From positions 82,265 through 146,264 of the forward strand of contig JBHLRO010000003.1 of assembly GCA_048882505.1 (NCBI GenBank): a DNA stretch of 64,000 bases, written 5' to 3'. Made by a program: the position numbers and the translations under genes. This document shows positions 1 through 64,000 of the stretch, one piece after another. Within the stretch, counting starts at the first letter, position 1. Each line of letters starts with the position of its first letter. Below the pieces are notes generated by a model. The model saw nothing but the letters and a program-made list of their open reading frames with translations. It searched no databases and had not been told where the DNA came from. Source of the DNA: Candidatus Thorarchaeota archaeon (GTDB lineage Archaea; Asgardarchaeota; Heimdallarchaeia; Hodarchaeales; Hodarchaeaceae).

Positions 1-571
1 CATGAATCACCTTTTTTAACCTTGTAAATCCCTCAAGAACAACCAGACCAAGGGAGGAGGGGACCCATTCATAACTAATCCATCCTAGCTCTTTTAAATG
101 GGGTGGAGGTGGAGTTTTCACCCTCTTGGGGAGCAATCGCTTTACGCCAGGGATCTTAATAAGAAAAGGAAGTAACCTGAATAAATGTGACCTAATTTCA
201 AAAGGGGTGGACCAGAGCGTTAATCCTGCGATTGTGGGATGAGTTACAGAAAGAAGAAGCGCTATAATCCCGCCAAAAGAGTATCCTATTACAAATACTT
301 CATCACTACTAGCCTGGAGTGCAGCTACTTGATCTTCTGCCTGTTGATGCCAATCATTGTACACGACATCTCTTAAATGTTCCGGGTTTGACCCGAATCC
401 CTTTAGAGTGGGAAGTCCAACTGTCATTTTTGTTTGTTTATGGAGAAAATGTGCAAAATCCTTTAAATCCCGTGCAGAACCCCCTCCTGCTCCGTGGAGC
501 AACAAGCACCCCTGATTGGATGATCCTTCTAAAAAAAGTGGTTCTGCTCCCGGTAGGAATTTGAACCCCAT
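1..571 (-). CDS. Alpha/beta-hydrolase carboxylesterase, partial (C-terminus lies beyond the window start). It is absent from the ORF track because it has no in-window stop.
   Basis: The reverse-strand translation from the ATG at 571 reads MGFKFLPGAEPLFLEGSSNQGCLLLHGAGGGSARD...VFVIGYSFGGIIALLL. This gives an HG oxyanion motif and a GYSFGG nucleophile elbow (GxSxG). The start lies 14 nt downstream of the RidA stop on the same strand. Confidence 0.6.
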   Translation of the reverse strand, partial: MGFKFLPGAEPLFLEGSSNQGCLLLHGAGGGSARDLKDFAHFLHKQTKMTVGLPTLKGFGSNPEHLRDVVYNDWHQQAEDQVAALQASSDEVFVIGYSFGGIIALLLSVTHPTIAGLTLWSTPFEIRSHLFRLLPFLIKIPGVKRLLPKRVKTPPPPHLKELGWISYEWVPSSLGLVVLEGFTRLKKVIH

Positions 572-584
572 TTACATTATGCCT

Positions 585-950
585 CTATTCATCTAAGATT
601 GCAATGGCGTCAATCTCTATTTTAGCACCAAGTGGTAAGGCCGCTACTTGAAAAGCCGCCCTAGCAGGTGGGTCTACATCAGAAAAGAACGTTTTATAGA
701 CTTCATTCATTTGGGCGTAATCTTCAATGTTTTCAAGATATACAGTGGTCTTAACGATGTCTTTCATTATTGCACCTGCATCTGACAGAACTTTTTGTAT
801 CTTGACAAGGGATTCATGTGTTTGAGACTTAATATCACCTTGTAGGTCTTGCCCGATTTGACCAGATACAAAAACAAACTTCTGGCCACTGGCGATAATT
901 CCTGGGGAGTAGGGGCCTACCGTTGGCCCTTTTGCTATACTTTTTCTCAT
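585..950 (-). CDS. ridA: RidA/YjgF/L-PSP family reactive-intermediate (enamine/imine) deaminase
   Basis: The 121-aa protein carries the YjgF signature (SPGIIASGQKFVFVSGQIG...AAFQVAALPLGAKIEIDAIA) and has the size typical of the family. Confidence 0.85.
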   Translation of the reverse strand: MRKSIAKGPTVGPYSPGIIASGQKFVFVSGQIGQDLQGDIKSQTHESLVKIQKVLSDAGAIMKDIVKTTVYLENIEDYAQMNEVYKTFFSDVDPPARAAFQVAALPLGAKIEIDAIAILDE

Positions 951-1061
951 TCTATTTCACTATATGAAATTCAATCTCGTGAAATTTAAGCATAGATATC
1001 CCCCTTTTGAGTCTTTATGATTGGTCGTGAAAGAATTTAAAATCCCGCGAACAAACCTAAA

Positions 1062-1289
1062 TTATAAGGTAGATGGTCTGACTGTTGATGATTCCTCTAC
1101 CCTAGAGATTCTGTCCTTTGAGAATGGTAAATGCCTTTGAGATTTTGACTTATTGATATTTAAGAGCTCTAAAATCTTTTTGGGAAAGAAAAACTCCGAT
1201 CCACATGCGTTGCACTTGAAAATACTCCCGAGGCGGGGAACCAGGTGACAAATTCCTTCCACACAATCAGGACAGCTGAATGTCACCAT
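1062..1289 (-). CDS. Small zinc-ribbon protein (CPDC...CNAC)
   Basis: Two CxxC pairs spaced for a Zn ribbon sit in a 75-aa ORF. The surrounding sequence has no other obvious coding signal. Confidence 0.35.
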   Translation of the reverse strand: MVTFSCPDCVEGICHLVPRLGSIFKCNACGSEFFFPKKILELLNINKSKSQRHLPFSKDRISRVEESSTVRPSTL

Positions 1290-1468
1290 AGCAAACCACT
1301 TTGTAGGGTTACTCCGTTATTTCTGAAGAGTCACCCTTATTTAAACCTTGGTAAATTAAATACCGATGATACGCGTGTAATAAGCTTTGAGAACCTTGAT
1401 CCAAAAGGCCAACTAAAGGCATCCAGAAATGTCGTCATCTTAAGAAAGGAGGGTCTAGGTTCTCTCCC

Positions 1469-2191
1469 CTATATATTCTCTTTGAACGAGCTTCTTAAAT
1501 GCCTCTTAATCAATCTTATTGGTTCTGGTATTCGATGAGTAAGTAATGATTGTACTAACGTAAGGATGCTTGACAGAGAGACTAAATGCCCAATAGAAAC
1601 GTAAATTCCCTTGCTGAATCCCCTTTTTCTTATAAAATATGCGATTTCTTTATTTAAATGACGAACAGGACATAATTCGTGGTTTGAATTTTCTTTAATA
1701 TCAGTTGTTTCAGCTTGACCCCTAGCTATGGTACCGTATAGGCTATTTTTGGTAACCCCGAACGTAGGTACATTTAAATCCACCCCAATTTCACATGCTA
1801 TCCCAAAAAATCGAGGATGCTGAACTCCTGCCCCTTCAATTAATATAATATCAAAATTTTCTTCAAAATGCTTGATAACTTCGATCAGGGGTTTTTTATT
1901 TCGAATGCTTAATAGTGAGGGAATGTAAGGGTATCTTGTCTTTCTGATCGGACAACTAAAAACTGTGCCATATCGATGGCTCTCTAGATCGTACAAGATT
2001 CCGCCGGCCTGAATCCGATGGTTCTTCTCAAAAGCCGCAACGGACAACAATCGTTGAAGGGAAGATTCAATTGGAACCTCCTTAACCAGATGCCGCATTT
2101 TATATTGGTATTCAATGTAGGATTTTGTCCACGGAAACCTTCCGATAATCCTCAAATCATAAAGTGTAAATGGAACCTCTGAAGTGCTCAT
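1469..2191 (-). CDS. nfi: Endonuclease V (deoxyinosine 3' endonuclease)
   Basis: The EndoV motifs are present: YPYIPSLLSIRN and IEGAGVQHPRFFGIACEIGVDLNVPTFGVTKN (compare DGxGxxHPRxxGxAsHxGv..PtIGVAK). Confidence 0.8.
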   Translation of the reverse strand: MSTSEVPFTLYDLRIIGRFPWTKSYIEYQYKMRHLVKEVPIESSLQRLLSVAAFEKNHRIQAGGILYDLESHRYGTVFSCPIRKTRYPYIPSLLSIRNKKPLIEVIKHFEENFDIILIEGAGVQHPRFFGIACEIGVDLNVPTFGVTKNSLYGTIARGQAETTDIKENSNHELCPVRHLNKEIAYFIRKRGFSKGIYVSIGHLVSLSSILTLVQSLLTHRIPEPIRLIKRHLRSSFKENI

Positions 2192-2301
2192 CCTTGGACC
2201 ATACCCTTGTTAAGATTCGCATATTACTTGGGAATAAACTAATGAAAAGATTTGAGCTTCCAACGGTATATATACCCATTTTTTAACTGGGTGTTTGATT
2301 C

Positions 2302-4077
2302 ATGGCCGATTCTAATTCTCGGAAAAAACAGCTCCTCGCAGCGTTAATCTTCCTTATTACGCTCATTTCTGGATTTTTTCTTGCTTTTATTACGAATACG
2401 GGGTATGGTTCCATCCAGATATCACGCGTTGGCATTTCAGAGGATTCTATAAACATCAACGGGATAATTTATCGTCCACTTACAGCCACAATTAATGATC
2501 CCAGACCCGCAGTGGTTTTAGCTCATGGTATTTCAGGTAGCCAGCAGATTATGAACGGAATTGCTCTAGAACTTGCACGACGAGGATTTGTAGCTCTGGC
2601 AATTGACCTAAAAGGACATGGAAATTCAGGAGGAAGTCTTTCATTTAGCGATCCAACATTAGGAACCCTTTCAGCCGTTAGATATCTTGAACTACAACCG
2701 TTTGTAAACGGATTGAGTGTTGGACTGATCGGACATTCATTGGGCGGAGTCGCAGTCCGAGCAACGGCCTTTGCACATAAGAATATATCAGCTGTAGTTA
2801 CTTTAGGTAGTCAATCTGCCTGGGCAGGGAATGAATCCGTTTATGGGATTATAAACACAACCTTTCCTCGGAATTTCCTTTTTGCAGTCGGTAGATATGA
2901 TGAGCTGTTTGGTGATTTGAATGAATTAAGAATAGCCCTTATGCCTGTGTTTGGAACTGAATCCCCCGTTATCGCGAATTCGATCATATATGGGGATTTT
3001 CGTTTTCAGAACGCCCGTAAACTCGTGATATCAGATACAATTCATCTATTGGAACCGGCAGATCCCTTTATAGTTTCAGAGATTTTGTCCTGGATGGATG
3101 CATCCCTCTGGGGAGGTCGAAATGCTATTATCCCTTATGACAACCAGATATTTCTTATTCGAGAACTAAGCTTACTGGCTGTTACGATTTCTCTTCTATT
3201 GTTGATTGTACCTTTATCTAACATACTTTATGGATCGGAAGCGTTAAAGAATTCGCAGCCATCGGCCTTTAATCCAAAGAAAGGTTTTGATGGCAAACTA
3301 GGGATTTTGGTGTCTGGATTAACCTACGGCGGGCTGAGCATTATTCTATTTATCCCCATGGTGATAATTGGATTCGTTATCAATATACCACCCCTAATAT
3401 TCGGAGCTTCGACTGCGTGGTGGCTCCTTGCGGTCGGTTTGACGGGATTAGCGATGGTCAAGATATTAAATCGGCTATCCTTGATTAATGCAAAGATAGA
3501 CCTAAAGCGTTTTTTTTCTCACCTTGAATCGGAATTTATGTCCAGGTATACTCTTCTATTAGTCTTGGGATATTTCGCAATCCTATATCTTCTGATCCTT
3601 TTTCTGGAGATATTGACAGCTCTTGATCTTCACTTTATAGTCCCTATTTTTAATGATCTTTTCCCTCCTTCAAGATTAATAATCTTCGTTCTTTTTATCC
3701 CATTTCTGCTCACATATTTTGTTACTGAAGCTATTTTGTTCCTTGAACTCTCCCCTGACGCCGAGTTTGGTAAAGAAATAACTGGTAGTTATAGGGGTGC
3801 AATTCGATTGCTGGCTATAAGAACAGCACCAATAATAGCTGTGTTAGCCTTTCAATATGTTCCGAAATTCCTGTTTAATGTTCTACCTATAAGTTGGGGA
3901 TTAAGCCCCTTACTTTTTCAGTTCTTTTGGGTCATGTTGCCATTGTTTGCTACCACCAGCCTCATTTCATGGTGGGGATTCCGAGTTACAGGACGAATCG
4001 GAGGTGGAGCCTTGCTCAATACTCTTTTACTCTCTTGGATGCTGGCTTCCCAATTCCCGTTTGGATCGTTTTTATAA
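2302..4077 (+). CDS. Membrane-anchored alpha/beta hydrolase with a C-terminal polytopic membrane domain
   Basis: An N-terminal TM helix is followed by a hydrolase core (VVLAHGISGS; GHSLGG nucleophile elbow). The C-terminal ~300 aa are strongly hydrophobic, with about 8 predicted TM segments. Confidence 0.6.
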   Translation: MADSNSRKKQLLAALIFLITLISGFFLAFITNTGYGSIQISRVGISEDSININGIIYRPLTATINDPRPAVVLAHGISGSQQIMNGIALELARRGFVALAIDLKGHGNSGGSLSFSDPTLGTLSAVRYLELQPFVNGLSVGLIGHSLGGVAVRATAFAHKNISAVVTLGSQSAWAGNESVYGIINTTFPRNFLFAVGRYDELFGDLNELRIALMPVFGTESPVIANSIIYGDFRFQNARKLVISDTIHLLEPADPFIVSEILSWMDASLWGGRNAIIPYDNQIFLIRELSLLAVTISLLLLIVPLSNILYGSEALKNSQPSAFNPKKGFDGKLGILVSGLTYGGLSIILFIPMVIIGFVINIPPLIFGASTAWWLLAVGLTGLAMVKILNRLSLINAKIDLKRFFSHLESEFMSRYTLLLVLGYFAILYLLILFLEILTALDLHFIVPIFNDLFPPSRLIIFVLFIPFLLTYFVTEAILFLELSPDAEFGKEITGSYRGAIRLLAIRTAPIIAVLAFQYVPKFLFNVLPISWGLSPLLFQFFWVMLPLFATTSLISWWGFRVTGRIGGGALLNTLLLSWMLASQFPFGSFL

Positions 4078-4104
4078 ACCGATGAAGGCTGCTCCTGTAT
4101 GTAT

Positions 4105-5298
4105 TTAAGCTATTGACCTTGCAAAGTGGAACAGTTTATCCTTGTGTAGAGGTGCTGCTTTTCTAACCTTGGAAAGGATCACATTAAGTTCATCCGCTTT
4201 GAGATCTCTTCGGAACGCTTGTATTTCTTCTTTTGAGACGCTTTCATGTTGAACCAAGCGAATGAGATCTCCTGATTTTGTCATTAATCGGCCAATATAA
4301 CCGTGTAAGACGGTTTCGTGCGTTTCCTCGGGAGCTATCTGTAATGTATGAATTAGATTATCTACGCTCGGTGTGTTTTTGAAATGGGAGTAAATTTTTC
4401 TATTGTCAACATCAACCCGCGTTATATTGGCTTTTTCATACCGCCTTAGAAAATCAACTTGAGAGGAGCAGATAATTAGATCCTTATCCTTAGGATCCAG
4501 AAAATTTGTCGCATAATCACGTTTTAATGACCGATGCGGCACCAGAAGCGCGATAGACTCAGTAACCTTATGAAGGATCTCCTTAATCTGACCGTAAAGG
4601 ATGACCGGTTCCTCTAATAGTAACGCATAGATAATCTGTCCTAACTGGTCAGGAAAATATTGAAATAAGAAATCTAAATCACCTGTCTCAAAGTTTTTGT
4701 CAAGTGATCTCTGAATACGCGCTTTAATATCGGTAAAAGTCTCGGATTGCGTTGAATTCCTTTCTATTTGTGTCAAGATAATATTCTTTAATCGAGGCTT
4801 TAATTGGTCGAATATTGTTGTATCGATAATTAGATCTTCCTTTCTATAAGCTGTGTACGAGTGTTCTACTGCTTCTTGAACTTTTAGAAGCGTACTATAC
4901 CATGCTTCGGAATTAACATTCTTTGTAATTGCAAGTACAGAAAAAACCGCTCCAGATCCAGCCATCAATAGTGTAGAACTCTTGGTTTGAAAGGAATCCA
5001 GCTCACCTATCTTTAAATCAGTGGACATACCTCGTAATGCAGCGAGAAACCCACCGAAGAGAACTTCGTCTATCTTCATAGAGTCTTCAAGGTTTACTGA
5101 ACAGATGGGTATTCCTGAGTTTTTTTCCACAACCCATAGGCCCATAAAGTCCTCAACGCTTGTCCTGTCACCGAGTGGCTCAGTTCTCAATACAGACCAC
5201 GATCCAAAGAAGTTTAAGACGAATGAATATGTGAAATGATTTAATCTCACTCCGATTTCAATCCTAAAAAAATTATCCAAACTGATGAATGAAGACAA
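4105..5298 (-). CDS. Roadblock/LC7 (longin-like) N-terminal domain protein with a C-terminal region resembling a cDENN core
   Basis: Residues ~50-125 (GLWVVEKNSGIPICSVNLED...DEVLFGGFLAALRGMSTDL...TLLMAGSGAVFSVLA) match the MglB/roadblock pattern. Downstream, IIYALLLEEPVILYGQ...ESIALLVPHRSL resembles the cDENN signature (ALLxExxvlfvSs...aLlyP). The domain calls are by eye only. Confidence 0.45.
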   Translation of the reverse strand: MSSFISLDNFFRIEIGVRLNHFTYSFVLNFFGSWSVLRTEPLGDRTSVEDFMGLWVVEKNSGIPICSVNLEDSMKIDEVLFGGFLAALRGMSTDLKIGELDSFQTKSSTLLMAGSGAVFSVLAITKNVNSEAWYSTLLKVQEAVEHSYTAYRKEDLIIDTTIFDQLKPRLKNIILTQIERNSTQSETFTDIKARIQRSLDKNFETGDLDFLFQYFPDQLGQIIYALLLEEPVILYGQIKEILHKVTESIALLVPHRSLKRDYATNFLDPKDKDLIICSSQVDFLRRYEKANITRVDVDNRKIYSHFKNTPSVDNLIHTLQIAPEETHETVLHGYIGRLMTKSGDLIRLVQHESVSKEEIQAFRRDLKADELNVILSKVRKAAPLHKDKLFHFARSIA

Positions 5299-5466
5299 AA
5301 GAAGTTGAGAAAGAATTCTCTAAGAGCGAACAATCTATTTCACAAAACGGAACTAAATGATGTTCTTAACCAGTAAATTTCTAAACTACTCGTGTGTTTT
5401 TCTAGCCAATAACCATCAGTTCAAAAACACTTGGCCCAGAAAACGATTTTGCCCGGTTTAAGAAAC

Positions 5467-6444
5467 TTACAGGAATTCGCTAAGCTTTACCCTTGTCAAT
5501 TCTCGGCGATATCGTGAAATGCGATCATTTGCGAGTGCACAATATTCCTCGCTAGTGTCAAAACCAATGAAGCGACGCCCTGTTTTTAATGCAGCAAGCG
5601 CCGTCTGTCCACTTCCCATGAATGGATCTAAAACGATATCATTTGAGTAGGAATATAATTGGATACAACGATACGGCAGTTCAACCGGAAATGGAGCAGG
5701 GTGGCCTACGCGTTTGGCGGATTCAGTGGGAAAGGTCCATACACTTTTCGTGTATGTTAGGAACTCGTCTCGTGAAATCGTACTATCTTTGTTATCTACT
5801 CTTGGTCGTTTAAATTTTCCCTTTGAAAAAACCAGTATGTACTCGTGAACATCACGGAGAGTGGGATTACTTGGAGATTGCCAACTACCCCACGCGGTAG
5901 AAGTACCAGCACTGGCTGATTTATCCCAAATAATTTCCCCTCGCATCAAGAACCCTATGCGATCCAAGATATCGATAATATATGTATGAAGGGGGATATA
6001 GGGCTTACGTCCGAGGTTGGCGATATTAATGCAGGCCCTACCTCCTGAAACTAATGATCTGTAAACCTCTTGAAATACAGTCTCTAGGAATGAGACATAG
6101 TCGGATAGAGAGAGATCTTGATCATAATCCTTACCGACTGAGTAAGGGGGACTAGTAACCGTGAGATGAATGCTGTTATCGGGAAGCTGGTTCATCTGTT
6201 CAGCTGATTGACAATAGATCTTGTCTAGCAGATCTGGATCAAGGGGTGTTTCGCGGTACGGCCCTGATTCTTCCGTTTTTATTCCTGAATATAGTTGTTT
6301 ATTATAGAATTCCGAAGAATCGTGACCTTCACGACCAGAAGTCCCAAATGAACTTGTCTTAGTTCGTCTTCGTCCCTTTTTTTGACTCTTATTGGACAAG
6401 GAATATCCGCAACAGAGGTTTGTTTTATTGGGCCAACTTCCCAC
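5467..6444 (-). CDS. Beta-class DNA methyltransferase (N4-cytosine or N6-adenine) with an N-terminal basic low-complexity extension
   Basis: Motif IV TSPPYSVGKDY precedes motif I DPFMGSGQTALAALKTGRRFIGFD, which is the beta-class order. The HPAPFPVELPYRCI block is also present. The first ~60 aa are rich in K/R/S/T. Confidence 0.8.
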   Translation of the reverse strand: MGSWPNKTNLCCGYSLSNKSQKKGRRRTKTSSFGTSGREGHDSSEFYNKQLYSGIKTEESGPYRETPLDPDLLDKIYCQSAEQMNQLPDNSIHLTVTSPPYSVGKDYDQDLSLSDYVSFLETVFQEVYRSLVSGGRACINIANLGRKPYIPLHTYIIDILDRIGFLMRGEIIWDKSASAGTSTAWGSWQSPSNPTLRDVHEYILVFSKGKFKRPRVDNKDSTISRDEFLTYTKSVWTFPTESAKRVGHPAPFPVELPYRCIQLYSYSNDIVLDPFMGSGQTALAALKTGRRFIGFDTSEEYCALANDRISRYRRELTRVKLSEFL

Positions 6445-6533
6445 GAAACGATTTATTTATTTGCCACCGACTCAACACTGGAAATTGGGTGTTAGAAGTT
6501 AATTAAGTTGACATAAAGGTGGTACAGTGAGTT

Positions 6534-6950
6534 ATGGATTCCATAGCTCGGGAAATACGTGAACTTCATGATTTTTTTGCCAAATGGTTTAATGGCGAAA
6601 TCCCTCAAAATAAGATTGAATTTTCTCGCCTAGAGGAAGCTATTGCAGATGATTTTGTCCTCTTGTCCCCAAATGGTCAGAGAAGCTCACGAAAACAAGT
6701 TATTGCTCGTATATACTCTGCTTATGGATCGCATAAGAAAGATTCAACTCGATTTCAGATAAATATTGGAAACATCACGGTAAACCCGATTTCGTCAAAC
6801 TATTTCATTGCAATGTATGAGGAATGGCAAGAGAGCAATACCAAACGCACTGGACGTATCAGTACAGCACTTTTTCACAAAAATACTAGTTTGGTAAACG
6901 GAGTTGAATGGATCCACGTCCATGAAACGTGGATTCCGGATACGGTTTAA
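6534..6950 (+). CDS. NTF2-like / DUF4440 (SnoaL-like) small protein
   Basis: The 138-aa protein has an NTF2-like pattern (FAKWFNGE...DDFVLLSPNG...WIHVHETW). Confidence 0.45.
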   Translation: MDSIAREIRELHDFFAKWFNGEIPQNKIEFSRLEEAIADDFVLLSPNGQRSSRKQVIARIYSAYGSHKKDSTRFQINIGNITVNPISSNYFIAMYEEWQESNTKRTGRISTALFHKNTSLVNGVEWIHVHETWIPDTV

Positions 6951-7212
6951 TTATTCACAATTTCAGGAACCTTTTTTGACTCCACAATTTTATGAACAAT
7001 CTTTTGATGAATCGTGCCAAGCTATTAAACCAGTCCAGGCTGGAGCTACTAAGGGCCACGAGAAAAAAAAAATAAAAATATCGAGAAGGGAATTGTACAC
7101 CGAGGTAGATGCCTTGGAATTTTAATAAATTGGTCCATAAACATTAATTCCAGTTATCAATCCGAGGTAAATCCAAAAAAAATCCTTGCTAGGGGTAAGG
7201 GGGCCCAATCTG

Positions 7213-7227
7213 TTTTAAATATATATT
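7213..7227 (+). promoter_or_regulatory. Candidate archaeal TATA box/BRE upstream of pheS
   Basis: TTTTAAATATATATT lies about 55-65 nt upstream of the pheS ATG at 7280. Confidence 0.25.
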
Positions 7228-7279
7228 CGGAGAGCCGTGAATATCCCGAAGACCAGTATGGTAGCTCCAGGAGAGTCTT

Positions 7280-8776
7280 ATGTTGACAAAGGAGAAAATC
7301 GCGGTCACTTCTGATATGAAGGAAATATTACTGCATCTGGAGAAGAGTGGTCCTACCACAGTGAACACAATGGCCTCTGAAATTGGGTGGTCAAGAGGAA
7401 AAATCGAATTTGTGACATCCCATCTGAAGAAACAAAGATTAGTTTCCACGAAAGTCACCCCTATAATTGAGGCAAAGATAACCCCCGAAGGAAAGCAAAC
7501 TCATAAAGACGGGCTTCCTGAGCATCAAATCCTGGAAAAACTTTCAGAAATCCCCTCCGGTCTTTCAATTGAAGCACTAGTTGATTCCCTTGAAATGTCC
7601 AAACGGGCAATTAATGCAGGAATAGGCCAGTTGCGTAGAGCGGGATTGGTAAAAATAGAGAAAGGATTAGTATTTCCTCAGAAAACTAAAGCTCGCGCAA
7701 ATCCTGAACTTGAACTGGCCCTTGATACCCTTGCGAAGAATCCGACCGCCTCGATTTCATCAGAATTTTTCGAAGAACTCGTACGCCGAAGATTTATAGA
7801 AGCAAAGGAACGCCAAGAAACCTCCCTTGCCCTGACCCCCTTGGGTAAGGAGTCTTTGGCAGATTTAGAGATCCAATCTCGGGTTACCAGGCTGTCTCCT
7901 GAACTAATTCGATCAGGAAGATGGCGTGACCTGACGTTAAAGAGCTATAACATGTCTGCAGCGCCCAAGTCCGTTGAAACAGGTAGTAAACACCCATATT
8001 TGTCGTTTTTGGAGGAGGTGAAAATAAAATTGGTTGGCCTTGGATTTACGGAAATGCGAGGCCCCCCTGTAGAAAGCGAGTTTTGGAATTTCGACGCCCT
8101 ATTCCAAGCACAAGACCATCCAGCTCGAGAATGGTCTGACGTGTACATAGTAAAGGCACCTTCCCATGGCCGATTACCTAAAGATAAGCAAGTCATTGAA
8201 AATGTAAAACGGGCTCATGAAACGGGAGAACCTGTTGGTTCCCGTGGGTGGCGGTATCGTTGGGATCCTTTGAAGTCTGCACGACTAGTACTGCGTCCAC
8301 AAGGCACCGCTGTAAGTGCAAGAACCTTATACAAGATGCCTATTCCCTCCAAATATTTCTGCATTGCCAGATGTTATCGTCCGGATTCAGTGGATGCAAC
8401 GCATCTGTCGGAATTCAATCAGCTTGAGGGAATCTCATGTGATCCTAGTATCTCACTTCGAGATCTTCTTGGGCTCCTCAAAACATTCGCTATTGAAATT
8501 GGGGGCGCCACCGAGGTTCGGTTTAAACCAGATTTTTACCCGTTTACATCTCCCTCCGTTGAACTAAGTGCCAAACATCCAACGTTAGGATACATCGAAT
8601 TTGGCGGTGCTGGGATTTTTCGTCCGGAGGTAACGGCCCCATTTGGAATCCGTGATCCCGTCATTGCATGGGGTTTGGGAATAGATCGGCTTTTTATGGT
8701 AAAAAAAGGAATTGATGACATTCGCGAACTATTCTCCCAGGATCTCCGGTGGCTTCGCACCGTTCCAATTACGTAG
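7280..8776 (+). CDS. pheS: Phenylalanine--tRNA ligase alpha subunit, archaeal/eukaryal type
   Basis: The class II core motifs are present (FQAQDHPAREWSDVYIV; CYRPD; GAGIFRPEV). A long N-terminal winged-helix region is typical of archaeal PheS, and the 498-aa length fits. Confidence 0.9.
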   Translation: MLTKEKIAVTSDMKEILLHLEKSGPTTVNTMASEIGWSRGKIEFVTSHLKKQRLVSTKVTPIIEAKITPEGKQTHKDGLPEHQILEKLSEIPSGLSIEALVDSLEMSKRAINAGIGQLRRAGLVKIEKGLVFPQKTKARANPELELALDTLAKNPTASISSEFFEELVRRRFIEAKERQETSLALTPLGKESLADLEIQSRVTRLSPELIRSGRWRDLTLKSYNMSAAPKSVETGSKHPYLSFLEEVKIKLVGLGFTEMRGPPVESEFWNFDALFQAQDHPAREWSDVYIVKAPSHGRLPKDKQVIENVKRAHETGEPVGSRGWRYRWDPLKSARLVLRPQGTAVSARTLYKMPIPSKYFCIARCYRPDSVDATHLSEFNQLEGISCDPSISLRDLLGLLKTFAIEIGGATEVRFKPDFYPFTSPSVELSAKHPTLGYIEFGGAGIFRPEVTAPFGIRDPVIAWGLGIDRLFMVKKGIDDIRELFSQDLRWLRTVPIT

Positions 8777-8788
8777 AAGGTAGGCAAG

Positions 8789-10504
8789 ATGGTTTCCTTT
8801 AAAATTGCATATAGTGATGTTGTGTCAATGCTCCAGCTATCCGAGACCACTCCAATGGAGGAGCTGGACACCCTTTTTAGCTATTCTAAATGTGAGATAG
8901 AGGAGTATGATCTCTCCGACGATTATATCAAAGTTGACTGCAAAACTTCCAATCGTCCTGATCTATGGGGTGTTGAAGGGCTCACTCGAGAACTTGCTGG
9001 GATTTTAGGTTCGGAAAAAGGCCTTCCGGAACTGACCACAAAACCAAGTGGGTTTGTTTTGGAGGTAGATCCATCAATAAAGGAGGTACGTCCTTATATC
9101 GCCTGTTCAATTGTACGCGGTATTTCATTTACAGATTTCTTGATAAAACAACTAATCCAACTCCAGGAAAAAATAGATTTTTCCTTCGGTCGTAAACGAC
9201 GTAAGTCATCTATTGGAATCTATAACATAAATCTAGTAGAGAGTCCTATTTTTTACGGGCTCACGCCACGTACAACGTCCTTTGTACCCCTTGGCTACCA
9301 TGATGAGATGAATCTTTCTGAAATTTTGCTCAATCATGAAAAAGGTATTGAATATGGCCATATACTACCTGAAGAAGGTGATTTGCCAATTCTTCGTGGC
9401 GCCAATGGTGTAATATTGTCCCTACCACCGATTATAAACAGTAACGACGTGGGCCGGGTAAATGAGGAAACTACCGATGTTTTAATCGAGGTTACAGGAA
9501 CAAACCTTGAAGTCGTTCAGACTGTGACCAATATTGTAACGCAAGCGCTCAGAGATCGTGGGGGTGAGGTCTATAGTGTTGAAGTCAAGTATCCTCGGAA
9601 TCACGGTGAAGCCCCCCCGGTAATGATCTCGCCAGCAACTGTTCCTTTCGAGATTGAGGTTGACCCAAAGGAAATAGCGAGATACTTGGGTCTGAATCTC
9701 AAAAAAAAGGATATTAAAGGCCTTCTCCTAAAACGTCGCCTTGATGTCGCAGAACGGGGGAAATTATTGGTCGTTAAATATCCTCCATACAGAGTGGACA
9801 TTTTGCATTGGGTTGATGTCGCTGAAGAGGTTGCCATCGCTTACGGATATATGCAAATCCCGCCAAAGGATCTGGGATTTACTACAATTGGTAGAATATC
9901 ACCACGCAGCTCAAGTGAGAATTATGCACGGGAAATTCTTAGTTGTTGCGCTCTTCAAGAAATCTTGAGCTTTACGTTAACTTCTCCCGACTACCTCTCC
10001 ATAAAAATGGGTCATGATGACTCTATTCTGAGCAAATGCATTGAGGTAGCAAATCCCGTGAGCCAAACTTATTCGATGATCCGAAATAGACTCCTTCCAG
10101 GCTTACTAAGCTTCTTATCACGAAATACACACGTCGAATATCCACAACAGTTGTTCGAAGTTGGTGAAACAGTGACCCGTACCAAAAACGGGATCGAAAC
10201 CATTACAAAAGCAGCCGTTGCCCTTGCAGGAGCAGAAATATCTTTTGAAGATTGTCATAGTATATTAGATACGTTTATGACTCGTCTCGGAGTAAAATAC
10301 TCGATAATTTCTACCAAGGACTCTGAATTCTTACCTGGTAGAGCTGCCAAGATCGTTGTTGATGGACAGCAGGCGGGAATAATTGGAGAGATTTCGCCAG
10401 ATCTCTTGGAAAATTGGCAGATATTCGTACCTACGGTGTCCTTTGAACTTGATCTATCCGTTTTTAAACCTCTCTCCCTTCCGCCGCTTTTCACATATGA
10501 ATAA
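8789..10504 (+). CDS. pheT: Phenylalanine--tRNA ligase beta subunit, archaeal type
   Basis: The 571-aa protein sits immediately downstream of pheS. It has B3/4- and B5-like regions and no bacterial anticodon-binding C-terminus, which is the archaeal architecture. Confidence 0.88.
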   Translation: MVSFKIAYSDVVSMLQLSETTPMEELDTLFSYSKCEIEEYDLSDDYIKVDCKTSNRPDLWGVEGLTRELAGILGSEKGLPELTTKPSGFVLEVDPSIKEVRPYIACSIVRGISFTDFLIKQLIQLQEKIDFSFGRKRRKSSIGIYNINLVESPIFYGLTPRTTSFVPLGYHDEMNLSEILLNHEKGIEYGHILPEEGDLPILRGANGVILSLPPIINSNDVGRVNEETTDVLIEVTGTNLEVVQTVTNIVTQALRDRGGEVYSVEVKYPRNHGEAPPVMISPATVPFEIEVDPKEIARYLGLNLKKKDIKGLLLKRRLDVAERGKLLVVKYPPYRVDILHWVDVAEEVAIAYGYMQIPPKDLGFTTIGRISPRSSSENYAREILSCCALQEILSFTLTSPDYLSIKMGHDDSILSKCIEVANPVSQTYSMIRNRLLPGLLSFLSRNTHVEYPQQLFEVGETVTRTKNGIETITKAAVALAGAEISFEDCHSILDTFMTRLGVKYSIISTKDSEFLPGRAAKIVVDGQQAGIIGEISPDLLENWQIFVPTVSFELDLSVFKPLSLPPLFTYE

Positions 10505-10532
10505 GTGACTAATGACGTCTTGATTGAATTAG

Positions 10533-11219
10533 GTGTATTTTTTGGATTCCCTTCATGGTTTAAATCAAGTGGAGATCATTATATTTGATTTTGACGGGAC
10601 ACTTCATCGCAGCGAGGTTTTGAGTCTAAAGATATTTCAGGAATGTTTGGAGCGCATCAATAAAACTCATCATCTATTTGTACGAAGACCCTCTAATGAG
10701 GAGATCATTTCACAGTTTGGGAAACAAGCATCTGAAATATATCCTGACATTCTATCCACGTCAGACTCTGATATTATTGGTGAATTTGCAGGTTGTGTCG
10801 AGAGTGCAGAAATACAGGCATTCAATTCGGGAAAGGGAGAATTATATCCGCGTGTATTGGAAACCTTGGCTAAACTGAAAAAGCGAGGTTACAGATTGGC
10901 AATGTGTACTAATGGCCGAATTGATTACATTGAGGCCGCACTGTCTCGTTTCAACCTCTCATCCTATTTTGAAGAAATATTTGCGGCTGGATACTACCCT
11001 GGGAAAAATAAGGATTGGATGGTAAAGGAAATACTCAAAAGATTCGACCTAAAGAATTCAGGATTCGTGGTTGTTGGAGATCGAATCCATGACATTCAGG
11101 CAGCCAAAGTTAACGGGGGAATTTCAATTGGCTGCTCCTTTGGTTTTGGACATAATGAAGTAAGAGAAGCAGACTTGATCATTTCCACCTTTTCTGAACT
11201 CTTGGAGCTTTTCAAATAA
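10533..11219 (+). CDS. HAD-superfamily phosphatase (phosphoglycolate phosphatase-like)
   Basis: Motif I IIIFDFDGTL is near the N-terminus, a C-terminal GDRIHD aspartate motif is present, and the 228-aa size fits. Confidence 0.75.
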   Translation: MYFLDSLHGLNQVEIIIFDFDGTLHRSEVLSLKIFQECLERINKTHHLFVRRPSNEEIISQFGKQASEIYPDILSTSDSDIIGEFAGCVESAEIQAFNSGKGELYPRVLETLAKLKKRGYRLAMCTNGRIDYIEAALSRFNLSSYFEEIFAAGYYPGKNKDWMVKEILKRFDLKNSGFVVVGDRIHDIQAAKVNGGISIGCSFGFGHNEVREADLIISTFSELLELFK

Positions 11220-11279
11220 CATTACTATACTCTAATAAACCTGGAAGGGATATATGCCAAGTAATAGCAGATTTTCCTA

Positions 11280-11867
11280 ATGTCAAGCAGGACGCTTCTT
11301 TCTCTTACCAACAACCCTTGGTTTATAATTGGGATACAGAAATCCATTCATGCCATGGTTTTCTCATTAAAAGATACATTGGATATATTATCACGAACCT
11401 CTTCTATACTTAGGAATTTATTGGAAAATCTAGATGTCCAGTGGCTGAACTTCCGCAAACATGATGCAGCCTTCTCCCCAAAGGATGTAATTGGGCACCT
11501 TATATTGGGTGAAAAATACGACTGGATACCAAGAATGAGATTAATGTTAGATAATGATCCCCCAAAAAAATTTCTTCCTTTTGAACGTACAGGGTTTGAT
11601 ACAACTTTAGGATTGGAAGACTCTTTATCACAATTTGAAACATTAAGAGTTGCTAATCTGGAAATTTTGCAGAAAGAAGCGGGAGATAATGATCTCCTGA
11701 GAACTGGAATTCATCCCGAACTTGGTGAGGTGACTTTAGAACAGCATTTGGCAACGTGGGTTGTTCACGACTATACCCATATTTTTCAGATCATTGAGAC
11801 GTTGGCACTCCGATACAAACAGGTTGTAGGACCTTGGATCGAATACTTAAGGATTTTACAGTTATAA
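11280..11867 (+). CDS. DinB/YfiT-like (DinB_2) putative metal-dependent hydrolase
   Basis: His-rich motifs (VIGHLILGEKYDW, HLATWVVHDYTHIFQ) fit the DinB_2 His-triad four-helix bundle. Confidence 0.45.
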   Translation: MSSRTLLSLTNNPWFIIGIQKSIHAMVFSLKDTLDILSRTSSILRNLLENLDVQWLNFRKHDAAFSPKDVIGHLILGEKYDWIPRMRLMLDNDPPKKFLPFERTGFDTTLGLEDSLSQFETLRVANLEILQKEAGDNDLLRTGIHPELGEVTLEQHLATWVVHDYTHIFQIIETLALRYKQVVGPWIEYLRILQL

Positions 11868-12172
11868 AGGAATAAATCAATGGTTAAAAAACATTAATCA
11901 CGTATTGATACCGCCTAGCTTCCTTTCCTTCTCAATGGGCGTTAGAACCAAATTAGTTCGGGGAATTTCACCTGGGGATGAAATTACTGCGCTATTGAAT
12001 CCTTGCTTTTATTCCCTCCAAAGAACCAAGCTATAATGTAATTCAAAAATAAGACGATGTTTTTAAAAATGCGCCGGGACATGTAAGGGATGAAATTATC
12101 AAAATGTTTACTCCTATCACAGAGTGAACCAACAGATTTTTTCTATACTATCTAAGTAAAGTGTGATTAAAT

Positions 12173-12517
12173 ATGGGCATTGGTAAAGATACGGTAATTG
12201 AGTTTGTGAATTCAATAAATAACAGTGAAGAAATTCGTGGGATGCTCAAAAATTGGGAGAAAGTTGCTATGTATAAATTGGATGGTGAAGACGGTCCTTT
12301 TCATGTCCTCCATAAGGCAGATGGATCAGCTGAATTTGTCGAAGGTTCACATGAAAAACCCAGTTTTACCATAGTAGGACCTGGCCAAATTTGGGCTGAT
12401 ATTGCTGCAGGAAAAGAGGATGCGCAAAAAGCCTTTTTTGCAAAGAAATACAAAATCGAAGGGGACGTAATGGGGACAATGAAGCTCTTGCCTGTAATCA
12501 AAAAACTACAGAGTTAA
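12173..12517 (+). CDS. SCP2 sterol-carrier-like lipid-binding protein
   Basis: The 114-aa protein has an SCP2-like pattern (FTIVGPGQIWADIAAGKEDAQKAFFAKKYKIEGDVMGTMKL). It lies upstream of the thiolase and the HAD/ECH fusion. Confidence 0.6.
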   Translation: MGIGKDTVIEFVNSINNSEEIRGMLKNWEKVAMYKLDGEDGPFHVLHKADGSAEFVEGSHEKPSFTIVGPGQIWADIAAGKEDAQKAFFAKKYKIEGDVMGTMKLLPVIKKLQS

Positions 12518-12778
12518 GCCAGTTCTGAAGGAACGGTTTCACTCCAAATCTTTTTTTGTTTTATTTGCCAATCTATACTTTTTTGGCCGCACGAACAGAT
12601 TGGCCATGATAGCAGGAAATCCAGTCAGAGAAAACCTCGGGCAATTTTAATTTCATCCATTCTGAAATAATCACAATATAGCCCCAATTAAGTCATCCTC
12701 CAATTTAGGGCACAAGTTTTTATAATCTAATTCGTTAAGGTACTTCAAAGTTTAATATTGAAAGCGTAAATGCTTTTT

Positions 12779-12791
12779 TCTTTATATAAAC
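12779..12791 (+). promoter_or_regulatory. Candidate TATA box upstream of the thiolase gene
   Basis: CTTTATATAAACT lies about 75 nt upstream of the ATG at 12864. Confidence 0.2.
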
Positions 12792-12863
12792 TCCAAAAGT
12801 ACGTCTTCTAGGCAAACGAATGCAGAACCAAAGTTTTAGATGAATTAGAATAGGTGACATTAT

Positions 12864-14051
12864 ATGAAAGAAGTAGTAATTGCAGATTATCTGCGTACAC
12901 CGTTTTCACGCTCACGACCAAATCAACCTGAACGAGATAAACTCAACTCATTTCGTATGGATCAAATGGCAGGCAATTTGATCAAAACTATGGTCGAACG
13001 AAAGGGTGTCAATCCAAAGGAGATCGGTGACGTATTAATAGGCTGTGCTTTACAAGTAGGAGAACAATGGCTATACGGAGGCCGCGCCATAGTGGCCATG
13101 GCAGAATTACCAGAGACAGTGACAGCTCAAAGTATCGATCGTCAATGTGGCTCTTCTATGAATACAATTCACACGGGAGCCATGCAGATAATGACGGGAT
13201 ATTCCGATATCGTGATTTCTGCGGGACTTGAACATATGACGCACGTTCCAATGGCCAATAATCCCCACATGGATCCTCCAATGTTCTTGGCAAGTGAAGA
13301 TAAGTATGATCATTATGATTTTGCAACCGGTTTTGTTATGGGATTTACCGCGGAAAAGCTCTTTGAAAGAGCCGCTAAAAAGTTTGGATTAACGCGAGAG
13401 GATCTCGACCGGTATAGTCTTGAATCCCATGAGTTCGCAGCGAAAGCGCAAGACGAGGGATTCTTTAAAGACGAAATTTTGCCAATAAAAGTGAACGGGG
13501 AGATGTTCGACTTAGATGCCAGCGTCAGACGAGGGGGAACCATGGACGCAATGCAAAGCCTTAGTCCCGTATTTGATTTCGAAGGGGTGGTAACGGCGGG
13601 AAACTCCTCTCCATTAAATGCGGGGGCCTCAGCCATGATTCTCATGTCAAAAGAAAAGGCTAAGGAGTATGGAATTGAGCCTCTTGCAACCATAAAATCT
13701 ATGGGTTGGGCAGGCGTCAATCCTGGAATTATGGGACATGGACCTGTGCCTGCAAGTCAAAAAGCAGTAGAAAATGCGGGCTTACGAATCTCGGATATAG
13801 ACTATTGGGAAATCAATGAAGCATTTGCGGTTGTAGCTCTTAACGCCATCAAAGAATTGAACCTAGATAGAAACAGGGTTAACGTGAAAGGAGGAGCTAT
13901 TGCCTTAGGTCATCCTCTCGGTGCTACGGGAACACGTATTGTGGGAACTTTAGCTCGGATTCTTCATTGGGAGGATGGTCAATATGGCCTGTCGACTGCA
14001 TGCATCGGTGGAGGACAAGGAATAGCTACGGTTATCGAAAAAGGTAGCTGA
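12864..14051 (+). CDS. Acetyl-CoA acetyltransferase / 3-ketoacyl-CoA thiolase
   Basis: Thiolase signatures are present: DRQCGSS (active Cys), NEAFAV, GGAIALGHPLGATG and CIGGGQG. The protein is 395 aa. Confidence 0.85.
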   Translation: MKEVVIADYLRTPFSRSRPNQPERDKLNSFRMDQMAGNLIKTMVERKGVNPKEIGDVLIGCALQVGEQWLYGGRAIVAMAELPETVTAQSIDRQCGSSMNTIHTGAMQIMTGYSDIVISAGLEHMTHVPMANNPHMDPPMFLASEDKYDHYDFATGFVMGFTAEKLFERAAKKFGLTREDLDRYSLESHEFAAKAQDEGFFKDEILPIKVNGEMFDLDASVRRGGTMDAMQSLSPVFDFEGVVTAGNSSPLNAGASAMILMSKEKAKEYGIEPLATIKSMGWAGVNPGIMGHGPVPASQKAVENAGLRISDIDYWEINEAFAVVALNAIKELNLDRNRVNVKGGAIALGHPLGATGTRIVGTLARILHWEDGQYGLSTACIGGGQGIATVIEKGS

Positions 14052-14099
14052 TAATTTTCTTGGTTTGCGCGTGTAGGAAAAATCAAAGTACAATTAGAG

Positions 14100-16085
14100 G
14101 TGAAAAAAATGAATGTTGACGATATTAAGACTGTAGCAGTTGTTGGCGCGGGTGATATGGGTCACGGAATCGGCCAGGCCGCGCTAATGGCGGGCTTTAA
14201 AGTCAATTTATATGATATCGCAGACGAATTCGTTGAAAAAGGGAAATCACGAATTGATTGGAGTCTCAACAAGTTTGAGGAAAAAGGAAGAATCGCAAAA
14301 GGCGATCGAGACAAATTTATGGGAAACCTAAAAATAACTATAGATCTGGAAGAGGCGGTCAGTGATGCAGAATTGGTTATCGAAGCAGCGCCTGAAAATC
14401 TCGAGCTTAAGAAGAAAATATTCGGAAATTTAGATAAGTTCGCGCCAAAGAGTGCCATTCTAGCTTCTAATACTTCCAATATGAGTATCAATGAACTCGG
14501 AGCAGCCACGAGCCGACCTGAGAAGGTGGTTGGGATGCACTATTTCAATCCCGTAGTTCTAATGAATTTAATCGAAATAACTCGTGGTGAGAAGACTTCT
14601 GATGAAACGGTCGCTATACTTGTTGACGTTACAAAGAAGATGAAGAAAACTTCTATTATTTGCAAGAAGGATAGTCCCGGATTTATTGTAAATCGAATTG
14701 GAGCTCCAACCAGTCTATACCTGCAATTGTTGATTGATCGTGGCGAATACACCGTTGAACAGATAGATTCTGCGGCAAACCAGATGGGTTTACCCATGGG
14801 AGTTTTCCTGATGCTCGATAATTCAGGAGTAGACATTGGATATCATTCCATGAAATACTGGGCGGAACGCCTCCATCCGGATTATAAACCAACACCCACT
14901 CTAGAAAAAATGATTGAGGAAAACAAACTAGGGAAAAAAACAGGAGAAGGGTATTACAAGTGGCCTGAGGTTGGAAGGCCGACGATCGACACATCCGTTG
15001 AGTCAGATTTTGATCTAATGAATCTAATTAAGATCCAAATCAATGAAGCATCAAAAATTCTGGAAGAAGGACTTTGCTCTGCGGACGAAATAGATACGGG
15101 GATGAAACTGGGAATGAGTGCTTTTGGTCCTATAGAAATGGCCGAAGGACAGGATTTCAAAGAGTTGACAGAGTTCTTGGACGGTTTGGCGGAAAAATTT
15201 GGTACTGAAGTCTTTAAGGCTCATAAATATATTCGTGAAGGAACTTTGTTGGATATTGCAAAGGGTACGACGGCCAAACAAGAGAAGAAAGAAGATGAAT
15301 TTGAAACCATCCGTCTCGATCGGGATCCAGACAACTTTGTTACGACGATCTGGTTTGCTAGACCTTACCCAAACTTGATTAATGAACAAGTTTTAGATGA
15401 TCTATCCGCAGCCCTGGATTTACTTTGGAACGATAATAAAACACGAGTTATCGTGATTCGTGGTGAAAATCGTGTCTTTTCTGCAGGATTTGAACTTGAT
15501 ATTTCGAAATTCCTTGACGCAGACTCGTGGTTTGTCGTTAACATGGTTAGAAAAGGGCAATATACCTTTAAGAAATTGAGAGATATCCCGAAGGTCGTCA
15601 TTGCTGCCATGCAGAAATATTGTTTTGCAGGCGGTTTAGAGCTAGCTATGAGTTGTGATCTAAGAATTGCTTCTGAGAAAACCAAGATGGGATTAACAGA
15701 GGTCGGCCTTGGAATTATCCCAGGATGGGGAGGCACCCAGAACCTACGCCGACACATTGGCTTGGGTCGAACGATGGAAATGATATTAACTGCGAAACGA
15801 ATAGATGCAGAAGAGGCAGAAGAAATCGGACTCATTAATAAGGAAGTCGACGAGGAAGATTTCGAAGAATATGTCGATAAATATGCGAAAAAAGTGGCCA
15901 AATTGAGTGCCCCTATTTCAGTTGGGATAGCAAAGCGGTTAGTTAACCAAGCAGCAGAAGTTCCGATCGATATAGGACTTCAAATGGAATCACTAGGGGC
16001 TGGAATCGCATTCTTGACCGAAGATGCGAAAGAGGGAGTTATGTCAATGTTCCAGAAAAAGGAACCCGAGTTCCAAGGAAAATAA
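14100..16085 (+). CDS. Fused 3-hydroxyacyl-CoA dehydrogenase (N-terminal) / enoyl-CoA hydratase (C-terminal)
   Basis: An N-terminal Rossmann motif VAVVGAGDMGHGIGQ sits in a 3HCDH-like domain. The C-terminal crotonase fold carries FSAGFEL and AAMQKYCFAGGLELAMSCDLRIAS. The domain order is reversed relative to bacterial FadB. Confidence 0.85.
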   Translation: MKKMNVDDIKTVAVVGAGDMGHGIGQAALMAGFKVNLYDIADEFVEKGKSRIDWSLNKFEEKGRIAKGDRDKFMGNLKITIDLEEAVSDAELVIEAAPENLELKKKIFGNLDKFAPKSAILASNTSNMSINELGAATSRPEKVVGMHYFNPVVLMNLIEITRGEKTSDETVAILVDVTKKMKKTSIICKKDSPGFIVNRIGAPTSLYLQLLIDRGEYTVEQIDSAANQMGLPMGVFLMLDNSGVDIGYHSMKYWAERLHPDYKPTPTLEKMIEENKLGKKTGEGYYKWPEVGRPTIDTSVESDFDLMNLIKIQINEASKILEEGLCSADEIDTGMKLGMSAFGPIEMAEGQDFKELTEFLDGLAEKFGTEVFKAHKYIREGTLLDIAKGTTAKQEKKEDEFETIRLDRDPDNFVTTIWFARPYPNLINEQVLDDLSAALDLLWNDNKTRVIVIRGENRVFSAGFELDISKFLDADSWFVVNMVRKGQYTFKKLRDIPKVVIAAMQKYCFAGGLELAMSCDLRIASEKTKMGLTEVGLGIIPGWGGTQNLRRHIGLGRTMEMILTAKRIDAEEAEEIGLINKEVDEEDFEEYVDKYAKKVAKLSAPISVGIAKRLVNQAAEVPIDIGLQMESLGAGIAFLTEDAKEGVMSMFQKKEPEFQGK

Positions 16086-16107
16086 CTATTTTTTCCTTTT
16101 TCTTTTT

Positions 16108-18702
16108 TTATGTCCGAGTGCTCTGGATAAACGATCTTGTTTTTTTCATTTCTTTCTCCCACTTTTTTCTTTCAGAACGTAGCTGAAAAATGTCTACATC
16201 TTTATAGATCAAATCTTCCTTTTTAGGGGGAATGTTATATTCAGTTCTCTCCTTTTCAGGAGTATAGATGAAAGAATTACCAAACTCGGCAATATTGGCG
16301 AAGAAACAGTAGGCATAAATCGATCTTCGGGCATCGAAATGCGCCGCTTTGAAATCAGCGGTAACTGGTGTAAAAGCTGGATTAAAAATAATGTCTACTG
16401 GTGGATCGAAGTTTTTCAACTCTGCTCTGAAATCCAGATCAAGAAAATCGCGACAGATTAAGATTGCCATTCTTCCGTACTCTGTGTTGCATACAATGGT
16501 GGTTCTGGGAAATTTATCAACGGATATGCCCTCCTTGATCTTTTTTCCAGCAATATAAATGATTGCGGGGTGATGCTTCTCTTGCTCCCACAGCACACCT
16601 TTTGGGCCAAACGCAATACTTACATTTCGATTTGTCGTTTGATCATGAAAAGACCCAGGAATTATGTACATTCCATACATCTGAGCAGATTTTGAGATAT
16701 CCTCTCTTAACAACTTGCAATTAAGGTCGATGATAAGCTCGGGGAATAGCAAAATGTTGATCCCCTCCGAGACAGCCCTCTGTATTTTATTTTTGATGGA
16801 ATTTCTGATGAGTTCAACTTTTTCTTTCCGTATATTAAATAAACCAGGAATTTTTGAATAAAAGAGTTCGCTTACAATATCATCAGTTTCTGAGATTCCT
16901 ATTTGCGCTATTCCGATTCGACATTTTTGTTTCTGAGTTCTAGCATGAGTGTGATATAGATCCTTATAGATCAGTCTGAATCTTGTTACCGTTTTAAACT
17001 TATTTTCTAAGACATCATTTATGGCGTTCGAAATGTATTCACGGAGGTTTAAAAGCTCAATCCTTTCCTGTAATGTCGAATTACTGATAAATAGTTCTTT
17101 CCATTCATCTAATTGACCTATAAGTTCTTCTTGCTGAATTAATAATTTCGAATGTATCAGTCCCAATCCTTTATCTTCAGCGATCGCAAGCGCTTTTTCA
17201 AGTAATTTTTTCGATAGATCAGATTTGCCTTCAATTAATGCAAGTCTTGCTTGAAGGGAATATAAGCTGACCAAGGTTGTAATTGATCTTTGTTTGTTTG
17301 CTACATTGGAAATCTGATCTAATAATTGTTGTATATCTAATATAATTGCCTCTTCTCCGGAATATTTCAGTTCATCTAATAATAATTCACAGAGATTTAC
17401 TTTGATCATAAACTCAATTTCATAGTCAAATCTGTCTTCCTTGATTTCTTGCAGAATCTGTTGAGCTTGAAATTTATAGACTGCTCTTTTTTTCTCTTTT
17501 AAAACGAGTGCCTGAGCTAACTTTTTTACAACATCTAACCATGGCCACCTCTCTACGTATTCATCTAGCTTCTGCTGTGACACGTCAATTTTTTGTTCAT
17601 TGTGGAGTTCCACATATGCCATGATTAAGTATAAATGAAGGATGGCCAGCTCAAAATCCAAGAAAGTATTTCTGGATTTGCATATTGATTCGTGAACATC
17701 GATTGCTTTGTTGAAATATTCAATGGCCTTCTCTAGTTCACCTTGGTGATAATGAACAGCGCCCAAATACCGAAAGGTAACACAATAACCATGGGGAACA
17801 TCTCGAGATGAAGATGGAGAATAATCCTTTAGAGCTTTATCATAATACTGAATTCCTTTCCTGAAATTTCCTTTTCCTTGATGGACTGAACCCATAAGAG
17901 TTGAAACTTCAGAAAGACCTATTTCATGTTCCAAATCATCAAAGATCTCAAGACTTTCTTCAGCACATCGTAATGCTGTGTCTAATTCCCCTTTATAATA
18001 GTGGATGTAACCTAGGGAATAATTGGACCAAGCGATATACTTGGTATTTCCTATAGCTTTACTGATTTCCAATTGTCTCTGTATATAGTCTTGCGCTTCG
18101 TCTAAACTTCCTCTGGCCCTCAATATCCAGCCTATATTATTTAATTGATAATAAATACCTTGTTTATGATTGATTTCCCTAAACAAGTTCAAACTTCTCT
18201 TGAAAAAATCTAAGGCCTTATCGAATTCACCAATAGAAATTTGAAACCCCCCCTTAAATGCCAATAATTCTCCTTCCCATTCCCGTATTTTTTGCCTGTC
18301 AGAATCATTCATCCTCGATAAAATAATGTCACACAATTCGACTTCTTCTGTAATCTCAGAAAATCTCCTTAATTTGTACAAGGTTTGTATTTTCGCATTT
18401 CGTGCTCCAAATTCTTGAACAAGATTAAGTTGTTCCAGGCGGGAATTGAGAATTTTTTCTAAAATCGATAATGCACCATCGTAATCACGTCGTGTCCGAA
18501 ATATGAGGCTCTTAAGTACTTCTCCTTCAATTCGATCCTTCTTCTCGAGTGTTTCAATTCTTGAGAGAGCATCATCTAGTTTCTCATCTTGGATTAATTT
18601 CTGAATTTCTTCCAAGCTCATAAGGATCGCCTCACCTAAAAAGAATCGACCGTAAATAAACAATATTCCTATAGTAACCAAAAACATCTCAACCACTGCC
18701 AA
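16108..18702 (-). CDS. Membrane-anchored TPR-repeat protein fused to a C-terminal carbon-nitrogen hydrolase (nitrilase-superfamily) domain (paralog A)
   Basis: An N-terminal TM helix (MAVVEMFLVTIGILFIYGRFFLG) is followed by about 500 aa of TPR-like helical repeats. The C-terminal ~290 aa carry the CN-hydrolase motifs: RIGIAQIGIS, ILLFPEL (Glu), WEQEKHHPA (Lys, compare yRKxHLf) and AILICRDF (Cys). This domain is about 75% identical to the C-terminus of the 31001-34792 protein. Confidence 0.6.
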   Translation of the reverse strand: MAVVEMFLVTIGILFIYGRFFLGEAILMSLEEIQKLIQDEKLDDALSRIETLEKKDRIEGEVLKSLIFRTRRDYDGALSILEKILNSRLEQLNLVQEFGARNAKIQTLYKLRRFSEITEEVELCDIILSRMNDSDRQKIREWEGELLAFKGGFQISIGEFDKALDFFKRSLNLFREINHKQGIYYQLNNIGWILRARGSLDEAQDYIQRQLEISKAIGNTKYIAWSNYSLGYIHYYKGELDTALRCAEESLEIFDDLEHEIGLSEVSTLMGSVHQGKGNFRKGIQYYDKALKDYSPSSSRDVPHGYCVTFRYLGAVHYHQGELEKAIEYFNKAIDVHESICKSRNTFLDFELAILHLYLIMAYVELHNEQKIDVSQQKLDEYVERWPWLDVVKKLAQALVLKEKKRAVYKFQAQQILQEIKEDRFDYEIEFMIKVNLCELLLDELKYSGEEAIILDIQQLLDQISNVANKQRSITTLVSLYSLQARLALIEGKSDLSKKLLEKALAIAEDKGLGLIHSKLLIQQEELIGQLDEWKELFISNSTLQERIELLNLREYISNAINDVLENKFKTVTRFRLIYKDLYHTHARTQKQKCRIGIAQIGISETDDIVSELFYSKIPGLFNIRKEKVELIRNSIKNKIQRAVSEGINILLFPELIIDLNCKLLREDISKSAQMYGMYIIPGSFHDQTTNRNVSIAFGPKGVLWEQEKHHPAIIYIAGKKIKEGISVDKFPRTTIVCNTEYGRMAILICRDFLDLDFRAELKNFDPPVDIIFNPAFTPVTADFKAAHFDARRSIYAYCFFANIAEFGNSFIYTPEKERTEYNIPPKKEDLIYKDVDIFQLRSERKKWEKEMKKTRSFIQSTRT

Positions 18703-18831
18703 TTGTGGAATCCCAGCAGAATTTTCAAACCAGTAGAGTGAGAAAGATCCAACAGATCCTAACTTCCATTCCCTCTATTCATATCGTAAAAACAGCTATT
18801 TAACTGACGGGGTGAATTTCGAAGAGAGATC

Positions 18832-20091
18832 GTGGTTACCATGTCCAAAAAGTCTCTTTTCGTTTTTTTCCTCGTAGTTAGTCTTGCTGGTTTGAATATA
18901 TTTCAGTTTTACTATTTCACAACCTTGCTTCCAGTAACTCCGCAAGAGGACGTACCACTCGATGTTGTAACAATTCTAAATAATAATAAGGCCGATTACA
19001 TCGGGAAAACGGTTACTCTAGATGGATATTATGTCGAAGGAGGATCCAATATATCCCTGCTCATTACTGAGCCAGTTATATTCGAAAATAATTCACTAAC
19101 ACCAAACAATTATCTGATAATAGGTGGTAATGTGCCATCATCACTACAAACACAGATAGGAGCGCAAGTACACCTTAAAGGGCGAATTACTTGGGCCAAT
19201 GAAACCGAAGGCTTGTTGGAAATTACCTATGGATCTCACTCACTTATTAGGGAAGGGGCATTGAATCACTTACAAAACAAGTTCATCGACACTTCCAAAC
19301 TTTATGATATTACCCAGTTTCCCTTCAACCAACGGAAATACGCTGTATTGATTAGTGGTGGGATTAAACCAGAAAAGGCTTACTCCAGGTATTGGAATGA
19401 TATCACTGCTATGTATTTCATTTTGACATGGTTATATGGCTATGATCCGCAGAACATCTATATCGTTTATAAGGACGGAATTCCCGAAAATGGCTTCGCT
19501 CCCGTTCATGGCCCCGCGACTCATACTTACCTGCAGACTGTGTTTACTGAACTTGAGAATAAGATGACCCGATCAGATAATTTATTCATTTACACCACTA
19601 ATCACGGCGGGAGTTCTGGTCTCAGTTTGTGGGGACCGATGGATCCCTACGCTCTTACTCCCAATGAGCTTAATAATATGCTTATGAATATTCAGTATAA
19701 TCAAGAAATCATAGTTATGGAACAGTGCAAATCAGGTGTCTTTATTCCCACTTTAAGTAAATCAGGCAGAGTTATCCTAACTGCTGCAAGTCCAATACAA
19801 TCTTCATACGGCTGCGACACAGAAGGGCCCTGGGATGAATTTGTTTATCATTTCATGAGCGCTGTTGCCGAACTAAAAATAAATGGAGACCCCGGCATTG
19901 TAAATTCGGATTTAAATAACGATGGCAAAGTCTCAATGTATGAAGCCTTCATGTATGCTAGTGAGCAAGACTCCCGTCTCGAAAATCCATATTATGATGA
20001 TGACGGTGACGGTAGCGGATTACCAGCGATTCTATTGAGTTTATTAGATCCGGCTGATGAGGGGGCGTTAGGTCAAAACACCTTTTTGTAA
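18832..20091 (+). CDS. Secreted or membrane-anchored C13 (legumain/GPI8-like) caspase-fold cysteine peptidase
   Basis: An N-terminal signal or TM segment is present. The His-Gly ... Ala/Gln-Cys catalytic dyad context matches legumain: IYTTNHGGSSGL and VMEQCKSGVF (compare EACESGS). Confidence 0.55.
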   Translation: MVTMSKKSLFVFFLVVSLAGLNIFQFYYFTTLLPVTPQEDVPLDVVTILNNNKADYIGKTVTLDGYYVEGGSNISLLITEPVIFENNSLTPNNYLIIGGNVPSSLQTQIGAQVHLKGRITWANETEGLLEITYGSHSLIREGALNHLQNKFIDTSKLYDITQFPFNQRKYAVLISGGIKPEKAYSRYWNDITAMYFILTWLYGYDPQNIYIVYKDGIPENGFAPVHGPATHTYLQTVFTELENKMTRSDNLFIYTTNHGGSSGLSLWGPMDPYALTPNELNNMLMNIQYNQEIIVMEQCKSGVFIPTLSKSGRVILTAASPIQSSYGCDTEGPWDEFVYHFMSAVAELKINGDPGIVNSDLNNDGKVSMYEAFMYASEQDSRLENPYYDDDGDGSGLPAILLSLLDPADEGALGQNTFL

Positions 20092-20263
20092 CCTATAACT
20101 AAATAGTTACAATGTGGGCAATCGGAATTCCAAAACCTGACGACCAATTAGAGAATCGCGAATTGACTCTTGGTAAATACTCACTGTGGGATTCAAGGCC
20201 AAGGGATTTCTCTATGTTGGCCCGAATCCGTTTGACGAGCTAGAGCCAACTCATTATAGGCCC

Positions 20264-21175
20264 CTAGTCTGAACGTTCTGCGGCTTTCTGCAAGTACCGA
20301 GGATGGTAATTTAAGAGATTGTAGAGAAATTTGTCAGAAGATCTTTCCCGTGAGCCTGTGGGGATTATAATATCTTCCAGTTTCTTTACTCGAAATTTTT
20401 TCTTTACAATATTGAAGTAATGCTGTTCCTGAAGAAGAAGCAAGTTACGGATTGATATCATAACCTCATCTACTATTTCCCGCGCTGTTTCATAGAATTC
20501 AGCTTTTGAATCATCCCATCCTCCAGTGCGAAAATAATCATCGAAGTATAGGGGCTTTCCAAAAGAAACGGACACAAACGCTTTGTATTTGGGAACCAGT
20601 CTACCGATTCCTAAAGCTTCAGCCGCCCCGTGGCAATAAAACGGGATAACTGGGACTTTTCCATTTAATTTAAGGATAACACGACCTACACCGGTCCGTC
20701 CTTCTTTCAATAGATTGAAGTAATCATGAAGTGGATGACTAAAGATTCTCTTTCCCTGGGGAGCGATCAAAACCGCCAATCCTTTCCTTAATAGGCGTAC
20801 TGCATAATCTAGTGCGACATTGGAATTTTCACGATATACGGGAAATGCCCCGAGCACTCGGACTAATCCAAAAAACGTGTTCCCATCCATAGCCTTTCCT
20901 GATGCCATGAAACCCAGCCTGGTCCGGTTTCCATACGGTTTAATGATTGCACTTCCCAGCAATAACGCATCAAGATGTGATCGGTGATTTCCACAAAATA
21001 TCACTGGATTACCCTCGGGAAGTTCAGAGGTATTTTCTAATCCACTCACATCGAACTGAAAGAAGTTATGGCAAAATTTCGGAACGACCAGAGCGGCAAA
21101 CCTAAATAAACTCCTCTGGATGAAGTTCCATTCGAGGTGGATTAAATTTGCAGGTAGTTCCATATAGGAAGTCAC
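20264..21175 (-). CDS. Lysophospholipid / 1-acyl-glycerol-3-phosphate acyltransferase family (PlsC-like)
   Basis: The HxxxxD acyltransferase motif is present as FCGNHRSHLDALLL, and the downstream PQGKR block fits the LPLAT family. Confidence 0.7.
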   Translation of the reverse strand: MTSYMELPANLIHLEWNFIQRSLFRFAALVVPKFCHNFFQFDVSGLENTSELPEGNPVIFCGNHRSHLDALLLGSAIIKPYGNRTRLGFMASGKAMDGNTFFGLVRVLGAFPVYRENSNVALDYAVRLLRKGLAVLIAPQGKRIFSHPLHDYFNLLKEGRTGVGRVILKLNGKVPVIPFYCHGAAEALGIGRLVPKYKAFVSVSFGKPLYFDDYFRTGGWDDSKAEFYETAREIVDEVMISIRNLLLLQEQHYFNIVKKKFRVKKLEDIIIPTGSRERSSDKFLYNLLNYHPRYLQKAAERSD

Positions 21176-21278
21176 CAGATCTGTACTTCATACGCTATTA
21201 AAGATTTTTTAGGATATTGACTCGGAATACGAATCGGATAAGCCATTTGTATTACCCAGTCTTTCGAGTTTTAACTTA

Positions 21279-22487
21279 TTAGCTATAAATGATTAATTCC
21301 TCTAAGGTTCGAGGATATTCCGTGACAATTTCTATTCCATCTGTTGTTATTACAATGGTGTCCGAGTGCCTAAAACCTCCTATAGAACGGTCATAAATTC
21401 CTGGTTCAACCGAAAAAACCATTCCAGGTTTTAGAAGTTCATCCATTCCGAGATCGAGAAAAGGGCGCTCATGACCTTCTAATCCGAGAGCATGGCCCGT
21501 GTGATGTTGAACTAAGTTTAACACACCAGAATCTTTAAAAACAGCACGTGTGGCCTTATCTACTTTGGATAAAGGTATCCCAGGCCCAAGTGTTTCAAAA
21601 GCAGCCTTCTGGGCGCGAACCATTATATCAAAGTAATCTTTCTGCTTTTTATTTGGCTCTCCCATAAACATGGTTCTTTCTAATTCCGAAAGATATCCTG
21701 CGACGTTTCCGCCTGCTCCCGTAACCAATGTATCACCTTTATGAAATACGGCATTGCGGGTCATTGCGTGAGGGATTGCTGAATAAGGTCCTATCTGTCC
21801 TCTGTAGCCTGCACCGCAGGGACGCGCGCCATACCCAATCGGCGAATAATCTGAACCAAGAGTTTCCCGCATACGTTTCGATGCTTCGTGAGAGGCGCGA
21901 AACGACACATCAATTTCATTTGCTCCGACCACAGTATAATCTTGTAACAATCGATGAGCCAAATTGCCCCATTTTGCACTTTCACGAATGGAGGCCAATT
22001 CATCTTCGTCTTTAATAATCCGCATGTCAGTAATAACGTCAGAGACGATTTTCACCGGAAATTTCAAAACATCACTGAAAGATGGACCTATATATCCCCA
22101 TTTACCTGGAGCTCCTGCGCCCTCTGCCCCAATGTTACCAGAAATCCTCAATTTGTCCTTCAGAAAAGATGCAAATTTGGTCATTGGGTGTACTGTGTCT
22201 GGATATTCAAAATAGCTTTCAACTTCCTTAACAGAAGGAACCTCCTCCTGGACGTGCTGTTTTTCGAGTTCTGGTACGAAAAAATTAATGGAAGGACTAC
22301 TCGTTACATTGGTACATATCAAAAAGAAAGGACGTTCGGTAGGTATTAAGACAAAGCCAGTCAAATAATAGATTGAGATGGGATTAAGGACTATAAAGTG
22401 CCGTAGTTCGTGTTCTTTGATGATAATCTTAAAAAACTGATCCCGACGTTCACTTAATCGCGATTGAGGAATTTTTATGGGTATCAT
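21279..22487 (-). CDS. M24 family Xaa-Pro aminopeptidase/prolidase
   Basis: Creatinase/prolidase pita-bread motifs are present: HHTGHALGLEGHE and VFSVEPGIY. The 402-aa protein also has the N-terminal creatinase-N-like domain. Confidence 0.8.
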   Translation of the reverse strand: MIPIKIPQSRLSERRDQFFKIIIKEHELRHFIVLNPISIYYLTGFVLIPTERPFFLICTNVTSSPSINFFVPELEKQHVQEEVPSVKEVESYFEYPDTVHPMTKFASFLKDKLRISGNIGAEGAGAPGKWGYIGPSFSDVLKFPVKIVSDVITDMRIIKDEDELASIRESAKWGNLAHRLLQDYTVVGANEIDVSFRASHEASKRMRETLGSDYSPIGYGARPCGAGYRGQIGPYSAIPHAMTRNAVFHKGDTLVTGAGGNVAGYLSELERTMFMGEPNKKQKDYFDIMVRAQKAAFETLGPGIPLSKVDKATRAVFKDSGVLNLVQHHTGHALGLEGHERPFLDLGMDELLKPGMVFSVEPGIYDRSIGGFRHSDTIVITTDGIEIVTEYPRTLEELIIYS

Positions 22488-22528
22488 GGCTAACTATATC
22501 CCTTTTGCTCAAAATATGACAGCTGTCG

Positions 22529-23044
22529 TTATAGGTAAGGTAGAACTACGTTCAAGCTTTGGATCAGGTTTTCTGGGGTCGCGATTGGCCGCACTTTGAC
22601 CGTTAAAAAGACTAGAAACCCGAGGAATAATGTTATTGTCCAACAAATAACCGTTGCAATCATCAATGGTCTGAAATTGATCAAAGTTCGCAAGCGTATT
22701 TCAAAACGTTTTACAGCGAAAGAAATGGTGATGAAAAGACTTAGTGCAATTGTAATTGATCCCATGGTCCAATGGGCAAAGGGAATCCACCGTCCAAGAG
22801 GATCGGCCAAAACTCGGGGGGCCGCTCTTAGTGCATTGGGCAGCATCACTAGCAACCAAACTGTCAAGTGTGCAATTGTCGCCCCATAGACCATCCAATG
22901 ATGCAGCGTGATGTTCAAGCGTCGTGCACCAAAATACCACCCAACGAATAAGCCACAGAAAAGGACAACCTCAACAATGAGCACCAATAAGGCGAGAGTC
23001 GGAATATTATAACCGTTGAGAACTAGATCTTGCACGAGCGTCAT
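22529..23044 (-). CDS. Small polytopic membrane protein (4-5 TM, DUF420-like)
   Basis: The 171-aa protein is hydrophobic throughout, with conserved His residues inside predicted helices. Confidence 0.4.
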   Translation of the reverse strand: MTLVQDLVLNGYNIPTLALLVLIVEVVLFCGLFVGWYFGARRLNITLHHWMVYGATIAHLTVWLLVMLPNALRAAPRVLADPLGRWIPFAHWTMGSITIALSLFITISFAVKRFEIRLRTLINFRPLMIATVICWTITLFLGFLVFLTVKVRPIATPENLIQSLNVVLPYL

Positions 23045-23054
23045 AATTAACCCA

Positions 23055-23789
23055 TTATTTCTCAGTAACTATCTTAGAAATACTTCCTCTTGTTGTAAAT
23101 TGACAAGATTCAATGGTTGCTCTATCCCCTTTATGACTTGTAATTATGGCTGATCCAATCATTCCCCATGGACAGAATCTGACATTTGATTTTTGATAGG
23201 CTTCTGATTTATGTATGTTAGCAAAATAACATTTGTTTGCGGCGATTCGAACGGAAGTCCCTTTTATTCTCACACTGGTATATTGTACAAATCTTTTTTC
23301 TCTGATATAGTCCAGGTAGGCATTCAATTTTTCTTCTAACGTTTTTTCCTCCCCAAGAAAGACATCTGGTAGGTAGGAGGACAAGATATCTGCTATTCGA
23401 CTAAAAACATACGTCTTGATCGCAGTTTCTCCTAAGATGTCGATAAAGACGCTTTCATATCCGAAGATCGCAGCTCTTAGCTGCCAAATCTCCTCTAATG
23501 AGAACATTACGCTCTTTTTCAGTTCACGTGCGCGAGAAATCTTTAGTTTAAAGTCATCCAACCATGATCTTAGGTCAGATACCAATCGTTCGGGGTCAGG
23601 GGCGGCCTTATTGAAAATGCCCGGCAAAAATTCTCGAACATAATAGACCATTTTTGGCAATACATAATCCTCTACAACATTTGGGCCAATTAATTCCATA
23701 CCTACCGCTTCATAGGCGTCTAAAATACCGCCATATAAGAAAACTGCATCCAATCTCCCCTTTTGACCCTCTTTAATAGCATGTGACAT
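23055..23789 (-). CDS. Hypothetical protein with a C-terminal V4R-like (4-vinyl reductase/Bet3-related) Cys motif
   Basis: The C-terminal KCYFANIHKS...RFCPWGMIGSAIITSHKGDRATIESCQFTTRG fits the V4R pattern C..C.f..G.l.G.l....vE..C..G. It abuts the tandem longin-like gene. Confidence 0.4.
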   Translation of the reverse strand: MSHAIKEGQKGRLDAVFLYGGILDAYEAVGMELIGPNVVEDYVLPKMVYYVREFLPGIFNKAAPDPERLVSDLRSWLDDFKLKISRARELKKSVMFSLEEIWQLRAAIFGYESVFIDILGETAIKTYVFSRIADILSSYLPDVFLGEEKTLEEKLNAYLDYIREKRFVQYTSVRIKGTSVRIAANKCYFANIHKSEAYQKSNVRFCPWGMIGSAIITSHKGDRATIESCQFTTRGSISKIVTEK

Positions 23790-23872
23790 TTATCGATCCC
23801 ATAAAAAGAGGTTATACCTTCTTACCCCTTCTAAATGTTAGATGGTTTAAGTTTTTGTTAGGAATTGAAGAT

Positions 23873-24913
23873 CTATCTTGATGAGAATAATTCGATATTG
23901 TAGTTTTCATTATCATTCTGCTTTGAGATCACTATCCTCTCGTTGTGTTCCTTAGAGTGGCAAACTATTTCGAATAATTCGAAATTTCTTGGAGTAAGTA
24001 ATCGAAAGAAACCCTTAACGATATTGATCAGGGCGAGAAAGGTAATTGCAAATTGAACGGGCAACGGTTCTCCAAGTAGTTGCTTGAAATTGCCATCAAA
24101 CTGTAGAATGGCTTGAGTTACTAAGTTGGTTTTGAATTTTTGACCGATTAGTTCATCTAAATTGGAATAGTGGAACATTGCTAACGCAGTCTCCACTACT
24201 TCTTTCTTATTTGTATACAATGATCCTGAAGCAACACTACACCTAGAGCCACTCCTTACCACGGATGTTACATACTCCTTGGATGATATATTGAAATACG
24301 AATAACTTTCGATCCCTAATCGCGACAATGTTGTTGATAACGTGTCGTTCAGAAGAAAAAAGTCCGTAGCGTGTTGTGCTCTAAACAGCGGCCGAGGGCG
24401 GGCGAACTTGGCTATGAGTTCCCTATTATCTGTATCGACAAGGAATGCCAAGGAAATATTTGTCCGCTTTTCAAGGAGTTCTTCAATGTAAGTTGCTTCT
24501 CCCTCACGACCAAAGAAGCGGTCGGTAAATTCGGAAAGTTCCTTTGAAAGAGCCCTTTTCTCTGGGGTATTTAGATCAATTACTACGTTTTCTTCTGGTA
24601 AGTCAGCCGCAGCAATAAGGTCCTGGATTCGTTTTAAACCTCTAAGCGCAAGAGAATCTGGGGTATCACGTTCGAAAACTCCCACGAGGACATTGTCTGT
24701 CTTCGGATAACGTATAAATAGGAAGTGCTCTCTCTCTGTAAAAAAGGACTCTAAGAAATCCGACCGTGCCGTCTTACTGAAGTCAGTCAATGCACTCAAA
24801 AGACCAGAACTGAGAATGACCTCATCACTAACTGTGGTTTGTGATTCTCTTCCGAAATGATATGCTAACATGCCATCTCGCATCAAAAAGATTTCTTTAA
24901 GCATTTTTTTCAA
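23873..24913 (-). CDS. Tandem longin/roadblock-like domain protein
   Basis: The N-terminal IFLMRDGMLAYHFGRE...EHFLFIRYPKTDNVLVGVFERD matches the longin pattern (ilfalvaRGttvLaey...nylfhyi.qdrivylcitdd). A second similar unit is ISLAFLVDTDNRELIAKFARP. Confidence 0.4.
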   Translation of the reverse strand: MKKMLKEIFLMRDGMLAYHFGRESQTTVSDEVILSSGLLSALTDFSKTARSDFLESFFTEREHFLFIRYPKTDNVLVGVFERDTPDSLALRGLKRIQDLIAAADLPEENVVIDLNTPEKRALSKELSEFTDRFFGREGEATYIEELLEKRTNISLAFLVDTDNRELIAKFARPRPLFRAQHATDFFLLNDTLSTTLSRLGIESYSYFNISSKEYVTSVVRSGSRCSVASGSLYTNKKEVVETALAMFHYSNLDELIGQKFKTNLVTQAILQFDGNFKQLLGEPLPVQFAITFLALINIVKGFFRLLTPRNFELFEIVCHSKEHNERIVISKQNDNENYNIELFSSR

Positions 24914-25149
24914 TCCTAATAATGATAGAACCTCTTCCTAGTTATTTCCACCAATTTTAAACTAGATATCCAACTCATATTTTACATATAGGCATGTATA
25001 TTCCCTCCTTCCTCATTTTTATGGCTATGCGTTTTGATTGTATCCCAGTTATATTACCTAATAGCCCCCGTATATTAGTCTAAAGTTCTTTTAATCCCCG
25101 TAATGGTAAACTAGCCTTATTTTCGTACCTTTGTATCTTGTCGTTCAGC

Positions 25150-26613
25150 TTAATCGGCATTAGAGACAGGAATCGAAATAGAATCGGTTATAATAGACAG
25201 TTCCTCGTGAGAAATCCCGACTGACAGTAGAAATTCATGAATTCCTCCCTGAGTATCTATAAAATCTAAAAGCGAGCGAATGAAGATAGAATCCATCTCT
25301 GGAGCAGAAACCAAATAATCTAAAATAATATTTACTTCCTCTGATCCGAGAAGGAGGTGTAAAAGAGCGATAATTATTCCAGTTCGATCCTTCCCGCCGT
25401 AGCAATGAATAATCAAGGGATAATTTTCCGGATTCGCCAGTATAGCAAATAAATCCCTAATTTGGCCCTTTCGGTTTTCCAAAACCCAAATATAGAGATC
25501 CTCGAGGGCAATATCAACCCCTGATTCAAGGTTAGGCCCATCTTCGTCCAAACCAACTCCAGGAATGAGGGGGATTTGGTAGTATCGTACCTTCGATATG
25601 AAATCCTTAGAATATGGACGCTTTTGAATTTCAAGATTTGTCTGAAGATTGATTATCGTCTTTATTCCAATTTTATCTATCCATTCAATGAAATATGGAT
25701 CGTCGATATAGTTATGTAACGTTGCAGAGCGAAAAATCATATTTTTGCGAATTTTGGTAGGATTAAAACGAGCCAAATCGCGAAGATTCCAAAAGTAATC
25801 TCTTCGATATATTTTATCACAAAAAGACTTGATTTTATCTACACTTAACCTTAGGTCGAGCCTCCCTTCAGCCTCAATTAGAATCCTGTCAAATACATGC
25901 TTCAACCTTAATTTTGCTTCATTCATATCTTTGAGACGGATGCTACCTCCCAAATACCTGAATAGTATTTGTTCATCTCTTGAAAGGTAGCTGGTTGCGA
26001 AAAAATCAGGAGGACGTGTGAATTCAGTTTTTTCATCATTTCGCAGAGTAGAAATAAGTTCTACGAGCCCTTGAAGAGCCAAACCATAGTAATAATAGGC
26101 TTGGTACCCATCGCTGATCCTGTGGGCATTGGAAAAGGCCTCGAATGCAAAAAGGAAATCCTGTACTTTATCGTATATCATATCTTCCTCTGATTCTAAT
26201 CCAGGCCTCCATTCCATCAAGATGTCGGTCAAACTGCCATCCTGATCATACAGGATATATGTACTCGATGTTATAGATTCCTCAAAGCTTTTAAGATCAG
26301 TAGTATATTTTAATTCTAGTTTTAAATACTCTTCCCCAAGGTAGAGAACAACACGTAATGGATTCTTGTATTCCAGTTGAAATGTTATGTGAGGATTGAT
26401 TTTATCAAGAATAGCAGAATTAATGTCTGGAATATTTGCCGAATCCTTTGTGATAAGGATCAGCCCCGTAGAAAGCCCCATGTTTACACCAACATAGTCA
26501 GGAGCCTTTGTTAATGCCAAACCTGAGATTTGGGGATCCTTCTTGGCACTGTAAACAAGAATTTCCAAAACTGGATTTAATATGGTTGAGGGATAAAGCT
26601 TGTGATCCAACAT
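25150..26613 (-). CDS. Two-domain protein: unknown N-terminal domain (~300 aa) plus C-terminal Y_phosphatase3-type protein tyrosine/dual-specificity phosphatase
   Basis: The CX5R P-loop is present as HCYGGKDRTGIIIALLHL. The upstream FRSATLHNYIDDPYFIEWIDKIGIKTIINLQTNLE is typical of the Tyr_Phosphatase_3 family. Confidence 0.6.
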   Translation of the reverse strand: MLDHKLYPSTILNPVLEILVYSAKKDPQISGLALTKAPDYVGVNMGLSTGLILITKDSANIPDINSAILDKINPHITFQLEYKNPLRVVLYLGEEYLKLELKYTTDLKSFEESITSSTYILYDQDGSLTDILMEWRPGLESEEDMIYDKVQDFLFAFEAFSNAHRISDGYQAYYYYGLALQGLVELISTLRNDEKTEFTRPPDFFATSYLSRDEQILFRYLGGSIRLKDMNEAKLRLKHVFDRILIEAEGRLDLRLSVDKIKSFCDKIYRRDYFWNLRDLARFNPTKIRKNMIFRSATLHNYIDDPYFIEWIDKIGIKTIINLQTNLEIQKRPYSKDFISKVRYYQIPLIPGVGLDEDGPNLESGVDIALEDLYIWVLENRKGQIRDLFAILANPENYPLIIHCYGGKDRTGIIIALLHLLLGSEEVNIILDYLVSAPEMDSIFIRSLLDFIDTQGGIHEFLLSVGISHEELSIITDSISIPVSNAD

Positions 26614-26667
26614 TGTTCCTAACCTCTAAAATGATACACCTAAAACGATCCACGGTTTAAGAGCATT

Positions 26668-27795
26668 CTATTCTCCTGGAAAGTTACCTAATGCAGTTTC
26701 GTTTGCTGCACGAGCAACAAACGGGATAATCGTACCCAATGCTCCAAAACGTTGATCTTGGGTTTGTTTATTAACGAAACGTATATAGATCTGAGCAATA
26801 ATCACAGTAAGACGAAACAGACCGAGTGTATGGTAAAATTGGACATTGCTTACAGCTATCCCGCTTTTCGCTTCATACCTTTCGATTAACTCTTGACGAG
26901 ATGGCCACCCGATACTTTCGTGGGTCGGCATCGTTGATAAGACCTGAAGGTAAGGAGGATCAGTGGGATCAGTCCAATAGGTAAGTAGCGCACCTAGATC
27001 GGACAAAGGGTCCCCAAGAGTGCACATATCCCAATCAAAAATTGCAACTATCTGTCCAGAGCTATCAACCATGACATTGTCAAGTTTAAAATCATTGTGG
27101 ACAAGGGAAAAATGCTCAGTCTTCGGGATGTTCTTCCTTAACCAATTATAAACTTGATCAACATCTTCATTGTCTTCGGTTTTCGCCCTATGCCATCTTC
27201 GATACCATCCTTCCACTTGGCGCTTGATAAAGCCCTCAGGCCGCCCTAACTCCGATAATCCCAAACGTTCGTAGTCTACGTTATGGAATTCGACCAAACG
27301 ATCAACTAATTGATTGCTGATCTCGGTAGCAAGTTTTGGTGAAGGAGTTAATCCTTTGGGAAACGATCTACGGATAACAAAGCCCTTTTTCCGCTCCATT
27401 ATAAAAAACGGGGCACCTATGATTGACAGATCTTCACAAAACATGTAGGCCTTAGGAGCATAAGGAAATGCCTTATGTAGCACAGAAAGCACTGTATATT
27501 CCCGATTCATATCGTGCGCCGATTTCGCTACTGGGCCGAGGGGAGGACGACGTAGAACATATTCCTTACCTTCAAAGTCAAGGAGATATGTCAAATTTGC
27601 TGCCCCACCCCAAAACTGTCTTACCGTTAAAGATGATTTCGTACCAGGGAGTTTATCAATGAGGTAACGAGCAAGAGATTTTGTATCAAAGGTTTCGTCA
27701 TCACGGACAGAAATAGTATCATTTTCCGTTCGCTCATCGGGAATCACGTTAAATATACCACCGATTTGGCTGAACGAGGTCGGGCTAGCAATCAA
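26668..27795 (-). CDS. Aminoglycoside-phosphotransferase-like (APH) kinase-fold protein, ACAD10/11 N-terminal-domain-like
   Basis: The Brenner catalytic motif is VHNDFKLDNVMV and the DFG-like motif is IFDWDMCTLGDP. The gene overlaps the downstream acyl-CoA dehydrogenase by 4 nt. Confidence 0.75.
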   Translation of the reverse strand: MIASPTSFSQIGGIFNVIPDERTENDTISVRDDETFDTKSLARYLIDKLPGTKSSLTVRQFWGGAANLTYLLDFEGKEYVLRRPPLGPVAKSAHDMNREYTVLSVLHKAFPYAPKAYMFCEDLSIIGAPFFIMERKKGFVIRRSFPKGLTPSPKLATEISNQLVDRLVEFHNVDYERLGLSELGRPEGFIKRQVEGWYRRWHRAKTEDNEDVDQVYNWLRKNIPKTEHFSLVHNDFKLDNVMVDSSGQIVAIFDWDMCTLGDPLSDLGALLTYWTDPTDPPYLQVLSTMPTHESIGWPSRQELIERYEAKSGIAVSNVQFYHTLGLFRLTVIIAQIYIRFVNKQTQDQRFGALGTIIPFVARAANETALGNFPGE

Positions 27796-29015
27796 GATTC
27801 GTATTGGCTTAAAATTCGCTTTGCAACCGAAAATTTGTGCACCTCGTCGGGGCCATCATAAATACGAGCACCCCTTTCGAGGGCATACCAAAGCCCAAGG
27901 GGAGTCTGATTGGTCATCCCCAGTGCCCCATGGACTTGAATTGCCCGATCCAAGACCCTTTGAAGAGTATTGGCCACAAAGAACTTGATCAGCGAAATAT
28001 CAATACGGGCTGCGTAAACGCCTTCAGCATCAATCTTATGGGCCGTATCCAGAACCAATAAACGAGCAGCGTTTATTTCTGCCCTGCTTTCTGCAATCCA
28101 ATTACGGATAGTCTGCTGGATAGCCAAAGTTCGTCCTGGCGCAACTTCCCTGTCAACTGCTCTACGACACATCAGGTCAAAAGCCCTTTCACATATGCCA
28201 AGCCATCGCATACAATGATGGATACGTCCTGGGCCCAAGCGTTGTTGGGCTATTACGAAACCCATTCCTTCATCACCCAGTCGATATTTTTGTGGAACCC
28301 TACAATTATCGTATTTTATCTCTCCGTGACTGGCCCAAGCTTCTCCAACATGACCCATTACGGGAATGTTTCTAACCAAGTTGAATCCTGGCGTATCTGT
28401 TGGAACAATGATTTGGCTTGCCTTAAAATGACGTTTTTCCTGTTCAGGGTTTGTAACCGCCATTACAATTGCAAAAGCTGCCCCGTCGGCTGATGAAGTA
28501 AACCATTTGTGACCATTGATGACATAATCTTCCCCGTCTTTTTCAGCAGTTGTCTCGATCCAGGTAGGATTTGACCCTGGGCAATCTGGTTCTACAATTG
28601 AAAAACAGCTTCTAATATTTCCGCTTAATAATGGCATTAGGTACTTCTCTTTCTGCTCATCAGTACCGTATTCAATAAGGATTTCCATATTGCCTGCATC
28701 AGGCGCCTGACAGTTGAATAAATAATGGCCCCAGGGTGATCTTCCTAATTCCTCGCTTAAAATCCCGTGTTCAAGTAATGTCAGACCCAATCCGCCATAC
28801 TTTTTTGGGATTTGAGGTAGCCATAAACCCAGGCCTTTAACCTCTTTTCTCAGGTTGTTAAGAGTCGGAAGCATTTCCCGAAACGATTTTCCTGCAAATT
28901 GGGCTTCTAACGGTATAGCTTTCTTTGTTATAAATTCACCTACTTCCTCCAAAATTGATTGGAATTTCTGTGACATCGTTAGATTAAGTATACTCGTGAT
29001 CATGTTCAGAATCAC
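27792..29015 (-). CDS. Acyl-CoA dehydrogenase (ACAD10/11-like)
   Basis: The 407-aa protein has ACAD N-terminal, middle (CFSIVEPDCPGSNP...YVINGHKWFTS) and C-terminal helical domains. It is translationally coupled to the APH-like gene. Confidence 0.85.
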   Translation of the reverse strand: MILNMITSILNLTMSQKFQSILEEVGEFITKKAIPLEAQFAGKSFREMLPTLNNLRKEVKGLGLWLPQIPKKYGGLGLTLLEHGILSEELGRSPWGHYLFNCQAPDAGNMEILIEYGTDEQKEKYLMPLLSGNIRSCFSIVEPDCPGSNPTWIETTAEKDGEDYVINGHKWFTSSADGAAFAIVMAVTNPEQEKRHFKASQIIVPTDTPGFNLVRNIPVMGHVGEAWASHGEIKYDNCRVPQKYRLGDEGMGFVIAQQRLGPGRIHHCMRWLGICERAFDLMCRRAVDREVAPGRTLAIQQTIRNWIAESRAEINAARLLVLDTAHKIDAEGVYAARIDISLIKFFVANTLQRVLDRAIQVHGALGMTNQTPLGLWYALERGARIYDGPDEVHKFSVAKRILSQYES

Positions 29016-29324
29016 CTGGATTATAGGAGAAGAAGGAGGATTATGAACCTTATGCTAGTTCCGTTAGATCAGAATGGCCATTTATTTCACCTAGCAAAAC
29101 GATAGCACCCTTATTTATCAACTCAGATTTCCTGCTGAACCTGTTTTATGACAATAGGCGAAGGGGATTTCAATTTCTTAAAATTTAATTGGAGGATAAT
29201 AGTAGCATGGAACCAGGCAGATAGCTTCATAATTTCGCCCATTACTGGCTTTGGTCGGGTTTTCCTAAAATGCCCGATCGGTCTGGATAAAAAGCGAATC
29301 ATTATTGTAGGATCAGGTGGTTAC

Positions 29325-29669
29325 ATGTCGAAAATTGACGCGTTCAATCGATACCGAGACAAAATGAACGAGATCATACTGGAAAAATCAAATCTTGAGA
29401 TCAAGCGGTTCTTCAATCTAGATACTCGTACTTATTATGATGGTGCTCTCTCAGCCAAGACAAAGGAACTTCTTGGCCTTGTTGCGTCCATGGTTCTGCG
29501 TTGCAATGACTGTATTACGTACCATATACTCCAATGCCGACAGCTTGGTACAACAGAAGCCGAATTTTATGAAGCATTCACAGTTGCTCTTGTTGTGGGC
29601 GGATCCATCGTTATTCCCCATCTGAGAAAGGCGGTGGAGATGTTGGAAGAGGCACTAGAGACATCCTAA
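29325..29669 (+). CDS. Carboxymuconolactone decarboxylase / AhpD-like family protein
   Basis: The CMD/AhpD-like motif is CNDCITYHILQCRQLGTTEAEFYEAFTVALVVGGS. The start is set at the internal ATG at 29325. The tracked ORF begins at 29148, but its first 59 codons look non-coding. Confidence 0.6.
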   Translation: MSKIDAFNRYRDKMNEIILEKSNLEIKRFFNLDTRTYYDGALSAKTKELLGLVASMVLRCNDCITYHILQCRQLGTTEAEFYEAFTVALVVGGSIVIPHLRKAVEMLEEALETS

Positions 29670-29695
29670 GGCGAACACTCGTCCATTCCCAATTT

Positions 29696-30586
29696 TTACA
29701 GTTTTATCGTCTCTGAACTTCCGGTTTCTGCTATCGACTTATTTCCTTCAACCCTGAAAAACAGTCTATTACGTGTACCAAATGACACCTTTTTCTTTAT
29801 ATAATTGTAATCATTGGTTTTAAGGCGATCCTCCACCTCAATAAAGATCTTAGTATTTAAAAGTTGAAAATAAATGTCAGGAAAGGCGGTGTACGATGAT
29901 CCCTCTTCCAGAAGTTTTATCAAGAATTCGAATCCTTTTTTTCCGCCCACCAATTCTGTTTTTTGACCTCTAAACCCTTTTATACTTTGTAGTTTGTTCT
30001 GATAGTACTGTTCATCATACTGAGGGGGATTACAGACTACAGCATCGAATTGTGAGATTGATTTGAACACATTGATCAAGATTTGATTTGGGTTTTCCAC
30101 ATACCGAAGGGAAATTCGGTTTTGCAAGGAATTGCAGACAATGTTCTCTCTCGCTGATAAATATGCGGTCTTACTACATTCTGTCCCCACCACCTTACAT
30201 CCCATAGCGGCAAACATTAATGCCAATATCGCTGATGCTCCTGTTCCTACTTCCAACACTTTTTTGGCATGGTATTGAAGAATCCATTCCACAAATGCCC
30301 AACGATTGCAGACTGTGGGGACCAAAAACTCTTTTGGAAGAGTGAATTCTAGATTCAAAAAGTCCCTGAATATTGCCTGATTGTATAATAACAAAGTTTC
30401 TGGATCTCCCAGGTCAATATGGCCACTCTTACTTAATGTTTTTTTCTTTAATTCTGGCAAAATGTTTAGGAAATCCTTGATTTGAAGTCCACATCGTTTT
30501 TGCGGAATTGGATAGGAGGCCATGGCATTCACTTCAATAAGCGGATTTGTCAATATCAGCGGTAGAGAATATGGTTTATGCTGCAA
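29696..30586 (-). CDS. RlmF/METTL16-family (Methyltransf_10) RNA N6-adenine methyltransferase-like
   Basis: The N-terminal HIDLGDPETLLLYNQAIFRDFLNLEFTLPKEFLVPTVCNR matches the RlmF/METTL16 N-terminus. Motif I is VLEVGTGASAIL, and motif IV is VVCNPPQY (an NPPF/Y-type). Confidence 0.6.
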   Translation of the reverse strand: MQHKPYSLPLILTNPLIEVNAMASYPIPQKRCGLQIKDFLNILPELKKKTLSKSGHIDLGDPETLLLYNQAIFRDFLNLEFTLPKEFLVPTVCNRWAFVEWILQYHAKKVLEVGTGASAILALMFAAMGCKVVGTECSKTAYLSARENIVCNSLQNRISLRYVENPNQILINVFKSISQFDAVVCNPPQYDEQYYQNKLQSIKGFRGQKTELVGGKKGFEFLIKLLEEGSSYTAFPDIYFQLLNTKIFIEVEDRLKTNDYNYIKKKVSFGTRNRLFFRVEGNKSIAETGSSETIKL

Positions 30587-30844
30587 ATCTTTTATAATTT
30601 TGGAGAAGTTGAGAGCAAATAAGTATTCATTGTGGGGGAGATTCCATAACCTATGGAATCAAACGCCTAGGGGTTGCCATTACGGGTTAAAATCTTGTTT
30701 AATCACGCCCCTTCAAAATAATCATTGAGTCACATAAAGGTTTTCATTGACTCATCCAAGATTGTTATGGGATTACTCTCAGAATTATTAATTAGGCAAT
30801 GTTTGGTGAATAAACTCGCTGTTTTCGATCTTATCAAGTAAAAA

Positions 30845-30862
30845 AGATATTTATATTTATTG
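30845..30862 (+). promoter_or_regulatory. Candidate TATA-like element in the long intergenic region upstream of the TPR/CN-hydrolase paralog B
   Basis: GATATTTATATTTATTGG lies about 140 nt upstream of the ORF start at 31001. The true start may be downstream of that. Confidence 0.15.
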
Positions 30863-31000
30863 GCAGTAGTCTCCCAACAATAAAAAACAGGGAATTAGCT
30901 AAATTCGAAAAAATCATATCAACTCTAATGTATTTGGTGTTTATCCTTCTCGATATATCGACCATTACAAAGAAGTAAGGTATAGCAGGTATGAAGAACC

Positions 31001-34000
31001 TTGATGGAGAAAGCAAGGGGTGAGGAGAAGAACCTCAATTGGATTAAAGCCGCCATTCTTTATGGCCAAGCGAAAGAAGAGTATTTGAAGGATGAAGAGG
31101 TGGAATTAGCAGCTAACGCCTGTTACAGACAAGGATATACTTATACCAGATGTGCGGAAACGGCAGGAGGGGCCAATGAATTTGAAGAACATTTTCAGTC
31201 TTCTATTGAATCATATAATGAAGCTGCAGATCTTTTTTCTTGGATAGATGCTTTGCCAGAAAAATGGGCATGCTTGGCAGAATCTGCGTTTTCTGCTGCT
31301 TTTATTAGTAAATCAATTCCTGAAATGCTAGAAGCATTTGAGAATGCCTACGAACTTTTCTTAGAGGCAAATAAAGGGTATTCAATAAGGAACGATACCA
31401 AACACTATATTCGGACTTATGTTCGTGCTGCAATGACGCTCTCAAATCTTATCCCTTACAGAAACAACCCAGATGAAATTAATCGTGTACGTCAAGAAGG
31501 TAGAGAGATAATCGACAAAATTTGGAACATTGCAATAGAACAGAGAGATGCCTTTTCACTTTCACAATCTCTCTTTGCTGACCATCTTTTGAAGTATTAT
31601 GAGTGGTTTATAGGATTATCAAAAAAGGACCATTATTGGAAAAGAAGCGAGGAAGAAACTATCAACAAACTTGAAGAAGCGATTCCAATCATTGAGGCGA
31701 ATGATAATCCTACGTACCTTGAAATGAGCTATCACGTCGCAGGTTTGACTAACAATACATATGGATTTCAGTTTGTAGAAAACGATAAAGAACAGAACAA
31801 ATTTGCGGAACTAGGGTTCAGTTATTTTAGGAGGGCCGAATCACTGAATAAAAAAACCAAGAATAAATTGCTTAATACCTTAACAACAGCCTGGACCGAT
31901 TGGTGGGCATTATTCTGGGGTAGAGTCGAGTATCTACAAAATCGAATTCAGGACGATCTCGCAGCTTTAGAAAACAATGCAAAAATAATGTATCAGTCCT
32001 TTACTAACTTCAATTTTTATGCAAATTTCTTACCTACGTTTGCTTATGCGAATTTTGCTCAGAGGAGCTTTTTTTCTAGTTCTCAAAGACGTCAGTTTGC
32101 GGAAATGGCAAATAAATATGCCTTAGAATGTTTACGGATAATTCCCTCTTCCCCAATATCTTTATGGCCCCTACAAATGCAAACGTGGGCATATTCCCAG
32201 TTGACTATATTGGCTTCAGATGCACCAGAGCGGCAAATGAATGCCCGAATTATGCTTCAGTACGCGGAACGTGGGGAAAATTTCGCGAAAAACTATGAAG
32301 GAGGATTTGCCAGAGCCTCGGCTTTCTCTTCTCTTTATCGGTGTTACAAAACTTTGGCAGAAATTTCTAAAGATGAGGAATATCGAATTGAATACCTCAC
32401 TAAGGCAATAGATGCAATGGAGAAATATGCGGATTACGCTCTTGAATCACGGGTGGGAGTTATTAATGCACAATTTCGAATAGGACTTTTATATGGGGAA
32501 CTGTATGAAATAACAGGTCAATCAAACCTTTTAAAGAAGTTAAGGGACCTATTTCAAAGCATATTAAATGACTGTAACGAGAGGGGATATTTTTCTTACT
32601 CAGCTGCCGCTTCAGAGAACTTAGCTCATATAGAGGATAAACTGGGTAATTTCAATCTTTCTACGGATTATTATGTTCGAGCCAGAGAAAAACATACCCA
32701 ATCTTTAGAAAAAATTGAATATAGACCATTAAGGGAAAAAATCGTCGAGAAAATCAACTATACTAATGCATGGGCATTAATTGAGAGTGCTAAAACGCAT
32801 CATAAAAGAGAAGATCAACAAAAAGCGGAAGCGGAATATTTAACGGCCTCTAAAATTCTCATAAATCTGCCTGACCATTCCTATGAAGCACCATACTTCG
32901 AAGCTCTAGCTTTGCAAGAAAAAGCCGAATATCTAAGTTCGAAAGAAAACTATCAGAATTCTCAATCAGAGTTTCTAAAAGGTCAAATGGCTTTTACAAA
33001 TGCGTTGAATGCTTTTAATCAAGCTATAAAGGATATTGACAACAACAAAGAGCGAGATCGCATTAACAAGATGATTTCCCTTACCAATCTTGGGATTAGT
33101 TACTGTTCTGCCCGTTCCTCTATTGATAATGCCCAAATTCTCTGGAAAAAAGGAGATCTTATCCCAGCTGCAGAGCAAATGAAATCAGCGGCTTCCCTGT
33201 TCAAGGAAACGCCAATAAGCTCTGAAACTAGGAGAGAACAACGGAAATTTAATGCCTTTAATTATTTATGTCAGGCATGGGAGAATATGATAACTGCAGA
33301 GAAGTACGCGGATTCTGAAAAGTACCAAAGTGCCTCAGGATTATTTAAAAGCGCTAACGACCTGCTACTAGACAGTAGGATAAAATTCTTGGCTTCAGGC
33401 AATGCATTTTTTTGTCAAAGTTTAGCAAATGGATGTAAATTTGACGAATCAAATGATCTCAAGATTAAAGAAGAATTGTTCATTGAAATCAAGTCCCTCC
33501 TAAGAAACGCCGCCATACTATATCAAAAAGGAGATTTCATTACCGCTTCAGGTTGGGTTTTAGCTACGTCCACTTACTTCGATGCCACCTGGCACCTAAT
33601 TAAGGCAGATAAAGAAATCGAATTGGATAAGAAACAAACTCTATTGAGGATAGGATCGAGCTACCTAAAGTCTGCAGCTGGACTTTTCAGAAAACACGGT
33701 TTCGTTGAAAAAGAGAATGAAGTTCAGACTCGTATCTCTATGGTTGAAAAAGAAGAGCAAATCTTGGTTACCGCGATTAACACTATCAAAGAACCTTCAA
33801 TCTCTAGAAGCACAAAAAGCATGAGTTCTTCAACCAATCTTGGAGTTTCAAGCTTGCCGTCAGGGATGAGCGAAATCCGAAAGTTTACAGAAGAAGCGAG
33901 AAGGGTTTCAATCCTAAGAGAATACCAATTAATCTATGAAGACAATCTTCCAGATTTCCCAAGGAGTCAGAAACGGCATTTTAAAGTAGGCATTGCCCAA

Positions 34001-34792
34001 ATTGGGATTTCAAATAGTGGAGATTTCCTGAATGAATTCTATGACAGAAAAAATAACGGATTAATTAGACTAAAACAAAATAAAATTGAATTCATGAGAT
34101 CTAAAGTAAATGATATGATTACAAGGGCACACGCGAACGAAGTCGATATTCTCATCTTCCCTGAACTCTCTATTGATCTAAATTATGAAATTCTCTATAA
34201 TGAAATTTTGAATCTTTCGAAATCGTACGGAATGTACATAATTCCTGGATCGTATCACGATGAAAGTACAAAATATAATCAGAGTGTAGTTATTGGTCCT
34301 GATGGTATCCTATGGAGACAAAATAAGCACATACCTGCCGTAATTCACCTAGATGGAAGAAAAGTGACCGAGGAGATCGATGTTGGTGGCCCAGTTCATA
34401 AGACATTGATCTTTAACACGGAGTACGGCCGTATTGCAATAGCAATCTGCAGAGATTTCTTAGATATGGATTTGAGGGTAGAACTCAAGAACTCGAAACC
34501 CCCTGTAGATCTAATAATTAATCCGGCATTCACTCCAGTAACGGAGGATTTCAAAGCTGCTCATTTTGATGCTCGAAGATCAATTTATGCATACTGTTTC
34601 TTTGCCAATGTTGCAGAGTTTGGAAATTCTCTTATATTTACCCCTGAAAAGGAACGAAAAGAAAGAATCATGCCACCTAAAAAAGAGGGAATTATTATCA
34701 AAGAAGTAGACTTATTTACACTTCGTTCAGAAAGAAAAAGATGGGAAAATGAACGAAGAAAGACAAAATCATTTATTCAAAGTACACGGTAA
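31001..34792 (+). CDS. Large cytoplasmic TPR/helical-repeat protein fused to a C-terminal carbon-nitrogen hydrolase (nitrilase-superfamily) domain (paralog B)
   Basis: About 970 aa of helical repeats precede the CN-hydrolase motifs: FKVGIAQIGIS, ILIFPEL, RQNKHIPA and AIAICRDF. The C-terminal ~290 aa (about 33930-34792) are near-identical in motif order to the 16108-18702 protein. Confidence 0.6.
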   Translation: MMEKARGEEKNLNWIKAAILYGQAKEEYLKDEEVELAANACYRQGYTYTRCAETAGGANEFEEHFQSSIESYNEAADLFSWIDALPEKWACLAESAFSAAFISKSIPEMLEAFENAYELFLEANKGYSIRNDTKHYIRTYVRAAMTLSNLIPYRNNPDEINRVRQEGREIIDKIWNIAIEQRDAFSLSQSLFADHLLKYYEWFIGLSKKDHYWKRSEEETINKLEEAIPIIEANDNPTYLEMSYHVAGLTNNTYGFQFVENDKEQNKFAELGFSYFRRAESLNKKTKNKLLNTLTTAWTDWWALFWGRVEYLQNRIQDDLAALENNAKIMYQSFTNFNFYANFLPTFAYANFAQRSFFSSSQRRQFAEMANKYALECLRIIPSSPISLWPLQMQTWAYSQLTILASDAPERQMNARIMLQYAERGENFAKNYEGGFARASAFSSLYRCYKTLAEISKDEEYRIEYLTKAIDAMEKYADYALESRVGVINAQFRIGLLYGELYEITGQSNLLKKLRDLFQSILNDCNERGYFSYSAAASENLAHIEDKLGNFNLSTDYYVRAREKHTQSLEKIEYRPLREKIVEKINYTNAWALIESAKTHHKREDQQKAEAEYLTASKILINLPDHSYEAPYFEALALQEKAEYLSSKENYQNSQSEFLKGQMAFTNALNAFNQAIKDIDNNKERDRINKMISLTNLGISYCSARSSIDNAQILWKKGDLIPAAEQMKSAASLFKETPISSETRREQRKFNAFNYLCQAWENMITAEKYADSEKYQSASGLFKSANDLLLDSRIKFLASGNAFFCQSLANGCKFDESNDLKIKEELFIEIKSLLRNAAILYQKGDFITASGWVLATSTYFDATWHLIKADKEIELDKKQTLLRIGSSYLKSAAGLFRKHGFVEKENEVQTRISMVEKEEQILVTAINTIKEPSISRSTKSMSSSTNLGVSSLPSGMSEIRKFTEEARRVSILREYQLIYEDNLPDFPRSQKRHFKVGIAQIGISNSGDFLNEFYDRKNNGLIRLKQNKIEFMRSKVNDMITRAHANEVDILIFPELSIDLNYEILYNEILNLSKSYGMYIIPGSYHDESTKYNQSVVIGPDGILWRQNKHIPAVIHLDGRKVTEEIDVGGPVHKTLIFNTEYGRIAIAICRDFLDMDLRVELKNSKPPVDLIINPAFTPVTEDFKAAHFDARRSIYAYCFFANVAEFGNSLIFTPEKERKERIMPPKKEGIIIKEVDLFTLRSERKRWENERRKTKSFIQSTR

Positions 34793-34831
34793 GCCCAGGT
34801 GTCGCTTGGAACAGACATAAGCTTAAACCTG

Positions 34832-35335
34832 CTATATCGAGGATTCTTTATACCAGTTATTCTCTATGCACACACCAAAGTCTTTCCCAGGATTAGCAAG
34901 TTCGAGTTTATCATTCAGGTGATTATCGCTTAATAACTTCAAAGTAATGCGCGCTCTAAAGCCATCTGGAAGATTTTCATTTTCCTGCGTTAGAAAAACC
35001 AGTTCTTTATTTGTAACAGACAAACCTTTAAGTGTATAATCTGTAAAATAACCCTCGCTATAAAAGACTCTCAATTTCCCAATTTTCTTGTTTGAATCGT
35101 AGCTATAGAATTCCCAGTCTTCATGGACTTCACCCTCAGGATTTTTCTCCTGAGGTTCAAAAACAACTTTATTCTTACCTTGGAAAAACCTTCCTTGAAT
35201 AATTGGTTTGAAATCCCTTACTCCTTTTCCTAACCCCGATTTTCCATCAGTCTCGCCTTTCCATCTCCCTTCTAACTTAGATAATACATTCCAATATGAT
35301 TCTTTGCTATACTCTTCCATTAGACATCTATCCAA
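34832..35335 (-). CDS. Hypothetical small soluble protein (possible lipocalin/THAP4-like beta-barrel)
   Basis: The 167-aa protein has a WKGET..G.G motif near the N-terminus. There are no TM segments. Confidence 0.35.
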   Translation of the reverse strand: MDRCLMEEYSKESYWNVLSKLEGRWKGETDGKSGLGKGVRDFKPIIQGRFFQGKNKVVFEPQEKNPEGEVHEDWEFYSYDSNKKIGKLRVFYSEGYFTDYTLKGLSVTNKELVFLTQENENLPDGFRARITLKLLSDNHLNDKLELANPGKDFGVCIENNWYKESSI

Positions 35336-35446
35336 GAATTTGATAAGACTTAATTATATACTACGGGCCTTTTCCCAACAATAAGAAGTTTGTCCATAGA
35401 CCCAACATTTTACATCTGAAAATCTATTCAAATCTTAAAAAAATTT

Positions 35447-36487
35447 ATGAGGTTCCCCCATATTATGAATCCTTTCGTTCCGACAGATCTGTTGGACATT
35501 CCTGCGATTGCGTTTTTCAAATACAGGAATAATGGGACAATTGATGACCCCATTGATGCCAAAACCGTAAAGCGTTATCTCGCGTTTTATAGGAAAAATC
35601 CAAGAAAACTCTTCGTTACAAAGGAAAGGATCAATGGCGATAAATTAGAGTGGATACCCACAAAACTTCAACGAGGATTTCAGCTTTCAAAGGCCATCGT
35701 TAAAACACCGTATCAGCCAATTGTGAAGGATATTCTGGCGCTACCCAAATTTCATCCCGTTAAGCAGCTCCGACTTCAGCGTTACAAAAAAAACATACGG
35801 GATGGTAAGAAAAACTGTATACTGTTTATTCATGGATATGCCGAAGGAACTTTCTTTTTTCACGAACAGAGTTATTTTTGGATTTTTAACCAGTTACTAG
35901 ATAGCGATATCTATGCGATGGAACTCCCCCACCATCATGCTAGACAACCCACAGACTCTCCGTTTTCAGGTGCCTATTTTTTGAATGGCAATCCGGTCCG
36001 AATGCTGGAAGCGTTCCGCCAATCGATTCAAGAAATATGTATATTCGCACGATATTTGAAAGAGCAATACGATAATGTCGCGATATTTGGGGTTTCCTTG
36101 GGAGGACACTTGACAGCTTTATCCTCACAGTTCATTGATTCAGTTCGGATAATTGCCGCGCTAGCTAGTCCCTTTCTATTTAGATTAAATCCAAAAATTG
36201 CCCCCGTTTCGAAATCTCTGGTTTCAAAACTTAAAACTGAGGGTTTATTAGGATGGTATAAAATCCTATACGCTTGTAATATGAAATACTTTTATCCTTT
36301 CACCACAAATCAAAAAACTGCGATAATAGGCGGCCGCTATGACAGAATCGTACCTTTTCCTCGCGTACAGAGCCTGGCCAACATGCTTCAAAAGCCCCTT
36401 TTTGCTTATCCTGGAGGCCACATTTCTCTAGTTTTTTGGGTATGGCCTCTCCTTCGCAAGATCGACCATTTTTTCGACTCAGGGTAG
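35447..36487 (+). CDS. Alpha/beta hydrolase family protein
   Basis: The GxSxG nucleophile elbow is IFGVSLGGHL and the upstream oxyanion region is ILFIHGYAEG. Confidence 0.6.
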   Translation: MRFPHIMNPFVPTDLLDIPAIAFFKYRNNGTIDDPIDAKTVKRYLAFYRKNPRKLFVTKERINGDKLEWIPTKLQRGFQLSKAIVKTPYQPIVKDILALPKFHPVKQLRLQRYKKNIRDGKKNCILFIHGYAEGTFFFHEQSYFWIFNQLLDSDIYAMELPHHHARQPTDSPFSGAYFLNGNPVRMLEAFRQSIQEICIFARYLKEQYDNVAIFGVSLGGHLTALSSQFIDSVRIIAALASPFLFRLNPKIAPVSKSLVSKLKTEGLLGWYKILYACNMKYFYPFTTNQKTAIIGGRYDRIVPFPRVQSLANMLQKPLFAYPGGHISLVFWVWPLLRKIDHFFDSG

Positions 36488-36709
36488 ATTGGCCTTACTA
36501 ATAAGATTCCATTTTTTCTCCTTTTTTCCAAAGTGTTCCTGCCTGTTTTCATATCAGAAGAACACTCCCATATGCCTTATGCGTGGATTCTTCTTCCTCT
36601 AGATCCTACAAAGCTAATTGAACCAAACTATGGCCAATATCCTTTTAAAAACAGGTCCTAAAAGTGCTTCCTGTCCAATGAGTATCCCCATAATGGGATT
36701 AGCGAGAAA

Positions 36710-37543
36710 ATGGAATTCATAAAAGGGAAAAACAAAGACGGATTTATCCGTGAGAATACAATCGAATTTGCTTTTTCGGATCGTCTCTCCGCATTTGATC
36801 GGATTGTTGGAGAGACACTGGGAAGGGGTCAGGTTCTCGCCGAGTGTACACGAGTAATCTTCAAATATTTATCCCGGAATAATGTCGCCACAGCTTTATT
36901 GGACGAGGGTCAGAAAAACGTCATCATCCAACGCAAATGCAAACCTTTGGATTTTGAGTTTATTTTAAGAAACCTCCTAACGGGATCAGCATTAAAGAGG
37001 GCTAAAATGGGGGTATTAAAGCTACCTGCAGGAATGGATACGTCAGAATATGCTCTTTTCCCTGAAACATTTGTTGAAGTTAGTACCAAGAGGGAAACTA
37101 AGGACCGTTACGGGTTATCTGAAGAAGAAATTCAAACCATCATGGTGAATTCCTTTTCCAATTTATCTGGGGAAGAAGGACTTTATTTATTCAAACAAGC
37201 ATTAGAAAGGGCAAAAGAGATCGCCCAGTTGCTTACAAATCTATTCCGGAAGTCCGAGTTATTTCTAATTGATGGAAAAGTTGAATTTGGGGTGTCAGAT
37301 TCAGGCCAATTATGTTTAATCGACAGTTTCGGACCCGATGAATTTAGAGTTGCGGAATTGACCTGGGCAAATGGGCCTCGAGATACGGATCCTGATTTCT
37401 TGGACAAAGAATTTATCAGGAAATATCTCGAAGGAAAAACTGAATCTGAATATGCAGAAATTTTACTGAAATACGGTCCTACTCTTGTTTCACGGTATAG
37501 TACAGTCACCAATCGATTGAAGGAAGCAAGTGGGTTATATTGA
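36710..37543 (+). CDS. purC: Phosphoribosylaminoimidazole-succinocarboxamide (SAICAR) synthase
   Basis: The N-terminal EGKxK-like block and FSDRLSAFDRIVGETLGRGQVL resemble the PurC substrate-binding motif. It is the first gene of the contiguous pur operon, and its stop overlaps the folD start (ATGA). Confidence 0.65.
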   Translation: MEFIKGKNKDGFIRENTIEFAFSDRLSAFDRIVGETLGRGQVLAECTRVIFKYLSRNNVATALLDEGQKNVIIQRKCKPLDFEFILRNLLTGSALKRAKMGVLKLPAGMDTSEYALFPETFVEVSTKRETKDRYGLSEEEIQTIMVNSFSNLSGEEGLYLFKQALERAKEIAQLLTNLFRKSELFLIDGKVEFGVSDSGQLCLIDSFGPDEFRVAELTWANGPRDTDPDFLDKEFIRKYLEGKTESEYAEILLKYGPTLVSRYSTVTNRLKEASGLY

Positions 37544-38403
37544 CCTCGTTTATAGAAAGGAACCTCCATAAATGCATGGATGGGAATAAACTTTCCGAGA
37601 TCATTTTATCCCAGGTCAAAGACGATATTCAAGGGAAGAAGTACAGCCCTCGACTTGCTGCTATTATTGTGGGGAACGATCCGAGCCTGTATACCTATCA
37701 GCGAATGAAAGAGAAAAAATGCGCCGAGGTAGGAATCCGCTATTCTCTATACGTCTATAAAAAACCCCCCTCCCAAGAAGAACTAACCACCAAGATCAGA
37801 CAGATGAATGACGATCCTGATGTCACAGGCGTAATGGTACAACTTCCCCTGCCTTCAGACTGGAATGAGAACAGAATCTTGGAGCTAATAGAAACTGAAA
37901 AGGATGTGGATGGTTTAAATTATGTAAACATCGGGAGATCTCTCTATAACTCCAATGTTTTTGTCCCTTGTGCGGCGGAAGGCATTATGACAATGTTGAA
38001 ACACTATCACATCCCGATTGAAGGGAAAAAGGCGGTTGTTTTAGGGAGAGGACGTTTATTGGGAACTCCAGTTGCCATGCTTCTGGAACATAATGATGCA
38101 TTTGTCACAAAAATCCATTCAGTGGTGAATCAAACGGATATTGAAAGAGAGTTAAAAGCTGCAGATATAGTAATTTCAGCAACAGGAAAACCTTGTTTTA
38201 TTAAAGCTTCTATGTTAAAGGAAGGCGTCATTACCATCGATTGTGGTAATACGCGTCAAGAGAGGGAGTTCGAGGACCGTGTATTTGAAATTGCTTCGCA
38301 TTTTTCAACAACTCCAGGAGGCGTAGGTCCGATGACCATTGCAATTTTGATAAATAATACGTTAAAGGCATATAAACACTTACACGGAGTTGAGGATGAA
38401 TGA
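37540..38403 (+). CDS. folD: Bifunctional methylene-THF dehydrogenase / methenyl-THF cyclohydrolase
   Basis: FolD signatures are present: LAAIIVGNDPSLYTYQRMKEKKC, VVLGRGRLLGTPVAMLL and TPGGVGPMTIAILINNT. Confidence 0.85.
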   Translation: MTSFIERNLHKCMDGNKLSEIILSQVKDDIQGKKYSPRLAAIIVGNDPSLYTYQRMKEKKCAEVGIRYSLYVYKKPPSQEELTTKIRQMNDDPDVTGVMVQLPLPSDWNENRILELIETEKDVDGLNYVNIGRSLYNSNVFVPCAAEGIMTMLKHYHIPIEGKKAVVLGRGRLLGTPVAMLLEHNDAFVTKIHSVVNQTDIERELKAADIVISATGKPCFIKASMLKEGVITIDCGNTRQEREFEDRVFEIASHFSTTPGGVGPMTIAILINNTLKAYKHLHGVEDE

Positions 38404-39128
38404 AGATTGGTGTTTTAGCCAGTGGTGGAGGTTCAAATCTCCAATCAATTATTAACGCCTGTGAAAGTGACTACATTCCCGACTCAAGAGTAGAACTAGT
38501 AATCAGTAATAAAAAAGATGCTTATGCCCTAGAACGGGCCAAGAAACATGAGATAGAGTCCATGTGGTTAAAACCACCCCTGGGTATGAAAAAATTTCAG
38601 AAAGGAGGGAATTTGGCTGAAATTCTGGCTGATCCAGTCAGGCAGAAATATGATACACAAATCAAAAAAGCCCTGCTTGACCTTCACATTGATGTTCTCT
38701 GCATGGCAGGATATATGCTCTTTGCTACTCCAATTCTTTTGGATAATTGGGATATTATTAACATACATCCAGCGCTTCTCCCTGCGTTTCCGGGTATGCA
38801 TGGAGTTCAGGATGCATGGGATTATGGTACACAGGTGATAGGCTGTACTACTCACTTTGCTGATCAAAAGATGGATCACGGCGCAATAATACTCCAGGCA
38901 ACAACTCCTGTATTCCCAGGGGAAGATCCTAAGGCTTTGGCCGATAGAAATCTTAGACGGGAACACTTGATTTATCCCGAATCGCTGAGATTATACCAAC
39001 AAGGCCTTTTAACAAGAAAAGGAAGAAGAATTACAATTGAATGGGATGAAACCCATTACTTGTTTCACCAAGAATTGTTAGAATTATGGAGGAATGATTT
39101 TCATGATTACTATAATAGCAGGCAGTAG
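38400..39128 (+). CDS. purN: Phosphoribosylglycinamide formyltransferase
   Basis: PurN motifs are present: MKIGVLASGGGSNLQSI and INIHPALLPAFPGMHG. Confidence 0.85.
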   Translation: MKIGVLASGGGSNLQSIINACESDYIPDSRVELVISNKKDAYALERAKKHEIESMWLKPPLGMKKFQKGGNLAEILADPVRQKYDTQIKKALLDLHIDVLCMAGYMLFATPILLDNWDIINIHPALLPAFPGMHGVQDAWDYGTQVIGCTTHFADQKMDHGAIILQATTPVFPGEDPKALADRNLRREHLIYPESLRLYQQGLLTRKGRRITIEWDETHYLFHQELLELWRNDFHDYYNSRQ

Positions 39129-39477
39129 AAGCGATGAAAAAATTGTGAAAAAGGTAACTGAAGTGTTGGAAAATAAAGTAGAATTCGCAATTCATTATGC
39201 CTCATGTCATCGAAACCCTGAAGTAGTGGATAGGGTTATTTCTGAGTCTTCAGCACAGGTTTTCATTTGTATTGCTGGTCTGGCTGCTGCTTTACCTGGT
39301 TATGTGGCGGCTCGGACAGAAAAACCAGTTATAGGTGTTCCTGTTTCAGGGGTACTTAATGGATTAGATGCTCTGCTATCGATTGCTCAACTACCCAAAG
39401 GGGTTCCCGTGGCCTGTGTAGGTATAGATAATGGACAGAATGCTGGCCTCTTGGCATTAAGGATTTTGGAAAAATGA
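39094..39477 (+). CDS. purE: N5-CAIR mutase / AIR carboxylase catalytic subunit
   Basis: The PurE pattern is present: IIAGSRSD, ICIAGLAAALPGYVAARTEKPVIGVPV and LLSIAQLPKGVPVACVG. Confidence 0.8.
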   Translation: MIFMITIIAGSRSDEKIVKKVTEVLENKVEFAIHYASCHRNPEVVDRVISESSAQVFICIAGLAAALPGYVAARTEKPVIGVPVSGVLNGLDALLSIAQLPKGVPVACVGIDNGQNAGLLALRILEK

Positions 39478-40700
39478 TTCACCCATTTGAAGAGCGGTAC
39501 CGAACCTCAGTGGCGGACCTGTTTGAGGAGGAAGCCAGAATAGGATTTATGGTTGATGTCGAAGTTGCTTTGGCCCAAGCCCATTATAATCTGGGAGTTA
39601 TTACCGAAGATGAGTATCGCCGCATTAGTGAAGCCGCCAAATCGGTAACCGCTCAAAAGGTAAAAGATATTGAAAAAATAACCCACCATGACATCATGGC
39701 CTTGGTACAGGCCCTAACTGAAGCCTCAGAGTGTGATAAAGTTCACATTGGTGCAACCTCGCAGGATATAATAGATTCAACCCTCGGTCTTCAAATGAAA
39801 AAAGCTAATGAAGTGATTTTACAAGATTTACAGAATCTGAAAGATGTCCTATTAAAAATGGCAGAACGAACCAAACATCTTGTCTGTATCAGCCGGACCC
39901 ATGGACAACACGCCCTACCGATGACGTATGGTCTTAAATTCGCTTTGTGGGCGTACGAGGTTAACGAAATTATCGAAGACCTAAGGGATACCAAATTTTA
40001 TGGAAAAATGAAGGGAGCGGTTGGAACATATGCGAGTTTTACAGAACTGAACGAAAATGGGATGGAGGTAGAAAGGATAGTATTAACCCAACTCGGACTG
40101 GAAGTACCTTTAGTAACCAACCAAGTTGTTCCCCGGCTTTTTATAGCGAAATACTTGTTTAATCTGATATCGACGGTCTGTGTAATAGAAAAGATTGCAA
40201 AAGAAATAAGAAATCTGCAAAGAACAGAGATAATGGAGGTAGGGGAGCCTTTCGCCTCACAACAGACAGGAAGCTCGACGATGCCACACAAGCGTAATCC
40301 TCACAAGAGCGAAAACCTTTGTGCTTTAGCAAAACGTCTGCGTACAAATATTCTACCCGCGTTAGAAAATATTTCACTGGAACACGAACGTGATATAACA
40401 AACAGCGCCAATGAACGTATCATAGTACCGGAAACAATCATTTTGACGCATTATATGATCCTGCAGGCTGTCTATATCCTAAAGAACCTGGAGTTTTTCG
40501 AAGAAAATATCAAAGGAAACTTAGCGAAGCAGCCCGGCATTCTCATGGAAAAGAAGATGATGCAACTAATAAAGGAAGGTTATGGAAGGCAGGAGGCGTA
40601 TCAAGCGGCTAAGAAAGCTCTCAATGAGGCTGATTCTCCCTCTTCTTATCTGGGTCTTGCAGTTGAGACAACCAATAACGTGATTGAGGTGTTGAGGTAA
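39474..40700 (+). CDS. purB: Adenylosuccinate lyase
   Basis: The fumarate-lyase signature is SRTHGQHALPMTYGLKFALW and PurB-like helical domains are present. The stop overlaps the purF start by 1 nt. Confidence 0.85.
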   Translation: MIHPFEERYRTSVADLFEEEARIGFMVDVEVALAQAHYNLGVITEDEYRRISEAAKSVTAQKVKDIEKITHHDIMALVQALTEASECDKVHIGATSQDIIDSTLGLQMKKANEVILQDLQNLKDVLLKMAERTKHLVCISRTHGQHALPMTYGLKFALWAYEVNEIIEDLRDTKFYGKMKGAVGTYASFTELNENGMEVERIVLTQLGLEVPLVTNQVVPRLFIAKYLFNLISTVCVIEKIAKEIRNLQRTEIMEVGEPFASQQTGSSTMPHKRNPHKSENLCALAKRLRTNILPALENISLEHERDITNSANERIIVPETIILTHYMILQAVYILKNLEFFEENIKGNLAKQPGILMEKKMMQLIKEGYGRQEAYQAAKKALNEADSPSSYLGLAVETTNNVIEVLR

Positions 40701-42100
40701 TGTGTGGGATAATAGGGGTAATCGGAGGGAACCTTAATGTTGGTACCTTTTTAATGTGTCTCGAGGCCCTTGCCACTAGAGGACAGGAGGCCGCGGGCTT
40801 AACGGGATTTATAGGCGGTTTTATTTCCCAAAAAACCCAAGGAACTGCAAAAAATCTTGAAGCTTCGCTTCCGAATACATCTGAAAAGGTAGATATTTGT
40901 GTTGCTTCGACACGATATCCAACCATTGGTAGTCTGCGCAAGGAATCGCTTCACAGACACCTAGCTCCGTTCACGGAATCCACGTCAGGAAATGGTGTTC
41001 TTAGTTTGGCATTTAATGGAAACATTATCTTTCCTGAGGTAATAAACCAAGGTAATGATGGTGCGCTTCTTTGTAAGTTGCTGAAAGAGAATCTGGAAAA
41101 TACCGATCATTCGATTTATGAAGCGGTTCAGAGAGTCATGGCGCAGACAGATGGCTCCTATAGTGTCGTAGCAATGTTAGGCGATGATAAAATTATCGCT
41201 TTTAGGGATCCATTTGGTATAAGGCCTCTATGTTGGGGAGAATTAGATGATGGATATGTGGTGACCTCTGAAACCCGAATTCTTGAGAAACTCGGAATTT
41301 ACGACTTTAATTTCGTTCCACCAGGAGGATTACTCATCTTTTCTCGTGGGCGGTTTGAACGACATAGAATTCGGTTTGAACAAACGCACCACTGCATGTT
41401 TGAATGGACCTATTTTTCCCAAGCTCCTTCAATTAATGAAGGGGCCGAAGTTTATACAGTACGATATAATCTGGGAACTATTTTGGGACGTTTATTGAAA
41501 GAACAGGGGATTGCCACCGCAGATTACGTAATTCCCGTCCCCAACACATCTCGATCTGGCGCTGTGGGATGCGCGGATTACCTAGGGCTAAGATATGCAG
41601 ATGGCCTAATTAAAAACACGACTGGTCGAATATTCATTAAACCCAAAAAATCAAGAATTAAAGAAATCAAGGTGGTATATGAAACCGTGGAGAGCGTCGT
41701 CAGAAATAAGAAAATCATCTTAATTGATGATAGTATCGTCAGAGGAACAACCTTAACAAGTGTTATTGACCTACTTAGAAAGAAGGGAGCGAAAGAAATT
41801 CATGTTGGGATAACAACTCCCATGATCAAATATCCTTGTGTATACGGGATAGATATGTCACGGCCAGGGGAATTATTGGCATCGAAACGAACCGTGGAGG
41901 AGATCAAAACCAAATTAGGCTGTGATTCGTTAACTTATATGTCCATAGAGGGTTTGAGAGAAGCGATCGAAGTTGATGGTTTATGTACAGCATGTTTGGA
42001 TGCGATATACCCCACCCCAAAAGCGCGAGAACTCTTCAGAAATATCGATAAAATGAATGAGGATGAACGAGCATATGAACAGAATATTATTGCTAGGTAA
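40700..42100 (+). CDS. purF: Amidophosphoribosyltransferase
   Basis: The Ntn Cys1 (MCGIIGV) is followed by a PRTase domain (ILIDDSIVRGTT). Confidence 0.9.
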   Translation: MCGIIGVIGGNLNVGTFLMCLEALATRGQEAAGLTGFIGGFISQKTQGTAKNLEASLPNTSEKVDICVASTRYPTIGSLRKESLHRHLAPFTESTSGNGVLSLAFNGNIIFPEVINQGNDGALLCKLLKENLENTDHSIYEAVQRVMAQTDGSYSVVAMLGDDKIIAFRDPFGIRPLCWGELDDGYVVTSETRILEKLGIYDFNFVPPGGLLIFSRGRFERHRIRFEQTHHCMFEWTYFSQAPSINEGAEVYTVRYNLGTILGRLLKEQGIATADYVIPVPNTSRSGAVGCADYLGLRYADGLIKNTTGRIFIKPKKSRIKEIKVVYETVESVVRNKKIILIDDSIVRGTTLTSVIDLLRKKGAKEIHVGITTPMIKYPCVYGIDMSRPGELLASKRTVEEIKTKLGCDSLTYMSIEGLREAIEVDGLCTACLDAIYPTPKARELFRNIDKMNEDERAYEQNIIAR

Positions 42101-43382
42101 TGGTGCCCGAGAACATGCAATTGCCAAAGCCTTGAAACATAACGAAAATGTTGAATTAATGGCTTATATGAACAGGATTAATCCAGGGATAAAGAATTTA
42201 GCAAAGGAATTTCATATAGGAAACCTAAATTCCAACAAGAGTATTGTGGCCTTTGCGAAAAAGACCAAGGTGGATTTAGCTGTCATAGGTCCCGAAAATC
42301 CTTTGGCAAATGGAATCGTGGACGAATTGATGAGAGATGCTGATATCCCTTCAGCATCACCCGATAAAGCCATGAGCAAATTGGAATGGAGCAAGGCCTA
42401 CACCCGACAAATTCTGTTTGACAACTCAATACCTGCAAATCCAGAATTTCATATATTTACTGAAAGGGACGATCAGAATGAAATTGTTCGAGAAATCGAG
42501 CGTTTAATGAAAGATTGGAATAATCAGGTAGCTGTAAAACCTGATTATCTTACAGGGGGAAAAGGAGTAAAAGTGTGGGGAGATCATTTTTCAAATCGCG
42601 ATCAAGTTTTTGATTATATCAGGGATGTCCTTTCCAAAGGGAATCGTAAGGTAATCGTTGAAAGGAAGCTACAGAGACCGTCTCAACTTGTAAATTCAGA
42701 ATTTACACTTCAGGCATTTGTCAGCGGAGAAAATCTTTTAGGAATGCCACTTGTTCAAGATTTTAAGCGAGCGTATGATGGTGATAAAGGTCCAAACACT
42801 GGGAGTATGGGTTCTTATTCATGTACAAACCATTTGCTTCCATTTTTGTCTTCAACCGATTATGAGTTTGCACTTGAAGTCATGAAAAGCGCTGTCCGAG
42901 CAATTGGAGGATACCGAGGATTCTTATATGGACAGTTTATGCTTACAACTGAAGGAGTGAAACTGATAGAGTTTAACTCCCGTCTTGGAGACCCAGAAGC
43001 GATCAATGTGCTTCCACTATTTGTGGAGGATTTTACGCAATCTTGCTATGAACTGGTACAGGGAGGCCTCCCGAAAGATCAATGGCAAAAGAAGGCAACT
43101 GTTTGTGTCTACTTAACACCCAAAGGTTATCCAATCAACCCCGTGGAAGGAATGGAAGTGAAAATTGATGTTCCAAAAATTCAGGAAATGAATGGGGGCA
43201 TTTATTATGCCTCTGTTAAAGAGGAAGAAACAAATTCTGTTAGTACAACTAGTTCGCGTGCCCTTGGAATTCTTGGGATTGGTGATTCAGTTTCTGAAGC
43301 CAGAAATATCGCGTATTCCTGCATTGGGCATGTTCAGGGAGATTTACATTATAGAACGGATATTGCTGGTGGGATAGAATAG
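42057..43382 (+). CDS. purD: Phosphoribosylamine--glycine ligase
   Basis: An N-terminal RILLLGNGAREHAIAKAL is followed by an ATP-grasp domain. The likely true start is the internal Met at about 42075. Confidence 0.85.
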   Translation: MRMNEHMNRILLLGNGAREHAIAKALKHNENVELMAYMNRINPGIKNLAKEFHIGNLNSNKSIVAFAKKTKVDLAVIGPENPLANGIVDELMRDADIPSASPDKAMSKLEWSKAYTRQILFDNSIPANPEFHIFTERDDQNEIVREIERLMKDWNNQVAVKPDYLTGGKGVKVWGDHFSNRDQVFDYIRDVLSKGNRKVIVERKLQRPSQLVNSEFTLQAFVSGENLLGMPLVQDFKRAYDGDKGPNTGSMGSYSCTNHLLPFLSSTDYEFALEVMKSAVRAIGGYRGFLYGQFMLTTEGVKLIEFNSRLGDPEAINVLPLFVEDFTQSCYELVQGGLPKDQWQKKATVCVYLTPKGYPINPVEGMEVKIDVPKIQEMNGGIYYASVKEEETNSVSTTSSRALGILGIGDSVSEARNIAYSCIGHVQGDLHYRTDIAGGIE

Positions 43383-44345
43383 GTGGTTCAATCCTATGAT
43401 CCAGAAAAGCCCTATAGTAGGCGGATTCTCGAAATCATTAGTCAAACTTGGGGTAATCAGGTTATTGATGTCCTAGGATATCCCGTGATCAAGGATTTTT
43501 TTGGTGCGCCTTATTTCATGGAACATGTTGACGGGATTGGTACAAAGGGCCTATTACACTTCCAACGGGGGAGTTTCGAGGAAGCAGCAACCGACGCGTT
43601 TGCAATGAACGTTAATGATCTTGCCATTCTAGGATTTCAACCACGATTGTTAAACTGCCATCTATTACTTCAAGAAGAAAATAACGACATTTCTTTACAA
43701 ATTATAAGTCAGATCGCATCGTTATGCAAGAAATACAGGATCCTTTATACAGGAGGGGAAACAGCCATTCTGGACACTATTTCAGGATTGGAAATCGGCA
43801 TTCATGTTAGTGGGACTGCCCAAAAACTCATCAATACACCACTCGAAGAAGGCGATCTTGTTTATGGACATCCTAGCAATGGGATTCATAGTAATGGTCT
43901 AACTCTAGCTCGAAGACTGCTTAAAGAAGAGATTTTGAAATATTTAGATATTTTAACAACACCAACCAAAATTTACTTTGGTGAGCTAAATCATACAGAC
44001 CGATGGGCCAAAAAACGGATGCACATTACAGGTGGAGCTTTTACAAAACTAAAAAAACTTCTAAACAGCAATTTAGGGATGATTGTTGACTTAACCGAGA
44101 TAAAAATACCAAGGATCTTTCAGATCCTTTTTGAAAGACTAAGACAATATTATGAAATGCCATGCAAGGAAATGCTTAGAACATTTAATTGTGGGATAGG
44201 GTTCATTGAGATTATCGACCCCCACAACAGGGATGCCTTTGAAGAGGCGTCCAAATCAGCTTTACTGATTGGTAAAGTAACTAAAATGGAGAAGGGATGC
44301 GTACAGATCAAATCTTCTTTTGAGAACGTAATCGTAGAGATGTAA
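43383..44345 (+). CDS. purM: Phosphoribosylformylglycinamidine cyclo-ligase (AIR synthase)
   Basis: The PurM motif is MEHVDGIGTKG and PurM N- and C-terminal domains are present. The gene sits inside the pur operon. Confidence 0.85.
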   Translation: MVQSYDPEKPYSRRILEIISQTWGNQVIDVLGYPVIKDFFGAPYFMEHVDGIGTKGLLHFQRGSFEEAATDAFAMNVNDLAILGFQPRLLNCHLLLQEENNDISLQIISQIASLCKKYRILYTGGETAILDTISGLEIGIHVSGTAQKLINTPLEEGDLVYGHPSNGIHSNGLTLARRLLKEEILKYLDILTTPTKIYFGELNHTDRWAKKRMHITGGAFTKLKKLLNSNLGMIVDLTEIKIPRIFQILFERLRQYYEMPCKEMLRTFNCGIGFIEIIDPHNRDAFEEASKSALLIGKVTKMEKGCVQIKSSFENVIVEM

Positions 44346-44497
44346 TGGCGTTATCGATCTAGAATATACCTTAAAAAATACCAGTATACCGTTGGGCTTT
44401 TTTTTGCCTCAACAACTGTATTTGAAAACAGATAGAATGGAAGTGTTGTAGAATAGTCATTTGGATTAAATTGTCCAATATCCCCTAAGGTGATTTT

Positions 44498-45478
44498 ATG
44501 GTTGAGATCCCGAATTTTAATCCCGTAAAAGCTGAAGAATATTTGGAATCACACGTAGAAAAACCATATTTTCGGTTATTGTATATGCGAGACGTTTTAG
44601 AACTTGGGATTCAAAATTCCGAATATTTAGAGGAACAAGATCGATTTTTATCCCAAAAACGGATATCAAGATTTATGGACAAGCAATTGGACAATGGTAG
44701 TTGGTTAGCGCCCGGAAAAGATGGAGTATGGAGCCCGATGCATAAAAGTACTGTTTGGACGCTTCTTTTCTTGGGCTATCTCGGATTGAACGGTCTCTCA
44801 CTTCCAAATATTGGCAAGGCTGTCGATTACGTTTTTGATACCAAAATTCACCAGGAAGAGAATGTTTTTCGCGAAGATCACAAAGTATGGGGGCATTTTA
44901 TGCAATGCGAAAACAGTATGTTATTGCGTTCGTTACTCTTGATGGGATTTGATGAGAGAGAAGATGTCAAACGAGCAAGTTTTGAACACTTAAAACGAAT
45001 TCATGGAAAAGAGGGCTTGTGTTATTATAAAAAAGGTCCCTTGAAAACTGATAGGATGAAATTACCTTGTGTTTGGGGACTAATCAAAGATTTATTATTT
45101 TTGAATCAGTGGCCAGAGGGATGGAAGCAAACTGAATATGGAAAAACGATTTCGTCTATAAGACGATATATATTGGGACATGATTTAACTATGACTGATT
45201 TTCCTCGTCTGAAGCAATCTGTTTCTAGCAAGTGGCATGCCCTTGCCTATTTTAGGAGTTACTATGCCGATATTTTTGAGTTAGTGGAAGCGTTAATCCC
45301 TGGAGGAGAGGATGTTCGAACCGAAATTCTGGGGGTTTTAAAGTTGTTAGGAAGCCTATGTCGGGATTCCGTAACTTGGATTTGCGGAATTACTCCAACT
45401 TGGAGAATCCAACTCGAAAGACTCCAAGAATCCAGTCCATGGCTAACCATAAAGGGATTAAGGCTCTCCAATTTATAG
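44498..45478 (+). CDS. Hypothetical protein, possible alpha/alpha-toroid (prenyltransferase/terpene-cyclase-like repeat) fold
   Basis: The 326-aa protein has recurrent aromatic/Trp-rich QW-like segments (DNGSWLAPGKDGVWSP; WGHFMQCENS; CVWGLIKD). It is embedded between purM and purL. Confidence 0.3.
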   Translation: MVEIPNFNPVKAEEYLESHVEKPYFRLLYMRDVLELGIQNSEYLEEQDRFLSQKRISRFMDKQLDNGSWLAPGKDGVWSPMHKSTVWTLLFLGYLGLNGLSLPNIGKAVDYVFDTKIHQEENVFREDHKVWGHFMQCENSMLLRSLLLMGFDEREDVKRASFEHLKRIHGKEGLCYYKKGPLKTDRMKLPCVWGLIKDLLFLNQWPEGWKQTEYGKTISSIRRYILGHDLTMTDFPRLKQSVSSKWHALAYFRSYYADIFELVEALIPGGEDVRTEILGVLKLLGSLCRDSVTWICGITPTWRIQLERLQESSPWLTIKGLRLSNL

Positions 45479-45587
45479 GTAAAAAGGATAGGAGCACTAA
45501 TTAACATCATTGATGCCCCTAACTAAGGTTTTAGCAACCTGTATGAAAAAGTATCAAATTAAAATCTGTTTAAATAGCCATTAAATT

Positions 45588-46367
45588 ATGCGAATACGAG
45601 ACCCTGAAGGCGTGGAACTCAAACATATCTTGAAATACGCCGATTTTGATGGCAAAAAGGTGCTAGAGATTGGATGTGGAGATGGAAGGCTAACCTACAA
45701 ATATGCCGCTTTAACGGAGCACGTTACCGCTATCGATCCATCCATGGAAGAGATAAAAAAGGCGATTGAGAAAATACCGAGTCATTTAACAGCAAAGCTA
45801 GAGTTTCGTGAGGGAGGAGGCGAAAGCTTGCCATTTTCGGATAATTCCTTTGATATTGCGTTTTTTGCTTACTCGTTATGTTGTTTTGATGGAATGGAGG
45901 AAATGAAAAACGGCGTAGATGAGGCATGGCGAGTTCTGACGCCCAATGGAGGCATATTGATAGGTCTTCAACCGAGTCTCTATCAACCATTTAAGGGTAA
46001 TAAAGGCTCTGTCCTACATTTAATTTCTCGCAGGCCAATCGATCTAGTGAATTATGATGGAGGAGATTGGACTGAAAAAAAGACACTTTCTCTTTACGCT
46101 CTCAAAAAGGCAACATTATATGATCACAAGTTTGAACCCATGGTTGATAAGAGTTTTACACGTAACACCTATTACAACACGATTGAAGAAGTTATAGATG
46201 AAGTAGGAATAGAGCTTAAGGGTCCATTAGAAGAAGTTTTGAACCTCCAAACTTATAATAAACTTAAAGAGATTACGGAATCACTAACGACGCCCAGAGG
46301 AATCTGTATACGGCAAAATGTTGTACTTTCAATCCTTAGAAAGTTGGCAGCCCCTAAGACTGGCTGA
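45588..46367 (+). CDS. Class I SAM-dependent methyltransferase
   Basis: Motif I is VLEIGCGDGRLT, post I is AIDPS and motif II-like is IAFFAYSLC. Confidence 0.7.
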   Translation: MRIRDPEGVELKHILKYADFDGKKVLEIGCGDGRLTYKYAALTEHVTAIDPSMEEIKKAIEKIPSHLTAKLEFREGGGESLPFSDNSFDIAFFAYSLCCFDGMEEMKNGVDEAWRVLTPNGGILIGLQPSLYQPFKGNKGSVLHLISRRPIDLVNYDGGDWTEKKTLSLYALKKATLYDHKFEPMVDKSFTRNTYYNTIEEVIDEVGIELKGPLEEVLNLQTYNKLKEITESLTTPRGICIRQNVVLSILRKLAAPKTG

Positions 46368-46466
46368 AACATACCTTCTAAGAGGACAAATCGACGAAAC
46401 ATTTTCAGGGGAAATCAGTTAATTAACACAGCGTTTAAATATTTATACCAGCAATACCAACGCCAC

Positions 46467-49346
46467 TTGGGTGGAATCTTAAGAAATTCTTTTAATTATG
46501 AATTATCTTTTTGTCTTAAGATGAATAGGCCTTTCTATGTAAGTGTCTCCAATAGAGAGGGAATAATTGATCCGAATGCGCGAAGTGTTGAATCATCGCT
46601 TGAGGAATTTGGCATCTCTGCCGTTGTTCGATCGTTTTTGATTTATGAAATAGAAGCTTCTTCACATCACGAAATCGTTCTTCTTTGTGAAAAATTACTT
46701 TGTGATAAGACTTCGCAACAGTACTGGATTGATAGTCTTACGTTCCCTATTCAAACGTCTGATGAAGGATTTATTGTCTCCGTGACTTATAAGGATGGGG
46801 TGATGGATGCCACAGGTTTGACTGTGATGGATGCAGCAAAATTCCTAGACTTAAGCTTGCAGCGGGTTCGAACGGGTATTTCTTACTTCATCAAGACTGA
46901 GTTAAAGACAATCGAATTATTGAATACTGTAAAACAATCCTTATCTAATGACTTGATCAATGATGTTGTAATTCACGAGGTTCAAAGCTCAAAAGCGGAA
47001 TTTAATACAATTCCTGTGAGAAATCTCTCCGTCTATGAGTTAAAAACTCTTAGTAAAGAGTTGTTACTCGCATTAAATCCGCAAGAAATGTTGGCAATAC
47101 AGAGATTCTACCAAAACCTAAACCGTGATCCCACAGATGCGGAACTTGAAACTATTGGACAAACCTGGTCTGAGCATTGTGTCCACAAAACCTTTAAAGG
47201 TCAAATCGTTTACAAGGGGCACACGATAAATGGATTATTGAAATCTTATATCATGCAGGCGACTGAGGAGATGAATCCTGAATGGTGCGTTAACGTTTTC
47301 TCTGATAATGCAGGAATAATAGATTTCACAAATGGCTATGGTCTGGCCGTGAAAGTTGAGACTCATAATCACCCCTCGGCCTTGGATCCATATGGTGGGG
47401 CAGGCACAGGTACAGGGGGGGTTCTTAGAGATGCTATGGGGGTGGGGGCAAATCCAATTCTGTCCACTGATTGCCTCTTCTTCGGACCCCTGGATTTTCC
47501 GTATGATCATCTCCCTAAAGGAACGATGCATCCAAAACGTCTTATGAAGAGATGTGTAGCGGGGATACGTGATTATGGAAATCAGATGGGGGTTCCGACG
47601 GTAAATGGATGTGTTGGGTTCCATGCAGACTATTTAGGAAATCCATTGGTGTTTGCGGGCGTAATCGGGCTACTTCCTCTCACGAAATATATCAGAAATC
47701 CACGACCAGGTGATAAGATCGTATTAATCGGTGGAAGAACCGGTCGCGATGGCATACATGGAGTTACGTTTGCTTCCCTAACTCTAACTTCCGAATCCGA
47801 GAAAACTGGGAGCGGGGCAGTACAGATCGGAAATCCATTGGAGGAAAGGAGAGTTCTAGATGCACTTCTGAAAGCACGAGATGAGAAAGATCAACCACTG
47901 TACTCTGCAATAACAGATTGCGGTGGAGGGGGACTTAGTTCTGCTATCGGAGAATTGGCAGCTGAACTAGGAGCGCAGGTCAATTTAGATAGAGTTCCCC
48001 TGAAGTATGCAGGATTGAAACCTTGGGAGATCTGGATATCCGAATCACAAGAAAGGATGTTACTCGCAGTTCCTCCCGTGAACCTAGATAGGCTTTTGGA
48101 GATTTGTGAACTGGAAAACTGTGAGGCAAGTGAGATAGGAGAATTTACTAACAAAAAACTCCTTGAGTTAAAGCATCTAGGAAAGGTAGTAGGTCAAATA
48201 GACTTGGATTTTCTTCATAAGGGCAGACCTTCTATCCATCGTGAGGCGAAATTCAACTTTCCCGATGAAAAACCGGTTCAATATCCATCTCAGACAGATT
48301 ACATCTCAGAATTGAAGCAGATGCTTTCTCACACCACAGTTGCTAGTAAGGAATGGGTTGTTCGTCAATATGATCATGAAGTTCAGGGCAATACTATTAT
48401 TAAGCCTTTACAGGGTGTAAATTTTGATGGTCACGGAGATTCGAGCGTTATCAAGCCATTAAATGACTCCTGGATGGGAGTAGTAATATCCAACGGATTC
48501 AATCCCAATTATTCAAGGAATCCACGAAAAATGGCTTTAAGTAGCATTGATGAGGCTATCAGAAATAATATTTGTTCTGGGGGTCGTCGTTTCAGTCTTC
48601 TCGATAACTTTAGTTGGGGTTCCCCTGAGGATCCCGAGAATTTAGGAGCACTTGTCGAGGCGTGTCGTGCCTGTTATGAATCAGCAACTGCTCTTGGAAC
48701 ACCTTTTATCAGCGGAAAAGACAGCCTTTATAATGACTTTCAGACAAAACATGGCGAAACAATAACTATTCCGCATACCCTATTGATAACCTGTGTTGGA
48801 ATTATTCCTGATATAAGGAAGAGTATCACTTCGGACTTTAAGCAGGGGGACAATTCCATTTATATAATTGGAGACACCTACAATGAATTAGGTGGATCTC
48901 TGTATCACCAGGTCAGAGGGATCCAGAATGGAGTTATCCCTGACGTTCCCAACCCACAAAAAGTAAAAGAGATTTTCGATAAAACGACAGCGGCAATTGA
49001 TGCTGAAATAATACTTGCCTGCCATGATTGCAGCGAGGGAGGGATTGCAATAGCCCTAGCGGAAATGTGTTTTGGCGGAAATATGGGAGCTGAGGTCGAT
49101 TTAGAGGTTTTAAAAGGCGAAGTTACATCAGATATTGAAGCGCTTTTCTCAGAGTCGAACTCAAGGTTCATCGTTGAGGTTGCCCAAACAGAAGAATTCG
49201 AGAACTTGATGGAGGGTATCCCGATTAATCATTTAGGTTATGTCAAAGGATCTTCCATAAAGATCTCAGGAATAAATAAAGACCTGCTAATAGATGTAAC
49301 AGTTAAAGAGCTAAAGGGAATCTGGCAACAGACTTTTGCATGGTGA
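46467..49346 (+). CDS. purL: Phosphoribosylformylglycinamidine synthase II with an N-terminal PurS-like domain fused (PurS-PurL)
   Basis: The first ~85 aa (from the likely start MNRPFYVS at 46521) resemble PurS. The remainder is PurL, with repeated PurM-like domains (GQTWSEHCVHKTF; NHPSALDPYGGAGTGTGGVLRD; GISGKDSLYN). Confidence 0.85.
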   Translation: MGGILRNSFNYELSFCLKMNRPFYVSVSNREGIIDPNARSVESSLEEFGISAVVRSFLIYEIEASSHHEIVLLCEKLLCDKTSQQYWIDSLTFPIQTSDEGFIVSVTYKDGVMDATGLTVMDAAKFLDLSLQRVRTGISYFIKTELKTIELLNTVKQSLSNDLINDVVIHEVQSSKAEFNTIPVRNLSVYELKTLSKELLLALNPQEMLAIQRFYQNLNRDPTDAELETIGQTWSEHCVHKTFKGQIVYKGHTINGLLKSYIMQATEEMNPEWCVNVFSDNAGIIDFTNGYGLAVKVETHNHPSALDPYGGAGTGTGGVLRDAMGVGANPILSTDCLFFGPLDFPYDHLPKGTMHPKRLMKRCVAGIRDYGNQMGVPTVNGCVGFHADYLGNPLVFAGVIGLLPLTKYIRNPRPGDKIVLIGGRTGRDGIHGVTFASLTLTSESEKTGSGAVQIGNPLEERRVLDALLKARDEKDQPLYSAITDCGGGGLSSAIGELAAELGAQVNLDRVPLKYAGLKPWEIWISESQERMLLAVPPVNLDRLLEICELENCEASEIGEFTNKKLLELKHLGKVVGQIDLDFLHKGRPSIHREAKFNFPDEKPVQYPSQTDYISELKQMLSHTTVASKEWVVRQYDHEVQGNTIIKPLQGVNFDGHGDSSVIKPLNDSWMGVVISNGFNPNYSRNPRKMALSSIDEAIRNNICSGGRRFSLLDNFSWGSPEDPENLGALVEACRACYESATALGTPFISGKDSLYNDFQTKHGETITIPHTLLITCVGIIPDIRKSITSDFKQGDNSIYIIGDTYNELGGSLYHQVRGIQNGVIPDVPNPQKVKEIFDKTTAAIDAEIILACHDCSEGGIAIALAEMCFGGNMGAEVDLEVLKGEVTSDIEALFSESNSRFIVEVAQTEEFENLMEGIPINHLGYVKGSSIKISGINKDLLIDVTVKELKGIWQQTFAW

Positions 49347-50074
49347 AATTAATGCGTACACTAGTTTTACGTGTTGACGGTACTAATTGCGCACAAGAAA
49401 CCCTCTACGCACTTAAACTGGCTGGATCGATCCCGACTCTAGCCCATATCAATGAACTCCTAAGAAACAGGTTATCTTTGGAGAATTTTGATGGTTTAGT
49501 AATTCCCGGTGGATTTGCTTATGGAGATCATATTGCAGCTGGTAAAGTTCTCGCGTCTATCCTCCGATATCGTCTTCGAAAGGAGATTTCAAATTTCGTT
49601 AAGGATAACAAACCGATTCTTGGAATATGCAATGGATTCCAGGCGTTGATCAAAGCTAACCTGCTAGATGTGGATGCCACCTTAGGAGCCAATGATTCGG
49701 GTCTATTTATCGATCGGTGGATAACATTAAATCGTGTTGCTCATAACAGGTTTTCTGAAAACATCGATAATCTATTCATTCCGATTAATCATGGTGAAGG
49801 GAAATTCATTGCGACAGAAAAAACGTTAGATAGATTAGAAATAGAAAAACGAGTAGTTTTCAAGTACAAAGAAAACCCAAATGGATCTCATAGGGACATC
49901 GCTGGAATAGTAAACCACCAGGGGAATGTTATTGGATTGATGCCTCATCCGGAGAAATTCGTCCATTATTTCCAGCATCCTTCTTGGACACGCCTCCCCA
50001 AAAGGATCTTGGCAAACGAGGGACAGGGGCTGCAATTCTATAGGAATTTCGTAAGAGCTGGTGAAAAACACTGA
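49340..50074 (+). CDS. purQ: Phosphoribosylformylglycinamidine synthase I (glutaminase subunit)
   Basis: This is a class I GATase with the motif LGICNGFQAL (Cys nucleophile), and the pair HPE is present. Confidence 0.85.
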   Translation: MVKLMRTLVLRVDGTNCAQETLYALKLAGSIPTLAHINELLRNRLSLENFDGLVIPGGFAYGDHIAAGKVLASILRYRLRKEISNFVKDNKPILGICNGFQALIKANLLDVDATLGANDSGLFIDRWITLNRVAHNRFSENIDNLFIPINHGEGKFIATEKTLDRLEIEKRVVFKYKENPNGSHRDIAGIVNHQGNVIGLMPHPEKFVHYFQHPSWTRLPKRILANEGQGLQFYRNFVRAGEKH

Positions 50075-51138
50075 ATACAAGAACAATAGGTGTACTAGGT
50101 AGTCACAGCGCGGAAGAAGTAGGTATAAGTGCCAGTTCAAATGGTTTTGACACCCTAGTAGTGTGCCAGAAAGGCCGAGAACAATTTTACACGCAATATA
50201 ACGCTTTTCTTTTCGGTCACCAATTGATTCTCCAAAAATTCCAAGATCTCACTCGCCCAAAAAATATCAGGAAACTGCAGGAAAAAAACGTGGTCTGGTT
50301 TCCTAACAGATCATTTTCCGTTTATTTGGATTTGGAAAGCATTGAGAATGATTTTCCCATTCCAATCTATGGCAGTCGGAACTTACTCGGTATTGAAGAC
50401 CGTCGGATTCAGTACAAATTGTTAGATCAAGCAAAGATACGCAGACCTCAAGAATTTGAAAATCCAGATGATGTGGATCGGCTTGCGATAGTCAAAGTAC
50501 AACAAAAAAGCAATCCTCTTGAACGAGCTTTCTTTTACATTAGTTCTCCAGACGAATACGACCAGAAAAGCAAACACCTGATAAAACAAGATATCATTGA
50601 TGAATCAGCTCTTACTGAATCAATTATAGAGGAATTCGTGATTGGTCCGCGCTTCAATGCGAATTTTCAGTCGTACGGATTATCAGATGAGTTTGGTAAG
50701 TTTGATTTCGTGGGCTTTGACGATAGAATTCAAACTAATTTGAGTGGCCTGCTCAATTTGCCCGCACACGATCAGCTAGGTCTCAATGTCCCTATTACCA
50801 ATGAGGAAATCGGACACAAAGGTGTAACAATGCGGGAATCAAAGAAACCATTAGTATATGAAGCTGCCAAACGCTTTATTGAAACCACACAGCGTACTCA
50901 TCCACCTGGTATAATTGGATTGTTTGCCCTTCAAGGCGCAATCACAAAAGAAAGCGACTTCATCGTTTTTGATGTCTCCCCACGCATTCCAGGCTCACCT
51001 TGCCTGGGTCCCACAAGTCCAGAAATGAGAAGACTCCGGTTGAAGTACAATCAGGATATTTTTTCTCCCCTGGATCTTTGCATGATGGAATTGAGAAAAG
51101 CAATAGACACTGAAAGGCTCGGCGAGGTGACCACATGA
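50071..51138 (+). CDS. purP: FAICAR synthetase PurP paralog (ATP-grasp), N-terminus unresolved
   Basis: The tracked ORF begins at GTG 50161. The conserved PurP N-terminus IGVLGSHSAEEVG is encoded in frame upstream, at 50083-50121, with no ATG/GTG/TTG start before it. The downstream ATP-grasp region is similar to the adjacent purP. Confidence 0.6.
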   Translation: MNTRTIGVLGSHSAEEVGISASSNGFDTLVVCQKGREQFYTQYNAFLFGHQLILQKFQDLTRPKNIRKLQEKNVVWFPNRSFSVYLDLESIENDFPIPIYGSRNLLGIEDRRIQYKLLDQAKIRRPQEFENPDDVDRLAIVKVQQKSNPLERAFFYISSPDEYDQKSKHLIKQDIIDESALTESIIEEFVIGPRFNANFQSYGLSDEFGKFDFVGFDDRIQTNLSGLLNLPAHDQLGLNVPITNEEIGHKGVTMRESKKPLVYEAAKRFIETTQRTHPPGIIGLFALQGAITKESDFIVFDVSPRIPGSPCLGPTSPEMRRLRLKYNQDIFSPLDLCMMELRKAIDTERLGEVTT

Positions 51139-52157
51139 GTCTCCTCATGGATTATAACATTGACGATATTATCATAGGTACAGTATGCAGCCATTCAGCT
51201 CTTCAAATATTCCACGGGGCCAGGTTGGAAGGTTTTCGTACAATTGGACTTACTCTCCCTCAGCGCAAGACGCTTTACGAAGCTTTCCCTTTAGCAGGTC
51301 CCGATACATTATTGGAGATAAGTTCTTGGGATGAAGTGACCAACCAAGAGGTTGAAGATCAACTGATACATGGAAACGTGATAATAATCCCTCATGGAAG
51401 CTTTGTTGAATACGTTGGCGTGAACAAAATCCTCCATACCTTCCGAGTTCCTGTTTTTGGAAATAAAGCTAGCTTAGAATGGGAGAGCTCACGAAAAAAA
51501 GTAGATACGTGGATGCGGACAGCTGGGTTAAGGGTTCCGGATTATAAACAACCTGACGAAATTGATAGTTTGTGTATAGTGAAAATGGGAGGTGCCAAAG
51601 GAGGAAAAGGGTTTTTCCTGATACATAATGAAGCTGAACTATATGAGGGACTAGGTGGTAAAGATCCTAATACCGTTGTCATTCAGGAGTATATTGTTGG
51701 AGTACGATATTATTTTCACTATTTTCATTCATTAGCACGGAATCGAGTTGAATTTCTCGGAATTGATCAACGCTTGGAAAGTAACGTTGATGGCCTGCAT
51801 AGAATTAAAGAACGGATAGAACCTACGTACACCGTAACAGGTAATGCACCAGTGGTGATTCGAGAATCATTACTACCTGAAATCATAGAAATGGGGGAAA
51901 AGGTGGTGGCCTCTTCTAAGCAATTATTCCCTCCTGGAATATCTGGCCCATTCTGTATCGAAACGATTTGTACACCTGAGTTAGAGTTCTTTGCATTTGA
52001 AATTAGTGCCCGAATCGTTGCAGGTACAAATCTTTATCCGAATGGAAGTCAGTATTCATGCTATTACTTTACGGAGCCCATGAGTACTGGCAGACGTATT
52101 TCCAGAGAAATAAATGAAGCCCGTGATAAGGGGATATTGGAGGAGGTAGTTTCGTGA
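51135..52157 (+). CDS. purP: 5-formaminoimidazole-4-carboxamide ribonucleotide (FAICAR) synthetase, formate-dependent, archaeal
   Basis: The N-terminus IIIGTVCSHSALQIFHGARLEGFRTIG matches the PurP signature, an ATP-grasp C-terminus follows, and the protein is 340 aa. Confidence 0.8.
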   Translation: MSLLMDYNIDDIIIGTVCSHSALQIFHGARLEGFRTIGLTLPQRKTLYEAFPLAGPDTLLEISSWDEVTNQEVEDQLIHGNVIIIPHGSFVEYVGVNKILHTFRVPVFGNKASLEWESSRKKVDTWMRTAGLRVPDYKQPDEIDSLCIVKMGGAKGGKGFFLIHNEAELYEGLGGKDPNTVVIQEYIVGVRYYFHYFHSLARNRVEFLGIDQRLESNVDGLHRIKERIEPTYTVTGNAPVVIRESLLPEIIEMGEKVVASSKQLFPPGISGPFCIETICTPELEFFAFEISARIVAGTNLYPNGSQYSCYYFTEPMSTGRRISREINEARDKGILEEVVS

Positions 52158-53683
52158 TCATTGTTGTGGATTTTGGAAGTCAGGTTGCTCATCTTATCAG
52201 CCGTAGAATAAGAGAGCTACGTGTATATTCTGAGCTGGTTCCCCCTTCCATAGGTCCAAAAGAAATTCAAGAATTAAATCCATGCGGCATTATTTTATCT
52301 GGAGGCCCGAGTTCTGTATATGCCTCTAGTGCTCCACAAATTAATCCAGAAATATTTGAGTTGGATATTCCCACTCTTGGAATTTGCTACGGACATCAGT
52401 TAATTGCGAAGGAATTGGGAGGTACAGTTTCAAAAGGAAAAGGGGAATATGGTGAGACTTTGATTTCAATACAACCACTAGATTCGGAACTCCTGAAAAG
52501 GTACGCTAGCAAAGAATCTCAAGAGATAGTTTGGATGAGCCATTCTGATTTCGTCGAAACATTGCCCCCGGGTTTTCAAACCACTTCTATATCAGAGAAT
52601 AACTATATTTCCAGCATGGAAAATCCATCTCGTTCGATTTATACTCTTCAGTTTCATCCTGAAGTTGCTCACACCCCGAATGGAATGCAAATCCTGGATA
52701 ATTTTCTGACATTAACGGGTTGTAAGCGAGACTGGAATTTGGAAGATTTCATCAATGAAAAGGTTCAGGAAATTAGACTAGTCGTCGGAGATGCAAAAGT
52801 ACTAATGGGGGTAAGTGGAGGAGTGGATTCCACTGTCGCCGCTGAGTTGATTAGGAAAGCAATTGGCCCACAGTTGTATTGTGTCTTTTTGGACAATGGA
52901 CTCCTCCGTATGAATGAATTTGAGGAAGTATGTGCTTTCTTTGACCAATCAGATTACAACTTTTATGCTTACAACGTGTCAAACATCTTTCTCTCTCGGT
53001 TAACGGACATTTGTGACCCGGAAGAAAAAAGAAGAATCATTGGAAACACATTCATTGAAGTATTCGAGGAAAAGGCCAAATTACTTGGTAATTTTGACTT
53101 TCTTGGGCAAGGAACTATCTATCCTGATCGAATTGAAAGTGCTCAACCTTCCTCTCGGGCTTCAGTAATAAAAACGCATCACAATGTAGGCGGGCTTCCA
53201 GAGAAAATGGCCCTCGATTTGTTGGAACCGCTAAAGGACCTGTATAAGGATGAAGTTAGACGAATAGGAAAATTACTAAAGATTCCAAATGATCTGATAG
53301 GCCGTCATCCTTTTCCTGGACCTGGACTTGCAGTTAGAGTGGTAGGTGAAATCACAAAAGATCGATTGCAAATTGTCAGGGAAAGCGATCAGATCTTAGT
53401 CGAAGAATTAAAAAAAGCTGGGTTTTATTCTGGTTTGTGGCAATCATTTACAGCCTTTCTGGGCATAAAGACTGTTGGTGTTATGGGAGATGCAAGATCT
53501 TACCAATATCCAGTTGTAATCAGAGCAGTAGAAAGTACCGATGGTATGACCGCTAATACAGCAGACATTTCCGTGAATACTCTCAAAAAGATCGCTTCAA
53601 GGATAACCAACGAGGTAGACGGCGTAAATCGCGTATTTTTTGATTTAACAGACAAACCACCTGCGACCATAGAATACGAATAA
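52154..53683 (+). CDS. guaA: GMP synthase (glutamine-hydrolysing), fused GATase + ATP-pyrophosphatase subunits
   Basis: A GATase domain (GICYGHQL, Cys nucleophile) is followed by the PP-loop SGGVDSTV and the C-terminal dimerisation domain. The gene starts at a GTG, and the protein is 509 aa. Confidence 0.9.
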   Translation: MIIVVDFGSQVAHLISRRIRELRVYSELVPPSIGPKEIQELNPCGIILSGGPSSVYASSAPQINPEIFELDIPTLGICYGHQLIAKELGGTVSKGKGEYGETLISIQPLDSELLKRYASKESQEIVWMSHSDFVETLPPGFQTTSISENNYISSMENPSRSIYTLQFHPEVAHTPNGMQILDNFLTLTGCKRDWNLEDFINEKVQEIRLVVGDAKVLMGVSGGVDSTVAAELIRKAIGPQLYCVFLDNGLLRMNEFEEVCAFFDQSDYNFYAYNVSNIFLSRLTDICDPEEKRRIIGNTFIEVFEEKAKLLGNFDFLGQGTIYPDRIESAQPSSRASVIKTHHNVGGLPEKMALDLLEPLKDLYKDEVRRIGKLLKIPNDLIGRHPFPGPGLAVRVVGEITKDRLQIVRESDQILVEELKKAGFYSGLWQSFTAFLGIKTVGVMGDARSYQYPVVIRAVESTDGMTANTADISVNTLKKIASRITNEVDGVNRVFFDLTDKPPATIEYE

Positions 53684-53717
53684 ACCAAAGGAAGGAGACA
53701 AGATCCAAAAGTTTTAC

Positions 53718-54617
53718 TTGGCCATTTGCCTGGATATTGATAGAGATGCTCCATTTCCAATAAAAGGAGTATCTCATGGAGTTTCCCTTCCTTTTCACAA
53801 CAGAACATCGAATATTTGGGCCAATCCCGCCAATTATCTCCTCAAAGGTACCATTCAGGGTTTAAAAGAGCTGGTCGAGTTATTCCAAGATAATTCTTGG
53901 CCTGCAAATCTTTTTTTTGAAGCCAGCATAATTAATGAACTTGCTATTGCTGTACCTCAGTTATCTGATTTTATTAGACGGTATCCGAACGATTTAGGGA
54001 TTCATGGTCTTTACCACGAGGACCTTTCTGGAGAAGAAACTGGTGTCTTTTTCTCGAAGAACCAAGAGGCCAAATTAATATCCGCTGCAATTAAGCTTGT
54101 CTTTAACCTGTTTAAACGCCGACCCATAGGTTTCCGGGCTCCATACCTACATCTCAGTCCTCATACTCACGATATTCTCATAAATCAGGGTTTTCTGTAT
54201 GATTCCTCACAGATAAAAACAACCGATTCTGTTCCCCAGATCTATAGGTTACAAGGTTCGCACGGAACCTTATTTGAAGTTCCTATCGTGCGATACCTGA
54301 CAAAGGACTCGCCTTTCGTTTCCTACTTTTGGTCATTATTTGAAAGGAGTAGATCTTCCGACGAAATAACTGAAATAATCAAAACTATCATTAGAAGATC
54401 TATATCAGTCAAAAACAACACTAAACTTCCCCGTGTGTTAACTTTAAACCTTCACCCTTGGCATTTGGCATTTTCAGTAAAGAATAAGGCCTATTTTACG
54501 GAGGAGGAGTTCAAGACTAATAGGAAGGATTTATTTTTGATACTAAAATCCCTCGAAGAATGGGGAAAAACGGAATTTACCACGCTCTCCGAAATCGTCC
54601 CCCTAACAGATAGCTAG
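53718..54617 (+). CDS. Polysaccharide deacetylase (NodB/CE4)-like protein
   Basis: The pattern is CE4-like: MAICLDIDRD (Asp-Asp metal motif), GIHGLYHED and FRAPYLHLS. Confidence 0.45.
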   Translation: MAICLDIDRDAPFPIKGVSHGVSLPFHNRTSNIWANPANYLLKGTIQGLKELVELFQDNSWPANLFFEASIINELAIAVPQLSDFIRRYPNDLGIHGLYHEDLSGEETGVFFSKNQEAKLISAAIKLVFNLFKRRPIGFRAPYLHLSPHTHDILINQGFLYDSSQIKTTDSVPQIYRLQGSHGTLFEVPIVRYLTKDSPFVSYFWSLFERSRSSDEITEIIKTIIRRSISVKNNTKLPRVLTLNLHPWHLAFSVKNKAYFTEEEFKTNRKDLFLILKSLEEWGKTEFTTLSEIVPLTDS

Positions 54618-54633
54618 TATATGAGATCTCGCA

Positions 54634-56106
54634 ATGGTAAACACAGGTATGGAACAAAACTCTAAATACTCTGTCATTATTGTCGGTTGTGGCCCTGCAG
54701 GCATATTCTCGGCCTTAGAACTTGTTAAGACGCTAGGCAAACCACACAAGATTCTTATGATAGACAGTGGCCCCAGAATTGCTGAAAGGATACATAATCG
54801 TAAAAGAGAAGTCATGCAAGGTTGGGGTGGTGCTGGTTCTTTCTCTGACGGAAAACTCACTCTCTCACCTCAAATTGGTGGTTATTTATCAGCGATTATC
54901 TCATTAACCAGCTTGGAACAGTATCTCCAGGTCGTTGAGGAGACATATGTTAAGTTTGGAGCATCAAGGGACCGTCTAGTAACTGGACGCGGGGATGCGA
55001 TTGAAACAATTAGAAAGAAAGCTCTCCAATTCGGAATGTCGTTGATCCCATATAGACTCTTACACATTGGAACGGATCAGATCGAGAAGATTGTTCATTC
55101 AATGTATGATCACTTGGATAACTCTGGATTAGTAGAAGTACGCTTCAGAGAAACAGCCAAAGAATTGCTGGTAGATGACGGCCATATCAGAGGAGTGCGG
55201 ACTGATAAAGGGATTTATCATGGAGATTTTGTAATTGTTGCGACAGGACGATCTGGAGCAGCTTGGCTTCGCAGGGAATCCATTCGATTGAATTTGTCGA
55301 TTCAGAATAATCCCGTGGATATTGGGGTGCGTGTTGAAGTGCCGGCTGAAATAACGGCCCCCCTGACCGACCTTCTGTATGAATTTAAATGTCTATACTA
55401 TGCACCCACATTTGAACAGAGATGTAGAACGTTTTGCGTATGCCCTAACGGAGAAGTTGTTAAGGAATTTGTGAAAGACCCAGATACGAACGATACTTGG
55501 ATAACTTGTAATGGGCATTCTTATTCCGATCCTGCAAAATCGACTCCAAATACAAACTTTGCCCTCCTTGTCAGTAGCCGGTTTACTGAACCTTTTGACG
55601 ATCCACTTGCGTATGGACGATCGATCAGTAAGCTTGCGAATCTTCTAACTGGTGCCAGCCCAGATCAACCTGGGACAGTTATCATACAACGCCTTGAGGA
55701 TCTGAAGAAAGGCCGTAGATCTAATTATGAGCGAATTAAACGTTCCACGATTGAACCTACTTTGAAGGAAGCAATTCCTGGGGATCTCTCATTCGTGCTG
55801 CCCTATCGCCACCTGCAATCTATTTTGGAAATGTTGCAAGCTTTAGATCATATAATACCCGGAGTGAACTCCAGCAATACGCTCCTCTACGGTGTCGAGA
55901 CCAAATACTACAGTACTCAGATCCGACTTACGGATGAGCTTGAAACGGAAATAAGTGGTCTGTATACTATTGGAGACGGAGCTGGGGTTACCCGTTCGTT
56001 AGCACAAGCGAGCGTGTCTGGATTGGTCGCCGCGCGCTCCATTTTAAGTAGAATAGAAGAAGAATTGTCACTGAAGCAAAAAATTAGAGTATCAGGAACA
56101 AATTAG
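54634..56106 (+). CDS. FAD-dependent dehydrogenase (COG2509-like)
   Basis: The N-terminal FAD Rossmann motif is YSVIIVGCGPAGIFSA and the C-terminal motif is YTIGDGAGVTRSLAQASVSG. Confidence 0.65.
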   Translation: MVNTGMEQNSKYSVIIVGCGPAGIFSALELVKTLGKPHKILMIDSGPRIAERIHNRKREVMQGWGGAGSFSDGKLTLSPQIGGYLSAIISLTSLEQYLQVVEETYVKFGASRDRLVTGRGDAIETIRKKALQFGMSLIPYRLLHIGTDQIEKIVHSMYDHLDNSGLVEVRFRETAKELLVDDGHIRGVRTDKGIYHGDFVIVATGRSGAAWLRRESIRLNLSIQNNPVDIGVRVEVPAEITAPLTDLLYEFKCLYYAPTFEQRCRTFCVCPNGEVVKEFVKDPDTNDTWITCNGHSYSDPAKSTPNTNFALLVSSRFTEPFDDPLAYGRSISKLANLLTGASPDQPGTVIIQRLEDLKKGRRSNYERIKRSTIEPTLKEAIPGDLSFVLPYRHLQSILEMLQALDHIIPGVNSSNTLLYGVETKYYSTQIRLTDELETEISGLYTIGDGAGVTRSLAQASVSGLVAARSILSRIEEELSLKQKIRVSGTN

Positions 56107-56236
56107 ATGTTAATTGGAAGCAAATTATAGGATAATATTTGGGAATTCCTAGGGAGAGTATTTGACTCCAAAACCCTAATTCGTTTTGGTTTACTACCAG
56201 CTCTCGTGTTGCTGAACTATTTCCCGTGTTTCTCTT

Positions 56237-57790
56237 TTAAAATTCTGAGGAGTACCGCTGTACAAGTGATTGTGTTTCCTTAAGATATTCCTCCAACCTT
56301 ATCTTATCAATTCGCTCCTTTATTGAGTAACTCTGAATTACCGAATCCCATTTCTGAAAATCCTCATTTATTTTGTTAATCTCCAATTTGATCCTATCTT
56401 CCAAGCGGTGAAATTGATTGATTTTTGCTTCCTCTTCTATCTGTTCGAGTATTGATAACGCATTTTCAAATTCGCCCTCAATAATCAACAGTTTTGCTTT
56501 GAGAATGGAAAACTCAACAAGTGTAGGAGAAAAACACTGCTCAGCCTTGCTATCAAATTGATCGTCGATTAATCTGTGGGCTTCATGGAGGACCGTTTTG
56601 TCTTCTGCGATTTTAAATTCGTCCAGGTAAAGCTCGATCAAATGAAAGACAACTATAAATGATAGATCTTTATCTACGGTCGCTAATGCAGATACCGATT
56701 GTGGAACATTCTCCTTGTTTAATAAATCAAAAAAGATTCCCTGTGCTTTTGCTCTATCAATAATACGCGAACTAGACTTTAGAAAGATTGCTTCAGCGAG
56801 AGAACCGTTTAATTGCACTATTTTATTAGGCGAACTACGGGCAAATTCCTGAAATCGGAGAATCGCATTCTGTGCTTTTGATCGATTCTTCGATTCAATA
56901 TAAAGCTGAATCAGAGGTAGAAAGCTATATGAAAGCACAACAGGATTTCCAATACTAAGGCAGAAATCGAAGGCATGTTCTAAAACCTTTTCGGCCATCT
57001 CTAATTCCCCTAGTTGATAATACATTAAACCTTTCAGGGAATTGACTAAACTTATTCCTTGAACATCGCTTATTGAAACAAAGAGTTCCATGGCTTCAGT
57101 TAGTTTGTCATTAACGCTGCCAAGATCCCCTTCTCTGAGAAATTGTTGCCCTTGCCAGGCAAAAATCCACGCCATCCCTTGCTTTGCACCAATCGATTCA
57201 AAGTAGCCAAGACTAGCTTCAAGTAGTTTGATATACCCAGTTCGATCTTTCATCGCTTGTTTGATAAATGCCATATAGTATAATGCTTTCCCTCTGATGT
57301 ACAGGTTAGTTTTGTTTAATTCCAGACTCTTTTCGAAATGTTTGTACGCCAAATCATTATTGATTTGGTAATAGTGTGCCATCCCAAGCAGATACTCAAG
57401 GAATGACCTCCAAAAGCAGACTACATCCGATTGATCTGAAAAGGTTTGAAATTTTCTCTTGATCGCCCTTTTCGCTGTCATCCCACTCGTTATTGCCTCA
57501 GTAATATGGCCATCAGTGATTTGAACATTCATGATTGATATTAAATTAATCAAACTCGAAATCGAAAACGAATCATCAAAATCAATCTCTGGAATTTTAT
57601 CTACGAGAGTTTTTGCCTGATCAATCTTACCAAGGCGGATTAGAGTTCTGATATGATAAGAAAGACAAATTGCAATTTCAAGCTCAGTCAAGGTGGAAGA
57701 GGGATCTACGTAACCTGGTTTTTCCAATTCCTCTAGAAGATTAACATATTCACCAGTCACATAAAGGTGCTCTAGTCTTTCCTGATCCAT
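56237..57790 (-). CDS. TPR-repeat protein (third TPR paralog, no hydrolase domain)
   Basis: The 517-aa protein is all-helical. Its TPR-like repeats resemble the N-terminal regions of the two TPR/CN-hydrolase proteins. Confidence 0.55.
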   Translation of the reverse strand: MDQERLEHLYVTGEYVNLLEELEKPGYVDPSSTLTELEIAICLSYHIRTLIRLGKIDQAKTLVDKIPEIDFDDSFSISSLINLISIMNVQITDGHITEAITSGMTAKRAIKRKFQTFSDQSDVVCFWRSFLEYLLGMAHYYQINNDLAYKHFEKSLELNKTNLYIRGKALYYMAFIKQAMKDRTGYIKLLEASLGYFESIGAKQGMAWIFAWQGQQFLREGDLGSVNDKLTEAMELFVSISDVQGISLVNSLKGLMYYQLGELEMAEKVLEHAFDFCLSIGNPVVLSYSFLPLIQLYIESKNRSKAQNAILRFQEFARSSPNKIVQLNGSLAEAIFLKSSSRIIDRAKAQGIFFDLLNKENVPQSVSALATVDKDLSFIVVFHLIELYLDEFKIAEDKTVLHEAHRLIDDQFDSKAEQCFSPTLVEFSILKAKLLIIEGEFENALSILEQIEEEAKINQFHRLEDRIKLEINKINEDFQKWDSVIQSYSIKERIDKIRLEEYLKETQSLVQRYSSEF

Positions 57791-58142
57791 TTATACTCAA
57801 AATCCCTTCAATTCTCATCTTATATCCAGATTAAAATTCACAAGTAACTGTGATTCTTAGATGTCGGAAAATCATCCTTCTTTTCTAACAAAAACAGCCC
57901 GATTTTAATACCATCTTCTACGAATAGCGACCGACCCCTGTGTAAATATCTTTCACATTAAATGTGTTTTAATTTGATTTCATCAACGGTAAATCCATTA
58001 CCAGCAAAATGCCAATTCTTAAGTCCAGATTTTAAGAACCTCTTTGAAATACACAGAATTTTCCTTTATTCTACTGAAAGCCTTATAAGAAACTAGGCAT
58101 ATTGTGATATCGCTTAACCAGAAATAGCTTATGAGCGAAAAA

Positions 58143-59104
58143 ATGGGGAATCAAAACTGGCAAGGCCAATTCGGATTTTACTATTTGGTTTAGAAAGGAG
58201 CGGTAAAACAACACTGGTCAATTCATTTCAGGCAGGTCAGTTCACGGAGGGAACACCGTTTACGGCTCAAAGCTTATCAGAACTCACTTACAATAATACG
58301 CATTTTAGTATCCTAGAGATCGGAGGAAGACGAGAAGTAAGAAATTTCGTCTCGGAGTTTGTCGGGTATGTGGACGCGATTATCTTCGTTATAGATGGAA
58401 GCGATGAACGAAAGTTTGATGAAGTGGCCTCGGAGTTCCAAAAAATACTTACTCATCCTCAATCAACAGGAAAACCAATAGCGGTTCTTTTTCACAAAAA
58501 TGACATTGCACTCATCCATCCGTCCATCATCATTGAGCGGCTCGATCTGCTCGATAGGTACGATCGGCCCCATAGAGTGTTCTTGAGTACTGCACAAGAG
58601 CCTCGTGAGTTCGAACGAGTTCTTACTTGGATCCAAACGCGTCTCAATGAAGACGAGACCCTAGTGGATGACCAAGAAGCCAGGCTGTTTAGAATTTATA
58701 TTCTCGATATGTTGAATAACCAACAGGAGGGACTGGCGATTCTAGCTTTACTCGGTCAGCTCGAAATAATGGCTCGCACTGGACAGGTAAGCTATGATCG
58801 AGATAAAATCCTAACCATCCTACGTAAGTCCAGGGCGGCTGGGGAATTAGAATTTAACGAGCATTATAAAATTTGGAAAGTAACGGAAAAGGGGAAAGAA
58901 ATACTAAATACGTCAGACTTGATAGAGAGCAGCAAATATGAAAAGATCAAATCTCTGATTGACGAATCCAACATCGCTTCTGGTTCTTCTAAAGACAAAG
59001 AATCAATTGGATACAGAGAACAGAAAGAATTATTAGAGGAATTTGATCTAGAAGAGCTCGCAGAACTGTATAAGAAAAAATCTGATGAAAAACGTGGGTA
59101 TTAG
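58143..59104 (+). CDS. Arf/Sar-family small GTPase with a ~150-aa C-terminal extension; 5' end disrupted (apparent -1 frameshift) or non-canonical start
   Basis: The frame containing the 58370 ORF extends upstream to 58118. It encodes RILLFGLERSGKTTLV (G1), FTEGTPFT (switch I), HFSILEIGGR (G3), VDAIIFVIDGSDE and AVLFHKNDIA (G4 variant). There is no ATG/GTG/TTG in that frame. An ATG at 58143 encoding MGNQNWQGQ... (Arf-like MGN start) lies in a different frame and stops at 58194. Confidence 0.6.
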
Positions 59105-59200
59105 CTGTTACAGCGTTATCTCTTATCAATTTTGATAGATTTTTGTTTCGAAGCTCCGCTTTGCCTTTCAACGAGTTCCCTCAATAATCTTTGGTTCTTC

Positions 59201-59317
59201 AAGAGCCAGACAATCAATTGGATATAGGGAACAGAAAGATCTCCTTGATGAATTTGATATAGAGGAGCCTGTGAAACTGTACGAAGAGAAATCCGATGAA
59301 AAACGTTGTTATTAATC
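59201..59317 (+). repeat. Degenerate direct duplication of the last ~37 codons of the GTPase gene
   Basis: Segment 59201-59317 translates to ARQSIGYREQKDLLDEFDIEEPVKLYEEKSDEKRCY*. The gene end at 58991-59104 reads KESIGYREQKELLEEFDLEELAELYKKKSDEKRGY*. Nucleotide identity over the aligned stretch is about 80%. Confidence 0.6.
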
Positions 59318-59404
59318 GTTTCAAGTCATAACTTGGTGGGATCTTCCAAAACTTACCTTGAAATAAGATCAGAGGTGTTGTTTAACGCGGTGAGCTCATT
59401 TTCC

Positions 59405-59737
59405 TTACGGAAGACTATATATTAGATCATAGGTCTTGAAAGCTAAGTTGAAAACAATTAAAACGAAAATAGAACCTCCTAGAAATACTAGCCCCTCTAT
59501 CAACAATAGAACAGGCAAATCCACAATAAAAACTAATGGCATGTTAATAAGGTAGCCAATTGAAAAAAATCCAACTAAAAAGGTGGCAATTTTCCATCTT
59601 TTAACAATCCGAGTTTCTTTTAGGAGTTCCTGAATTCTACGGGAATAGATCCATGCGGTAGCAAAAAAAACGAACCCGACGAGACAACAAATTGTGTTGA
59701 AAATCTGTAGCATGAATAGAATATCTGCATCAGCCAA
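59405..59737 (-). CDS. Small membrane protein (3 TM)
   Basis: The 110-aa protein has three hydrophobic helices and lies in a GTPase-flanking position. Confidence 0.4.
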   Translation of the reverse strand: MADADILFMLQIFNTICCLVGFVFFATAWIYSRRIQELLKETRIVKRWKIATFLVGFFSIGYLINMPLVFIVDLPVLLLIEGLVFLGGSIFVLIVFNLAFKTYDLIYSLP

Positions 59738-59882
59738 TAGCTATCACCGTACCTATTAATCATTGAATAAGATTAATATGAGTCACACAAATGATAATAG
59801 GTATATATGTCCATTCTGAACCGATATTAATAATAGGCCGAATACAAGAGGATATATTCAACTTTTTTGGAACTATCGGCAA

Positions 59883-60419
59883 TTGAATGTTGTGTTTCGA
59901 ATAAAAATACTTACGGGGTTTCAAATGCGAGCTGTATTCGTGGCTGGTCTCACAGAGCTTGGTCCTGGAATCATCAATCTTTGTCCAGAAACTACACTAG
60001 ATGAAGAAGAGCGAATAAAGCTTGCTCTAAAAATAATCCCCGCTGGCGGTATGGAGGGTGATTTTGTTGTCGTTAGCTTCAAGAAGGTGTTTAAAGCAGC
60101 GGCAATTATCGTTCCGGTTCCAGCGTTTGATGAGTCACAGGATGTGCGTGGCTCATATGCAGCTTTCGGATTCCTGCTTGATAAAAATGTAAATTCTTTA
60201 CCATATCAAGATATACTGAAGGAGATAACAGAGGTTTGCAAAAAGAATAATATTCTTTCAGTTCCTATATTAAAGAATCTCTGTACCGAACTGTATACAA
60301 CGTTGAAAGAGTCCCGCAACCTAAACCTTAAGATTAGTTATGGAGTGGAAGTTAAACTACCGTTCAACCCTCTAAAGACCACTGGGGAAACGTTACGAGA
60401 CGCAATGAAGCGTTTATAA
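59883..60419 (+). CDS. Hypothetical soluble protein
   Basis: The ORF is 178 aa, or about 163 aa from the internal Met at MRAVFVAGL. It resembles no family I can name. Its composition reads as coding. Confidence 0.35.
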   Translation: MNVVFRIKILTGFQMRAVFVAGLTELGPGIINLCPETTLDEEERIKLALKIIPAGGMEGDFVVVSFKKVFKAAAIIVPVPAFDESQDVRGSYAAFGFLLDKNVNSLPYQDILKEITEVCKKNNILSVPILKNLCTELYTTLKESRNLNLKISYGVEVKLPFNPLKTTGETLRDAMKRL

Positions 60420-61393
60420 TTCCGGAAGTATTTCCAGTTCATTTAACGATTGAAAAAGCGGTTCAAAATCAAAGTTTAGGATTACAAGATTGTAAAAGTT
60501 ATAATTAATGTTGTACTTTAGCAGCCATTGTTGCCATAAGATACTGAACTGATAAAGTTTCATGAATTGCCTATGCCTCCTGTTAAAGAGTTTGTTTGGG
60601 CAGAAGATTGATCGACAGGTTATGTAAGCTTTGCTATAGTTTTTAAAGATAGGAGGGAATAAAAAAGACAGATTATGAAAAAAAAAAGCTTCTATATCCT
60701 GAATAATTACACAAAACATCAGAATTTCATTAATTAAAACATTAAACAAGATAAACCTAAGGTTGCAGTGTGTTTTGTTGATGATTAGGCCTATGATCCG
60801 AACTTCTCCTCACGCACACCAGAAAACTACTCTTACCTAGCGTACAGGAATAATAGGATTCAATGATAACCATAAACGATTGAAATCCAGACTTTATTTT
60901 TTAAAAAAGCCAGAACGATATTCGAAATTTCAGTAGAACAACATCCCTCTTAGTTGTGGTTCCTGTTTTGTATGTTGTTCATCATCACTAAACGGGGTTT
61001 TTTTTGGCAATAATTAGCGATATTTAACCCGTTTTACTTCCTAATTACATATGTAAGAAAAGAAGGAATCAATTTAAAGGATAATTGGCGGAATGAATCC
61101 TGTTATCTTTCATCACCTTGGACCTTCCCTCCATCTCCCGTGAACTTTCATATCCTCATTAAAGGACATAACAAATCATTGAGAGACGTGGATTTCATTG
61201 AAAAACATCGAAGTTTCTCTCCAATTTCCATACTAGAGAAACCAATTGTTAATATAACTTTAGATTTTGAAGAGGGAACCTTATTCCTCATTCATGTCAT
61301 CAATCGTATGGTGTTGATTTGATTAATCTTACTTTAGAAAGATATTTTGGGATTAATCGCTATTACACCACAAACAACGATGAGGAAACTGCC

Positions 61394-61564
61394 ATGCAAA
61401 GATGTCCTGTTTGCGGAATGATGGTGGATGAACACAGATCGCCTTCCACAGTTTACAAAGGAAAGACGTTCTACTTTCATAAACCAATGCATAAGGAAAT
61501 GTTCGATAAGGATCCTGAAAAATTCTTAAGCAGACAACAAAATTCCAGTGGAATGCATATGTAA
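61394..61564 (+). CDS. YHS-domain small metal-binding protein
   Basis: From the internal Met, MQRCPVCGMMVDEHRSPSTVYKGKTFYFHKPMHKEMFDKDPEKFL matches the YHS domain (C.VCGM.V......Y.G..YYFCS..C...F). The tracked ORF starts at 61319, but its first 25 codons are AT-rich and likely non-coding. Confidence 0.5.
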   Translation: MQRCPVCGMMVDEHRSPSTVYKGKTFYFHKPMHKEMFDKDPEKFLSRQQNSSGMHM

Positions 61565-61808
61565 AACAATCAACAGAGTAAGGAAATGGGACAGGTAAGG
61601 TAGAATCTTGTCCATTCCTTTCTTTTTTTGATAGGAATATCTGATCTTAATATATAGGTAAAATGTAAATTTTTAATGCTAAATATCAATAAGGATCGAG
61701 GGAGGAATATTCTTCAGATTAATTTGATCTAAAAACCATAAGGGTTGACCCATCAAAACCTACAAAACTTAGAATTGCTTTCGATGCGACCATATTAACC
61801 CAAGAGGG

Positions 61809-62768
61809 TTGTTTATTGTGGATAACGATTATAGCGAAAATATTGATCCTTACATAATTAGGTATAGTCCACTTACGCTCCCAATCGCGTCAAGAGACGA
61901 AGGATTCTATAAAGGTACTCCTGGTAAACTTATTCCTTCTGATGACGTCGTGACGTTTCTTGAAACTTTATCACCGATCAACGAATTCGAATATGCACAC
62001 GTTGATAGAAAAAGTTCATCTCTATCCTTAGGATACGAGATCAAGCCTGTAGACAATATTAATGTCATTTATCTGATGATAAATCCTGAATTTCATCATT
62101 TAGCGTTAATCCCTGCCAATGGTCTTGTGATCGCTCATCATAAAATCAGCTGCTACAAGAATCCTGTATATCAAGGTATGCTTAAACTAGCTGAAATTAA
62201 CGGGTTTAATATCTACAACTTCCACCTAGCCTGGGACTCAATGGAAGGCGGTATTGGCGACTCTTTTTTATCCTATCTCGGTTTTACGAAAAATCAGTTC
62301 ATTAAAATTAATCTACCGTACAAGGGGCATCAAATCCGAAATTTGGGTGCAATTCTGAGAGCTAAAATCTCCTTAAAAAGCATTATTAGCAGGCTGAAGT
62401 CCTTGGGAGTTGATCCCAAAGTAATCTACAATCCAAGATGCAAAGGTAATAAGGTTGGATATATTCCCGGAGGAGGATTTAATGATCAAACGATCTTGAC
62501 TATGGCTGAACTGGGCGTGGATATTCTCATATCATCCGACCATAATTGGGTAGCTCAAACTATGGCTCGAGAGGTTGGCATGACTCTGATTGATATAGAC
62601 CATTATAGGAGCGAATGTTTTGGTCTACAATCCCTTCAATCCAGAATGACTAAAAAATTCCCATTAACACCATTCATAATCTTGGAACAGGTTAAACATG
62701 ATCAATGTGACCCAGTCAAATGCTCTTGTGATGGTCTCGAGTCTGGAAATAACTGTACATGTAGCTAG
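61809..62768 (+). CDS. NIF3-family dinuclear-metal-centre protein with a Cys-rich C-terminal tail
   Basis: NIF3 motifs are present: YNFHLAWDSMEGGIGDSFLSYLGF and GYIPGGGFNDQTILTMAELGVDILISSDHNWVAQTMAREVGMTLIDIDHYRSECFG. The tail is KHDQCDPVKCSCDGLESGNNCTCS. Confidence 0.7.
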   Translation: MFIVDNDYSENIDPYIIRYSPLTLPIASRDEGFYKGTPGKLIPSDDVVTFLETLSPINEFEYAHVDRKSSSLSLGYEIKPVDNINVIYLMINPEFHHLALIPANGLVIAHHKISCYKNPVYQGMLKLAEINGFNIYNFHLAWDSMEGGIGDSFLSYLGFTKNQFIKINLPYKGHQIRNLGAILRAKISLKSIISRLKSLGVDPKVIYNPRCKGNKVGYIPGGGFNDQTILTMAELGVDILISSDHNWVAQTMAREVGMTLIDIDHYRSECFGLQSLQSRMTKKFPLTPFIILEQVKHDQCDPVKCSCDGLESGNNCTCS

Positions 62769-62958
62769 GTAATATTCCTAGCTCTTACATTCAATGAATC
62801 TTTTACAATATAACAAAAGCTTGGCCTCGAAGTTTTAACTGTAAATTATCTGTTCCTTTTGTTCGATAACCCGGTACAACAGTGGTTTAATTTTTAAATC
62901 CAAATTTCAATAAGAAATCGAGGGCATTTCTTGCCCACAATACATTGAGGTAACCAAC

Positions 62959-63201
62959 ATGAAATATGACAAATCCATCCAAGAAACGTCGGTCTTGAAG
63001 CTAAAGATTGGGGGAATGAACTGTGGTAGATGTGTATCCCGAGTGGAACAAGCAGTAGGTAACTTGGCAGGGATAGAAGCTGTGTCAGTAAGCATTATAG
63101 CAGATGAAGCTGTAGTCGTGTATAATACCTATCTAACAAGTCAATCTGACATTGTTAACAGCATACAAAGACTTGGATACTCAGCTATGCCAATTTCCTA
63201 A
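62959..63201 (+). CDS. Heavy-metal-associated (HMA) domain copper chaperone, CopZ-like
   Basis: The MxCxxC metal-binding motif is GMNCGRCVSRVEQAV, and the 80-aa protein has a ferredoxin-like HMA fold pattern. Confidence 0.7.
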   Translation: MKYDKSIQETSVLKLKIGGMNCGRCVSRVEQAVGNLAGIEAVSVSIIADEAVVVYNTYLTSQSDIVNSIQRLGYSAMPIS

Positions 63202-63254
63202 TTAAATAAGACAACGTTAAAGCAGTTCTCATAAAAAAAGCAAGAGAAGTTTCT

Positions 63255-64000
63255 TTATTCATTTTCCCATAATCTGATGAATTCCATAATTAAACGAACC
63301 CCAAATCCTGTCGCACCTTTTTTGGGATTATAATATTGAGGCTTTCCTCCATAGTTAAAACCCTTAAAAGCGACCCCAGCAATATCAATGTGGGCCCACG
63401 GATAAGCAGTGAATTGTTTCAAAAACATTGCAGCGGTAACGGAACTTCCGTAACGCCCGCCAGAATGCTTAAAATCAGCATGTGGGCTTTTGAGATACTC
63501 GAAATAATCCGAATCTAAAGGCATCTGCCACAAATAGTCCCCACTCTTACGTCCAGCTTTGAAAAGAACTTCAGCCAACTCTGCTGCCGCCTCATTGACA
63601 TAAAGCCCAGCGTTGACATGTCCGAGGGCCACCATAATCCCTCCAGTTAGTGTTGCAATGTCAATTACCAGGTCTGGATCGTATTTTTTCGCATAATCTA
63701 GCGCATCTGCAAGTAAATTTCGTCCTTCCGCGTCCGTGCTAATAATTTCCACCTGTTTCCCGGCTCGCGACTCTATAATATCTCCTGGACGGTAGGCTTG
63801 TGCGTCTGGCACATTTGGTGTGGCAGGAACCAGCCCGACAACACGAACATTTGGCTTTAGGAGAGCGATTGATTTCATTACTCCGATGACTGTTCCGCCT
63901 CCTGACATATCATAAAACATCGGAAGCATCCCGTCACCAGATTTGAGGTTCATTCCTCCAGTATCAAAAGTTATTCCCTTACCTACAAGACATATCGTCT
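63255..64000 (-). CDS. pepA: M17 leucyl aminopeptidase, C-terminal catalytic domain (N-terminus lies beyond the window end)
   Basis: The M17 signature is NTDAEGRL-like (DAEGRNLLADAL) with the flanking metal ligands. VIDIATLTGG and the C-terminal block are conserved. The reading frame stays open to position 64000. Confidence 0.8.
   Translation of the reverse strand, partial: TICLVGKGITFDTGGMNLKSGDGMLPMFYDMSGGGTVIGVMKSIALLKPNVRVVGLVPATPNVPDAQAYRPGDIIESRAGKQVEIISTDAEGRNLLADALDYAKKYDPDLVIDIATLTGGIMVALGHVNAGLYVNEAAAELAEVLFKAGRKSGDYLWQMPLDSDYFEYLKSPHADFKHSGGRYGSSVTAAMFLKQFTAYPWAHIDIAGVAFKGFNYGGKPQYYNPKKGATGFGVRLIMEFIRLWENE

Follow-up and report, generated by a model that had tools for sequence, protein, structure and literature searches.

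Two genes of the window (the whole stretch of DNA analysed, 64,000 nucleotides, from an Asgard archaeon), here called A and B, encode large proteins. We put at about even the chance that the two proteins represent separate classes of a sensor-effector family, modular in design and spread over the Asgard archaea. The part that they share is a C-terminal nitrilase-superfamily (CN-hydrolase) module of ~289 aa, which is strongly constrained, has an intact Glu-Lys-Glu-Cys catalytic set and ends in an invariant FIQSTR tail, and whose N-terminal partners in the family are interchangeable modules for ligand binding or switching. In sequence comparisons the module groups with the effector nitrilases DRT1/UG1, UG5 and CARF-nitrilase and not with the two catabolic CN-hydrolases tested.

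Gene structure and the nitrilase module

Gene A (A-type TPR-nitrilase; positions 16108..18702, minus strand) has an ORF of at most 864 aa when read from the first TTG, gene B (B-type TPR-like-nitrilase; 31001..34792, plus strand) comprises 1263 aa from TTG, and gene C (56237..57790, minus strand; 517 aa) is TPR-only; a sequence-only reading of the window had placed all three ORFs correctly. In A, a canonical TPR array that includes a MalT-like TPR region (residues 28-574, 16981..18621, minus strand; Pfam TPR_12 1e-27, TPR_MalT 7e-20) can be aligned along its length with 22 A-type orthologs, and is followed by the C-terminal CN-hydrolase module (residues 575-864, 16111..16980, minus strand). 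The catalytic codons of A, also on the minus strand, are Glu655 (16738-16740), Lys709 (16576-16578), Glu724 (16531-16533) and Cys750 (16453-16455), and its extreme C-terminus is the FIQSTR tail followed by one residue, T (16111..16131, minus strand). The true start of A is probably ATG 18621 (M28), with a product of 837 aa, because the three closest orthologs (43-46% identity) start at A residue ~30, hydrophobic N-termini are lacking in all of the ~30 A-type orthologs, and a Shine-Dalgarno-like GGTGAGG lies 9 nt 5' of this ATG. A public gene call starts A at M6 (position 18687), which leaves some room for a short hydrophobic leader. The N-terminal TM anchor previously ascribed to A arises from taking the earliest possible start codon of the ORF, and the proposed pairing of a membrane-anchored with a soluble copy, being based on the same ORF-extension artefact, is not supported.

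The start of B is most likely ATG 31004, giving 1262 aa, because an identical NCBI protein (P0121) has that length. Full-length orthologs of B measure 1261-1289 aa, are 43-67% identical and occur in MAGs labelled Thor- and Lokiarchaeota and Hodarchaeales. The N-terminal part of B (residues 1-929, 31001..33787, plus strand) is predicted to be a divergent TPR-like alpha-solenoid, despite the absence of a significant Pfam TPR match in B itself (best TPR_12, E 0.035). Nineteen of 24 B-type orthologs match TPR_12, with MIT and SNAP also among the Pfam matches of their arrays; hhalign pairs the B-type with the A-type array at 94% probability; the AF2 model comprises ~34 consecutive helices with solenoid pLDDT mostly 80-95; and Foldseek with this model retrieves the TPR scaffolds Ctr9, Ski3, IFT139 (IFT-A) and OGT, with SPINDLY also among the matches. 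The earlier description of both N-terminal regions as TPR arrays accordingly stands for A on Pfam evidence and for B only in the form TPR-like; that the two arrays have diverged is borne out by BLASTP, which finds no alignment between them. The solenoid is connected through a linker (residues 930-974, 33788..33922, plus strand; pLDDT 23-40) carrying the conserved motif NTIKEPSISRST (alignment A2, columns ~921-958) to the C-terminal CN-hydrolase module (residues 975-1263, 33923..34789, plus strand), with catalytic codons Glu1055 (34163-34165), Lys1109 (34325-34327), Glu1124 (34370-34372) and Cys1150 (34448-34450) and the FIQSTR tail at 34772-34789, all on the plus strand. Elsewhere the B-type array carries a RING-like finger in place of the nitrilase, and a related array carries KaiC there.

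Gene C, proposed as a third, TPR-only paralog, is indeed a remote paralog of the A array (BLASTP, 23% identity over ~390 aa, E 3e-15) and also matches 25 A-type arrays of other genomes. Its end coincides with the start of A's linker to the nitrilase module, and a search for a nitrilase remnant at C found none.

The C-terminal domains of A and B align without gaps over 289 aa (E 2e-112, far beyond chance); they are therefore shared as claimed, but are not near-identical, their 57% identity being near the floor of the range for the whole family (56-93%). Module identity is at least ~56% across all classes and phyla, and divergence is much more rapid in the N-terminal array, where tandem paralogs have 44-48% identity, than in the module, where they have 67-70%. 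Both proteins exceed the PF00795 gathering score of 23.2 (A 24.5 bits, B 40.7 bits; orthologs 26-37 bits), the module has the alpha-beta-beta-alpha sandwich fold, and all four CN-hydrolase motifs quoted previously are present in A and B. The nitrilase-superfamily assignment is upheld by an intact catalytic set (E655/K709/E724/C750 in A and E1055/K1109/E1124/C1150 in B), of which the Lys and Cys align to K112 and C153 of Nit2, the second Glu being at most one position out of register.

The FIQSTR tail has been seen only in the A/B module family, where it is found in nearly all complete members listed, with 0-3 residues after it. Together with the most conserved block, NPAFTPVT.DFKAAHFDARRSIYAY, it falls outside the catalytic motifs, and both are poorly modelled in the AF2 monomer (pLDDT 44-53). 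This position away from the catalytic motifs, and at least one paralog (P0168) that has lost both Glu and Cys, would be in keeping with a noncatalytic module that uses the nitrilase fold as an oligomerisation or assembly platform, as the nitrilase core does in DRT1 filaments. We regard such a role as highly improbable because the catalytic residues look to be under selection for activity: 128-129 of 130 modules retain Glu, Lys and Cys, and all four residues, the second Glu included, are invariant in alignment A1 (36 sequences).

Relatives and partner domains

A and B match the PADLOC models RT_UG5-nitrilase, CARF_nitrilase and RTasNitrilase at 50-55 bits (E 1e-14 to 1e-16), with E of 1e-10 to 1e-16 also recorded for RT_UG5-nitrilase and RTasNitrilase; for the A module, the values are 3.5e-14 on CARF_nitrilase and 1.2e-10 on RT_UG5-nitrilase. 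On the same models, two catabolic-operon CN-hydrolases gave no score and 13.5 bits, and these two metabolic enzymes constitute the control for the specificity of the term defence-type. In an exhaustive search of 1.84 billion representative proteins, the 75 nearest non-family matches of at least 250 aa hit, at E ≤ 1e-5, RTasNitrilase in 57 cases, RT_UG5-nitrilase in 51, CARF_nitrilase in 42 and Drt1a in 28. DRT1 (9yfd) is the sole match of the module's C-terminal half by sequence in the PDB (E 0.01); with DRT1 itself the resemblance is slight (E 0.01-0.06 in sequence comparison, and only 1e-4 for Drt1a models). RT-associated nitrilases have been treated as a separate, probably immune clade whose substrate is unknown (PMC9226505, PMC13275509).

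Like DRT1 (UG1) and UG5, which with the stand-alone RT-associated nitrilases are among the nearest known systems, A and B are large multidomain proteins with a C-terminal nitrilase effector and a full tetrad, and DRT1 also has an alpha-helical repeat domain, located between its RT and nitrilase (PMC13275509). They differ in having a TPR array as partner and no reverse transcriptase or DNA-adduct switch, and in being found among housekeeping genes in Asgard archaea whereas DRT1 and UG5 occur in bacterial defence islands. The CARF-nitrilase (PADLOC CARF_m7--CARF_nitrilase; type III CRISPR ancillary effector), the best or second-best PADLOC match of A and B (~50 bits), likewise joins a sensor to a nitrilase of this kind, but its sensor is a cyclic-oligoadenylate-binding CARF domain, in contrast to a repeat array outside any CRISPR context. 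No RT or CARF domain was found in A or B, and no family members were found in IMG/VR viral contigs. TPR-sensor STANDs (MalT, Avs-type) resemble A in its MalT-like TPR region and, more generally, in combining a repeat sensor with an enzymatic effector; they have a central NTPase/NOD, and their effector is mostly N-terminal whereas that of A and B lies C-terminal to the repeats. Pfam identified no NTPase family in A, B or the 24 B-type arrays.

The module with its FIQSTR tail is present at 285 loci in reference genomes, the best 80 of which are almost all from Asgard archaea, with several copies per genome, tandem arrays among them. Partners inside the family comprise the two TPR classes, a P-loop GTPase-like class, a beta-helix ectodomain with TM that leaves the nitrilase module cytoplasmic, and an AAA_16 STAND ATPase with alpha/beta-hydrolase; bacterial members have the module fused to alpha/beta-hydrolases. 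One clade out, the partners are LRR, HEAT, nSTAND3+PUA and an AriA/AbiEii-like ATPase. Such partners are typical of sensor-effector proteins. A STAND-type NTPase is present only in the relatives P0145 (family; nitrilase + AAA_16) and P0230 (outgroup; nitrilase + nSTAND3). The novelty claimed for the fusion holds in that a literature search found no paper on a TPR/CN-hydrolase fusion, and does not hold in that annotated Asgard MAGs routinely contain the fusion, labelled 'predicted amidohydrolase' or 'carbon-nitrogen hydrolase family protein', terms that name a domain and no known function.

The original proposal was a protein-directed amidase or acyltransferase, in which the TPR superhelix, in the manner of OGT, would recruit a protein or peptide and feed it to the nitrilase for Nta1-like deamidation or Lnt-like acylation. 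OGT and SPINDLY do have a long N-terminal TPR superhelix followed by an enzyme, and both are among the Foldseek matches of the B model; their catalytic fold is unrelated and the likeness is an analogy only, and the TPRs of OGT adjoin its active site directly, in contrast to the long, low-confidence linker that intervenes in the model of B. We found no supporting evidence for this proposal, which seems improbable: the module is closest in sequence to effector nitrilases of the defence type, it has no specific similarity to the Nta1 or Lnt branches, and in the beta-helix receptor homologs the membrane separates the module from the N-terminal domain, which therefore cannot hand over a substrate. 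A sensor-switched enzyme is more likely than a protein-trimming amidase because the module is most closely related to nitrilase domains that serve as effectors in bacterial anti-phage systems.

Genomic context

No conserved neighbour of the module was found, the best neighbour cluster being present at 9 of 81 loci. In the window and eight other Pfam-annotated contexts the neighbours belong mainly to housekeeping functions (beta-oxidation, purine synthesis, FEN1, CDC48, ribosomal protein S19, ETF, thymidylate synthase), and there is no defence-island signal, the window neighbours tested being without PADLOC matches. Synteny with legumain-like and phosphatase genes, raised earlier as a possible link, is kept only in one near-identical genome. 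The several copies per genome, the tandem arrays and the lack of a fixed partner gene fit a self-contained single-protein system.

These housekeeping contexts, and the annotation labels, are also what would be expected of an ordinary metabolic nitrilase or amidase, active in nitrogen scavenging or detoxification, with the array only a scaffold that localises or stabilises it. Heimdallarchaeial nitrilases have been interpreted in terms of nitrogen metabolism (PMC11193907), and a Sandaracinus homolog, which has a TetR regulator as neighbour, is a fusion with an esterase-type hydrolase. Against this, operon partners (for instance transporters or downstream enzymes) are missing, and the defence-type models are matched by A and B but not by the two metabolic CN-hydrolases tested. 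The many paralogs per genome carry varied sensor-like partners of 500-1500 aa (receptors, STAND/GTPase-like switches) with which catabolic amidases are not built, and a catabolic enzyme would not typically have an invariant C-terminal tail or an identity floor of 56% between paralogs. Nit2/omega-amidase, NitFhit, formamidase and N-carbamoyl-D-amino-acid amidohydrolase have only 16-19% identity to the module, and Nit2-type CN-hydrolases are stand-alone metabolic proteins without sensor partner or FIQSTR tail. We consider a purely metabolic role a slim prospect.

Proposed gating by oligomerisation

The reading that we prefer, and hold with middling confidence, is that A and B are sensor-gated nitrilase effectors that need oligomerisation and have a small-molecule substrate. 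The TPR solenoid would be the sensor or regulatory scaffold for a protein or peptide trigger, whose binding may lift autoinhibition or gather nitrilase modules, and the module would be active only as an oligomer, like nitrilases generally and DRT1 in particular. The alignment of the module to DRT1 reaches DRT1 residue 1220, and the DRT1 C-terminal stretch 1218-1221 covers the active site of the neighbouring protomer (PMC13275509). In the alignment the invariant tail falls opposite the C-terminus of DRT1; the structure models were of monomers, and in them tail pLDDT is < 50. We infer gating by oligomerisation and a lid role for FIQSTR, which may serve in trans to complete a neighbour's active site. 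The active module would then cut a non-peptide C-N bond of a small molecule and so change physiology, by arresting growth or by depleting a metabolite or signal.

As the genomic context is one of housekeeping genes, defence and internal regulation are both possible, and we lean slightly towards a trigger from conflict or stress over an endogenous state. B-type orthologs are conserved in full length at 43-67% identity across Asgard lineages, which counts against an immune role; this conservation looks like that of a vertical, constrained gene and not of a fast-turnover immune gene. Further points against the effector reading are that A and B are without an NTPase, RT or CARF switch, that their neighbourhoods give no defence-island signal, that IMG/VR viral contigs yielded no family member, and that DRT1 itself is only weakly similar.

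A broader version, which on balance we find doubtful, is that Asgard archaea have a lineage-wide pattern-recognition repertoire, chromosomally fixed and mostly without NTPases, in which sensors converge on one invariant nitrilase 'executioner'. TPR solenoids, beta-helix surface receptors and GTPase/STAND switches would be interchangeable sensors, and the modules would assemble via an invariant interface and the FIQSTR tail, possibly as mixed paralog oligomers, to destroy an essential amide-bearing metabolite. If true, the closest prokaryotic relatives of eukaryotes would possess a system of innate immunity or programmed dormancy, through which the substrate of DRT1-type nitrilases might also be approached.

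The enzyme module and the arrays of genes A, B and C

Genes A (16108-18702, minus strand) and B (31001-34792, plus strand), with open reading frames as delimited in the sequence-only reading, both end in a nitrilase-superfamily module. The C-termini align over 289 residues without gaps at 57% identity (BLASTP, E 2e-112), so the earlier description of these domains as near-identical was too strong. Both proteins exceed the gathering score of the Pfam CN_hydrolase profile (A 24.5 and B 40.7 against 23.2 bits). The lysine and cysteine of the module align with those of Nit2, the first glutamate forms the FPE motif and a family-invariant glutamate falls within one position of the second glutamate of Nit2, the catalytic residues being E655/K709/E724/C750 in A and E1055/K1109/E1124/C1150 in B. 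The Glu, Lys and Cys are retained in 128-129 of 130 modules, and one paralog, P0168, is degenerate. Because these residues are kept and align with Nit2, the hydrolase call made from the motifs is sound as a sequence-based assignment, the module sharing only 16-19% identity with any solved enzyme. Its most conserved block, NPAFTPVT.DFKAAHFDARRSIYAY (window 34520-34591, B residues 1174-1197, with an equivalent in A), is the lowest-confidence part of the AF2 monomer model (pLDDT ~50) and may be an oligomer or partner interface.

The N-terminal parts of A and B do not align by BLASTP. Both had been described as TPR arrays, which is borne out for A by canonical repeats (Pfam TPR_12 1e-27, MalT-like TPR 7e-20). 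B itself has no significant Pfam TPR match, but its N-terminus is modelled as ~34 consecutive helices (pLDDT mostly 80-95) that in a structure search resemble the long TPR scaffolds Ctr9, Ski3, IFT-A, separase and OGT. TPR_12 is found in 19 of 24 B-type orthologs, MIT in 10 and SNAP in four, and the B-type array matches the A-type array with 94% probability (hhalign). A linker of ~45 residues precedes the enzyme in B (window 33788-33922, residues 930-974); it is modelled as disordered (pLDDT < 40) and bears the conserved motif NTIKEPSISRST, the composition of which is reminiscent of the C-terminal FIQSTR tail. Gene C (56237-57790, minus strand), the TPR-only third paralog, was correctly recognized as such and is a remote paralog of the array of A (23% identity, E 3e-15), ending where the linker of A to the enzyme starts. 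No third nitrilase copy and no Rfam or tRNA match was found within the window.

A membrane anchor had been proposed for A, and with it compartment-specific roles for the two copies. The hydrophobic N-terminus is encoded only if translation starts from the first TTG or from M6; the latter is chosen in one public gene call. The three closest orthologs of A (43-46% identity) start at its residue ~30, in all of the ~30 A-type orthologs the protein opens with a hydrophilic TPR helix and a hydrophobic segment is lacking, and a Shine-Dalgarno-like GGTGAGG precedes the ATG at 18621 (M28 of A) by 9 nt. We therefore treat the anchor as an artefact of ORF extension, and the compartment-specific copies built on it fall with it. 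Translation of B most likely starts at the ATG at 31004, since the identical NCBI protein (P0121) is 1262 aa long.

Distribution of the family and exchange of partner domains

A query with the isolated module retrieved 186 proteins, of which all named ones are from Asgard archaea, and an exhaustive search of 1.84 billion representatives recovered 49 clusters at E < 1e-30. In that search the module occupies the extreme C-terminus of nearly all full-length members (500-1800 aa). The C-terminus of almost all complete members reads ...LRSERKKWE-x(8-11)-FIQSTR followed by 0-3 residues. Species-representative genomes hold 285 loci encoding the module. The best 80 of these, which were inspected, comprise 39 from Promethearchaeota (Loki), 14 Thor, 8 Hod, 7 Hermod, one Heimdall, one Odin, six from unnamed archaea and four in Bathy- or Pacearchaeota-labelled bins that are probably mis-binned Asgard contigs. 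NCBI labels also conflict among identical or near-identical contigs: the MAG of P0121 carries the name Thorarchaeota, and the L003 contig, which is syntenic with the window and mostly 85-98% identical to it at the protein level, the name Heimdallarchaeota. For the next-closest B ortholog with a name, the label is Hodarchaeales. These labels agree on an Asgard archaeon as the source of the window and differ below that level. In high-GC bacterial members (for example Sandaracinus amylolyticus WP_053232411.1) an alpha/beta-hydrolase is fused to the module and an F[IV]QSTR tail is retained.

The family genes are multi-copy and self-contained, with two to four loci per genome in several genomes and tandem arrays of up to three genes. 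Two size classes dominate, ~850-890 aa (A-type) and ~1275 aa (B-type), and A and B of the window represent exactly these two. The module is intact and strongly constrained. Tandem paralogs share 44-48% identity across the array and 67-70% across the module, and the lowest identity of any module pair is ~0.56. Module identity within the two TPR classes (0.67-0.69) is barely above that from A to B (0.64), and in 58 of 65 cases a module has its nearest neighbour within its own class.

The sensor or switch partners of the module are interchangeable, and some lie across a membrane from it. P0165 and P0161 are receptor-like: a signal/TM segment leads into a NosD/beta-helix ectodomain of > 1000 aa, which a TM helix connects to the module on the cytoplasmic side. 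Separate NosD/beta-helix genes occur less than ~5 kb from nitrilase genes in three sampled contexts (L002:14128-15201, L086:3773-5965 and L089:10578-12158), possibly by chance. In P0145 (1090 aa; metagenomic, several contigs) the whole module including FIQSTR interrupts an AAA_16 STAND ATPase after Walker A and before the Walker-B-like LLIFIDDLH, and is followed downstream of the ATPase by a helical region and an alpha/beta-hydrolase (Abhydrolase_1). A Loki-type P-loop class (L012:8252-10864; also L008, L011, L027, L032, L044, L045 and L073), hosted by Promethearchaeota-labelled and unnamed archaeal MAGs, starts with an N-terminal domain of ~120 aa (ILKIFIIGPGG...ISGFL...FAKEI), longin- or roadblock-like on visual inspection, which is followed by a P-loop (GEDGVGKTT; weak Arf match, E 0.005), by the final ~250 aa of the B-type array and by the nitrilase. 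Conversely, B-type or related arrays occur with the nitrilase replaced by an 8-Cys/His RING-like finger (CIVH..CPTC..CNTC..CWSC; P0138 and P0139) or by an Ig-like domain and a KaiC-type ATPase (P0142), and an N-terminal profile search returned no other C-terminal partners of the B-type array. A plain metabolic role, which is the existing reading of such genes in Asgard metagenomics (PMC11193907), is a poor fit to this protein architecture and we consider it very unlikely.

Relationship to defence-type nitrilases and genomic surroundings

A and B match three PADLOC models (CARF_nitrilase, RTasNitrilase and RT_UG5-nitrilase) with E values of 1e-9 to 1e-16. The negative controls, two catabolic CN-hydrolases from plasmid TRAP-transporter/aldolase operons, gave no match and 13.5 bits against the defence models, PADLOC and Pfam bit scores being not strictly comparable. 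Among the 75 nearest non-family matches of at least 250 aa in the exhaustive search, RTasNitrilase is hit by 57, RT_UG5-nitrilase by 51, CARF_nitrilase by 42 and Drt1a by 28 (E <= 1e-5). LRR-nitrilase, HEAT-nitrilase, nitrilase-nSTAND3-PUA and AriA/AbiEii-like ATPase-nitrilase are among the domain arrangements of these relatives. The sole PDB match of the C-terminal half of the module is DRT1 (9yfd, E 0.01), aligned up to DRT1 residue 1220. By these profile matches the module is akin to defence-type nitrilases, the RT-associated members of which have been noted to branch as a clade separate from other nitrilases (PMC9226505). In DRT1 the nitrilase, the substrate of which is unknown, is both effector and tetramer core, and through domain swapping the C-terminus (residues 1218-1221) lies over the active site of its neighbour (PMC13275509). 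The modules described here are of the same kind as in DRT1, UG5 and CARF-nitrilase, but lack a reverse-transcriptase or CRISPR setting. Nta1 and Lnt, on which the sequence-only reading had modelled a protein-directed amidase, are the least similar members of the superfamily; that model survives solely as an OGT-style analogy and would be an unlikely explanation. Only four plasmid homologs were found, all remote (20-26% identity), and the two inspected, ordinary CN-hydrolases in TRAP-transporter/aldolase catabolic operons, are the negative controls used above.

The neighbours of A and B are housekeeping genes. Beta-oxidation genes (thiolase, FadB-like fused 3-hydroxyacyl-CoA dehydrogenase/enoyl-CoA hydratase and acyl-CoA dehydrogenase) and a purine-biosynthesis operon flank them (12864-16085, 27792-29015 and 36710-42100), accompanied by an M24 peptidase, an acyltransferase and a methyltransferase; none of the window neighbours tested matched a PADLOC model. 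A legumain-like Peptidase_C13 gene (18832-20091) is divergent from A, and a Y_phosphatase3 gene (25150-26613) encodes 487 aa, of which ~270 N-terminal residues are without domain assignment. The window neighbours, including these two genes, recur only in the near-identical genome L003 and are unlinked in other genomes. Clustering of every ORF of 90 aa or more at 81 related loci yielded no neighbour family present in more than nine of them, and the operon or co-occurrence model is rejected. A viral origin is likewise rejected, as a scan of IMG/VR with family patterns returned no relative. In Sandaracinus a TetR gene adjoins the abhydrolase-nitrilase gene, which is uninformative.

A sensor-effector interpretation and its significance

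On balance the evidence speaks for a sensor-effector reading of the family, and gating of the nitrilase effector by its sensor is, in our estimate, an even call. We predict that the TPR array would bind ligands to regulate the enzyme instead of feeding it substrate, with activation through oligomerisation, the FIQSTR tail serving as a putative lid in trans and a small molecule as the probable substrate. The housekeeping context at every locus inspected, the lack of conserved neighbours (81 loci) and of viral copies (IMG/VR), and the full-length conservation of B-type orthologs across Asgard lineages count against a dedicated antiviral role. We therefore commit to gating only, leaving defence versus endogenous function undecided.

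In agreement with the sequence-only reading, no description of a TPR-nitrilase fusion was found in the literature searched (Asgard with nitrilase, CN-hydrolase or TPR; nSTAND with nitrilase), and public annotation goes no further than 'carbon-nitrogen hydrolase family protein'. Since nitrilase effectors on defence proteins are already known, novelty is confined to the partners, the lineage and the conserved C-terminal tail. These effectors (DRT1, UG5, CARF-nitrilase) are one of the few defence-effector classes with substrate unknown. In the present family such a module is in direct fusion with repeat sensors, receptors and switches, and it is widespread among the archaea most closely related to eukaryotes. 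Should the sensor-effector reading be wrong, these proteins would still be the most abundant uncharacterised CN-hydrolases of Asgard genomes. If correct, the sensor-effector reading would make numerous natural variants of the effector, each on a single polypeptide, available to biochemists, would correct the counting of these genes as nitrile/amide nitrogen metabolism in Asgard metagenomes and would extend the Asgard repertoire by a conserved signalling or immunity family with multiple paralogs.
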